From positions 3,100,001-3,164,000 of the forward strand of contig NC_047071.1 of NCBI RefSeq assembly GCF_902459465.1: a DNA stretch of 64,000 nucleotides, in the 5' to 3' direction. This document shows positions 1-64,000 of this stretch, piece after piece (position 1 is the first letter of the stretch; each line of letters starts with the position of its first letter). The stretch is from Asterias rubens (lineage: Eukaryota). The translations under genes and the position numbers were made by a program. Below the pieces are notes generated by a model. The model made no database searches. It had not been told where the DNA came from and was given only the letters and a program-made list of their open reading frames with translations.

Positions 1-491
1 ATGATATGCAACAATGAGATGGATTCGAAAGTGATTCAATTCATATTTTCCAATTCAAGTCAACATTTATTTCATCCTACTCCTCTTAAAGTATAGCATG
101 ATATGCTAGATAAGGAAAACTATAAGCACAGAAGATGAAGGCGAAACAGTTAGACCAAAATAAAGAGATTATGCCACATTATGGGAGTAGATAAATTTAT
201 TTATTTGTATTGTAAAGCGCATTGAGAGAACTTACTTGCAGTACTGAATTACTCTATATAAATATTTCTTGTTATTTTAAATAATTTGCAAGTTAGATTA
301 CTTAATGATGTAATCATGATAATAAATGCATTTGAATTATTTGTATGAAATTGTTTCTCAAACACGGTGTACACAGTTTTTGGTATGAGAATTATATGAT
401 GTACATGTAATTGCAGACCAAACCTGGTATGAGCATACAAGGTTGGCTAGTGTATGTATTTGGTCAAAAAGCACTTTTGAAAATGCACCAT

Positions 492-658
492 ATGGACCTT
501 TTCGAAACCATGGCTTAGGCTTGGGCTTGGGGCTTTGGCTTCGTCAGCTAAATAACAGATGTATGCTTTCCTTACGGAATTTCAAGTGCGCAGACGGGAA
601 ACCAAGCTGAAGTTCAAGCCGAAGCTCAAGCCCAAGCCGTGCTTACGAAGACGGTATA
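492..658. mobile_element. MITE with imperfect terminal inverted repeats, in a TSP intron
   Basis: The 5' arm accttttcgaaaccatggcttaggcttgggctt pairs with the 3' arm aagctcaagcccaagccgtgcttacgaagacggt. Confidence 0.6.
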
Positions 659-678
659 CAAATTGAATATATTCTTAC

Positions 679-3600
679 TTGGATTAACGGTGTTGCACAT
701 TGCACAGTTTTGCATCACTGCACGAAGTCGTGTGATTTCCTTGGTCTTGAAATAAAAAGTAAAGGGTATATAAATTAAATTCAACATTTGAGTTAACATT
801 TAAAATGGTATACTACACTAAAGTCAAGTTGTGATCAGTCATTGACCATGAAGATGGAGACAAAATATCAATTGTAGCAAGAAAAAATGACAAACACATT
901 GTTAGTTACCTGTTCGGTCAGTTCATTTTTTAACACGTAGATGGAGTCAACCAAGGAGTTCAAGGCGTCCATTAAAACTACTGAGTCAGAAACTGCAAGC
1001 AAGAACAAATACAATATAAATATAAACTCAGGAGCCACATTTCAGTTACCTATTTAAACTGTAAAAACTCCCGGTCAGAATTGACCCGGATCAAAATCCC
1101 AGGAAAACTGACCCGTATATGGGTAAGACTGACCTCAAAAAGAGTTTTAAAGGGTTTAAGCTCGGATTCTGCTTCAGTTTTAGCCATCTCTTGACACAAA
1201 TTCTGGGTCACTGGGTCACATTGACCCAGAAACGAGTCAGGCTCCTCCTGTAACCCGAAAACGGGTCAATTGTGATTCTGGAGTTTTCAGTGGCATTTAC
1301 TTCTGAAAACTACTTATTTATTAAAATGTATGTAAGTTAATATGATTGCTGAGTTTATCTCAATCAACAAAAACATTGAGAATTGTTGCTATATACAAAT
1401 ACAATTTTAATGATAACTTAGCTCAATCCAGAATACTTCCAGAAAACTTTTCCAGAAAAAAATAATATATCAGAGTATATTCTGGGTCACTGCTTACCGG
1501 TATCTCTCTCCCGTTCATCCAGCGGCTGGCATCCCATGGAGCCCAGAGCTTCGCCAATTGAGCTTCCAAACAGGAACTTCACACCCTGGACCGAACCCTA
1601 ATTGGAACGTTTAAAGTAGGGAAACAGAGTTGGTTTTGGGAAAAGTAAATTTATCTCAAACCCTCCAATAAATACACAGATCAACAAACATTTTAAATAA
1701 TCAGCAGGCTGTGTAATCAATGTTTTCGAAGAAAAAGAAGAAGAAGAAGAAGAGGAAGAACAACAACAACAACAACAAAAGCGAAAGAATTTCTAATATT
1801 TGTGGTGAATTTTAGTGATGTTCGTAAAAATGTACTAATTTTGATTTGGAAAAAGACAAACAAGTGAATGCTGGTTGATTTTATACAACGCAGTACTTCG
1901 CCTTTAGTCATTAATTCATGACGATCTTGAGAAACACAAAGCTAGTCTCCAGATTGTTAAATACTTCATTTTTTGAAGATCATTTCCCAAACCATAATCG
2001 TGCCTTTAAGTATAAACCATTATACCAGATACAAATTAGGCTTCGGAAAACCATCTCGTCTTATTATAGAAAAGCTTAATAAATGATTTGATGCGACTGA
2101 ACAGATGCGCTTTGCAGTGTAATTGGTCATTGGAGTTAGGAATGTTTCTTGCAGTAAAGGAATAATAAGTAAAGGGCAATCCCACATATAGCGTAGGCTC
2201 CTACTGTAAACTCACAGTAACTTGTTTGTTTGTCGATAGACGTATTTCAAGCCGGGATATGCCTTTCAGATGACTTTATCGTAAAGGAAATTCAATTTAC
2301 GTCTAGAAATGTTGACTTATTGAAGGAACTTGTGTTCGACATTGCTTGGCCGGTCAGTCTAAAACAGGCATTATAACTAGGTTAACCCTGTGTAAAGAAC
2401 CCTGTCTTCTAAAACAAGTATGCATATTGATATCGCCACACCAAAAAGGGCCAGACTATTTTTCAGTTTGGCTGTAATGGTATAAAAGGTTAGTTACGGG
2501 AGCTTCCGGGTCAGAATTGACCCTGATTCAAGTTTTGTGGGACCTGACCTACTTCCTAGTCAGTTTGACTAAGAGTCTGATGACTTTACTACAATAAAGG
2601 TAGTTGGGAGGCTTCAACAAGTATTTTACACTATACAAATTTTCTAGTCAAAATTTACCCTGATCCGGACGCAAATTCCGGGTAAACTTTGACCCAGAAG
2701 TTTTTAGAGTACAGAAGACATTCGACAAGGAACGTTTCAGTAAAACAAATTATATTTTTCCTGCCAAGAATTGGGAAATAGATATTTTGATATATTTTAT
2801 TTCATGGAGATTGCATAGAACTATAGGCCTAGTTGCCTGTAAATTTGCCAAGACAAAAGTGGAAATATACATGTTGATGTGTTTTATATTGTGGCGATTG
2901 CATTGGAGTTACCTGTAAATATTGGTATCTGTCCCTTAAAAGGTGAAGGGGAAAGAGGGAAATATATCAAACGTACTTGCAGTGGTTTCGGTGATGTGAC
3001 GAGACCGCCTTGTCCTACCGTCATCTTGGCCAAGTTCAGGGCCTTCTTGTTGAAGGTCTTCCCCAGCCGTCCGGCCAGAGTCTGCGGTTTGCCAACCACG
3101 TCGCAATCCACGTACAAAGACATCTCGTTGTAGGGGTTTTTCAGTTCGTGAAAATGCAAAATGAAGGTGTGCCACTGACCGTCCGTTAACTTGACGTCAA
3201 GGAATTCCATTGTTCTGCTGTCTTCGCCTATCATGTAGCTGAAGGACACTGAAAAGTAAAAGGAATACAAAATGCTATAATCCACCTAAAGGGAAGATAT
3301 ACGTTTGGTAATCACTTTTAAAATAACTGCCAATAACAACTTTTGGTTAGAGACAGAGCAGCTTTTCGATAGTATAAAGCATTTCGAAAAAATATTTCGC
3401 TTCGAAGTAATGTGGGTTTGTACACAGATGTCAGCTTTTACTTCCCAAAATGTTGAATTTGAGAAGCGCTCCGGACGTGCGAAACGTCCATAACACACCT
3501 ACTATTTTCAGAGCCAAAACTTCTACACAATTTACGCATGGCTGTACCCTCAAAAACACTAGATACAGATTGAAAATCTTATCTTAACAAAAAGTCTTAC

Positions 3601-6600
3601 CTTTACCATTTGTAGTATCTCTCCCATCAAACATAACCTGGAAGTACGGATACCGGTTATTCAACGAGTACACACCGGTCAGAATGCTCTGAACGCCCGG
3701 TGTTAACATCACTCTAGCCACCAAGAAAATCTCCCCCTGGCTTCGGATTTCCCTGGCAAACGTCCTCAGATACACCTCGTCCGCAATGAGGGAGTTGTAC
3801 TGCAAATTGCCGTCGAACTCGTAGGTGTCACCGAAGAGAGTAGAACCCCGATCCACGACGGAAACCCCGGGGATTCGAAGGGTTTTGATGGGGAACATCT
3901 CGAGGAGGTTCATATCTGTGGAAGTAAATTTAGAAAAATTAATGATTTATAAAGGATTGTACAAGATTGGTAAAGATACAAAAAATACCATTGTTAAAAT
4001 TTTAGATATCAAATAATAAATCACAAATCCTTGTTTAATTTTGGCATGAAAGCTTTTGATTATGAAAATTATACTAGAACCATTTTGATAACCATTTTGA
4101 AAATGAAGTCATATTCGGAAAAACTGTACCTGAAAACTTGAACGAAAACAAAACCAACCTGATTTTGATTGTATACAACCACTGTACTATATGCTAAAAA
4201 ACTGTGCATGTTTTTTCACTACTTTCTCCAAGATTTACACATAATTGTTACGTATGGTTGATTATACAAACATGAACACTGGGTGCGATTATTTTGTCAG
4301 CTCTACCAATCCTGTGTTATACCTTTAGTGTCATTTTGAAGAGAACTGTGTGCAGACACGAAGGCAAAATAAAACACATGGTAAAAACAACAACCTATTA
4401 TAACCCAATTTGAAACCTTAATTTTACACCTTAAAGTCGCTTTTTTAGACCACATGAAAACACATTTCATGGTAAGTACCACAGTGCGTAGCCCTCATCC
4501 ACAGAGCTCCTTAAGGTAAGTTTAATAGACCGATACCCGCGCTACCCGCTGCTCCCCGTTAGACTTTCTTTGGCCTCGTGCCACAAGTCAAGCCCAGAGT
4601 CAAGGAAACAGTTTTGTATCTTCTCATTTGAGTTGCTCACGAGTTGCATTGTCCTTTTTCGCAGAACCATGTAAGTGCACACTGCTCAAAATGTCACTAG
4701 CTCATACTGAATCTTTCCAGAACGCACCGGTTCAAGTTGTCATCCGCACCCTAAATCAACTATAGTCCTAAATGTCCCAAACCAAACCAGCACGTGTTCC
4801 ATAGTTGTATTTGAAACAGAATTATAGACGTGTATATCCGTATCTGTAGCCGCCAATTTGGTCACGGTCTAAGTTGAGATGAAAACCAAGCAAATGCTTC
4901 ATTCTCACGAACAAATCAAAAAAGGTCTAGTGGTAGCACTTAAAGACTAACTAATACATCAAAACTAAGCTTTCGCATCAACAACTATCATAAAATGCAA
5001 GCACAATCAGATTTTGTATAATATGTGAAAACATGGTACGGATTTAGTATGTCTCCATGCAGTTCACTCTTCTTGCTCGTGGTTCATCCTTTTCACTTTC
5101 CTGTTATAGGCCCATATATACAGAATAAGGGTCCTGTAGAGGGCTATGTTTCTCAACTCCAATGGCCGAGTCTCCACAAATAAAAAGAACGAGGTCGAGT
5201 GCCAGCCATGCCGGTCATGGTACCCCGGTGTCCTTGAACGAGACACCCAGACGTAATTTGCTTTTCTTAAGCCACAGGTGTGTAAATGGGGGAGCTGTCA
5301 GGGTTCTAGGGGCGGTGCCGTGAACCTACGATTGAACTCGGGGCGTCGTCTAATGGAAGGTTGTGTATGCTCCACGGGGAGTCGAACAAGTCGAAGAATG
5401 GTCGAGAATTGGCAGACCTAGCGGTCGTAATAATGTGGACCAACGATGCTGTGTGTTATTTGTATAAAATCTAGACCGTGATTGTGTTCAAACGTGATAT
5501 TTTGTCAAATTTTAAAAATGACCGCCGGCTTAAAAATCGTTGCGAGCATTAGAATATAGACGATCAGAGCATACTGATCGAAACGTCGAGTTAATCCAAC
5601 GGTTCTTTTCAGAACCACCCCAACTCATTTAGAGATTGTTATTACATGGTGTTACCGCAAACTCTTCTATATCTTATTTCCACCATGCAAAGTTTCAAAT
5701 CCTACTCATTAGAATATAAATCGGGATGTTGAAGTTATAACTGTTGAATTGCAAGCTGTGTTTGATGTTTGTTTGTTTGTTCAAAATTATGGCTTCGTGT
5801 ATTCTATTGGGGTCGAGCCAAGGTGAACGATTGTCATCATTACTGAGGTGGGGGGGGGGGCAAGAGCAATTTTTTTAAAATTCGCAAGGCTTTCTCTATT
5901 TGATAAAATAGCGCATCACAAAACTTATATTATTTGAGCCCCTCTTTAAGCTGTTCTGTCGACACGTGTGCGCAGAATCAAAATACAAGATGCGCCCACC
6001 CAGGTGCCGAAAGTAGATCGCACAAGACGAGACCAGGGCCAAATTTCATAGAGCTACTAAGCACAAAGATTTGCTTAGCATGATTTTTCTTCCTTGATAA
6101 AAGCAGGATTACCAACCAAATTTCCACTTGTTGCACATTGTTTGTTACTTGTATTCAGCTGTTGTTTGATTATCCAGAAATCACCTGGAAAATAGGTTGG
6201 TAATCCGGTTTTTATCAATGAAAAAGAATTGCATGCTAAGCAAATTGTTGTGCTTAGCAGCTTTATAAAGTAGGAAACATCGCAAATATATTGAAGACAT
6301 GTCTAGGAACTGTGCACTATACTTTGTGCTATAAGTTCTTGTGAACATAAATAAAAGCCTGGTCATGGTTCAAATGAGATGTGAAATCGAATACGAAAGG
6401 TTAATATTGATCTAAAATTATAGCTGAGCAGTCTAGCCATAACAATTTATTCAATACTGGTTATGAGATCTTGCAGAAATTTTTTTCTAAAGTTGGCAGC
6501 AATGTACAGTAATGCAAACATGGGTTACTTCATCGACCAATGGAACAATGTACAACAATTAAGGTTAGGCTATACTTGCATTAAAGTAGATGCAAATAAA

Positions 6601-8927
6601 AACTCGGCACCACCACCATACACAATGATGTCGTAGCAATGATTGATGTTAAGTTTCTCAAACAGGAATAAGTAATTACGAGGCGCAGCCGACACAAAAA
6701 TGACGCCGTAGCAATGACTGATAAGTTTTTCAATAAGGAACAAGTAATTACCATCAAAAGGTTCTGTCTTAAGTGGTTCTATTTTGCAGTCGCTGCGAGG
6801 GTAACCATTGACCTATCTAATAAGTAATTAACAGGCGCAGCCAACATAAAAAATGACGTCTTATAAATGATGTTAAGTTTCTCAATAAGGAATAAGTAAA
6901 TACCATCAGGAAGGTTCTGTCTTAAGTGTTTCTTTTTTGCAGATGTCTGTGAGGGTTATCCTTGACCTATCTAAGACTCATAACTAATTAACTACCTTAG
7001 TCCTTAGCACTCTTAACAATCTGTTTGAGGTCTGTTGACTTTAATGATGAAATAATTTAGCAAGTTAAATGTCAATTTTCAAATGAATCTTACCTTGTGA
7101 TTATTATGGAAGTGCACGTATACCTTTGCACTATTAGGTTTTATAAATGGATAATACCAACATACCAATAACTATTGGGTATTTTAACTTTGGTATTGAT
7201 TTGAATTATAAAAGCTGTCAATATAGGTCATCAAAGATTTGATATTATTTTTTGTAAACATTTTGAACAATAGCATAGATAAACATTAACTGTAACTATA
7301 AATGGCGAAAGTAAACTTTCCACATAGAAGTGTCTGCAGTGACGCAGCGGGGTTCAGCCTTAAAAGGGCCATGTCACATAGTCTGTAGGGCAATTTTTTA
7401 GGCAACTTGACATAACCTGGCCCCAAATTCATAAAACTGCGTAAGCGAAAAAATGTTGGTCAAATGTACTCTTCCACGCAGGATACCAGTCATAGAAGGC
7501 ACATTATTTTTGGTGGTAACCTTTTTCTGCCGAGCACAATTTTATTATGCGTTGATACCTTTTCTGTATAGAGCTTTGAAATTGAACCAGTTGGAACAAC
7601 ACAGAACAAACCATTTGAGATAAACATAAATAGTTTTTGGAATGTTGAAAACCAATCGAAAATTAAATTATGTCACTTTGTAATGTTTTAGAAAAGTACT
7701 TGAAAAGTACTTGTAGCGTTTCAGCTCAAATAAGTAAAGTTTGTTTCCATACTTTAGCATGGTAACTCAAGACAATACAATTAATCTCATGTTTGTGTCC
7801 TACATTCAGTTCACGCAAACACATAATAAGATGTCTTCCAAAATCCAAGTGTATCAACAACATTTTTTAGCCTGCGAAATCCAACTAATAATTCCCCCAA
7901 ATTCGACGGAATTGGTCGAGGTTGCATGAGCATGCGGTGCCAAACCATCCCCCAGTAATCGCATCTGCCGTAACATCTCTGCCATTCTGTGAAGTCCAAC
8001 AAATGATAACGCGCACCCAAAATTAGAAACCATCCACTAACAAAGTTAGCAGCGTTTCTTATTATACATCTTCACACATCAATAAAACTTTCCAACATTG
8101 ATATCTATTTTTAAAGTAGATCGCCGCGTCTCCCGTCGAATGTTTCCGCTGGCGGAAATATTTCACGGTAGAAAATCCAATTACCCCTCAGCAGTAGACC
8201 GCATTTTTAGTAAGGAGTAAAATGAATGCTATTCGTCTGTTAATAATATATAGTCTAAGGTCTGGTGTGAGTGAGTGGAACAGACAAGGTATTTTTTACA
8301 GCCAATTGTTGCAACAAGAAATCAAGCAATCGGAAGAGATTTGCGGGAATTGTGAGTGATGCCTGCGGAGGGATGGTATATAGAGAGACACCGGCGACCG
8401 CCAAGCAGCAAAGTGCGTCTGGAATGGGGAACCGACGCACAGGCGCGCCAGATACCCCACTGCTGTTGGCAGATTCACCCGGACTATTCCTGGATCCCCG
8501 TTAAATTCCATGAATATCTGACCCTAAAATAATGAATTCATGTTATTTCTATAACTGGTTAGTCGTTTCAGTTTGTTTCAGTTTAATTTTTTATTTAAAT
8601 TGCAAAGACATTGCAAGAGAAATACTTTGTTCTCGTCAATGCATTCCAAAAAGCTACACAATTACTGCATGTATTGTTCAAGAAATTTGATATCCCAAAA
8701 GAAATTTGGAGGCAAAACACCTCAAAGTGAAGATTTAACTCTATACAGCATTAATTTAAACTTCGACCATAGACAAAGCATGATATACATTTCCAACATT
8801 TCAACACAGTTTACCATAAAATTAAATTTCAACACTTACCTCCATTTTTCGCATCGACTACATCCACAGTAAAAAGACAAACGACGCTCAACGCAACAAC
8901 CGTCAGCGGAGTCCACATTCGCCCCAT
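679..8927 (-). CDS. THBS3/4-like: Thrombospondin subgroup B (pentameric; THBS3/THBS4/COMP co-orthologue), 5' part only; gene continues beyond the left edge
   Basis: Phase-consistent GT-AG exons 8927-8840, 3915-3601, 3248-2977, 1597-1498, 992-910 and 745-679. They give signal peptide MGRMWTPLTVVALSVVCLFTVDVVDA, then a LamG/TSPN domain (DMNLLEMF...DGQWHTFILHF...LYVDC...GSVQGVKFLFGSSIGEALGSMGC, cf. TSP GVLQNVRFVFG...KGC). A coiled coil follows: LMDALNSLVDSIYVLKNELTEQTKEITRLRAVMQNCAMC, cf. COMP QQVKEITFLKNTVMECDAC. The EGF/type-3 exons were not found in the window. Confidence 0.92.
1057..1293. mobile_element. MITE built from GGGTCA/TGACCC subrepeats (related copies at about 2500-2712 and 13860-13990)
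   Basis: TIRs actgtaaaaactcc ... ggagttttcagtg, with many internal tgaccc/gggtca half-units. Confidence 0.65.
1731..1779 (+). repeat. Compound (GAA)n(CAA)n microsatellite
   Basis: gaaaaagaagaagaagaagaagaggaagaacaacaacaacaacaacaaa, read directly. Confidence 0.9.
5150..5420 (+). mobile_element. Degenerate tRNA-derived SINE
   Basis: A-box-like tggccgagt and B-box-like ggtcgagtgcc, followed by gtgtccttgaacgagacac...ggtgtgtaaatggg, which resembles the conserved central domain of CORE/Meta-type SINEs. Confidence 0.5.
6034..6270. mobile_element. Harbinger-type MITE (related copies at about 7417-7590 and 54423-54620)
   Basis: TIR ggccaaatttcatagagctactaagcacaa ... ttgtgcttagcagctttataaag. The 54.4-kb copy is flanked by CAG on both sides. 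Confidence 0.6.
6622..6975. repeat. Degenerate tandem duplication (about 150-bp units) in a TSP intron
   Basis: Repeated aaaatgacg...aagtttctcaataaggaataagtaa.taccatca..aggttctgtcttaagtg..tct.ttttgcag...tgacctatctaa. Confidence 0.75.
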
Positions 8928-9441
8928 CTGCGAAGTCAAAATTTCAAAATTAGAAACGTGCATCAGAATTGTTATCAATGTCAACCAAAAACGTCAGCGG
9001 GACCGAAGATGTTGCTAGATTTGCTGATCTTGTCAAATTATAATGATTAAGTATAGGTTTGGGGTATCTTGGATTGAAACACATGAGAATGTGTGTTCCA
9101 ATTTGCGTTAACTTATCAGACAACGATACCTTAAAAGAGCAAGAACTCGTCTGAAACGTCTTCCTTCCTCCTGATGATGTACTCCAATTTGTTCTCAAAG
9201 CTGCAATCAACTGGTTGATTTTTTACATCCGAATTAGCATACAATAGGTTATACACAAAAAACGAGCTACGCCAAAAAGTGCCCTATGAGTATATGCGTG
9301 ATCAACTCCAATGGCAGATGAAGCTCCACTCGTCATGACATTCACTTCTAAACTGACGCAACTATCATATCCCTTCCAGCTAAATATACTACAGCGCCTG
9401 CCTTAGAGGTCACGATGTGTAGCTATACGGCAAGCCCTTAC

Positions 9442-9640
9442 CTTTGCCTGCCTTAATACCAGTCGGGTATCCATGGGGTGGAAATATTCTGGTCAGAGTT
9501 GAAGAAGCCTGAAGAACTTGAGGCTCGCGTGTCTCCGCATCCGATGCATACCAGCACCACAGGGTGGCTCCTGAAGGGGGTTGAAAGGCTCTGTATAGAT
9601 GATACTGCTTTACTTGGCATGGGTCGTCAAAACTACACAT
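9442..9640 (-). other. Probable 5' (largely non-coding) exon of the thrombospondin gene
   Basis: The TSP ATG (8927) sits directly after an acceptor (ttttgacttcgcag|ATG), which suggests an upstream exon. A strong donor ggcaaag|gtaagg lies at 9442/9441 at the end of a GC-richer block. The 5' boundary is approximate. Confidence 0.55.
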
Positions 9641-10260
9641 ACACGATTATATCGAATGGCAAAAATTGCCAAACAGGCAATTTGGGGAGAAATTTTTGGA
9701 ATGGCAAACATTTTCGTCCCAAGTTTGTCTCTTTTGTATGTCTTAATGGTTTGAGTTTCGGAAATACAAATGGCATACCATGATTTTGGGTTGGTATCAC
9801 TGCCAAAACTTGGGGGTGTTGAATTGACTATCTTGGTATCTATAGTTCGACATGATATACATTGTGTTCTTTATCCCTATAAGTTTATTGTTTGTGAAAT
9901 TAACACTGTGGGATACCAAGAAATACATAGAGCTTGGCGGGATGTTCAAACGGCGTCACATGGAAACGTACGAATTTTGTTAAACCGTTTCAGCCGATTC
10001 TTATTATCGATATTTCGTTGATCTTTTTTATCGACTATTCTACCTTTTTAGTGATACTATAGCGTGCTTTCGAAAGACCACGGTAGGGACACCAGACGGT
10101 AGACAAATTCTAAGCGTGTTTTTTTTTCCCCAGGGAAGATGAGGTACAATAACAACGTGTGCCTTATGGAGGAAAACTCCATGGCCTTACCGTCCCAATC
10201 GAAAGACGGAGGACGCTACATGTTGTTAGCTCATGGAGATTGCATGGAGATGCAATACAA

Positions 10261-10820
10261 GTGCACTGGACTCAAGCTCTGGTGTTTCTGGTTAGCAAGG
10301 TGTGGGTACAAGTCGTGGTCATGACATTTCGTTGACCCAGAATCCAGGCGGGTCCTTTTGAATGTTCAAATGTTTCAGAATGCTGACACACCTCCAACCA
10401 AATAGTCATTTGAAATGACCCGGATTCTGGGTCATTTCAAATGACCCGGATTCCGGGTCACTTGAAATGACCCGGATTCCGGGGCAATTCAAATGACCCG
10501 GATTCCGGGTCGCTTGAAATGACCCGGATTCCGGGTCACTTGAAATGACCCGGATTCCGGGTCATTTAAAATGACCCGAATTCCGGTTCAATTCAAAGGA
10601 CCCGGATTCCGGGTCACTTGAAATGACCCGGATTCCCGGTCAATTGAAATGACCCGGATTCCAGGTCAAAACTTTTGATCATTCAAAAGGACTCAGCTTG
10701 TACCCACCTGGATTCTGGGTCAACAAAATGTCATGAGTAGGACTTGTACCCACATCTTGCTAACCAGAAACACCGGAGCTTAAGTCCGGTGTACATGACC
10801 ACTCGGCCACGATCGCCTCA
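10261..10820. repeat. Inverted duplication (arms about 10261-10373 and 10678-10820) enclosing a palindromic minisatellite
   Basis: The left arm ctggtgtttctggttagcaaggtgtgggtacaagtc...gttgacccagaatccagg...ccttttgaatg is the reverse complement of the right arm cattcaaaagg...cctggattctgggtcaac...gacttgtacccacatcttgctaaccagaaacaccgg. Confidence 0.9.
10412..10671. repeat. 26-bp self-complementary minisatellite, 10 units (2 more units at 10941-10992)
   Basis: Unit gaaatgacccggattccgggtcactt; the core tgacccgga-t-tccgggtca is a perfect palindrome. Confidence 0.95.
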
Positions 10821-12593
10821 AAATTGACACCTGCGTCCATCAGTTGTCTTATTAATTGTATAAGTTATTAGCTGATTTTTCTTTTTTTATTTTCCTACAA
10901 AAATCAGAATGCTAACACACCTCCAATCAAATAGTCATTTGAAATGACCCGGATTCCGGGTCACTTGAAATGACCCGGATTCCGGGTCACTTGAAATGTT
11001 CCCCTTTTTTGGCTTCATGTGTGTTTTTAACTGGTTGGCCTACCATTCTCAAATTCATTTTGAGAAACTGAAACACAACCATTTGAGCATTCGAAAGTAG
11101 GTCGAGTTGACCAAGCCTATATATGGTGTAAGGTCATAACATCTAAATGACATTAATTCCTTTTCTATGTCTAATCAATAAGCATATCGAACAAAACGAA
11201 ATGCGTATACAAACAGACCATGCAAGTCTCGCACATAATCGAAAATGTTATTGTTCCAATTTGGTCCAACATACATGCTTTAAATAGGAGGAAACAAACT
11301 CGCGCCAGACTTATTTGGTGCAAATAGAGGGTACCACAAGTTGAACCATCTGTAGTACGCCTATAGCTACAGGTGGACGATGTATACCTCTTTGACCCGT
11401 GAGAGACAGACAGGCTGGAGGTTCAAAGAGTGCAATATGAGCAAGCCATTGACGTCACAACGCATTGCTGTGTGTTTTGCTGTTGGTGCCTGCATCAGGT
11501 GGTATGTTATGTTCACAGGTGTGGTACCGTGGAATGTGGGGTTTCAGCTTTTCCCAATTTGCTTATTCGTTTTCGAATAAGGAATTGAAGCTGTCATAGC
11601 GTCCTGTCATGTATTCGTTGCAAAAACAAGAAACTGAGGATGTCACAACCACCAACAGTTTAGCTCTTACTAAGTGCACTCATATTATGTGGAAATGACA
11701 GGGCTAATATTCAAATAACACCATGTCATTATACCACTCTTTCCTGCAGCTGACAGCCACAACACCCTCCCCCCACAGCTCTCAATCTTTACTGAGTCCC
11801 AATGTCATTCCTGGCACACAAAATAATTAAAGAACCATTGCGACACTTCCGAAATATCAATAGTCAATACATCTGACGCATCATGTGAACTTTGTATACA
11901 AACTATTCCCAACAAATATACCATTTGTTATCCCCGTACCATTTCGGGATCGTAGCTAGCAAACTCAATTTCCGATTTCTATAATTGAGATTTCCAAAAA
12001 CTCAGTGATGAAATGAAAGTAATAAGATGTGATGCAAACTGGTGTCAAGCAGAGTTATTGGTAAACCACTAGTATTGCGGTTTACCGAGAACTATCTACT
12101 CCCGATATCACTGCCTTATACTGCATAAACAAACAGAGAATAAAACGAAGAAACCGAGAGTTTTTGTTTCAATTACCGCCCACATTGTCTAGACACTAAT
12201 GGTGACTGAAAATGCCTGTACTGTGCAAAATCCTCAGAACTTCTGCAGCCGATTTCACGAAACGCTATTGAGGTCCTATCTCGAGTTAGGACGAACTCGT
12301 CCTAAACTTAGGATGGGTTCAATGCGTCCTAACGTCTAGATTAGAACTTAACTTATCCTAACTCCTAAAATAAACACTTAGGAAGAGTTTGGTGGAATCT
12401 GTAGCTTGGAGTGTACAATTCCTGTACGTGTGGGTGGGTACAAAAGAAATTGGCAACCACAACTCTTGTTTTGACCACATAGCTCTACATGATGTCGAAG
12501 AGGTATGTTCTGATGTTGGGTTTGAAACAACAAGATCAAGGTGACCCAAGGATCGAAGAGGCGTCTATAGGTATGCCTATTTATAAGTAAAAG

Positions 12594-13520
12594 TTAAAGG
12601 CACAGGGGTAGATATATCACAAAGAGTTAAGACTAATCTTATCTCGAGTTAGGACGGTCCTACTAAGGACTATAGCAATAAGTTTTAATATCTCCTGGTA
12701 CTGGTCCTAAGTTAGGACCAGTCCTAGTCTTTGTAAAATTGACCCCTGGACACGTTTGAGTATTGTCAAAGACCAGTATTCTCACTTGGTGTATCCCAAA
12801 ATGGGCATCAAATAACAAACTGTGAAAATATTGGCTCAATTGAAAATCGAAGTTGCAAGAAAATAATGGGGAAACCCCCCCCCCCAAAAAAAAAAAACCA
12901 AACATACAAACAAAACAACCTTTTTGCACAAATTGTGTTTCCAGATACCTGAGAAAGCCTTTTTCAGATTTAATTTAATGAGAAATTACCCCTCTCTCAA
13001 AAACTACGTTACTTTATTAGAGGGAGTGGTTTCTCATAATGTTTAAAGGCAGTGGACACTATTGGTAATTGTCAAAGACTAGCCTTCACAGTTGGTGTAT
13101 CTCAACATATACATAAGATAACAAACCTGTGAAAATTTGAGCTCAATTGGTCATCGAAGTTGTAAGATAACAATGAAAGAAAACAACACCCTTGTCACAC
13201 GAAGTTGTGTGCGTTTAGATGGTTGATTTCGAGACCTCAAGTTCTCAACCTGAGGTCTCGAAATCAAATTCGTGGAAAATTACTTCTATCTCGAAAACTA
13301 TGGCACTTCAGAGGGAGCCGTTTCTCACAGTGTTTTATGCCATCAACCTCTCCCCATTACTCGTCACCAAGAGAGGTTTTATGCCGAACAATTATTTTGA
13401 GTAATTACCAATAGTGTCCACTGCCTTTAAACCATATACAGCTCTTCGTTGATCGTTACCAAGTAGGTTTTTATGCTAATATATTTCGAGTATTTACCAA
13501 ACGTATCCAGTGCCTTTAAA
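12594..13520. mobile_element. Nested MITE stack: Kolobok/T2-type host with a Harbinger-type insert (12606-12745) and a second Kolobok-type copy (13047-13426)
   Basis: Host termini ttaa|aggca...gacac and gtatccagtgcct|ttaa. The inner copy has TIR aggcagtggacactattggtaatt and TTAA on both sides (13043-13046, 13427-13430). Confidence 0.85.
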
Positions 13521-16500
13521 GTGGGCAAGCAATTGAAAGGAATAACAACTATGTTTTAAAAGGTATAAATAGTCAGGTATGGACAGTTTCGAAGCTAAAA
13601 TATGTCTATTTTAAGGGGCTTATTTGTGTCTATCCAGCTGAGTCTGTCTGGACATGCTTTGGGGATGGTTGCTTGGAGGACATACTTGTCAAAGGAAAAT
13701 CCAAGCTCTTGAACTTAATATGAATATTCATTATTTCCCTTTTTTGCATATTATTATCTCATATAGTGCCATAACCCAGTGGGCGTGATTGCAGAGTCAA
13801 ATGCATTAAATCCAGTAATACCTGATCCAGGTTTGTATGGTTTCTAAGTATGTAGAACCTCCTGTGTCAGAATTGACCCACATCATATGTCCTATATGGG
13901 GTCCTTCCTTATAATCTAGGTCAAGCTGACCCATAAAACTGGTTTAAAACGGGACCGTGTCTGTGACAGTTTGACAGGGAGCGTATAAGTTGTTTCACAA
14001 AAGTTATGAGTGAGTATTTCACTCCAGTTCCACATCAAGCACAGTATCATTGGTCACTTATTGTCATATTATGTAAGTAGGTCAAAAGAAATCATCAACG
14101 GTAAGATAACAAAATGGCAAACTCGTGAAAAAGACTCAAGAAAAGAACAGAAAAGAAGTAAAGAAAACACAACTGCAGGACAAAATCCCATCAGCTCCCT
14201 TTCTGCATATATCCCTTTCTTCTAGTCTTATGGACATAAATAGCATACTCATTCTTGTAACTTTGTGCCGCGCCTGGCTATTGTATGACTGCCACATGGC
14301 TGTTTCGTTTCGTTGCCAAAACGTCAAAAGTTGTGGTGCAAAGTGGCAGCTTGCGTTTCCGTTTACTTGTTTCGGTTTCAAGTTCAACGAGTAATTTAAA
14401 ACAAATATGTGGAGGTTAAATGCGTCTATTCCTCCTTTTCCAACCATCAACTCATTCATAATTATTGCCTTAGACGTACAAAAATACTTTGAACTCCGAG
14501 AAAACCGGAAAACATCGATTGGTGACGTCACAACTTAGTGACGTCAAGATGTAATTCGGGGCTACGTCTGAGTCGGACCAGCGGGGGGCACAAATGTACA
14601 GAATGCTGTAGAAGAGGTCCACATTAGACTTTCTGTTATTATCCAATTTGTGTGTGGTTGATGCGCTGCATACCGAAGAATTTATACTGTGACCTCCACT
14701 GGTTTGTATGCACCCTCAATGGATATCGCTTTTAAACGCAGTCATGTTTCATTGAGAATTAACAATTACTTAAACTAAAGAACACAATATAAATGTGCTT
14801 CCTGTTTTTGTAAAATTTAACACTTGAAATAAATTCAATAATAAAAGTATAACCCCTTGCCAAATCAAAGATATTAACTGAAGAACAAACCGTCAAGCTT
14901 GCAGTTATTTTGTATTAAAAGTACCCCCCCCACGTATACGTAAGTTTCAATAGGCTAAACCAGTAAAACAAATTCTTTGAGAGTCCGTCATTGTAATTTG
15001 ATAAAAATACAGGCAGTAAAATGAACGCAGTATAGTCTGGACCCAGTTTTGGGCGGCTGCTACCGGTACCAAAAAACTGCTTTGCACGCAGCGAAGAATA
15101 TTATTTGCCAGCAGACAAAAGTGACATTGCAACCTTTTGATGTTTGCGACGTGGTGGACGTGCATGCAGTCGACTCTACTCTAAAAGTGTGATTAACTAT
15201 TTGAAGTGTGAAGATGTTTTTATGTAATTCACCGAATACACTTTGCAGAACTCGATTTTATTCGTGGTTTTTGTCTTGAATTTGGTAACTTGTTTTTAAT
15301 TGATGACTTCTATAACTGCATTTGTACAACTGGGAACTCCTGCCTCGTTTCGGCTCAACACTCTTATCATGAAGTGACGATGATCACAGTTCTGAAGCTA
15401 GGCCTAACACTAAAAACGAAATCCAAACCCAAACAAATCCACCAATCATTTTACCGTCTTTGCAATATGGTACTAATTTTCAGAAAAGCAGTTCATACAG
15501 GCTCATCAGTTTCGGCCTATACTCGTTAAAGTGTACACTGTTTGAATACTGATGCGCACATTGAAGCTCTCGTAATTTAAGATGTCTTTTCTAGATACAA
15601 TGACCGTTGTTGCTCCCTTGTATTTTGAATACAAAGACTACACAGAAATAAAAATGACAACCTGCGATCTTGAAACTTCCACGTCTCATGTAATGTAATA
15701 CTTGAATTGGAACATGAGGACAAAATCCTTGATCTGGTATAGTTACAATGGTTTATTGGCCAAAATAACACGCACATGCCACAACTGAAAGTACTTCATC
15801 TAATATGACACGTACCTTTGTTACCGTTCAACCTTTTGCAATGTCCCCCGGACAGCTTTCCATAGTTTTGAGTTATCAGAGGAAACAATCGTGTCCCATT
15901 TTGAGGTCCTCGGGGCAGATTTATTTTTGACATTGAGGCGGTCCATCCATCTGTCTCCGGGAGAAAAAAAGCGGACAGAGCGGAAACGCCCAATTTGACA
16001 TGCCGTCTGTCCGCGCTCCAGACAGGGCGGCGCTCTGGTCACTGCTCCGGCTATACCCCTCATCCCCATTATGGCATCTCTCAAAGGAAACAAACACTGG
16101 TAGAGAAAACTCAGTGCCGATTGGGCCAACCTTGGCACAGCATGAAATGACTCCGTAAATGATGGCGGGTCTGTTTACTCGAACTTCATGTCAAAACAAA
16201 CTAATCGTGACGTCACGTGTCAGTTAAAAGTGACAATCGGAACTTGTTAATCTGACAACAATTGGAACGGCACGGGATACGTCTTAATAATATTTTCGGC
16301 CTAATATAATACATTGGGCTTTTCCTTTTTTTTTTAAAGCATGTGTAAATGTCTCAAAAAGGTTTTTGTTTATTAGTTTTTCAAGGGTAAAAAATCCTAA
16401 GAAATTTGGCAAAGGTATACCTATACGCAAACTTCCTTATTGTCTGAACAGCTATATTATCGTCTGGATACCAGACGTTTGTTTTTAGTATTGTTAACTT

Positions 16501-17257
16501 GAAAGCGTACACTATAACAATGTTTAAGTTTAAAAAGATGTTTCATGAGAATAGGAATGACAGTGTGCACATTCAGAACAATTAACCCTAGATATGTTGC
16601 ATTTATTATTCTTTCTTCATCCTTTATCTGAAAAAGCCTCAAATATCCTAGATAACTTTTAAGTCAAAAATGAAGACTTGTTAACCCCCAAAAAATTTGG
16701 TACAAATTTGTTGTCTGAGACTTTACAGGTAAGTGCGAACACTGAATCGCTTGTAAATTATCCAAAATGGACAGCTACACTGTCAGGGGGTAAAGCCCTA
16801 TTATTAAGGTAAATCAACAAAAATTGCTTTAAGTGTCCATTCAAGTATCGAGTGTTCTTTTTGGCAATCGCCTCAGGAACCAAAACGCTCAAATAAAATA
16901 GACGGCCAATCAACAATGTAGCGTCACAAAACTGTAAAATATAAATAGATTGCACTAATGCGAAAATAGTTCCACTGTAATGAAATACTGCTCAAATAAT
17001 GCTCGACCATGGGAGGATTAGCAACAGCCTCCCCGCCTCGACAGGAATTCAAATACGGCAGCCAAATGTCAGTCTAAAGCGGAAATATTTGACTTTTTTT
17101 GGAACAAAATCCTTGGAACGCATACCTATGCGTCTCTTGTGACGTAGACTCGACTCAAGTCCCAATCCCGTTTGTTTTCATTCCCCATCGCCTAATCGTC
17201 AGAAAACTCTCCCAACATGTGCCACAACAGCTGCAGTTTGACGGCGGATAAGCTAAG

Positions 17258-17563
17258 GGACCCCGCACGCGACCGGGACTTGAATCAAGTCTATTGACGT
17301 GGCATGTCAAGGTGCTCACTGCTTCCATAAGATGGTAGAAAAGTGGAGAAGAAAATGAACAGAGGAAGGAAACAAAAACAGATATGACGAAAGGCACTTT
17401 GACGGCGGATATGCTTAAGGACCCTCACACTAGAACGGGACTTGAATCAAGTCTACTGGTGACGTGGCATGTCAAATTGGTGCTCACTGCTGCCACAAAA
17501 AGGTAGAAAATGGAGACGAAAAGGAAAAAAAAAAAAAGAAAACCCAGCTATGACGAAATGCAC
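17258..17563. repeat. Local tandem duplication (about 140 and 165 bp units) carrying TGACGTGGCA sites
   Basis: Both units start tttgacggcggata, contain gggacttgaatcaagtcta and tgacgtggcatgtcaa, and end atgacgaaa(g/t)gcac. Confidence 0.85.
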
Positions 17564-19434
17564 CTGGGTCCATCGTGGTTAGTCGCTGTGGGTGACTCTG
17601 TGAGATTGGAGAATATTCGAGGAGTTCACTGAACAACATCTGTCTATTTGAGTTACGTGTTACGAGCAGAGACGGGTTCGTGGGGAATTCACCTGATAAT
17701 CATGTGTTTGTGACTGTTTGAAACCACCATGTTTTTAAGTCGTACACTTGCAGAAAACACCGTGTGTGTGACTTTTTTTAAAGTCACTTAAAAGTGTCTC
17801 CTGTGTATTTTAGTCTCTTTAATTGAATCTTGGAGCTGCCACACCTCGAGTATTGTCTAATCGTGCAATAACATTATTCCAAAGGCTGCGTTGTGATTAG
17901 AAGAATCTCAGGAATTGCAAGACTTTGGCGTTCAACAACTTCAAAGTGAACAGCTATTTTATCACTGAAAGCAACTTTTTTTAAACAAAAATTTTCGTTC
18001 ATTTTGGTGTTCGCTTGATAGACCATAAACACGATACGATTAGTTTAGATTAGATTAGATTAGCTATACATTTTTGAAGAGACCAATTCCTTCCAACTGT
18101 CTGATTGGGAGACCATCAAAGAACAACCTGTGGATTTTGTCTATTACTATTTTATAAAACACAAAAGGCCTAACGGCTTAGGCTATACGTTTGTCAATTA
18201 GTTATGATATGTCCTTTCATGTACGTTTATTTCGACTTTTAAAAAAAACGTGGAACGAAGCGCCTGTTTGTGACATCAAAACAATTTCAGGACACAATAA
18301 AAATTGACAGTGTTTCGGTGAAAATTTACCCTGACCCCGGTGCTGTCATGATCTTGAGAGCTTTCAGATGGAATTAAGTTGGGTTTTTTTGTTTTGTCAA
18401 AGCTATGGATAACAATGTTATAATTCGAAATGAATTGTCATTTCATTTTACATGTATTCTAATTGTGAAGCCAATGACTCCGTCACTGTACTAGCCAAAA
18501 TCAAATGGTGAGAAGACAATGAAGAAAATCACCATTGACAGAAGGGGTTTTCAATCTGTTGAATCCTTGGTTATGGCTCCAGATGCAGAGTACACGTACA
18601 ACACACACTCATAATTAAAATTGGGTCAACCTCCCTATTTCTCTCAGACAATGAGCTAGCATGGTGACTTTACAGACTCGATCGAGATTGTTCTTGGCAG
18701 GGAGCCCACCTTGACATCAAAAAGACCACAGCTTTTAGTATGCGCGGACTCCCCTTGTCAATTGCCAGCTTTGTTTTCTGTCTCGACAGGTGTTGGAGGT
18801 ATGAACAAGCAACCCCCTTTGTCAATCAAACCAAACCGCACTGGATAGTGTATCAAATCACTTTGGGGAACTAGACCACTTGAAAAGAGGCTACGTCATC
18901 AGGTAACTGGACTAAAGAGAGTCGATTTTTGGTCGATTATAATTTTATCCCTTTTAGCGTCATGTTATCAGACATTATGGCTTGCCTTCAAAATAAAGAA
19001 GAGCAAGTGGAAATATCGAAAGAGGGCGCTCTACGTGTTAAAAAAAACTCCCCATCGAATTTACCACTTAACTGTCCTTGTGGTTGTTTTATAAATTGTT
19101 TAATAATTTAATATTAAACGCCCAAATTCAAAACCAAGTGAAGCTTTTGATTATATTGTTCGCTCGAAGGGAGTGTCGAAACAACCAAATACACTGGAAT
19201 TTATTTACACAAAGTGACAGTGGTTTGGTACAATGATTTAAAATTTTTATGATTATGTAGAATTGATAATGAATATAATTATGATAAGCCTTTCATTTTT
19301 CTCACCACGACTTGAGGAGCCTCAGAAACACTTGATAGGTATGCATTTCACTTTAGGCTTCCATTCTCTGCTTAGGCATATGCGAGTAGTGTTAAGCCGA
19401 ATAAGAACAGCACTATGTATTTGGGTTTGAACTA

Positions 19435-19570
19435 TCGGCAGGAGGTTTTGTATCCCATACGGCGAAGCGTGTACAGACTTCTTCTGGTAGCGCCCTCTTT
19501 TGAGATATCCTCCTTAGCCCACTCCGTTAATTTCCCAAAAATTATAGAGGACAGAATCTCCAGCGTGACA
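19435..19570 (+). mobile_element. MITE family carrying gcgccctcttttga (copies at 21881-22030, 24275-24340, 39965-40137, 62125-62230)
   Basis: Shared core agcgccctcttttgag...cctcc..agcccatgtt and inverted ends resembling caggagattctgtcc/ggacagaatctcc. Confidence 0.7.
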
Positions 19571-20899
19571 GCTTTCCCAGGGACATACGTCTCACATTGG
19601 ATGAGTTCAAAGTCAGGGCCCTGAGAAAAACACACCGAGTAGTCAAGGAGGAAAAAATATTAGGTGTACCGGCATAAGGTTACCAACAAAAATACCATGT
19701 CACATGTACAATACGTAACTGGTATTCTGCATATTTTTGCTTAGCAGAAACGTTTTAAGCAATATTTTCTGCTCGAGACCGTCAAAACTACTGCAGCAAA
19801 TGAATAACGAGACAGTGTGAATTAATGTCACTCTTTGAAACACGAAACTCATTGCTAAAGATATAACTTTTATTGCTAAATCTGAAAAGTATACATGTAT
19901 TATGAGAATGGAAGTTTCAGGTCATGTACAATGCAACCATGAAAACTTAAATAATCATCTCAATAGTTACATTTTTATTTCTCTTGAAATGAAATTCAAG
20001 CCGTTAAAAACTCAAAACAAGCTCCACTATATAAAAACTATTTAATTTTCGGATATGTAATCGGTATTTTGGTTAAAACATCCTCGACACCATTAAAAAG
20101 TGGGTTGATACACTAACCAAGTCAAGTTTTGAAGTAAACTTCTATTTAATTTCAATAAATATTATTAACCTCCTAACTGAAAGAAAGACTAACGTTTAAA
20201 ATTCAAATTTGTGTTTAAAAATTTGGTAAAAGTATCAGCAGCGTCACCATCACGGAGAATCATGTCCACGAGTTCAATGGCCTTGCTTGCTATCTTTAAT
20301 AAATATAGCCCCATATGTTTTGCATGACCAACATTCGGTGGGGCCTACTTTATGAAAACGCTATACTGGTGAGTAATATATCTTTATGTGCTTACTATTA
20401 AAGCAGAAACCTGTTCGAAATCAACTGACCAAAAAGGGTATTTTAATGAAAATTCTCAAAGCTTGGATAAAATGGGACTCTCTATATACAAACCTTTTGT
20501 TATCAATAGTCAGAAAGATAAATTAACAAATAAATAATACACCTTTCCAATAAATATGTAACTATAATATATCAAGGTAAAAAGTACATATACTTTATGG
20601 AGGGAAAAAATATCAGAGCGGGTGTTTACCAATGGACTAAAACACCGTGTTCGAATTAGCGGCTATAGCTTCGGATGTGGCTTGATCGCCATTGTTGGCA
20701 TGCTTTGACGCATGTAGGAAGCCCGTATAGCCACATCCATTAGCAACAGCCATAGCCAGTTGCTATTTTGGACACGGCCTTATAATAGGGAGTATTCTAA
20801 ACAATGAATTCACTTTCTTATAAGGCAATTGACAGGTTTGGTATCTATCTATATTCCAATCAGTACATCCCTCCAGAGGAGAATTGTTGTACTTGGTTT

Positions 20900-21592
20900 T
20901 TGTCAAACACCAGTTCATAATTGATGTATCCCATTATGCATAAAATAACTAACCTGTGAAACTAGTGACTCAATTGGTCATTGAAATTGCAAGAAGAAGA
21001 TGAAAGAAGTACACCCTTGTTCCTCAAGTTTGTGTGCTTTCAGAAGCCAGAAAAAGGCTTCAGGTCTGAAGTCTTCCCCAGTTTCAAACATTTGAGTGAG
21101 AAATTACCTCTCATTTAAATCTACGTTTCTCCAGAGGGAGTCGCTTTTCACAATGTTTTATACTATCAACAGCTCTCCATTGCTCGTTACTATGAGTAAT
21201 TACCGAACGTTTCCAGGACGGATTTCACAAGGAGTTAAGACTAGTCCTATCTCGAGTTGTGCCTATAGACGATGTAACCTATGTTTACATTCAAACCGCC
21301 CTCTGTTGAAAAAACACTGTATACGTCATGTTTCGCCGGGCAAAAAGACACGTCGTCATGGTAAGATTGCATACACTTTCTAGCTCTCTGCCAAAAACAC
21401 AAAGGTTTTGCCCGGCGGTGTGCGCGCGAATCATGTAATAGTTTTCGTGTGACGTCAGAGGTCGCATCGTCTATAGGACGAATTAATACTCGTCCTGATT
21501 TAGGACGAGTATTAAGTTTTTTAATAACTCCTAACGAGTCCTAGGACTAGTCCAAAAGTTAGGACTATCTTTCTAGACCCCAGTGCCTTTAA
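20900..21592. mobile_element. Nested MITE stack: Kolobok-type host, Harbinger-type insert (21217-21580, CAG TSD) and TA-type insert (21262-21477)
   Basis: The host 3' TIR gtttc-CAG-tgcct|ttaa is split by the insert, with CAG at 21214-21216 and 21581-21583. The innermost TIR is cctatagacgatgtaacc/ggtcgcatcgtctatagg. Confidence 0.8.
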
Positions 21593-21620
21593 TATTTGGC
21601 AGTTAGGCTTGCGTACTTAA

Positions 21621-24600
21621 CTAGACGGTTGTTGACTTTTCTATAGCCGACTGGCGGTGTGTTTGTACGGTAGACGTTGATCGGTAGAAGGTGTAGAATG
21701 GCGTGAAGACCAACTTGCCGAAGACGTACTCATTATCGTGTTCGTCTCGGATCTCTTTTTGGATACCGAACGCTGCCTCGTACGACGGTGGGGGCGCTGT
21801 TTCAAAATGAGAGGAGACGACAAAGGTACATTCTTTTGAACAAAAAAGTGAAAGTTTCTGTATATGACTGTCCATAATGTGACAGGAGATTCTGTCCTCC
21901 GGATATTCTGTCGCCCCCCCCCCCCATACGGCGAACTGTGTACAAACTTTTTTCTTACAGCGCCCTCTTTTGAGTCATCCTCCTCCAGCCCATGTTTAAT
22001 TTCCCGTAGGGGACATGTCCTGGGAAATTGTTTTCTCTAAACAAAGTTCCATGTTCAAGTAAACTGTCTCTTTAAAACTTAAAACTTTCTATACAATGCA
22101 TACTATATCAAATAAATATCATAAAAACGTTTCTCGCTGTCAGACTTTTATCTCATCCAATTATTTGCATGCACAGGGCTGTCTACATGTATGTGTTCAC
22201 TCTTCCCTTCACGACACACTCGGTTTTACATTTCGATTTATTCTCAACAATGTCACGAGGAATGATTGCTCTGTTTCCAAACCCATATTTTATCCATGAC
22301 ACAAAGTTGACAATGCACAACGCACAACTCTTGGCCAATGACAAGTTTTCCTTTTAACCTCAATGAGGGCGCTGTTTTAGCTTGTGATATCATAATTATT
22401 GTAGAATATTGTATTAAGACAAAATAATGACAAACCTCCAGAGGAGCCGGGCTGGTCAGACGACAGACTGTCGTAGCAATGGCCCTTCAGTGGAATAGTG
22501 CCTATGATGATCTCCAACATAATATCCACGTCAAAAGGTGTACTCGCTACATCGGCAGTAAACTTTAACGAGAAAAATGACTCATTAAATATTAGACAGT
22601 GATGAACACTTCAAAACATGTATGGTGACAATAAACGCTTAAAAAACATTTGGGCTAAACTTTACTTCCATTGTTTTCCTAACAAAAAAAGCACAAGGTA
22701 TAAAGATAATTGAAAAATATTTGAACAGCATGGGCTGTTGCGATAATCTAAATATTTTTGTGATCACCTTAACGTAGTATCGTATGTCAATGAAGTTACA
22801 CCCTTGTAGATTGCATGGTGGCAGTGGTGGGATGACCATTGGTTTTCTGTCCCAGTGAGCTGTGCCATAAGAACCACAGGCTTCTGTGACGACACTGGTT
22901 ACCACATGAGATGTCGTACGGTACCCAGGCGACCCTACACCATCCCGCCTTGCATAATAGTTAACCGACTATTAAAGAGTGAGAAGAGAAAATGGTGAAC
23001 GCAAACTAATGATGACCAATGAGTTAACTCTGTTAGTCGATTGTAAAAAAAGTTGTCAAAAAGAACAACCCATAATGCAATTGGTTATCAATCAGGTGTT
23101 ATTGGCTAAGTTGTGAAAAGAAAAATACATAATGCAATTGGTAATCAATAAAAAGGTACAAGTTATGGAGAGAACAATTACAGCATAATGCAGTTGAATA
23201 TCAATACAGTCTTATATGGATAATTGACTGTTGAACAGAAGTTGCGAGAGAAATGAACAATAATCAAACAAATAATTTTCAATAATTTGGGTTTAACTGA
23301 TATCCCTGACTCTATTATAGCAGAACGTGGGAGACAAATAGGCTACGGAATGGCCATACAGATTTTATCAATATTGCTGTACTATTAATTATTACGAGAG
23401 ATTGTGCGGTATCCAGGCGATATACACCATCCTGCCTTGTATAATTATTAGGCCTAATTACTGACTATAAACAGTGAGAAAAGTATAATAGTAAGCACAA
23501 ACTAATGCAAACAATGTGTTCATTGTTTCTCAATATAAGTAATCAATATTGTCAAACCAAAGTTGGGAAGAAAAAAAAAACAATAGTTAAAAGCAATCAA
23601 TAAAGTGGTATTTATTCGACAGTTAAACAGAAGTCATAAAAAAGCAATATAGTCAATGGAAATGATGAGCAATATTATTATAAGTTAACTGATTTTCTTG
23701 CGCCCGCAACAAACCGTCAGAAACGCGCAGACAAAATATGCTCAGGTCACAACAACTGAGAAATCGTCAAGCCTTCGATTGGTTGAAATTTGAAATTGTT
23801 CTACTTTGCGACTGTAATTTTTTTTTCTCGAGCGGCGACTGTTTCAGATTGTCTTCAAACAATCATCGCAGTTACGCTCAGGTCGTAAATAATCGCCGAC
23901 TGAAATGTTCCCCATGGTCGTAACGGCTCAGGCGCAGTGTGATCCGGAAAATCAGTCGCCGACTTAACTGTTTTTTTGTTGACGCAAGGTCGACCGAAGC
24001 CAATTTAATGTTAACTGACTCCACAGCACACGTGGGAGAAGAGGGGAGCTCCATAACTGTCATACAGTAACTGTGTATGCCGGAGCTGATTAGGTGCAAC
24101 ACACCTTTATCAAGGTTACAGGATCAACTGACAGGGTAAATTAAAGTAATGTGATTTGCCCATTAGTTGTTTAAAGGGGAATGCAAAGCAACACTATATA
24201 GCATAATTAAACTTCTCATTATTGCACAGCCAACATGAAGCTAACAAGAGGGAAAACAGGTATGAACAGTTATCATGGGCTGGGGGAGTAGATTTCAAAA
24301 GAGGGCGCTATCAGAAGAAGAGAGGAGAATCTTCTGCCACAACGGAATCCCGGTCAATTTGTGACCGTTTTGTTTTGGTTTTTTTTTTGGATTGCTGGGA
24401 ACGCGACAAAGATAGTAGCGTTTATACGATTAGGTAAACTAAAGACAAGTTGGACAGTCATTGCCTGAACATCATGTGCACATACTTTTATTACACAGTG
24501 AATAAAACAACATAAACGTACGCTGCATGCAACCGGTCAAAAGTGCAAGCTGACACTACATTACCTCGGACCAATCATACCACATGAAAGGCTTACGTCA

Positions 24601-27600
24601 CAGCACGTTTATCCAATGAAATGATTGGGCCTGTAAGACCAGTGCCTGTCTTACGGATAAAGACAGGGGACCAGTCTATAGACAGTAATACCTGAATGAG
24701 CTCTGCTTCCAGTGAATGTACACTTCGGTTGCTCTTGTTGTCTAGAGATGCCGAGATGTAGATAGTCTCACCCGGTAGATATGCTCGCTTGTCGGTACTG
24801 GCACTGACTGACACGGGGCCGGTTGCACAACACAAACAACACACGGTCTTCTCGTCTTCATTGTATACAGGTGCCTGTGAAGATGGAGCAAATCAACAAA
24901 CAAAACCTTGGTTAAAATGCCTCAATGAAAATACATTATGAACTTCATTAAAAAAATGAGGAGTGCATCATATAATCCCACTGACTTGAAAACCTTAACA
25001 AGTAGGCCTATACTGAGAGCATACATAGCCTATATACACATTTTGTTTCTGTTGCATTTGTATTAGTGGATAACCACTGAATTGCAGATAAACCCGGAAA
25101 GCGCAGAAGTCATCTGACCCAGAATTGTTTTAATGTAATACTAAAACACATGGAACTTACTAATGGATTTTGAACTTTATTCAAATCGTAGGGTATTCCC
25201 GAAACGGTGAAAGCCCTTTTCGTGACGTGATCGAAAGTCCATGGACGGTCAATAACGGCTCTGGCCACGTAGCGGGAATAGCCCAAGGTTCCCTCGAACG
25301 AACACGGGAGCTGTCTGGTCGGAAGCTGGAACTGGAACGGCAGAGAGTGCTGTCCGGCCGGTAACTCCAACTTGGTGTCGTCTATGTCACTCCGATCTGT
25401 ACACGAACAAGAAGTACCACGATTGACCAACTGTAGGGTATTATGAATGGGTTAACGCAAATAGTGTTTTCCTATAACCCCTAAATTTAACCCTAATATC
25501 CTAACCCTAGCATGTAAATCACGATGGGGTTGTCGGAACATTGTGACGGAATATAGGGGTGTCGGAATACAGAGAAGTCACCTCAAGAATGAATCAAACT
25601 CGCATTTCAAACCACTAATCATATAGGGAACATAGACCACTTTGGTCCCACGGTTGTTTTAACGCATAAAGAAAACAAACTTGTGCACTTTTTTTAAACG
25701 GGTCCACAAATTCAAATACGCGCGAGACTTGCACCATGTCTATTACTTCCCTTTTCAATTTCTTTATATGAGCGAACTGTAGATTTACAACCAGTTGAGA
25801 TTTACAACCAGTTGATTGGCCAGCAATCTAGTCTTGGTACCCATGTCGTTGGACAAAATGAAAACCGTACAGGAGATTCAACCGAGGCTAAACAACAGAC
25901 TGACATCAGAATTATGATTTGATATTCCAGGCAGGCACTTCGTGCATAAACAGCACCAGACGATTCCATATTGTAATAATTTCATGGCGCCAAAATAATA
26001 TAAAGATTCTCTAAGCGTGTACATCTGACCTTGAATTATACATTTCATTAATTACATCCGGGCTCATTCACTAATTAAACCATCTTGTGCAATTTGCAAG
26101 ATTGTATACCAAGTTATATAGCAACAAAACCATCCACTTATTACAACAAACCATTCTTTGCGATTTGCAAGTAGTAGGCCTATACCCTTTTTAGCCACAC
26201 AGCTGAACGACTCAGACCATCGCGCAGTAATTATGGCTCCCCGCTGACCTTTGTCATGGTTTCAGACCGAGCGGAGATTGAGCACAAATAGAGCGGTCAT
26301 GCAGGCAGATTGGTTGCAGTTAAAGGAGGGTCATAATTCGTGTGCTCAGAACTATACCCGAATTCGATTCAAACATTCGAACATATTGTTGTATAATTTG
26401 AATGTTCAGTGCCTACGCCCGATTTCGCGCGTTTTACCCATTTGAGGTTTTCGGCGTCTACGTGTGTCTTCAGGTGTACCGGTTAAAATGCTTCATCACT
26501 TTTAGATATCACTCGGTTCCATTACCATAAAGACATAAACAAAGTCTAAATGTAGTGTTCCCGGAAGAAGAAAACACAAACAAGATTACTGACATTCTGA
26601 AAGCCGGATGGGCGTTTTCATAAAGTAAATAACTCAAGATTACAGCAAGAAGCTCGTCTTCCCAAAGAAAAATTGCGCGAGGCTTTTACGATATCGTTAT
26701 TGTAAGATAAGTCATCTGAGATATACAAAGACATATTTTAAGGATACCATCAACCCGAGGAGAAAAAATCTAAAGCAGACGCTGAGAGTATTCTATGGTA
26801 AATCACGTTCGGATCGTTAATAGGACCGTGCCGCTAAAAAATGAGACAATTTACAGGCACGCGGTTCCAGACAATCTCCACGAAAAAAATGTCATTCGCA
26901 TTTTTTTTTTATCGTAAGACATTGTTCGAAATTAGAGTTATAATTCAGAGTGGAGTAGTAACTGTTTGAAAGCCATTTTTGTTAAATTTGCATAAAATAA
27001 ACTGGTTGAGAGATATAGGCTGTTGAATTGTACCTTTGCCCCAGATGGTGATGTAATGGTCGAAATAGTCCTCGCCGGCTACGTACAGCACCGTCACTTT
27101 AGATTTACCACGTGACTCTATCTCAGTCCACGTCACAACAGCCCTGCCCTTCCAGTGCATGTAGATTCCTAAAATATGAGTAAAACAGATAAAGTCTATT
27201 ATCACGGGTGTATCTGTAACATAAAACATGTTCGCAAGGATAATCGAAGTGTGACGTCAAAAGTTCAGACGAAATATAACCTAACAATGGATGCGTTCGT
27301 TTAGCTTCCCTGGGTCGACCCCGGTGTGTGGTGTTTTTTTCCCCCAGGGCCAACGTGGGTAATTATCTGCACACGTTCGTCCTGGGAAAAAACCGCCACA
27401 CACCGGGGTCGACCCAGGGAAACTAAAGGAACGCACTAAATGTGGGACTTTCCAAGTCTGCTGCCACCTAGCGTTCCAATGTCTCACATTCAAAAGTAAG
27501 GTGCTATCAAGATCATAGCGCACATAATACAGATAAACATGGATAGAGGTCAGTCGTGTGAGCTTTACTAAACAGAGATAAATCCCCGAATGACAGGAGG

Positions 27601-30600
27601 AAGATTGTCTAAATCATTGGTCTGTATACACTGTATACTTTTTGACCCAGACAAAAAGGGACTAAAATGTGCATATTTATTTCTGTAATTCCAGCCAGGA
27701 ATGGGGGAGAATGTGACCACCCCCCCCCCAAAAAAAACGACACTGCAATATGTTTTCCCCTGGTGCTGTGATTGGCTCTTTCCGTCAGGTTACGTCATAA
27801 CGAAATTGGCCTGCTCTTCCACCAACTCATTGCAATGTCGTTTTGGAAAAAAAACCGCCACCTCCAGCAATGGCATTCACATTAATATTATTTATTTCTG
27901 GAGATCGAGGAAGAATGAGACCAACTCCCTGCATCCTCACTCGCCTCCTAGTCCCCCGGTTCTCTCTCCTGCCTTGCCGCGCCCCTTCCATCCACATGAA
28001 CCCCCTCCTCCCCTCACCCCCATGAGCTTCGCCAAGCGACTTGCCCTCTTTTCTCCCCATCAAATCAAACCTTGCACTCGATCCATTGACTGTAACTTTT
28101 CAGCATCAAGACCCCAGGATTCAATGACAAGTTTATTATCCCTGATAATAAAGTGACACAGTTCTACTGCACCTCGAGCGGATGTGCCTTCAAAAATAGA
28201 ATAACAGGAGCTAATGATACACATTAGTTGCCTTCCCACTATAATACATTCTCAATGCATATCCCGCTGGGCTTCATTTGCCATCGTACTTTCTATATGG
28301 ATAAAATGATTATGAATTGGAAGCCTAGGAGCAGATGCATTTTAAATTTAAAATCTGTATGTAGGGCAAGATTTGCCATGCTGTGCAGACGATAATTATA
28401 ATCACTGTAGGTTTATCGCGGTAAATCATTATACAAAAAGAAAAGGTCTTCTGTCTTTGGTTTGACTCGATGGTTAGGTTGTATCGGGATGCTAGACTGT
28501 GATGAAAAGGTACCGTCAAAAGAAAAGCCGTGTTATGACAACGTTTAAACAAATAGTGATACCTTGACGTCGTCACTATATTCTCGGTACTGGCAGATCA
28601 TTAAAAATGTGACTTTTATGTGAATAACTGTTGAACCTCACTTTACAGAACCAGCTTCACTCAACGGGGCATAGCGTAATTGATTAGTCTTAAAGGAACA
28701 CGTTTGCCTTGGATCGAACGAGTTGGTCTATAAAAAGCGTTTGTAATCGTTTCTTATAAAATGCATATGGTTGGAAAGATGTTCCTTTTATTACTGTGCG
28801 AACTAACACGGTCGGCCATTTATTAGAGTAAAAATTTTGACTCCCATAAATGGCCGACCGTGTTAGTCGACGAGGTAAAAGGAACACCGTGCAGTTTAGA
28901 GGCATGTTTGTGTGGATCGTTGTATTCTACTTTTACAACATCTTTTATCTACCCATATGCAACATCTTTCTTCTACCCATATGCATTTTATAAAAAAACA
29001 GTTTCAAACTCGTTTCAAAGACCAACTTGACCGATCCAAGGCAACGTGTTCCTATAATGTAAATTTGTGGCAAACTGGAAAAAAGTAGATTTTTGTTTTC
29101 TTTTAAAAAAAACTACAAAAGACCTTTTAGCAAATTCTTTCTAAAACATATATAATATTAATTGGTACTCGACTGTCAAACTGTACCTTTTCTATATCTT
29201 TCTAAATTTGATTTTGTCTGACCAATAGGAACAAGCCTTTTTTCTTCACTGTTTTTTTCTACATGAACTTTTGCATGTTTCCATTTGCTTTATTATTGTC
29301 CATGAATTGATGTAAAATGTTAATATGGAATGTTGTCAGTGTGAAATAAATTGTTCGTCTATTTATCTTTTTAGATCTGTTTTAATAATGGGATAAACAT
29401 ATTATCTAAGAATCATGATGAGAAAATAACATTGTATACATGTAGACAGAAATGCGATGTTGAATTCTGAATCCTGAATCTACAATCTTGGAATTATGTT
29501 CAAACATGGAACATGTGGCACGAGTAACTAATACAATCACGATGTAGTCTTTGTACAAGTCGTTACTTTGAGCACATAATGATTCCCAGGGTTTTGTATC
29601 CATCAATACTGTACTCTATCAGTTAACCACAGGTCACTGTTAGTTCAGGTATATCATATTATTTTATTTGAGAACAAATTATTACATCAAAAAGCATGGT
29701 CATAGCCGGAGGCTCTTCTCGGAAACCTGGTGTGACTATTATCGGTACAAGGTAAAGAGATTGATCCTGATACAGTAATCATGTTGGTCAATTGCGGTGG
29801 CTCTTAGGAGATATCAATAACTCATCAACGTCGGATAGTAAAACATAGCTGTTTAGTTGCAGCCTGAATGCTTATTTATTATGAAATTCAGACTGGAACC
29901 ATTTTGTCTGTGAAATATTTCCCTCTGAAATGAAGTCATATTCAAGAAAAATGTATCTGAAGACAGAAAACTGAAAACGCAACAGCTGATTTCGGTTGGT
30001 TTTAAAAATGTTGTAAGAATGTTAATTTTTGCACTACTTTCTCGCGACTCATATAATTGCTACTGGTTTTTTATGACTTAAGGTTGATCACACAAAACAT
30101 TTACACTGTATTACAGTGTCAGCGACTATTTGCCGGCTCGACCAATCCTGAATAATATACCTTTTGAAGTAGTATTTTAGATTAAAGACGTGTCATTTTC
30201 CCGCAATCGTTTGATGTCAATAACCCCACCATAACTTCCACAATATGGTTTAGCAATTATTTTGTAAAGTGTGACCTCAATCTTATAATTGCGCTATGGC
30301 TCATTGCGCTAATTGCGTATTATTGCGCTAATTGCGCAATGTAGCCTACAAGAGTTAAGTAAATTTACGTGAGTGCAAATAATCGTTATAATTGCGCTAT
30401 AACTCACTGCGTTAATTGCACAATTTACAAGAACTAAGAAGGTATACATGGCATTTAATGAGTGTAGTGACAATTGTTAATTGTACCGTTATATTCCATG
30501 GGAAATGAATCCCCGAGCAGTTTGCCATTTCGCTCCAGCCTTTAATTTGATGATCAACCGTCGTGCACTATAGGCTGTCATCACGTCTGGAAGAATGGTA

Positions 30601-33600
30601 AGATTTGAGTAAATACGGCATAAATTAACCCTAACCTGAAAAGTATAGACGCACCAGTCTGTTCTGCCGTTTTAATATCGTTTTTTTTTTAAATCTTATA
30701 ATGGTTAACATTTCTTACTGAAGTAAAAGTAATGAACTACAGGGGAACTAACTTGTTAACTCTAATTAATATGGGTTGGGCAACAAAGAAAAAATGACTA
30801 TAGAACGAGATGTGAACATGCGACATCCAGTTCTGTTTGGATCTTTTATTTATAGTATTGTGAAATGTGACTCATAATGAAATATGAACACTGGCCCCTA
30901 AGAAATAATTTTTTTTTCTGAAACATTGTATTTTAAGTGCCCCCACCCTGAGGTGAACATTAAAAACCCTGCTAAACATTGACCGTTTTCGTATAGTTTT
31001 CACTATGAACGGGGATCGAATATTTGGATGGCGTTAGTTTTAAAAGATTTGGTGGATGTGATTTTAGCGAGAGCTGGAAGATAAACATTGTTTACCCCGT
31101 TAAATTTGATTAGTAAAATATAGCAAGTTGAAATATTTTTTCATCTAACATGTTCATTCATCTCAGATCCCTCTTTCCTAAATATTTAATTTGCTGCACT
31201 GTCTTCATGATAATTACTAAACGTTATTCAGGTCAAGCTATATACCAAGCCATTCTGCCAGGGACGACCTTTGGTATTTTAACTAATCTCCGTGTTGCCT
31301 AATGGCAAAATGAGGAAGACTCATCAAACGCCTACGGGATATATGAGTTCACACAGTCTACTTTCAATGGACCGATCCGGCCTGTCAATCAAACTGTGCG
31401 CGTTCACCCATTTGACCAATCACAGCAATGATTGTGGTGGGACAAACTCGGTCATGCGTGCGCGTATATGGGCACGCGCGGCAGAATCGTGCAGAATGTC
31501 ATTGGGAGTGCTCGTACACGTGTCTTGCTCACGTGCGCGGTGGGCGGAGCTTAGCGGAAAGACGGAACGGTCCATTAACCCCCGGGTAGAATTGCCCTTG
31601 GTTTGGTTCTCAGGGGGTCAGACTTATGTCTTGGTCAGCATATTTATTTTGTATTGCTTCTCATTGGACTGTTCTGCTATCTTTTCGCCAATTATATGAA
31701 CGCGTTGTATTTCCTCTGATCTTGTGCCAGAGTAGCTGTCGTGTCTTACGTCTGTCTGTCCTTTTGTTTGCATGTCGGTCCGTTTGTTTTGTTTCTTTGT
31801 TTGTCTGTCTGGCTGTTTTTTACAAGCTTCTGCTTCGCAAAACATACTAAATTTTTACATTTATTCTGTTTTTGTTGTTGCTTTATTCCATGTACTTGTC
31901 GATATTTTTCATGGAAGTATGGAAATAAATGTGTAATTGAATCGAATTGAATTGAATTGAAAGCATAAAAATGTTTGGAACACTTGAATCGGAATATACA
32001 GAGTCAAGCGCACACTAATCATAAATTATGGTAACCATTCAGATAGTTTTGTCTATTCGCAGACATTAAACTGGTAGGCAATGTTTTGTGTATTTGTGTC
32101 CTTTTCACTGATGCATGCTAGGGTGGAAGCTTCAGAAAAGGTGTTTATTTTCACAATTCCAAGTCATAGAATTGCATCACTGAGCTCCAATCACAATAAT
32201 GGGGTATACCGATTGTCATTTCACCAAAAGGATACCCGACTATTTTTTTTCCTTGCAGCCTCGGTATCTATACGTTGGTTTGAGCGGGTAGGACAAAACA
32301 GGGTTCGCCATGATAAAGGTCAGTTGATTTAAACCGTGGTTTTATGTGTGCCCTCCATTGGCCTCTAATGACCGTGGAGTCAATTTGAACTTACCTTTTA
32401 TCTATGGGAATTCTAAATTTGATAATCGCTCTAAATGCTTTCCAAATACTCACGTGAAGGTTTCGATTTTACTTAAGTAGGATTTCCTGAGCTACAGTGT
32501 GCACCGTTAAGCGTCTTAAGACTGAGGTAATGGACTTTGGGGTTTGACGATCGAAACGCATCATCGGAGCACTTAATGAAGATTGAGCGAAAGGGTTGTG
32601 ATGAGTATCGCGGTTTGTACAAAACTACAGCATGAAACATGTCTGCTCCAACGTTGGTAAAAGGGCAGGCCAGATGCATATTCGTGGGATTGAATCAAAA
32701 CAAAATGAATCGTTCAGATTATGGGTGTACGGACGCGTATGTTGTTAAGCACAATCACAAAACAAACCCGATTTGACAAGCCACTGTCACTTATACAAAG
32801 TAAGACTATCGAACATTACCACATATTTTTTTTAAAGAACGCTCCTACACTCTAGAAAAAACACCCAAACAAACAAATAGACAAACAAACAAGTCAATAA
32901 ACACCGAAGACCTGCAAACAAACAAACAAACAAACAAATCATAAACAAACATTCAAACAAAACCCAACACCGCCATGTACTGATAACACTGGTAGCACGT
33001 GTATATAGCAAATATTTCAAATTATCAAATCGTTATAACGGTTTGTGTTAAACTCATAACACCAAACAAAATGTTTAAACTTTTAAAACTCTATGTTAAA
33101 GGGCACGTGTACTTTATCTTAGTTCAAAGACAGGAAGCCGTTTGGCAAATACAAACTATATTTGGGCATGCGATCTTCTTTAAATTTACATTTATATTAT
33201 TGTTTGCGGCCTTGTAAGTAAATGCAGGTATCACGGCTATATTCATTGCCTTGGATAATGTAGACAATGCCTCAGGTTCAAACACGTTTTTGGAGTCTTG
33301 TTCCATTGTGTAAAATACCCCACAAGGGGGAAGGTGTAAGCCTATTGCTAAATACACATGAAAACAAAATGGCGGCAAACGTTAACATTGTGCCTTCCAG
33401 AACTAGAGGGAAGTATGTATACGGTGAAACAAACAACACGCGACTTATTAAGGGGTGAAGAGTCGAGAGCTCTCCTCGCTATCTTTACTTTGAATCAAGA
33501 TAAGAAATATCACTCAAATTTTTTCTGATGCATACCGTGTTTGAACCGAGAGAATGTTGACAAAACATTGCTGTATTTTGCAAACTGCCTCTTTGTGAAA

Positions 33601-36600
33601 TTGATATGTCAATACGAGACGCAGTATCACTTGCTCAAGATATTACACAGAAATGAGAAACGTCCCCAGGTCAATTCTTTACATTCCTGTTTGGATTAAC
33701 TCAAATCTACCTCGTACTCATCCCCTCGAGGGATGAATGCATTTTGTCAAAACAAATTATCGCGATCAAACTTAATATCGCTTTGTCTTTCTATAGAAAT
33801 ATGAAAATGTCAATCAAGTCTGAATTAAAGGGTGCCTATATCGAAGTAAATTAAAGGGGCTATGTTGTCATAATCAAAGCATGCCTGTGGCTTGTACATA
33901 AAATTATGGACCTTTCCTCAGCGCCCCCTCCCTCTCAAATCTGTGGATAACGCCTATAAGGTCCTCCATTTTGGGAGTCAAAATCGTACACAAACATTAT
34001 GCCAATGAAGAAGATTTGACTCTAAAAATTATGATAGACGCGCATTGTTTGCGAAATAGTGTAGTAGTCCAGTGAAATTCCTATTTTCAGGCCAGATAGA
34101 TGACGCTTTTTGAGAGTGTGACGTCATTTACATAATTCCTTGTACAGCCATAGGCCTGCTTCGATCTTGGCGACAAAGCCCTTTAAAACGGACAGTGCAG
34201 AACATTGTTGTTCTGTTTGATTTCAAAAATTACATCATGGAAATGTCACTGCTCACGTTTCCGGTCACATGATAAGATTTTCTGTTTTCGACATGGGAAG
34301 CTTATGTGCTAAGTAACAGTGCAATTTTGTTTCTGTCCCTCAAAAGAAACTCGTGAACCTGAGCCCCCCCCCCCTCCTTTGAATGTAGAAATGACCCAGT
34401 TTAGGATATCAATGAATATGACCTCTTATAGGGCACTACCCTTTACAGAAATTGATTAATTAATCATTAGGAGATTGATTAATACAAGGGGGTGCATTTT
34501 GTATGTTTGTAAAGCTAACTTGTTTTAGGCACGAGGGTTTATCTTTTCATTATACAATAACTATGTCAGCTCCCCCCCCCCCCCCTCCAGACGGGACGAT
34601 TTGTAGTCCTGCCATTACCAAGTACATGACAGAGACAAACAGCGACGTCAATTATTATCCGGTACAGGTGCGATACTTCATGCCACCGGGGTTGCATTGC
34701 GTTGATTCCCTTGGTGCCCCTAGTGCCCTCTCGCTGTCAGGTTTTTCGATTCAATTGAATTTTTTTATTTCCATACAGTCACACTACAGACAAAGAAGTA
34801 CAATACTTGATGATATTGCATGCAATAAAGAGTTATTATAGGCTTGAAAGGGCAAAGAAAGGAAACAGTATTATGGATGCTGATTTGATAGCCGAGATTT
34901 GTGTGATCAGCACTTCAACAAGTCACGGTTTTCCAATTCAATTTACATTTACTTCCACAGTCACAAACAAAGTTGTATAGTACGAGGTAATCCTGAACAT
35001 AAAAGACTGAGTATTACAGGCTTGCAAAAGCAAAGAAATTTGAACATTATGGAGGCTGATTTGATGAGCCGAGGCTTGTAGTAATTCGGACATGTGGACG
35101 GACAGAGAGACAAGAAAAACGGACAAACATCAGACAAGACAAAACGGATTAACAGAGACAGTGGAGGTTAATTTAGCAAAGTCGCATCCTAACAGAGTCA
35201 CCCCCAGGGTCATATGTAACTTAGCTCTCTTTCAATTGACTGAAGTACATCATGATCATCCCAAAATTGTAAGTCACCCCTTACCAAGTCACCCCTCCTA
35301 CAAAGTCGCTCCCTGACAAAGTCGCCCCCTTACAAAGTCACCCCCTTACAGAGTCGCCACGTATAAATCACCCCCACCCGTTTGGGAAATCCTGGTTCCG
35401 CCCCTGGATAGGGATGATGGATATTTTGAAGGAGGCTTTAAAAAGGAAGTTAACCGCTGCAATTTTATGCACCATCTTACAATTACGAAAGAGGAATAAG
35501 TCAATTGAAGATTTATTGATTGTTAAACCCCTGCAAAAAAGGGCTACAACTAAATGGTTTACGTTGATTTTAGGGGTAGAAAACCTTAGACCCCGCCATG
35601 TTAAACAGCTACCTGAGCGGAATGTTTTCAACGGAAATGGTATTGTAACTTGTTTATAATGCACTTGTTCACCATTTCAATGTAATTTTGATATGTGCAC
35701 ACTTCTGAATTTTTCGTAATTATCGACTAAAAAATCAGGCCCCAACCTAAAGGTTTTGGAAAAACTAAAAACACTTCTGCCGTTGAGAGCGCGCGTCAAA
35801 GGACAATGCTGACGTCATCTCTGGGAGCTTGCTTTGTTATGCCTCCACGCTGCAACAAAGCGGCTTTACAAATTGGAGCTCCCAGAGATGACGTTTTGAG
35901 AGTGATTACGTAACAGGGCTTTTCGCAAATCTCTCAGAAAAGCACTGGATAAGGGCACTCAAAATGATTGTTTTTTTACACAATTGAAATCTTTTTATAG
36001 TCATATGACTGAATTTCAGCAAAGTTTACGACTTGACATTGGGTAGTAGATACAACGTGCCCTTCTAATAATAAAAAATATACCCTTAGAAAACACAGGT
36101 CAATACGGGTAATATTACACGTTAGAGAACTATTAATTTGAACCGAGGTTTTTTTTTATGGCCATTTATTTTAATTGCTCGATAGATCCAGTAGTAGGGA
36201 TTCCATCTATGCAGTACAAGCTGGTGTCCTTGCACTGTTAAATTAAAACAACCGTTGGCTGATAGCAAACCGTGTAGATATTTTTCACAAATATTTTGTT
36301 TATAATATAAGAGACATCGTGTAGTGTAGGCCATTAAAAAAATACATGCGCATGAGCATTGTTTTATATAATGGAACTCGGACGGATTCGAACAGATGGT
36401 ACTGCTTCTAAACATCAAAACATATTCCGATCAAGCTAACCGCCATTTTCGCCATGCCAACATGTTTGGAATAACATTAAAGGGAAGGTACACGTTTGGT
36501 AATTGTCAGAGACCAGTCTTCTCACTTGGTGTATCCCATCATACGCATAAATAACAAGCCTGTGAAAATTTGGGCTCAATCGGTCATCGAAGTTGCGAGA

Positions 36601-38080
36601 AAATGATGAAAGAAAAACACCCTTGTTGGACGAATTTGTGTGCTTTCAGATAAGAATTAAAGACTTCTAGCTAGAAGTATTTTATTATTTTGGTGAGAAA
36701 TTACCTCTTTCTCAAAAACTACATTACTTCAGAGGGAGTCGTTTCCCATAATGTTTTATGCTATCAACAGCTCTCCAATGCTCGTTACCAAGTCAGTTTT
36801 TAAGTTAATATTTGTTTTGAGTAATTACCAAACGTGTACCTTCCCTATAATTTTATGAATGCTGGTTTTTATTTCACCAAACGAGAGGGAGATTTGTTCA
36901 AGTGACCTCAGCTTGGTAAATACGTTGATTTAAATGGGGGAAACGAACAGCTACATGTACAGCACCTGTTCTTCCATCTGATAGAACAACAGTAGGTCCT
37001 CTAGAACAAAATGGAATCCATTACTGTTCAAGTGCTTTTCCCAACATCTCGTTCTTCTATTGACACACATACATTTATTTCGCTGCCACTAAAAGGCACC
37101 CCACGCGTGTTGGTTTTGCAGTTGATGTGTTAAAGGAACACGTTGCCTTGGATCGGTCGAGTTGGTCTTTGAAAAGCGTTCTGTAACCGTTTGTTGTAAA
37201 ATGTATATGGTCGGAAAGATATTGCTTAAGTAGAATACAATGCTCTACACAAATATGCCTCGAAATTGCGTGGTTTTCTTTTTACCCTGTCGATTAACAC
37301 GGTCGGCCATTTATGGGAGTCAAAATGTTGACCCCCATAAATGGCCGACCGTGATAGTTCGCGACGGAAAAGGAAAACCGTGCAATTTCGTGTGGATCAT
37401 TATCTCAAACAAAATTGTATATAAAAAATACCTACACAAATTTTGGTTCTGATCCCCCTCTTAGATAGTGGGATGGTCCAGGCTAGGATATCAATACCCC
37501 CATGCTCCTCGAAGCGATAGGCCAACTTTGTTTAGATACTTTTCCCGTCAAGGTGCATTGAGGAAGGAGGGAACATAAGCAAATTCCCCTTGACTGGATT
37601 TGAATTCCAAGATGGCTACAGCCAATCTATCTATTATTGCTCTCATTACAAATATTGGTTTTACGGTCTTTGAAATTGCTCAAATCTTGAAATTGTGGTT
37701 AAGTTACTATGAGTTACTATACGACCAATTATATTATAGTCATTGTGAAATGAGCGGTTAGCTTAGGGAATTCAAACCCACAACCTTGTACCACATGTTT
37801 CTTCTCTACACTTGTTCTTGTAAAATCAGCGATTAGCTTTGGGGTATTCAAACCAACAACCCTGTACAAACAATGTTTCTCTGCATCAATATTCTCCATG
37901 CTCTATAGCACAGAGTGGAAAATGCATCAAATTGGTTTCAACGCCGCACTGTTTATACATACCTCTGAATTGCTTAGTTTCCTGTAGTTCCAGACGGACC
38001 TGGCCGCGAATAACATCTCCTGAATTATACACTTCTCTGTCTCCATCGAACTGAATCTGGAATGCACTCACTTTCCCCAT
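21621..38080 (-). CDS. ARRDC3-like: Alpha-arrestin / arrestin domain-containing protein (ARRDC2/3/4/TXNIP family), 391 aa
   Basis: Exons 38080-37963, 27168-27034, 25396-25161, 24874-24692, 22968-22768, 22562-22436 and 21796-21621 total 1176 nt, all GT-AG and phase-consistent. Motifs: MGKVSAFQIQFDGDREVYNSGDVIRGQV, RGIYMHWKGRAVVTW, LPAGQHSLPFQFQLP..LPCSFEG..RY...IDRPWTFD, CCLCCATGPV, YLPGETI, IPPLPP, IIIGTIPL, and C-terminal PPPSY (PPxY). Confidence 0.95.
23400..23650 (-). pseudogene. Decayed partial duplicate of ARRDC exon 5 plus its upstream intron
   Basis: gcggtatccaggcgatatacaccatcctgccttgtataat...actgactataaacagtgagaa aligns with 22917-22990 acggtacccaggcgaccctacaccatcccgccttgcataat...accgactattaaagagtgagaa. 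It has a 1-bp deletion and a downstream in-frame stop. Confidence 0.75.
27293..27434. mobile_element. Small hairpin-like MITE in ARRDC intron 1
   Basis: gcgttcgtttagcttccctgggtcgaccccggtgtg ... cacaccggggtcgacccagggaaactaaaggaacgc. Confidence 0.85.
28690..29057. mobile_element. Kolobok/T2-type MITE, family 2 (copies at 37130-37420 and 42802-43097, fragment at 63520-63670)
   Basis: TIR ttaaaggaacacgtt(t)gccttggatcg..gagttggtct ... agaccaacttgaccgatccaaggcaacgtgttcc, with a shared interior across copies. Confidence 0.85.
31410..31550. promoter_or_regulatory. Candidate intronic enhancer (CCAAT, tandem E-boxes, GC box)
   Basis: gaccaatca at about 31414, CACGTG at 31517-31522 and 31530-31535, gggcggag at 31542-31549, all in a CpG-rich island within an AT-rich intron. 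Confidence 0.45.
35269..35358. repeat. 16-bp minisatellite, about 6 units
   Basis: aaagtcacccccttac-like units in tandem. Confidence 0.85.
36477..36850 (+). mobile_element. Kolobok/T2-type MITE, family 1
   Basis: ttaaagggaaggtacacgtttggtaatt ... aattaccaaacgtgtaccttccctataa; the internal sequence matches the 13047-13426 copy. Confidence 0.85.
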
Positions 38081-40672
38081 GACCGGAAACTATGCAGCTA
38101 GCATATCACGTACAAGCTGCAGAGTAACACTCACAGTTTCGCTTATTAGTGCACCTTGTCCCACCAGTATTTACAGCAAGCAATCGCTCAAAAATATTAT
38201 AACAAACTGTAGTTATTAATGAGGCAGATGCGAACGAGTTTGTTTACACACAACAGCGTTGTGTTGATGCTGTTGAGGTCTCGGTCACCAATAATGTTTT
38301 TCTTTTCTTCTAACGGTTTTGCAATGCAGTTCTCAATCGTACAATACACATTATCGACGCATGCTGTCTGCTGTTCCTTTCTCTTTATAGACTTTGTATT
38401 ATTCAGTCACGGGTGAACCAGTTTCATCAAAGATGAACCCCGGTCACGTTGCTCAGGGTTTGATGCTGGCTCTGGGATGGGACGCGTGCTGTGCTTAGAC
38501 TATATACGTGATAATCATATGGTAATCGCTGAAAGGATGCGTCCCATAATAACGGCGACTGATGATGATCGGACAACATCTTCACAGCTACGTCAATTAT
38601 GCCTGGAATGTCCCACAGAGATGCGGCCATTCTCTCACAGTAAACGCACGATAAAAGCAACACATGCAATAGGATGTTGGGCTGGCTGGCGTTGGCGTAG
38701 TCTTGGTCCGAGTCGTCACTATCTCATACTCGTAACGTAACGTAAACGTGATAACACAATAGAGGGCGCGCTTTTGTTCTTGATTTCATTTCGGTTGACG
38801 ACTCTGTGTTCACGGAAAAGCTGGAAATCGAATCAAGAATAGACTTTTGCAAAGCTATAGCGAGCGAAACGGCGCGCTGCCCGTGCATGGTAGCGATGCT
38901 GGGAAATAATTCATGCGAAGGTCTTGGAACCAAGACTACACATCGTTTACGTAGCATTAGATTTTGGGCTGGCCTGGCAGTTGCAGAGCAAGATTTTACG
39001 TTATAGACTCCAAACCTCACACTCGTGAGCGTAGGCAGGACGGAGGTTAGTCTAACAGGAGGGTGCTATTTCAGCAATAATGTATTGGCTATCGGGTAGA
39101 CTAATAGCCACGATCGCAGACTTGAAACCAAGTCTAGATTTACGTAAATAGGTCGACAGAGGACAGAGGAAATTGCCAAAGACAGCAAGAAACTGTAGAC
39201 TCTCTACATCCAGCACTGAAAATTATTGATCATTTGTCATCTTAAACTGAATTGTGTGTCAATATTATGACAGTATATGCGTACTCCCACAAATTGCTTC
39301 CGTTTTGCGTCATTCGCAAATTAACAGAAATAAGAATATATTCGGGAAAATTACATTTCGGGTAAAAACGTCCTGTAACGGTTACATTCAAAAGCTGCTG
39401 ATGGAACAAATTTACAACAAATCTCGGGGTGCACTATAGGCAAAAATTGTGACAAAAAGCATTATTTATAGGTACTCCTTTAGAATAAGAACCCTTTTTT
39501 TTGGGGGGGGGGGGGTCTGCAATAATTAATAGATCGTGTATTTGTATAGCAAGTTATTACCACATTCTGTTCTTCAAAATTGTTAGGAAACCAGGTCAAT
39601 TTAGGCTTTAGGCCTGTGAAGTAGAGTGAGTGATCGGTGAAGACTAGCTGAGAGACTTTTAAATATATTTTGGAGTATTTTTGAATATTGAGCATTTGGT
39701 TGCTTTGGTATTTAGTGGGGTGCATGCATCCCTCGGTCTTGAGCGTTGCCGCTCAAGTGATATACCGCCCTCATGTGACTCAAGACTTCAACGCGTTTTT
39801 TTTTTTTTTTGGGGGGGAGGGGTAAGATGTACACATACACGTCAGATATAACTGCGAATCTCCAGCACCATGAAGGCCATAATATGAAATGATGCAAGGT
39901 CAAAGGTGATTATGTACGTCGGCTCAACAGCAGATCTTTTGCGTAATTCACGAGCCTCTGGCTACGGCAGGAGATCATTCCGTCGCCCTCTCCCCCCCCC
40001 CCCCCCCCCACCCCAAATACTACGAAAGTGTACAAACTACTTTTGATAACAGTGCCCTCTTTTGAATCATCCCCCTTCAGTCCCATGTTAATTTACAATA
40101 TGGTCGACAGAAGCCCCGGCGGACAGATTCCCTGTGAAACCTCGAAGTGTGACGTCAGATGTTCGGGCTAGGACATTGAGGGCATAGTTTTGTTTTGTCA
40201 CGTGGGTTGCTGGACACCCAAAGTGCAGCCTGTTCGTTGTCACCTAATGTGCTGAGAGAATCTTGGCATGCAGCACGTACCACGCGTACCCGTTTCCATT
40301 GCTGGTCATCAAAGATGGTGGTCAGTGACGTCACGGGCCATCCATCTATTGTGTGTATTCTTTGCCATTCAACATTCTCCTATTCGGTTTGACAAGATCG
40401 TTTTATTTCTTGGACCTCCATGCATCGTGTGTATACATGTACAACACGTACGTGCATATTGTGTGATTGTGAGGTAAAATCAGCATCACTGTGTTGCCAT
40501 TAAATTGCTGCTTATTGTTTAAACAATGTATGTTGGTCTAGGTCCCAAAATGTTGGAATACACGCTAGACTTGCAAGGTCTCTTCCCCAGAAAAAAATAA
40601 TTTCGACAATGTAGGAAAGTCTATTCAAGTCAAGAAATTTACTATTTTGCCAAATGTATAATACACCAGGTT

Positions 40673-41021
40673 TTAAAGGCAGTGGGCACTAATGGTAATT
40701 AATAACTCAAAATAATTATTAGCATCAAAAAACATTACTTGGTAACGAGTAATGGGGAGAGGTTGATAAAACATTTTGAGAAACGGCTCCCTCTGAAGTG
40801 GCATAGTTTTCGAGAAAGAAGTCATCTTCCACGAATTGGATTTTGAGACCTCAAGTTTAGAATTTGAGGTCTCGAAATCAAACATCTGAAAGCACACAAC
40901 TTCTCGCAACTTCAACGACCAATCGAGCTCAAATTTTCACAGGCTTGTTATTTTATGCATATGTTGAGATACACCAAGTGAGAAGACTGGTCTTTGGCAA
41001 TTAACAATAGCGTGCCTTTAA
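40673..41021 (-). mobile_element. Kolobok/T2-type MITE, family 1 (reverse orientation)
   Basis: ttaaaggcagtgggcactaatggtaatt ... caatagcgtgcctttaa; the interior is the reverse complement of the 13047-13426 copy. Confidence 0.85.
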
Positions 41022-41104
41022 AATACAAGTTTTTACCCTTGCATGTTGCTGTTTTTGCACACAGCCGTTCGTATATACATTTTCAGACAGTACACTCAGA
41101 CTGA

Positions 41105-41288
41105 AGCCCGGCTCATACTTCCTGCGAATGCGAATGCGATTGATGTGAATTTGACGTCACAACTTTTTTCGCTGTGATATTCGCAAGAGATTTGAGGCGG
41201 CCCCCCCCCCCCTGCGAATTATTCTTTTCGAATTTGTAACGTCGACATTCGCTTCGCATTCGCTTTCGCAAAAAGTATGAACCAGGCT
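41105..41288. mobile_element. MITE with (GCGAAT)n subterminal repeats
   Basis: agcccggctcatacttcctgcgaatgcgaatgcga ... tcgcattcgctttcgcaaaaagtatgaaccaggct. Confidence 0.75.
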
Positions 41289-43278
41289 TACAGGTTGTCA
41301 ACGTCAATTTAACTTTCCTTTAATGTACGGTGCGCATGTACACAAAGGCGTCTGTAAACACTACCATATTTCCAGACTCTCATAAAGGAAGCTGACGAAC
41401 CATGACCTACATGGATTTGTTGTTGTTTCCTTCTGTAATTTTCTTTTAAGGAAACCTAAACCTCAGCAGAGTCAATATACATTGATGCCAGTACTGTTCG
41501 TTCACACTGTACGACACTACACACAACAAGTTTGGACCATGGGGGTATTGGAATAACTTGGTAAGTACCACAGTAAAACCCATGTGAGTGCTTCGCTTGC
41601 CAGAAAAATCTACTCCGTGGTAGTAGAATATAAAGCAAGACAAATTCTTATAAGTACATAATCTACAAGCAAGTAGCGATACAGGTGTTACCACAATCCA
41701 AATACACATTGATACCTCACCGTGCAATTTCTCAAATCCAATTATATGCACTAAGTATTTTCAAACTGGGCGTGGCCGTTTCATAGAAAAAATGGTGTGG
41801 AAAATATCGACTTTGTTTTTATTTATTAATGATATTTTTTACGAGCATTCATATATACATGGGATTGAGGCATTGCATGGTGAGGTATCAATGGTATATT
41901 TGGTTTGCGGTAACACCATGTGTTTTTTTTTTCTTCTTCAAATATCACAATAAATAATCCTAAAACATACAAGAAAAAAGAACAAAAAAAATACGAGGAG
42001 GGCACCATGAAAAAGGCTTATACAGAGCCTGGACCCTTTAAAATATAAATTGAGAACTTGTCTTGCTTTATATTCTGCTTTACCGTGTATAGGATTATTT
42101 TTTTCGGAGTTTGGGAAACTTCTGCAGAGAGTAGATTTGGGGAATTTGGTAGATTTCTCAGTTCTAAGAAGAGCTGTTCTGCATGGTGAGCATTCATAGA
42201 GTTAAGTTATAGCCATTGGCCTAGTGCATATACTCTTTGTCGAACTGCAAAGAAACATTGGTATCGGTTTTTCTTTTCCTACCCCAATGGTTTCACGTAC
42301 TGAATTTACCTGGCTGATTCTCGAATCGCTCAAACTGGAATGTCAAGGATGTGTTAATGCCAATGGACCTTCTATATTTCCCCTTCCTGCTGTTTTTGTT
42401 TCTTTCCGGAAACGGTTTTATCGGTAGTGTCAAAACAATCAATATTAACCTTTTTGAAATAATTATGGTGGCCACTATAGTGCACTATAAAGTTTGGGTG
42501 TTAACAGACAGATTGACCAATACCTTAACAGTGTGAATCCATATCTTAAAATGCTTAAAATGCTTTGCTGACTACTGTGTATTGTTCAGATTCAGATCAA
42601 TGGCGAGACTATAGGGGTGACAAAAAAAGAGGACAGTGCCATGAAGCCACGCCCCTACTCCACTGGTTGGCCTTGTAAAATGTATACATGAATACTTGAA
42701 AGTTTGCATGGTGGAAAGATAATAGACATAGGGTCGAAGGCTTGAGTTGCCACAATGTGGATATATCTCCATTGAGTGATTGGTGGTTTTCCATGGAGAC
42801 TTTAAAGGAACACGTTGCCTTGGATCGGGCGAGTTGGTCTATAAAAAAGCGTTTGTAACCGTTTGTTATAAAATGCATATGGTTGGAAAGATGTTTTAAA
42901 AGTAGAATACAATGATCAACACAAATTTGCCTCGAAATTGCGTGGTTTTCCTTTTCTTTGCGAGCTAACACCGTCGGCCATTTATGGCAGTCAAAAAGTT
43001 GACAACATCTTTCTACCCATATGCATTTTATAACAAACGGTTACCAACGCTTTTCAAAGACCAACTCGACTGATTCCAAGGCAACGTGTTCGTTTAACGG
43101 ACAGTCTGTGTCCGTTGTCCAGGGACTGCTGCACGGGCAACAGGGTCAGGGCATCGGGGGTTGTACAGAGAGAGTGCGGTGGGCCGTAGCTCACTGGCAC
43201 CCCACCCAAGAGGGTACTCTCATCTTCACCCCGTCCCCATTCTGCTATGGAATCCCCAAGGAAGACCTAAAACAAGAC

Positions 43279-43782
43279 GCCGGTGTCAGATGCAATTGTG
43301 TCCGCCATGCAATACTGTCCGCTCCGGACACTTTTGCATATGCAACCGTGTCCGGGGCAATGCAAAAACCGTCCGGTGGACATGTACATGACTGCACATG
43401 TGCGCGCGTAAAACGCGAGCGTGCATGCACTGAACCTACGTATATGCAGCATGAATATTCACGTATGATTGCAGCGAGTACCCAACGGCCGAACATTTCC
43501 CATGTCATTCATGACATCATGATGACATGCACTTAGCTTGTAAACAAAAATGGCGAACGTGTTCCGTCGACCAAGGGCGTTTAATTTACTGCAAGGACGG
43601 TTTTGCACGGGGCGGACATAACTGCATATGCAAATGTGTCCGGGCGGACACAATTGCATTATGCAGCAGCGTCCGGGCTCACAAGATTGCATATGCAAAA
43701 CCGTCCGGCTTACATTATTGCATATGCAATAATGTTCTCCGGATAGTATTGCAAAGAGGACATAATTGCATGCAACACCGGT
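43279..43782. mobile_element. Non-autonomous DNA transposon with TGCATATGCA/GTCCGG subterminal repeats
   Basis: TIR gccggtgtcagatgcaattgtgtcc / ggacataattgcatgcaacaccggt, with repeated tgcatatgca and gtccgg units near both ends. Confidence 0.7.
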
Positions 43783-44976
43783 CCCCTACCTCAGACCTAT
43801 AGGGTCTTATATCCGAGTTACTTCAATCATGGAGGTAAATACAAATATTTCTACCTCCATGCTCCAATTATGGCACATTTTTCTTCACCCCTATAACTGA
43901 TAGTTGACTCCTACTGTCTCTAGCACACTATACATATTTTACAGGTAAGATATATTGCAAGAATAAGAGTGAATTTGCAAAGTCAGCGACGAATAGGGTA
44001 ACACTTTAGGGGCTCAAGTATACTTCTACATCATTTCATGCATGTACATAGTCGACGAGCGGTGAACACATTTATAAAGAAGAAAGGCTAAACAAATATC
44101 CCTTCTTTGTTCCAAGGTTTGCCGACATAATTGATTAATAATGTCAACACGGAAATGTTATGTAATCAAAATTGTTGACGACAACCAACAGCTCTTTCCT
44201 GCAATCTGAGAAGCTTCCTTTCTACTATTTGAAAAATTTTCCCCAAACAGAGCCAGATAATCGAAATTGGCCTTTTGTCAAGGCATTTGTGCCTGGATAG
44301 CTTCGTATAGAGCCGATATCCTAAAGCGACTGGAAGGGGAGACCACGCACCCAGTGGCGTAGCAGCGAGGTTTCGCCACCCGACTCGCTCGCCTCACGGC
44401 TCTACGAAATTGTCAAAGCCCCAAAGGCCTTGACAAAAGGCTAAACAGAAGCAGGGTTGAATGGTCGTAGTGAAAAGAGTGTCTAAAGTAAACGACTGTT
44501 AACTGCGTGCATAAACCTACCTACTGAATATGGGCCTACACCTTGTTGTAGGCAATAGAAATACTGAGATTCCTGTCTCATAATTCCAAGGTGAGGTTAT
44601 TGTCAACAATTACTCCTAGGTAACGAACATTATTTACTTTTTCAAGTTGAGTGCTCTCAAAACGAGTATTCAGGTTGTTGGTATAGTGTGAGTATCGACC
44701 ATAGAGGTAAGGAAATACCTTCATATAAACAGGTATGGAGTTCCTTGCTCTGTGGTTTGACCATGGAGGAAGGTTTGACTATGTGGATAACATGTATATA
44801 GTCAGTAGCTTGACATTTTGTTGCCTTTCTTTTTACGTTATCCACAGATTGAATCGTGATCATGCAGTGATGGGCTTTCGACGTCTGGCATCACAAACCA
44901 ATTACTTGAAGATATTAGTGTTTGGACAATAATATTAGTATGTTCATTTGTTAATTATCAAGTGAAGTATATCAGC

Positions 44977-46164
44977 ATGGCTTCGACTGTAGATACCCTC
45001 AGTATGTTTTCTGCCAACGCCACGAATGACAACGCGACAACACTCGAGTTTACTACTGAAGGGGTATCTTCAAATGACGATATGACATCGCTCAACGATA
45101 CCATGGATGTGATGGGGTTCGTTTTTGACGACATGGTCCAGAGATATATCATCGGTGTGGTCTTCTGCCTGGTGTCTCTGTTTGGTTTCACCGGGAACAC
45201 CATTGTGATTCTTGCCGTGGTGCTGTCCAACAAGCTACAGACGAGGACCAACGTCTTCGTTGTCAACCTCGCCACTGCCGACCTCCTGACTTGTCTCGCC
45301 TCCCCCTTCAACGCCGTGGCTCTCTTCAGCTTAAACGGCTGGCCTTTACCGGAGATCATCTGCTCTTTATCAGGGGCTCTGTTCATCGTGAGCCTCTCTT
45401 GCAGCATCACGAGCCTGGCATGTATCTCAATCAATCGTCTTATCCTCATCACAAAGACATTGAGTACCTATCAATCCATCTACACATCGAAGAAAATAGC
45501 GGCAATGATTGTGTTCACCTGGCTGTACCCGCTACTGATATGCTGCTTGCCACTCTTCGGCATCGGTAGGTGGGGCTACTCCTTCAAGTTCAAAATCTGC
45601 ACCCAAGACAGTAATGTGGAAACCAGTAGAACCTTCTCTCTAATTGGGGCGCTGCTGGTCTACCCAATACCTCTTCTCATCCTTTTTGTGTGTTACTTCA
45701 AGATCTACCGCCACGTCGACGCTCATATAAGGACGCTGACGCAGAAGCGGGCGTCGGAAGTCGAGATGCATGACGAACCGTCGACGTCGTCCAGCCGTGC
45801 CACACCGACGTCGTCAAGCCGTGCCACGCCGAGTAGTCCCAAAAGTCCGAAGCCAACGCTAAAGAGGAGCGCAACGCAGGCAAGCTTGAGCCGGAGGCAG
45901 ACGGCGATTACGAAGAATCTTTTCTTCGTGATGTGTGCGTTTATCGCGTGTCTCGCTCCGTACGCCGTGTCACTCGTCATCAGGAACAGCGATCCTGTTG
46001 TTCCGTGGACCTTCATGATTGTCATCTTCAACAGTGCCATCAACCCGGTCATATACGGCATCAAGCACCCGCACTTCAAGAAGGTGTTCCTGCACATGTT
46101 CCGGTGCCAGTACCACCAGATTCCGGAGCCTTCTAACTTTTTGAAAAGACTGTCAAAACGCTAG
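44977..46164 (+). CDS. Intronless class A (rhodopsin-like) GPCR, moody/Tre1/GPR84/melatonin-receptor-like, 395 aa
   Basis: Single ORF; first ATG at 44977 (the track's 44962 start is GTG). Seven hydrophobic segments, N-terminal N-glycosylation sequons (NAT, NDT), TM1 GN, TM2 NLATADL, TM3 SINRL (NRY-type), TM4 W, TM7 NSAINPVIY. The subfamily call comes from the INR motif and is not certain. Confidence 0.93.
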   Translation: MASTVDTLSMFSANATNDNATTLEFTTEGVSSNDDMTSLNDTMDVMGFVFDDMVQRYIIGVVFCLVSLFGFTGNTIVILAVVLSNKLQTRTNVFVVNLATADLLTCLASPFNAVALFSLNGWPLPEIICSLSGALFIVSLSCSITSLACISINRLILITKTLSTYQSIYTSKKIAAMIVFTWLYPLLICCLPLFGIGRWGYSFKFKICTQDSNVETSRTFSLIGALLVYPIPLLILFVCYFKIYRHVDAHIRTLTQKRASEVEMHDEPSTSSSRATPTSSSRATPSSPKSPKPTLKRSATQASLSRRQTAITKNLFFVMCAFIACLAPYAVSLVIRNSDPVVPWTFMIVIFNSAINPVIYGIKHPHFKKVFLHMFRCQYHQIPEPSNFLKRLSKR

Positions 46165-46266
46165 CAGCGGCATGAGATACTTCTGTTCCAAACGCTTTGA
46201 ACTGTGTGTGGATTTCTTTTGATTGCAACCAATTTTGAACGCCATTCTTCAACCCATGTTTATAAC

Positions 46267-46624
46267 TTAAAGGCAAAGACCAGTATTCTCACTTGGTGTA
46301 TCCCAACATATGCATGAAACAACAAACCTGTGAAAATTTTGACTCAATTGGTCATCGAAATTACAATTAGAGAAAAATGAAAGAAAAAACACCATTGTTG
46401 CGCAAATTTGTGTGCTTTCAGATGCCTATAACTAAAAGGCTTCATGCCTTTTAAGATTTGAGTAAAAAATTACCTCTTTCTCAAAAATAACGTTACTTCA
46501 GAGGGAGCCGTTTCTCACAATGTTTTATGAACTATCAAACTGCTCGAAATTGCTCGTTACCAAGTAATTTGGTTTATGCTAACAATAATTTGGAGTAATA
46601 ACCAATAGTCTCCAGTGTCTTTAA
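46267..46624 (+). mobile_element. Kolobok/T2-type MITE, family 1 (partial copy also at 48582-48785)
   Basis: ttaaaggc...agaccagtattctcacttggtgtatccc ... accaatagtctccagtgtctttaa. Confidence 0.8.
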
Positions 46625-49600
46625 CTTAATAGATGTTAGTTTTGCATCGGGGATAAATAGTATATTTTATTTTTGTTCTACCTTCTGATTTGTTTATTCA
46701 GTACTTTCCTGAGTTCTGTGAACTTCATATTAACCGTTTATGGGACACAAGGGCTGAAATTCGCTTATGACCACAAGTATCCGGCGTAATAGATGTTATA
46801 TAACTATTTTTTACGTGCCTGCGATTATGTTTCTTCAAATACTTTTGTTCAACAAAGTTTCCGCCTATTAACAAATGTTATGCTGTTGGGAAAGAACAAT
46901 TTAACGATGAATTATTATGCCTGTATGAAAGTAAAATGATTTGAACAACTCAACGAAGAAAACCCGAGAAGGGACATTGCCCTTATTTTCCGATTTTGTT
47001 TGTATAATTTAAGAATTTTGCCAAACTTAAACGTTCATGTTGTCATTATGTAATAGCTGAACTCATTAGTTAGTAAACACTTTAAAAATGTTATTTAATT
47101 TGTCTGGTAACCGGTTATCTCGCATAGGCCCTACTACGTTTTAGTTGTGTTTCAATTGTAATAAATCATTTGTATTGTATACAATCTTAAAGTATATTAA
47201 TGAACAATTTGAATGAATGTTTAAATTTTCAAGGATTTTGTATAAATTTTACTCAGATTTGATTTTAATAAAGTGTAAAATTGTTTAATTTACTCAGCAT
47301 GCCTGAAAGTGATACTGTCATGACACACGAGGCAACTTATAGGCAACCATGGTTCCAGTAAACTGCCAAGAAGAAAATACATAGCCAATTTCTCCGTGAA
47401 AACCATTCACATTAATTAGTAGCTACATGCAAATATTTGAATATTTTGAATGGTTTGGGTACTATTTTGTACGACACAGTACACACGGTTTAAATACAAT
47501 GATGGGACTCAGCAAGCTTCCTTTAAAATATTTCTAGCTTTGCTGAGGTGCTGTAGTTTGTTATGTTCGAGTAAAAACAAATCATGAAAACGTCTCAGCA
47601 AGACGAAAATTATTTTAGATAGGTACAACGGATTAACGTGAAAACATTGCTCTGTGATTGTGCCCCTTTTCTCTCAAAAATGTGACAACTAATGAAGCTG
47701 AAACTTCTATATGTAAATTATATTAATACATCTTCATTCACAGTAAGTAAGGATTCATGTCATGACCAAAAGGTACAAGAGGTAGCAACACCCTTGAAAT
47801 GTTGGATAGTGCGTTCGTTTTACAATTATACATGACAAAATCGTGTCTTAATTAGTGACATGTTGAAGCGTAAATAAATAGATTGTACCTGTATAATTAC
47901 ATTGCAGCGCTGCATGGGGCGTCAATTGTCTACATAAATAAATAATGAATGCTAGTTATCCCCAGTAGACGGAGTACCAATTAATCAATCATCCAATGAC
48001 TAATTAAACCATTTCTCCAAAAAGTACATTGACCTGGGGAGTCATATTCATTGATACCCTCAACTAGGCCCTCCTCAGAGATGTTTTTTGGTGGACAGAG
48101 AACTATTTTCACTCATGTACTAGATCATAAAGGATTCTTGAATGTGTGTACGATTTTTATATTTTTATTTACGGTCATAAAAGCATAAATAAAACCATAT
48201 TCGTTCACGATTTCTGTCCATTATATTAAAAAAATTGTTTCCAATATCACACTTTTTACAGTTTGTAAATAATACTTTGACTAAGAGTATAGTATATTGA
48301 AGAAAAAAAGAAACATGTTCGCTTTTTATATAAGTATTAAAATTAAATCGATGTGTTTTGTTACTTCAACCAATTTTTACACAGTCAGACGGCATGGACG
48401 GGTGACACTATTAAATTTAGTGCTTCCCGCCATGTTCATTTACGTACCATCCGGCTCATTTATTTTAATTAGAAAATGATTACACCTTCGCTTTATCTAT
48501 CAACAGTAAAAAGAAGCAATTAAATTTCAATTGACTGGTCAAATAAGATAATTCAAATGTATTACAGGTCGCAAATAATCATTAAAGGCACTGGACACTT
48601 TTTGGTAAAATTAATGTCAAAGACAAGTATTCTCAACATAGGCATCTGTGATCGAAGTTGCAAGAGAATAGTTCAGAAAAAAACACTCTTGTCAATCAAC
48701 TTTGTGTGCTTTCAGGTGGCTAAAAAGGCTCATGTCTTGAAGTCTTTATCAGTTCCAAATATTTGATTGAGAAATTACCTCTTTCTAAAACAATTCGTTA
48801 CATTACCTGTTGTATTTGGTTGCAAAATATTGGCTGCAAGAGTAATTTCATATAAATGAAAAGAAACGATTTGATACATTCAGTACATTGCAATTTAGTA
48901 CACTGTTGTACATTGTTGTGCTACTTAACTTGATATTTTCTTCCTAATTATCCACACCATGCAAACCTTTAAAAGTACTAAAAATTTAATAAGAGTGTAC
49001 TTTTGCTGAAACGTTAAATTTACTACGAAAACCTATATATTAAAAACTCCGAAGTGGTCGAAGATCGTAATAATTTGATTCACTCGTTGTACTTTTGTCA
49101 ATGATTCACGTCGATTGCTTTTTATATCTAGTCAAAAATATACCAACAGTAAACTCTGCTTTCCATGCAGTTTTTGTTGAGTGTACCGTAGGAATTTCAT
49201 ACACGGTAATTATAACCGGGGGCAATTTATGAAATAACGAGAATTACTTATGTTTCATTGCACAAGACAAAAACCCCAAAAGATTCTCAACTCACAAATC
49301 AGTTTTATTTAGTCTTAAAAAAAAAAACCGGAGAAAACGATGCGTAATAAAACGGAAGAAACGAAACATGGGTTGAAAAAAGGGTATTCCCCGAGACATC
49401 ACACTTCATTGAGCACATTTTCGATTCAGAAAAAAAATAAAAATTGGGAGGTGTGGGCTATATTAAACCACTCATTTTGTTGTGCATTTTTTCGATCTTA
49501 TTGGGTAACTTGAGGGGCAAGAGTTCTGAGCGGCAGAGTGGGGGGGGGGGCGCCCCTTACTCAACCCCCTGGTTTATGCTTATGCCTTCTCCCATTTGGT

Positions 49601-52048
49601 GCTATTTATTGCGTACACATCATTATTCAGTTTATTTTGAAGCCAGTCATATACGGAAAGTGAAACCATGTTTTGTTATGAAAGGTAATTCTATTTTAGG
49701 CCTAGACCCGGATTAGTCGGTATTGTGTACAACAACAATAATATGTCGACACTTTCGGTACACTATGATCCGTAATTCATTCCTGAAAGATTTCAATGCA
49801 CAACGAAACTCGAATATGCAATAGGAGCGGCATTATGCCTTACAATTAGATGTAAGCCCACTACTGCACCATTCTCAGGGGTTGAATGTGAAACTTTTCA
49901 TTGTTAGCATTTTGTACACATGAATTGCCTGGGAGTTTTATGTATTGAAATGTGCCCATTCATTGGAAATAGAGGTAGGCCTGCATGGTAAACCTACTTC
50001 CTCTAACGGCGAAGTCTCAAGCTCACAACATTTATATTCAACAAAATACCTTATTATGAAGAAATTGACTGTTGAAATTTGTTGATACATGTATGATTAT
50101 TGATGTTGACTCCACGATTGTTAGCCGTGATTTAAAACAAAACTATGACTACTTCGAAGTTGTCCTCCGCCAAATCAGACAAAACTGCCATAGCGCCCTC
50201 TGTTGAAGTCGAAAGGGGGAGGGGCGGGGACTGTGAAAGCTCTAGTCCCTAGGTTGAAACTGTAGGTATAATAAACAATCATTTTTCACCTTAATTAATC
50301 CTAAAATTACGCAGGTAAAACAGACTTCCAACAGTGTGCACTCGCACCGTATCTGCAACGTCAGGGTTTATGTATTTCTTCTTTAGTATATGTAAGCTCA
50401 CACCAAGTATTGTGTACAGTCTCCTGTGGTATTTTGTGCAAGGGGCCAGTTGGAAAGGAGAGTACACAGTCTCATGTGGTATGTTGTGGAAAGGGCCATT
50501 TGGAGTTATGTGGTTTGTTGTGAAAAGAGCCAGTTTGTCAAGCAAGTGTACTGATGGTGGCTTGTGTACTGTGGACTTAAGTTTCCTGTATAGTATGTTG
50601 TGCAAAGGGCCATTTGGTCATGAGAGTACACCAATAGTAATACTAAAATTGTTAACTTCCAATAACAAAAACAGAACACTTCATTTAACATCTCCTTGAA
50701 GTAGAGCATTTATTTTACATAAAATAATAACCATACTATGGTATATTATAGCAATCTACACATCTCAACTGTAGAGTTTTTTTTTTGTACACAATATACA
50801 ATTTGAATCCCTCAGCTGTCGCGTTGTTAAAGTCTCAATATTTATTACAAGTTTTTAAGTAACGACCCAACAATTTTTTTTGGTCAAAGTAAAGTAACTT
50901 CCCCTCCCCCCAAAAATGTTTTCAAAAAAAGGTAAATTGTTTTTGTCTTGGAAACACAATGACCCCCTCCCCAATTATCACAAAAATACTCACTGAGAAA
51001 AAAAGAAAAAACTCTTGCAAAGGATCAGTATGCAAAAAAATAGATAACGACCACGAGTTTCGACCCTAAAACTTAATAACTTAACTTTAACGTCTAGACC
51101 TAAGCTGTTCAGTTTAAAACCTGCTTCAAAACTCTGATTGGAACCATACTCAAAGTCACCATTGCTTCGGGACGATCATAATTTCTAATAGTTCATTGTT
51201 TTTCCAATGGGTTAATATTTACATTATAAAAACACAATTCAGGTCTATTATTAAATGTACATGTGACCAGATAGGGGATTAATTTTTGTAAAATAGAACC
51301 TCTAATAAAGATTGCGTTTTTTCTGAAAATATTAACAGCCTTTTTTTATTTATTTATTGTTTCCTCAGCTACGATTAACTTCTTGTTTATTATATCTGTC
51401 TCCATTCACATAGACACATCTTATCAAATCAGAAATGAGATTTGCAGAATGTGGATATTCCTGAAAATGGTTCCCTGGCCCGAGTTCCTCGTAGCGATTA
51501 ATACTGTCTTGGCATATGAGTGATTGGGCTGTGTATGTGCAGACAACTGTTCACAGAATTCTAAACTGTGTACATGCATTCCCAACAAAGCACCATAATG
51601 CAAGCTGCCATTAGTCAAAACCATTTTAGTGATATGCATGAATTGTGCGCTATTTAAATTTCTGTAATTTGGAACATCTGAATAAATATCTAATACAAAA
51701 ATAATGCAAACCAATTATTTCCAAATAATCTATGAAAAACCATAACAGCATTAATACGTTGGTACACAATAAACACAAGCCATTCATTGCTCTGGTGGTT
51801 GAATGTATGTAAATGGTAAAAAGCAATATGGTAAAATGCAATACCATTACAAGCCAAATAGAGAAATAACCCACAGCGCCCAGAGCAATTACCATGGTGA
51901 CCTGTGATTTTGCTGTGGTGCCAAATTGACATTTTCCTCATAGAAGTGCCTCAAATCAGAGAAAGATTGTCACCCCAAACCATTTTGATAAAAAAAGGAA
52001 AATATTTTTTACAAAATAAAACACTTACATTAAAAAAAATTGCTGGCT

Positions 52049-55000
52049 TCAAATTTCCCCTCCATGCTTGGGTGTGTTTTTCACAGCCTGATGTTGTTGG
52101 ACAATATCACCGGTATCCACCCTCGACTGGTTCACGTTAATGACTTTCACTTCCTTAACGACGACTTCGTTATCGCTGTTTAAAGATTGATCCGTGGATG
52201 GAGCGACCTCATTGGCTGGTGCAGACTCCGTCATAGTGGCCACTGAATCTGCATTAACATTGTCCACGTCTTTTGCTACGACTTCCTCATTTGGCAATGC
52301 TTCTCCTGCTTGGTGATTGGGTATCTTTCCGAAACGACCCAAGTTGATTGGCCCATGTTCAGTATATTGTGTGTCGTCGGCCTTCAGAAGGGTTCGTGAT
52401 ACAACTGTAATGGAAGAGGGAAAATATTTGCATTTTACTTTATTTAAAAAAAACAGAACAACCCTCACAACACAAAGAGGGGTTTTTATTAGTGTATAAA
52501 AGGCTCATTAGTAGGGGCACAGATTGGTTTTTGTCAACAAAATGATTGATTTATTTTTACAAAAGCCTGAACTCTTAACAAGAAACAATGTCTCCCTTCG
52601 CCCCGCGAAAGGCCCGGTCACACAGGCCTCAATAACGAAAACGAGAATGCTAACAATGCATGCCCTCGATTGGTTGAATGAGCGTAGGCGTATTCTGCAT
52701 GGAGCATTTCAACCAATCGAATGCATTCTCTTTGCGTCGTAATTGTATCGTTTTCGTTATCACTGCAGTGTGACTTGGCCTTAACCCATAACTGCTTCTT
52801 ACCTCCTTGTGGTGTTTGAGAAGCCACCTGGCTGTCTTTCGATGAAGTGAAGGGGTTGAAGCTTGGTGCAATCAGAAGAGCAAAGGACAGCAGTAATACC
52901 TGTTTACAAAGAGAAGAAAAACTAAGTTAAGAAAAATTACATAATGCAACAGGACACTGTATGAGGCAAAAACAAATAAGCATTTAGTAGATATTTTTTA
53001 GGATTGAAAATTTACAAGGTGGGAGTATAATTAGGTGAGGTTTGGGTAGCACTTTGTCAAAATCTCTTGCAAAAAAACAATGGTTGACAACTCAACATTT
53101 CGACCAGTATGTATTCTCTGATCGTCTTCAGAGCATACTGATAGCAAACGTTGGGTTGTCTTTTCAGAACCAACACTACTCAAAAGAGATTTACACATGG
53201 TGCTTCTGCAAACCTCACCCTAATCGTATAGTTTTAAAACCACATAGCAAAGTGCTATACACAGGACAATAATGGCGTGGTGAGATCGTACACCACTGGG
53301 AACGAGGTTAACTGGGAACAAGGTTGCTCTTGAATAAAAGGAAAGCGCGTTGGACTCTTACCATGACACAGGTGCCGGACTGAGCTGCTTTCGATGTAGA
53401 CTTAGTCACAAGGGATTGTAGTTTCTTTAACTGCTCCATCAGTGTCCTGTCAAAGATAAATTGTCGTAAAACAACAATTATTGAAATGTATAGAAACAAA
53501 TTAGAAATAAGATTAATAATCATTTCTTTATGAATTCATTTAATTCTTGTTATCCTGGGAAAACTTTTCAGTGAAACACTGTTTTTCAAACATGCCTAGC
53601 AACATCATTAGTTAATAAAAAAATTATCAAATTATAAAAGAAATTAAACGTACAAAGATATTGCAGAGATTATAAAAAGTTAATAGACAGTGAGGTTAGG
53701 TTGAAATAGACAATACATTACAACGAAAATGGTTAAATACAAAAGATCTGGGTCAGCCAAAAGAGATGAACCCACACAATCATTAATAATTGCATCTATT
53801 TAGGCCTACTATGACAGTAAATAACAAAAACAAAACCTAAATGAGCCAACATTGGAATCAACATTTCTAAAAACACAAGAACAAAATTCATTACAATATC
53901 TTAATAATTTCCTGAAAATAATCTTGAAAATAAGGAGTCAAAAATCGAAAACAAGGTTAGCAATTTCCAGTCAAACGACTACATGTATACAGTAATTATT
54001 GGTACATGTAGGTATCTAAAGGGCAAGCAAGTCCACTCTTAGCAAATAGACAATTTTGAGTTGAACAAGCACTGACAGAAGATCCAGATACTTAGAGATG
54101 ACATTTGTCTCAACAAAGCATAATTTGATACTCAAGAGATTTGCAAGATATCAGACTCGCCGTCATCATACTTTAACAAAGGTATTGCACAATGAGGCAG
54201 CCTAGTCAAAGTATTTTATTGCAAAACACAAGACAACCAGGCTTGTCCTATCGTGAGTTTACTGGCCCGGCGCTGGTCTCGGGCCTGCAGTCCAGTGTTA
54301 ATTTCAAGCTCTACTGCCTGGAATTTAAAGTATGCATTTTGCAGAGAGCACTCCCATCGGAAAATCTTATTAAGTTTATGGGAATTTTCTGAAGGGGCAC
54401 CAAGGCTAGGACCAGAGCAACAGAGGCCCAATTCCATAGCGCTGCTTAAGCAAGAAATATTGCTTAACCATGTTTTGCTAAGCACAAATCAGCAGGATAC
54501 CAGTCACAAATGGTACATGTGAAATAGGATTTTGGCTGGTAACCTTATTCTGGTTAGCATAATTTTTTTTTGCTTAGCATATTTTTGTACTTTAGCAGCC
54601 CTATGAAATTGGTCCCAGAGCAACAGGCCATTACCTCTCTGGTCTCCATATTTTTTCCAGGCCTGGACTTACTTGTTCTCATTCTCAAGCTTAGCCATCT
54701 TCTTCTGCATGTCTAGATTTTGTTTTGTGCAGAGATGAACGCGATGCTCCAAGCCGTCGACGTAAACCTTCTTCCTCTTCCTGCTGTCCATAGCCGAGAT
54801 CTTGTTGCGGATCTTACGCCTGACTGTCTTGAGTGACCTCTCCTCCTCCTGAACAAATAAGTTTGGGTTGAACAACAATATTTCTTAGAACAAACTTTCA
54901 ATTGACATGGCGATGCTCTACCAACTGAACTATCTAATCTAGCCCCTATGTTGGCGGTCTTCCTATTTTGTCAAATTTTTTGTTTGGGGTGCCAGTTAGA

Positions 55001-58000
55001 AGCCATTTGACCGGTACGTGCCAGATAGCCAAGAATAACCCACATTTATCCCAGTGCAGTATTTCGCCAGCCAAGAAGGATTTGGAATGTTCATTGTACA
55101 TGTACAAGATTCTTGGTTCTTGGTTGTTTTTCCGCCAAAATACTCCATGAAAGAGTCTTGACTTGAGTTGGGTTGGTACCTTAGTGAGCGAGAGGGCCAG
55201 GGTCTGGAGCCACAACCAAATGGTACAGCTGTTATTTTTATACTTTTACGGGAAAATTGTAAAATATCTCAGTTAAGCTTAATCTCAGTGCAGTATCTTG
55301 CCTACCAGGAAGACCTTGGAATGTACAAGTACAAGGTTACATGGTTTATAGGAGGAAGAAAACCTAAAACTGTACCTTAGTGAGCGGCATGTCTGCTGGT
55401 AGATCGATGTTCATCTCAGCTAGTAACCTCTTCTCTTCATCAGTTAGCCTCAGCGTAGGATAACTCTGAAGAAGAAAAAAAGAAAAAAAATGTTTAACTT
55501 TTGTAACCAGCTAATGTAACGCCAGATGTCATGTACATGTACATGTAGATGTAATCCACTAAATATCCACAGAATGGGTGCCATTTCAGCAAGAAAATGC
55601 TAAGTAACATCAGTGATAGCAATGGTAATTTTCTGCATCAAAAGAGCTGCTTACTGAAATGGCATCCAGTGCACATTACATATGTCAGTCTTCAGCACTC
55701 TATAATCTTTGGTTAATACTCACCGAGTCTGAAGTTGAGATGCTTCTTGTGGACATTGTGGCACTGAGGACTTTCACATCTTGGACGGTCATGGGAAGGG
55801 AAGACTTCTTACTCTCACTTGGAGATAGCTTGTTGAGATCCCATTCAAAACCAACTGCAAATTACAAAACATGTTTCAAATATTTAACTGTATGATCAAT
55901 CGCTCGCCACTTTTCTTGGATTAAAGTATGCGATGGGATCAAGCTAAATGAGTCGTTTGTTGGAAATATCGGTCCGGAGAACCAGGGGTGAAATCTCCCC
56001 CAAAAGAATTTTGTAATCTTAATACCAAGATATATCTTATTTTGCTTTGGCAACTTCCTTAAGATAAAAACATAAAGAAAGCGGTTAAAATTAGCATTTA
56101 GGCCTAAGGAAAATTTGGCAATGTAGTTTCAATAAACAACTTGACTTTAAACACACGTTGCTCAGTTTCAATGCCTAGCAACCAAAGGTGGTATAAATAA
56201 GGGGTTTTAAAAGTAAGCAAATGCTCTTTTCAAATGTAGAATATTTGTTCAAATGATCTCGGTCGACAGATGACTCATTTTGCTTGATCGCATCCCATAT
56301 GTTTGGTACTGTCTTGTAATAATCATGTCAAATTGGGTTTTTGTTCAGTTGTAAGGACTGCCGTCTCACTGATAGCTGTATTTCAATTTTTTTTTTACAG
56401 ATTGTAATGTTATTTGAACATGTTTATGGTAATATGCGCACACGATTAATTTGTTAGTAATACAATTGTTATAATCACTGGAGCGAGTCACATTTGCAAA
56501 CAGGAATAAACAAGAGATTCAATAACAGTAACATCTGTCAACTGTTTGTCAAAAGTTTCCGATTACTCAACGCTTCTTTACAACTTAGACTCACAGCTGC
56601 TGCTGAATAATCAACATAATGTACATAATTTTTTGGTCCTGGGCCCAGCATTCTCTGCTGTAAGGCTTATATAGCGGTGAATATATGCGCTAACTATGTT
56701 AGCTAATATGCAGGCACAATACATAAATTAGCTTGCAGTGACATAAGGCTCATATTTTTCTGCAACTGAAAGTGCAGATGTTTTGGTTAAAAGCAATGGA
56801 CACTATTATGTTATTATGCCCTGTGTAAATTTCCTGTACAAATTTACATTTTCCTCCTAGAGAGGCACCTTACCAGAGGGAAATTGCTGTGCCCCTTCAA
56901 GTGCGAAGTTAGATAGTGTGGTTTGGTTTATTGTTTTTAAACTCGTGGGCAGTGGCCAAATTACAGTACAAATTACAATTTATACAAAAATAGTTTACAA
57001 ACAAAATAGTTTACAAACAAAAATATACAGTTAGCATATAAAAAATATATAGCCATTGGAGGCTATTGAAGTTGAAGGCATTAGGTTTAATAGACCCTTC
57101 CCATGAAATATGTAAATTGCACATAGCGCGTGCGCACTAAAGTTTTGGTTGGCAAATTGAGGGAACATCGCGCTGTTTTGTACACGGGTAATGGGTGCGT
57201 CACGCAGACGCGATTGCGCGTCTGCTTAGTGCACAACTCTATGGCGTTTGCCAACCAACAGGGTCTGTACGCATGCGTGAATGTAATTAGAATATTTCAT
57301 GGGAAGGGTCCATTTTGCCACTAAAAAAAGGTAGTGTGAAATAGGGAGGAGAAATCAATGATCAATGATTGAGTTTCACTTACTTGATTCAAGATCCGAG
57401 TTCTCAATAGTTGCATCCTCCATCAGCATTGTGTCTGGACCAATCAAATAGCTCGACATATCTGGCACTTTCATGCTCATCTCGTCCAAGTCGTCGATGT
57501 GTTGCGGGCTGCCCCCTGATTGGCTGTCACTTTGGTACTGTGATGGGGAGCTGACATTGTCTGAGATACCGCTGTCACTGTTGCCCGGGGACGCAACCTG
57601 GGTGTCGTACGCTGTCTGGGAAATTGTTGACAGGTCGAAGCCTCCATTGAGAAGGTTTGAAAACAGATCATCGGCGGTTGAACTCTGGAGAAAGGGCAGG
57701 GAAATGTTTTGCAATATATCAGCCCCATAGTTAAACCTACGATACATTTTAAATTTTGGGTGATGGAAGAATAACTTCATACTACATTCAAACATAAATT
57801 TTAAGTCACCTCTGAAATTTTCTGAAAGTGGTATTACTTTTAAGGTTTGCAAAAAACAAAACAGTTAATGGCTTGTTGTTTTAGACCCTAGTGCATAGAG
57901 CTATATATATTGACTAGAGCACTAACACCCCGATATACACACACTAAGGTTTTGAAGCCGTGTGGGCGCATCCATGTTTATGTACAAACCAATACAAAGC

Positions 58001-58810
58001 TTGAAATTTTGTACGGCAATTGTACGGCTATCTGCATGATAGTGCGTTTGTTCTTTTATTTGTGTCATTGAACCAAAAAATGCAGCAAATGTAAACGCAC
58101 AATCCGAGTTGATGAGCGTACAAACTGCGAGCGTCATGTGCGTCATGTTTAAAAGGCGCGTATACTCTTTTTAGTACGTCAACCAAGTCGAACTTACAGT
58201 TTTCATGGCGCGGAAGTACGCAAATGGACAGTCGCGTATGTAAGCGCCCACGCCGAATGTAAAAAGAATCGCTTCAATGTGTGTTCTCTTAAAATTAAGA
58301 TCGTTCCGAAGTCACGCAACACATCAAACATGTCTGCGCTCAGGGTGGCTTCAAAACGCAGAGCAAGTTAGCGCTCTAGTCAATATATATAGCTCTATGC
58401 CCTAGCGTAGCTTTGAGAAAGACTCTGCTAGTGCTAGGGTCAAAACGTCTGGCCATCAACTATTTTTTTGCATTTATACCGTCCTTTTGGTTGGTAAGCA
58501 GTTTGCAACATGTATTCTATTTTCTCAAGATTAATAAAATCTTCCTGAAAGGACCTCATTTCAACACTCAGCATGCTCAGTTAAAAATTTCAAAATGTTG
58601 GTTAAAATATGGGTTTAGAATGCCCCCACTTTTTGGTGACAGTTGAATAATCTGTTTACAAAATCTTACCATTGCATCTGCCTCGTTATTGAAACTGATG
58701 AATGTATCGCAGTCATCCATGAGGATTCCATCTGTTTGGTTGAAGAGAAGATCCAAGTCGCTCGATCCAGACTCGTTTCTTTCTCTTAGCGTTTCTACCT
58801 TCACTGACAT
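52049..58810 (-). CDS. CREB3L3/4-like: ER membrane-anchored bZIP transcription factor of the CREB3/OASIS family (Luman/CREB-H/CREB4-like), 458 aa
   Basis: Exons 58810-58670, 57684-57384, 55854-55724, 55465-55376, 54848-54673, 53446-53362, 52899-52803 and 52404-52049 total 1377 nt. Motifs: [13 protein letters not shown] (cf. CREB3L3 LLDLLFDRQDGIL), [10 protein letters not shown] phosphodegron-type motif, [16 protein letters not shown], b[48 protein letters not shown], and site-1-protease motif SRTLL. Confidence 0.95.
54905..55230 (-). mobile_element. tRNA-headed SINE-like remnant in a CREB3L intron
   Basis: The minus strand reads gggctagattagatagttcagttggtagagcatcgcc (tRNA D-arm/A-box) and is truncated before a T-arm. 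The extent of the element is uncertain. Confidence 0.5.
57090..57313. mobile_element. MITE in a CREB3L intron
   Basis: TIR atagacccttcccatgaaatat / atatttcatgggaagggtccat; internal inverted pairs ttggttggcaaa/tttgccaaccaa and gcagacgcg/cgcgtctgc. Confidence 0.85.
57888..58403. mobile_element. MITE with about 38-bp TIRs in a CREB3L intron
   Basis: ctagtgcatagagctatatatattgactagagcactaac / gttagcgctctagtcaatatatatagctctatgccctag. Confidence 0.85.
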
Positions 58811-59666
58811 CTTGAGCTGTGTATACTGTCTTATTGTTTTGTCCAGTCACCTGATATTATTATACCTGAGATGGAAAATAAAAAGTAATGGTAATGGTGG
58901 CCTGGTGTTAAATAGTCCTATATTTATAGTCCTGTTTTGGTTAATTGTTGATGTTTTCAATCCAGTGAAAATGTTGGCAGGATGTAAAATGGGTTTAAAA
59001 ATAATTTCATGACAACAATTGGACAAATTAATTACCAACTACGATAACATTCAGCAACAGAAAATGGCAACAAAACAATGTATTTTATTGTAACACTTGT
59101 TAACTTATGTATGAAAAATAACGAAAACAGTACATAAGTAAATGTAACTTTAGCCAAAAAAAAATGTTTGTAGAATGGGATGGATGTAGCATTAGTCATG
59201 TTAGTTGAGGCAGCATGTTGAGTAACCAGGTCGGATAAATGTAATAAAATTCAAATTACAATAATTAATTAATATTGAAAAAAATAGAGAATGACACAGT
59301 TTTACCCGTTTAATTAATACTTTTGACTTAAATTTAAAAAAAAAAAAGCTTGTAAAAAACTGCCAGACATACAAACAAAGTACAAACAAACAAACAAACA
59401 AAACACACAATCAAAATGACAGACAAACATCGGAAGTTCTAACATGTCCAACCATGGAGCTTATTCCTCCGTGGTCCAACTATGCCATTGCTTATTTGCT
59501 GCCCCCCCCCCCCCCCCCTCCCTGCACTCCATGCTTCCTGCATGCACCGAATTTTTAATTTTAGCCAAAATGTAAAAAGGGTGAAATTTCACCACCACAA
59601 TTGAGCAGTTACTAACTACCACAACAACAGAACAGTGCTACAAATTAAGTGAAATAACTCTCTCAC

Positions 59667-59745
59667 CTCCTTTGCCTTAAGTCCGTGCGGAGCTTTTGCT
59701 GACAAGTTTGTTTCACTCGAGGAAAATGCGGCAATTCTGGAGAGA
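59667..59745 (-). other. Non-coding first exon of the CREB3-family gene
   Basis: The first coding exon has an acceptor (tatacacag|ctcaagATG, 58816). A strong donor ggag|gtgaga lies at 59667/59666 in a GC-richer block. The 5' end is approximate. Confidence 0.6.
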
Positions 59746-60067
59746 TAAAATACTTCGTAGAGCTTGGCAACAATGTGATCTAATCTGTGTTTCTATTTTT
59801 GGATCATGAATCATGTTTACAGCCAGCATTGCAGAGATGACGTGGCCGCTTGATATAGCGCCACCTTGTGGTCATTATTTATTTTTCTATTTTAAAATAT
59901 ATTAATTTTTAAATTCAAGTACACAATACCAACAGAGGGCGTTGTTTCTTTCTGTAAATGTTTGGTTCTTTACGTCGTGGATCTGGACCGCATGCTTGGT
60001 GGTGAAATTTTTTTCATCTAGTATTTCTGGCGTTTTTGCATAGAAAACAGACAACAAATCATCCAAT
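59745..60067. promoter_or_regulatory. Bidirectional promoter shared by the CREB3-family gene and NSA2
   Basis: Head-to-head 5' exons about 0.3-0.4 kb apart. Contains GATGACGTGGC (59836-59846), a CTCF-consensus match CCACAAGGTGGCGCTA on the minus strand (59856-59871) and CAACAGAGGGCG (59931-59942). Confidence 0.7.
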
Positions 60068-63000
60068 ATGGTAAGGTATTTCACATCTCAAATGAACTAG
60101 CTTTTGATGACTTTATTGTTAATATTTTGAAAGGAATTGTTAGTATTTTTTATTACTGATTTTAAAACTATAAAAAGTGAACCAACTCGATCATCCAATG
60201 CAAAAACTGAACACACAAGATAATTACATGAATAGTCGGCCCCACATCATGTTTTACGCAGGAAAGTACTTCCACCGCAGCAAGTTGAATCGTGATGTGT
60301 GATGATCTTTCGAATGGAAACTTGCCCTTTTTCGACAAATTTCCCCCAAATCACTTGTCTAAATTGAATTTATGTTTATCATAGTTTCTTAAAAGTTAAT
60401 TTGTTCCTCTGACGCTGCTGAGTCCGAGTCCTGCCTGCAAAACCTGCAGGTCAATGCCGGTCATGCCACTCAAACTAGGCCTACCCCTTGTTTTATTAAA
60501 AATTGAGGATGCAAAGCATCACCATAGTTTTGCCATCACGACACAACAGAAAAGTTCTGTTGTTAAATGTTTTACATTAATAACATTTTTTAAAACAATT
60601 TTAACAGCACTGTTCTGCTCTACGCAGATGCGCCGTAATAAAAAAATCTTTGAAACAGTGAAAAGGGCAGAATAACAAAGTAATCTTTGATCTGTGATGA
60701 TAATTTTACAAACAATTATAATTTATGATTTTTTTTGGTTTTAATCTTTTACCCTCCACAGCCTCAGAATGAGTATATGGAACTGCATAGAAAGCGGTAT
60801 GGATACCGGCTTGATTATCACGAGAGAAAGTGAGTGAATCATCTTGAAAATAAAACTCTATTAAAAACTGAAGAGTTTGTTCTTAGACATGCTAAAACGA
60901 AAAATAAATAGATTCATGTTTTGTTGCTGTCGATAGATATGCTCAGACCCTACTCTAGAACGATGAGGTTATTTCCGCATGGAGACGATAGCCGAACGAA
61001 CTTCATAGTTCTAAGAGTACTCAGAATTAGTGTTGTAACATAACAAAAATGACAGGAAACTTAGTGTAAAATGCGCCTCAACTCAATGATGTGCAATTCT
61101 TTATCGTTAGCGAACCAGTCCACACTGGAATGTGCAAACCTACTGTTTTTGCATGTACCCTCACATTTTTGATAACATTTCGGTCTTGTTATTTTGTTGT
61201 GTCCCACAGGAGAAAGAAGGAGGCTCGAGAGCCCCACGAGAGAGCCAAGAAAGCCAAGATGCTAACGGGAATTAAGTAAGTAGAAAGAAGAAAGATCGGC
61301 AACGGATTTTAAAGAAAAAGGAATAGCATTTGAAGGCCTGGACGACTAGTGAAATTTACTACTCTACTAGCCACACCAGTCGCCCAGGCTTTAAAAGCAT
61401 TTGCAGACAAATAATTTTTGACAGTTTGACTGCTGCATTATTGTTTTATTTAAAAACATGAGAATGAATATGAAATGACTTTTCAAAGAACCAAAAAAAG
61501 TGTCTATTTTTATTGTTTGATTAAAATGAGAAATCAAGATGCACCGTGTGTGAAAATTAACTAATTTATTTCTTCTTTCCTTCAGAGCGAAATTGTTCAA
61601 CAAGAAGAGACATTCAGAGAAAATACAGATGAAGAAGACGTAAGTGTGATCAGAACAAAACTTGTTTACATTCTTTAAAATTATTTATTTTGTATTATAT
61701 GTATGATTGTGTTATTTTGTATCCCCAGGGAACAATTTTATTTTCAACATGTTATTGTCAATCTTTGGGAAAGAAAGATGAAAAAAACAAAAACATTTCT
61801 TCTCACTTTCAGGATCAAAATGCACGAGGACAAACTGAACAAGAAGCGCAAAACCGACGAGGTTCCAGAGGGCGCTGTTCCTGCGTATCTCCTTGACCGT
61901 GAGGGTCAGTCTCGAGCCAAGGTCCTCTCTAATATGGTCAAGCAGAAGAGGAAGGAGAAAGCCGGAAAGTGGGACGTCCCGATCCCGAAGACGAGGGGTG
62001 TGTCGGAGCACGAGGTGTTTAAGGTGCTGAAGACGGGCAAGAGGAAAGGTAAAGAAATCCGCGATAGTGACGTTTATTAAGAGAATCCCCTCGATCCACT
62101 AGAGAGAAAGCATTTAGTCCTGGTGTCCCAGGGAAATCTGTCCGCCTCAGATTTTCTCCCTCATATGAGAAATGAACATGGGCTGAAGGAGGACGAGTCA
62201 AAAGGGGGTGGAGAATCTGCTGCCACACCGGCCGATTAAAAACCAAGACTTTCTTTTTAATACTGAGATGTCTCCCGAATTCTGAAAATCTACTCCGCGG
62301 TAGCTAAGAAGTCTCCTGAATTCTCCATAAATCTACTCGACAGCAGTAGAATAATACAAGACAATTTCTCAAAAGCACATAATCTTCCTGGCAAGTAGAT
62401 ACACACATGGTGTTGCCTCAAACCAAATTTATTAATCATGCTCTTTTGTATTCGTCGTTTTCTTAAAGGCAAAGCTTGGAAGAGAATGGTGACCAAAGTT
62501 TGTTACGTCGGCGAAGGATTCACAAGAAAACCACCAAAGTATGAAAGATTCATCAGACCGATGGTAAGTAAAGCTTTCATGGCAACCGGAGAGTTACAAA
62601 AGAAAAGAAAGCAATTAATTTGAAACCTCCTGCCACAATTTTATCCAAGTGGGGCAGACACAGTTTTCAAGATTGCATCAGACAAAAAAACAAAACAAGG
62701 CTAAAAGGAATGACCTGGTTGTCAGGGACATCAAAGAGATTGTTTAAAGTTTTAGCAATTCTTTCATTTAATTCCAGGGTTTACGTTTCAAGAAGGCCCA
62801 CGTAACACATCCAGAACTGAAGGCTACATTCTGCCTGCCACTCATCGGAGTCAAGAAGAACCCCAACTCGCCTCTATACACACAACTAGGTGTCATCACA
62901 AAGGGAACCATAGTAGAGGTGAGAGGTCATAGGTTATACAGGGTGACCTAGTTTTTTGTTACAGGTGTATATCATGCTCGATATGTTCCTAAACTTTTAT

Positions 63001-63821
63001 CACACTATTTTCCTCTGAAGAACAACTGAGTTTCCAAGCACACCATGCCCATATAAGGCGCCAATTATAAGGTGCCGTCTTGTTGTGCTATTTTTGGATA
63101 CAAGGGGCCGAATCTACCCCTGAGTTGAGGATGCAAATTTAGTGCACATTTTATTCTAAGTGGAATATTGCAAATTCTATCAGCGTTATTCTACTGATTG
63201 TTATTTTTAAAAGTACCAATTATCATGATTAACAGGGAAGGCAGAAGTCTTAAGAAATAGTGCTCCCTATAAATTTTGGAAGGATTGTGTTTTAACTGCC
63301 GTTTCTTGACTGTATTTCTGAATTTTTGCTTTTAGGTGAATGTGAGCGAGTTGGGTCTGGTAACACAGGGAGGAAAAGTTGTATGGGGTAAGTGCCATCA
63401 AATACACCAAAAGTGATTTTGGAGAATACTATTTGGGGGGCGGAGGGAAGTCAAGTTTTTTTGCCAAAATAGTTAAGCAACACAATCCCCTTGGATTGGG
63501 CACTTTGGGCTATAATAAAAGTGCTTGTTATGAAATGAATATGGTTGGAAAGATGTTTTTAAAGTAGAATATAATATTGCACAAAAACATCCCTCAAGAT
63601 TGTGTGGTTTCTTCACTTGGTGAATTAACACCGACTGCCATTTTGTAAAACTAAACTTTGTTGACTCCACAAAATTACAGCCCTGTTTCTATCAAAGTGC
63701 AACTAACAATTTGACAGGAACATAACAACTTTTGTTCCCATTTTTTTTTGCAGGTAAATATGCACAGGTGACGAACACTCCCGAGAATGATGGCTGCATC
63801 AACGCTGTATTACTTGTATGA
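60068..63821 (+). CDS. NSA2: Ribosome biogenesis protein NSA2 homolog, 260 aa
   Basis: Exons 60068-60070 (ATG|gtaagg), 60762-60829, 61210-61275, 61586-61639, 61813-62048, 62469-62563, 62778-62918, 63336-63387 and 63754-63821 total 783 nt. They translate to [22 protein letters not shown]...[22 protein letters not shown]...[49 protein letters not shown]...[11 protein letters not shown], a near-identical match to recalled NSA2. Confidence 0.98.
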
Positions 63822-64000
63822 AAAGAAACGAACTGTAGAGAAATGACCGTTATTGAGTTGAGCTTGAGAATCCACAATGGAATCCTGTGTACTTTATCAA
63901 TGGAGCTTGAGATTGGCGTTGGGATCGAGTGGTTAGACTGCCTGGCTTGTGTTTGTTAAAATGTGGTGCGAATCCCACATAGACCGCCCCACACACAAAT

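Follow-up and report, generated by a model that had tools for sequence, protein, structure and literature searches.

The window analysed here, a 64,000-nucleotide stretch of Asterias rubens that matches the A. rubens record exactly (chromosome LR699101.1:3,100,001-3,164,000), is most likely an ordinary gene-dense part of its chromosome, in which genes of a conserved ancestral linkage group have been brought close together by lineage-specific compaction. The first-pass annotation had placed a subgroup-B thrombospondin (TSP), an alpha-arrestin, a CREB3-like factor (CREB3L) and NSA2 within 63 kb, and had proposed that this tight packing is the arrangement from which the vertebrate genome duplications dispersed their relatives. 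All four genes are present, with essentially the limits proposed, and the arrestin, CREB3L and NSA2 genes are complete (models of 391, 458 and 260 aa); only the 5' part of the TSP gene falls within the window, and a GPCR gene between those for the arrestin and CREB3L had gone unmentioned. The packing itself is probably not ancestral. The features are as follows.

679..3917, minus strand: 5' part of a thrombospondin gene of subgroup-B type (spliced RNA contigs, Pfam COMP)
3915-3601, 3248-2977, 1597-1498, 992-910, 745-679, minus strand: TSP coding exons (exact joins in spliced RNA contigs from four runs)
21621..38080, minus strand: alpha-arrestin (ARRDC) gene, 391 aa, seven coding exons (Pfam, gene model, called product)
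38080-37963, 27168-27034, 25396-25161, 24874-24692, 22968-22768, 22562-22436, 21796-21621, minus strand: arrestin exons
44977-46164, plus strand: rhodopsin-type GPCR gene, single exon, 395 aa, between arrestin and CREB3L (Pfam 7tm_1, 1.2e-43)
52049..58810, minus strand: gene for a CREB3-like membrane-bound bZIP factor, 458 aa, eight coding exons (model, tree, called product)
58810-58670, 57684-57384, 55854-55724, 55465-55376, 54848-54673, 53446-53362, 52899-52803, 52404-52049, minus strand: CREB3L exons
59788..59873, no strand: conserved non-coding block inside the 1258-bp CREB3L/NSA2 interval (A. rubens, A. amurensis, Patiria)
60068..63821, plus strand: NSA2, ribosome biogenesis factor, 260 aa, nine coding exons (model, Pfam, PDB)
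60068-60070, 60762-60829, 61210-61275, 61586-61639, 61813-62048, 62469-62563, 62778-62918, 63336-63387, 63754-63821, plus strand: NSA2 exons

At the left edge of the window, the TSP exons encode a possible TSPN/LamG-like domain and, after it, a coiled coil of COMP type that ends in CAMC. Position 679 is the final base of an exon, which ends in phase 1, and the RNA contigs continue for approximately 2.4 kb of further mRNA past the edge; hence only the N-terminal quarter of the gene is contained in the window, with the EGF, type-3 and C-terminal domains predicted to its left. The contigs also carry 240-295 nt of 5' exon(s) for which no position was found in the window, and the signal-peptide exon(s) are upstream of 3917. 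A model reading through 2977-2913 was ruled out by the same contigs, which revealed the exon at 1597-1498; the peptide of this exon (GVKFLFGSS...GC) resembles the end of TSPN. When exons 992-910 and 745-679 are spliced, the coiled coil scores above the cut-off of Pfam COMP (PF11598, E = 1.3e-6, 29.0 bits against 23.9), and the CxxC pair of the CAMC motif comes after its heptads; a phmmer comparison of the coiled coil with the PDB matched no COMP chain. The N-terminal domain shows a weak similarity to Laminin_G_2 (E = 0.0036), under the cut-off for that family, its look-alikes in the Atlas are ConA/LamG-like with generic labels, and its exon had no sequence match in the PDB. The COMP-type coiled coil supports assignment to the pentameric subgroup B, in agreement with the identity first proposed.

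The arrestin exons match both Arrestin_N (6e-17) and Arrestin_C (4.7e-11), are divided by a first intron of 10.8 kb, and give a model equal in length to the annotated product, also with both domains, that ends at window position 38080. A single PPxY-type motif, PPPSY, is found in the tail. Comparison with the PDB ranked human ARRDC3 first (E = 3.4e-7), then C. elegans ARRD and then TXNIP, while only generic Arrestin_N labels were recovered from the Atlas, and a search for homologues of the exons returned two exon-sized genomic ORFs and nothing else. Orthology to the ARRDC2/3/4/TXNIP group is only probable; the protein appears most like ARRDC3 and TXNIP, the best solved match being the human ARRDC3. 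Between the TSP and arrestin genes (4.5-21.5 kb), no ORF of at least about 70 aa had a Pfam match, and the same search upstream of TSP found no metaxin gene, such as adjoins vertebrate THBS3 and THBS4, although short exons could escape detection by this approach.

The splice sites of the CREB3L model are all GT-AG, the A. rubens record has a called product of the same length (458 aa), and the model shares 97% identity over 458 aa with its A. amurensis counterpart and 59% with that of Patiria. The bZIP domain (bZIP_1, 1.4e-12) is followed in the model by a hydrophobic segment and then an RTLL (RxxL) motif, a layout common to 150 family representatives, and luminal cleavage at the RxxL is predicted from it. 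In an IQ-TREE phylogeny of the 150 nearest representatives, among which CREB3L1/L2 are absent, the ambulacrarian sequences form a clade (support 99/96) that follows the species tree, vertebrate CREB3L4, CREB3L3 and CREB3, including fish 'L3-like' genes, form another (96/97), and these two group with amphioxus against the protostomes (88/78). Fish genes named 'creb3l3-like' were seen to cluster with tetrapod CREB3. The phylogeny supports the ambulacrarian CREB3L as a single-copy pro-orthologue of vertebrate CREB3, CREB3L3 and CREB3L4, and the orthology to human paralogues on which the original proposal depended therefore holds for this gene.

NSA2 has GT-AG sites throughout, and its first coding exon consists of the ATG alone. 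The Ribosomal_S8e domain (4.9e-17), the length of 260 aa and a match to human NSA2 in the PDB (E = 7.2e-31 from one exon) confirm the identity given by the first-pass annotation, and by sequence the sea-star gene is a clear orthologue of the human one. The gene diverges from CREB3L in a head-to-head arrangement, with 1258 bp (1.26 kb) between the start codons. Within this interval, the block at 59788-59873 is 81% identical to Patiria over 86 nt by blastn, and an alignment of the three species contains an invariant GATGACGTGGCCG. The TGACGTGG of the block, at 59838-59845, is a candidate CRE/UPRE-like site for CREB3/ATF6-type factors. CREB3L and NSA2 in sea stars are probably under one bidirectional promoter with this conserved TGACGTGG.

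The GPCR is identical to a protein on record for A. rubens. All 120 of the listed matches with an organism name are from echinoderms, many paralogues lie on the same chromosome, and Patiria has two tandem copies at the corresponding position. The gene is a member of an echinoderm-specific, expanded family, and is outside the set claimed to be ancestral.

The age of the packing was judged from gene order in other species, using CREB3L-NSA2 as the sole pair compared across phyla; the arrestin-CREB3L distance was also checked in Patiria. The head-to-head pair is found in three asteroids, A. rubens, A. amurensis and Patiria, the latter two having called 260-aa NSA2 products at the corresponding position, and the order NSA2-CREB3L-GPCR is common to Asterias and Patiria. 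By contrast, no NSA2, arrestin, TSP or GPCR gene is present within 10 kb either side of CREB3L in the sea urchin S. purpuratus, the brittle star Amphiura, the sea cucumber Apostichopus, the acorn worm Saccoglossus (the one hemichordate inspected) or the amphioxus Branchiostoma belcheri, and the absence of NSA2 from these regions was confirmed by tblastn with its highly conserved exons. The comparison thus goes against the view that the tight packing is ancestral. An RBP_receptor (STRA6-like) gene is instead found upstream of CREB3L, on the opposite strand, in both S. purpuratus and Amphiura; as the urchin and brittle star share this other neighbour, the asteroid arrangement seems to be the derived one. 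For Patiria, walking outward from the GPCRs reached no arrestin, and there is none up to about 21 kb from CREB3L. In A. amurensis, NSA2 has a GON4L-like gene next to it.

Vertebrate relatives of the window genes are located at 1q21-22, 19p13 and 5q13-14, as well as 9p13 and 15q, with 5q and 9p linked through chicken Z. In human, COMP and ARRDC2 are about 1 Mb apart, as are THBS3 and CREB3L4, while GON4L is at 1q22, near THBS3, and STRA6 is at 15q24. Regarding paralogy, the human THBS3, THBS4 and COMP regions have been found to share the MEF2 and KCNN families, with TXNIP among the genes local to THBS3 (McKenzie et al. 2006, PMC1464143), and ARRDC genes to neighbour paralogues of NR2F and MEF2, both in the ohnologous regions of vertebrates and among cnidarians (Coppola et al. 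2021, PMC8608329). The suggestion that the human relatives occupy duplicated regions is supported for the thrombospondins and arrestins, for which it was already published; a literature search on map positions and the paralogon found nothing for the CREB3 genes or NSA2.

These observations most likely mean that the window belongs to one conserved ancestral linkage group, with relatives on human 1q21-22, 19p13 and 5q13-14, within which the CREB3L-NSA2 pair arose in the sea-star lineage. The close packing would then be secondary, other echinoderms, the acorn worm and amphioxus carrying other neighbours, and CREB3L and NSA2 would have come to share a putative bidirectional promoter with the conserved TGACGTGG in sea stars. 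Conserved macrosynteny by itself would be enough for sea-star neighbours to map to one human paralogon.

One alternative is that the whole 63-kb cluster, or at any rate its core of TSP-B, arrestin and CREB3L, preserves an ancestral microsyntenic block, which two vertebrate genome duplications copied and which was then dispersed. Such a block would fit with the location of the vertebrate co-orthologues in one paralogon (PMC1464143, PMC8608329), although macrosynteny already predicts this, with the orthology of CREB3L, with the roughly 1-Mb spacing of the two human gene pairs, and with the GON4L-like neighbour of NSA2 in A. amurensis, given the human gene's proximity to THBS3. However, it is unlikely, as the only pair tested across phyla is limited to sea stars, neither arrestin nor TSP is within 10 kb of CREB3L in the five non-asteroid deuterostomes, and even Patiria has its arrestin, if linked, beyond about 21 kb. 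Furthermore, outside the cnidarians, the invertebrates that Coppola et al. studied did not show the Arrdc association (PMC8608329). Similarly doubtful is a combined history in which linkage of TSP-B and an ARRDC3-type arrestin, possibly with a CREB3L3/4-type gene, over less than about 100 kb predates sea stars and is held by shared regulation, NSA2 alone arriving late, with CREB3L and NSA2 in addition wired to one bidirectional promoter via TGACGTGG. If true, this promoter wiring would tie a transcription factor of the secretory pathway to ribosome biogenesis.

It is highly improbable that the sea-star genes are held together as a co-regulated secretory and ER-stress module, for instance through shared CRE/UPRE-like elements. 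The motif TGACGTGG occurs five times in the window against about one expected, a count reached in none of 100 shuffles but made only after one copy had been seen, and two of the five copies are inside arrestin coding exons. The copy in the CREB3L/NSA2 promoter block does not vary between sea-star orders, and the NSA2-CREB3L-GPCR order is maintained between Asterias and Patiria, but the spacing of the arrestin differs in the latter, and NSA2 acts in ribosome assembly and is not known to have a secretory role. The convergence of the four genes on secretory and stress biology, raised by the first-pass annotation, is speculative. Pure coincidence, whereby the Asterias neighbours have no historical reason and their fit to the human paralogous regions is due to chance, would be helped by human positions spread over 1-15 Mb, by the size and gene richness of the 1q, 5q and 19p regions and by the arrival of NSA2 beside CREB3L in sea stars only, but has very little probability when two to four members of each of three or more independent families (TSP-B, ARRDC and CREB3) fall in a common set of human regions, the further neighbours GON4L (1q22) and STRA6 (15q24) also fit that set, and deep echinoderm-chordate macrosynteny is established.

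Had the tight cluster been ancestral, it would have offered a model, compact and in single copy, of what became human 1q21-22, 5q13-14 and 19p13, and a hint of regulatory coupling among matrix, trafficking and ER-stress genes. With secondary compaction as the favoured reading, the locus as it stands represents a further case of chromosome-scale linkage outliving gene order. The by-products are a single-copy ambulacrarian CREB3L, apparently co-orthologous to CREB3, CREB3L3 and CREB3L4, and a sea-star-specific CREB3L/NSA2 pair with a putative CRE/UPRE-like element.

The A. rubens locus resembles the human THBS3/THBS4/COMP paralogon (1q22, 5q and 19p13.1) in that it links a thrombospondin of subgroup B with genes whose vertebrate families extend across the same duplicated regions. 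It differs in being an invertebrate locus in single copy, its genes spaced by tens of kb, in having no MEF2, KCNN or metaxin gene seen in the window, and in including CREB3L and NSA2, which do not feature in the vertebrate comparison (PMC1464143). Likewise, both here and in the ARRDC-NR2F-MEF2 association (PMC8608329), an ARRDC3/ARRDC4/TXNIP-type arrestin is taken to mark an ancestral region that was duplicated, although the window is without NR2F and MEF2. The divergence of CREB3L and NSA2 from a 1.26-kb interval with a conserved block is reminiscent of vertebrate THBS3-MTX1, a head-to-head pair with a shared bidirectional promoter; unlike that pair, CREB3L/NSA2 is limited to sea stars, and its joint promoter activity is inferred. 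A further likeness is to the bilaterian and chordate ancestral linkage groups that Simakov et al. are said to have described in 2020 and 2022, in which genes reportedly keep their chromosome, rather than their order, over hundreds of millions of years: the A. rubens data likewise resemble linkage that has been kept while order has been lost.

The thrombospondin (TSP), alpha-arrestin, CREB3-like (CREB3L) and NSA2 genes that the first-pass annotation placed together are indeed all present in the window, but that description was incomplete: the TSP gene is only partial, and an extra GPCR separates the arrestin from CREB3L. The window corresponds to LR699101.1:3,100,001-3,164,000 of Asterias rubens: this record carries the GPCR product, encoded at 44977-46161, and a 21-kb locus taken from it is identical in every letter to the window from 34,977 onward. 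The gene models are as follows.

3915-3601, 3248-2977, 1597-1498, 992-910 and 745-679, minus strand: TSP coding exons, defined by canonical GT-AG sites and RNA contigs
38080 to 21621, minus strand: alpha-arrestin, 7 coding exons with frame-consistent GT-AG junctions, 391 aa
44977-46164, plus strand: intronless rhodopsin-type GPCR, 395 aa, annotated (LR699101.1 3,144,977-3,146,164; GCA_902459465.3)
58810 to 52049, minus strand: CREB3L, 8 exons with GT-AG junctions, 458 aa
60068 to 63821, plus strand: NSA2, 9 coding exons, 260 aa, the first exon being the ATG alone

The CREB3L model equals the annotated 458-aa product and shares 97% identity over its full length with the A. amurensis protein, and 59% with that of Patiria. 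It encodes a bZIP domain (Pfam) followed by a hydrophobic segment and an RTLL motif, both read from the model; a bZIP, a hydrophobic segment and an RTLL-type motif form the layout of membrane-bound CREB3 factors. Among the 150 nearest of 1.84 billion cluster representatives compared with the bZIP exon, no CREB3L1/L2-style sequence was found. An IQ-TREE phylogeny was built from 48 sequences, named through a full-length search and cluster look-up, with CREB3L1/L2 outside its coverage. The window gene falls within an ambulacrarian clade (99/96), in which each species is represented once and the branching broadly matches the species tree. CREB3L4, CREB3L3 and a third group with CREB3 form a separate vertebrate clade (96/97); Ambulacraria, amphioxus, cnidarian and vertebrates are together split from the protostome sequences (88/78). 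On this topology the sea-star gene is co-orthologous to CREB3, CREB3L3 and CREB3L4, and its proposed orthology to the vertebrate paralogues is supported. Within the same tree, fish and shark 'creb3l3-like' genes group with tetrapod CREB3 (100/97), apart from CREB3L3 (tree sequences P0161, P0179, P0190, P0224 and P0256 against P0070, P0095 and P0118), and their names look misleading.

NSA2 was also correctly identified: human NSA2 from pre-60S structures matches one of its exons (E=7.2e-31) and Ribosomal_S8e another, supporting orthology. For the arrestin, the annotated product has the same length as the model (391 aa, Arrestin_N and Arrestin_C, ending at 38080), the minus-strand exon ORFs match Pfam Arrestin_N (6e-17) and Arrestin_C (4.7e-11 and 5.1e-5), and the tail carries a single PPPSY motif. 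Among solved structures human ARRDC3 matches best (E=3.4e-7), followed by a C. elegans ARRD protein and by TXNIP, and an exon query for homologues retrieved two exon-sized ORFs. The gene probably belongs to the ARRDC2/3/4/TXNIP group.

The assignment of the TSP gene to subgroup B fared less completely. Minus-strand ORFs at 3587-3946 and 2887-3285 resemble a LamG/TSPN domain with weak tool support: Laminin_G_2 scores E=0.0036, under the Pfam cut-off, look-alikes in an atlas search are ConA/LamG-like, and a PDB sequence search with the TSPN-like exon gave no match. RNA contigs (four runs, probable RNA, placed on 1-6000) splice 3917-3601, 3248-2976, 1596-1498, 992-910 and 745-679; reading 2977-2913 through as coding was wrong. 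Exons 992-910 and 745-679 encode a heptad region with terminal ...TKEITRLRAVMQNCAMCN, which matches Pfam PF11598 (COMP, pentamerising coiled coil; E=1.3e-6, 29.0 bits, cut-off 23.9). This one domain supports subgroup B, and is the only family-specific evidence for it within the window; the signature domains fall outside the part seen. In one 3454-nt contig, 2523 nt follow downstream of exon 1498-1596, of which the two remaining exons explain 150 nt, leaving about 2.4 kb past the left edge; a further 242 nt upstream of 3917 has no placement in 1-6000. The gene is thus cut by the window, with its first exon or exons outside the placed part.

ORFs of at least about 70 aa between the TSP and arrestin genes have no Pfam match, and the annotation of 34,977-56,164 holds no gene beyond those named. 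Among the GPCR matches listed, all 120 bearing an organism name are echinoderm, under inconsistent automatic names, and many of the listed relatives lie on this locus's own chromosome or scaffold. In Patiria, A. amurensis and A. rubens many members of this large, intronless, echinoderm-only receptor family share a chromosome, and in Acanthaster many lie on the CREB3L scaffold. An Rfam histone 3' UTR stem-loop match at 5596-5642 (plus strand; 35.6 bits, cut-off 34; CCAACGGTTCTTTTCAGAACCACCCC) lacks an upstream histone ORF; across 5401-5800 the summed depth of RNA contigs ranges from thousands up to about 290,000, probably from histone or repeat transcripts of other loci that align there. At 10353-10716 and 10729-10813 (minus strand), a 26-bp tandem repeat of about 10 copies adjoins an ARAGORN tRNA-Leu(TAA) call, and may be a tRNA-derived repeat element. 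Dispersed repeats, 84-90% alike in direct and inverted orientation, occupy the arrestin first intron and intergenic sequence (37130-37283/42802-42955, 28798-28945/37215-37362 and 13201-13338/40766-40903), and the element is present in the A. amurensis locus too.

The start codons of CREB3L and NSA2 lie on opposite strands with 1258 bp between them, and an 86-nt block of this interval, with an invariant GATGACGTGGCCG, is kept between Asterias and Patiria. The motif TGACGTGG, which we take to be a CRE/UPRE-like site bound by CrebA/CREB3/ATF6-type factors, was picked after one copy had been noticed; the window has five copies where 0.99 are expected, a count reached in none of 100 shuffles.

17295-17302 and 17460-17467, plus strand: TSP-arrestin intergenic, 165 bp apart
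22526-22533 and 27128-27135, minus strand: arrestin coding exons
59838-59845, plus strand: CREB3L/NSA2 intergenic, in the conserved block

That CREB3L and NSA2 might share a bidirectional, possibly auto-regulated promoter is a testable idea rather than a result.

Gene order was compared using CREB3L orthologues, with 10 kb on each side, as anchors. The orthologous A. amurensis stretch is 89-95% identical to the window.

A. amurensis (sea star): NSA2 (260 aa) head to head with CREB3L, 1.1 kb off
Patiria miniata (sea star): NSA2 head to head with CREB3L; two tandem GPCR copies downstream, at the position of the GPCR here (L009, the GPCR locus, 4231-5415 and 10001-11137)
Strongylocentrotus purpuratus (sea urchin): RBP_receptor (STRA6-like) gene upstream of CREB3L on the opposite strand; E2 enzyme downstream
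Amphiura filiformis (brittle star): RBP_receptor gene upstream of CREB3L on the opposite strand
Apostichopus japonicus (sea cucumber): kinase and alcohol dehydrogenase
Saccoglossus kowalevskii (acorn worm): CCDC192
Branchiostoma belcheri (amphioxus): TERB2, a ubiquitin-domain gene and CTC1

When every exon of the window, the highly conserved ones of NSA2 among them, was compared by tblastn with the five non-asteroid loci, CREB3L alone matched. The CREB3L-NSA2 pair is therefore found in sea stars but not, within 10 kb of CREB3L, in five non-asteroid deuterostomes, and the suggested tight cluster predating the vertebrate duplications fails the one cross-phylum test. Nor was any arrestin gene or exon found in Patiria up to about 21 kb past the CREB3L 3' end, a distance of 14 kb in A. 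rubens. Sea urchin (L003 1-4039) and brittle star (L006 1-6461) each have the STRA6-like gene head to head with CREB3L; in the annotated A. amurensis and Patiria loci NSA2 is the sole gene called upstream of CREB3L, and none with an RBP_receptor domain is called there. As this neighbour is common to brittle star and sea urchin, the simplest reading is that it represents the eleutherozoan state, and that NSA2 would have reached the side of CREB3L in the asteroid stem.

Human STRA6 lies at 15q24, within the same paralogon, the set of regions including 1q, 5q and 19p13 that share duplicated genes. Beyond NSA2 in A. amurensis (L001 1-3022), at a position just right of the window end in A. rubens, lies a gene for a 2362-aa protein that carries PAH and Myb_DNA-binding_7 domains and whose C-terminal exons look like GON4L; human GON4L is at 1q22, near THBS3. 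The human map positions offered in the first-pass annotation agree with those known, ARRDC4 (15q26) marks a fourth region, and CREB3 (9p13.3) shares chicken chromosome Z with the 5q13-14 genes, which would supply the CREB3 gene 'missing' from the 5q set. It is established that echinoderm and chordate genomes are conserved at chromosome scale, and neighbouring sea-star genes should therefore fall in a single human paralogon whether their order is old or not; hence this pattern is no evidence for ancestral microsynteny. The window would instead be one piece of a linkage group that has been conserved, its local gene order having probably changed within the asteroid lineage. Published work already describes the paralogon: MEF2 and KCNN genes are common to the paralogous blocks on 1q, 5q and 19p13.1 in which human THBS3, THBS4 and COMP are found, with TXNIP listed near THBS3 (McKenzie et al. 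2006, PMC1464143), and ARRDC3, ARRDC4 and TXNIP lie beside NR2F and MEF2 paralogues, an association that its authors saw in cnidarians and did not find among other invertebrates (Coppola et al. 2021, PMC8608329).
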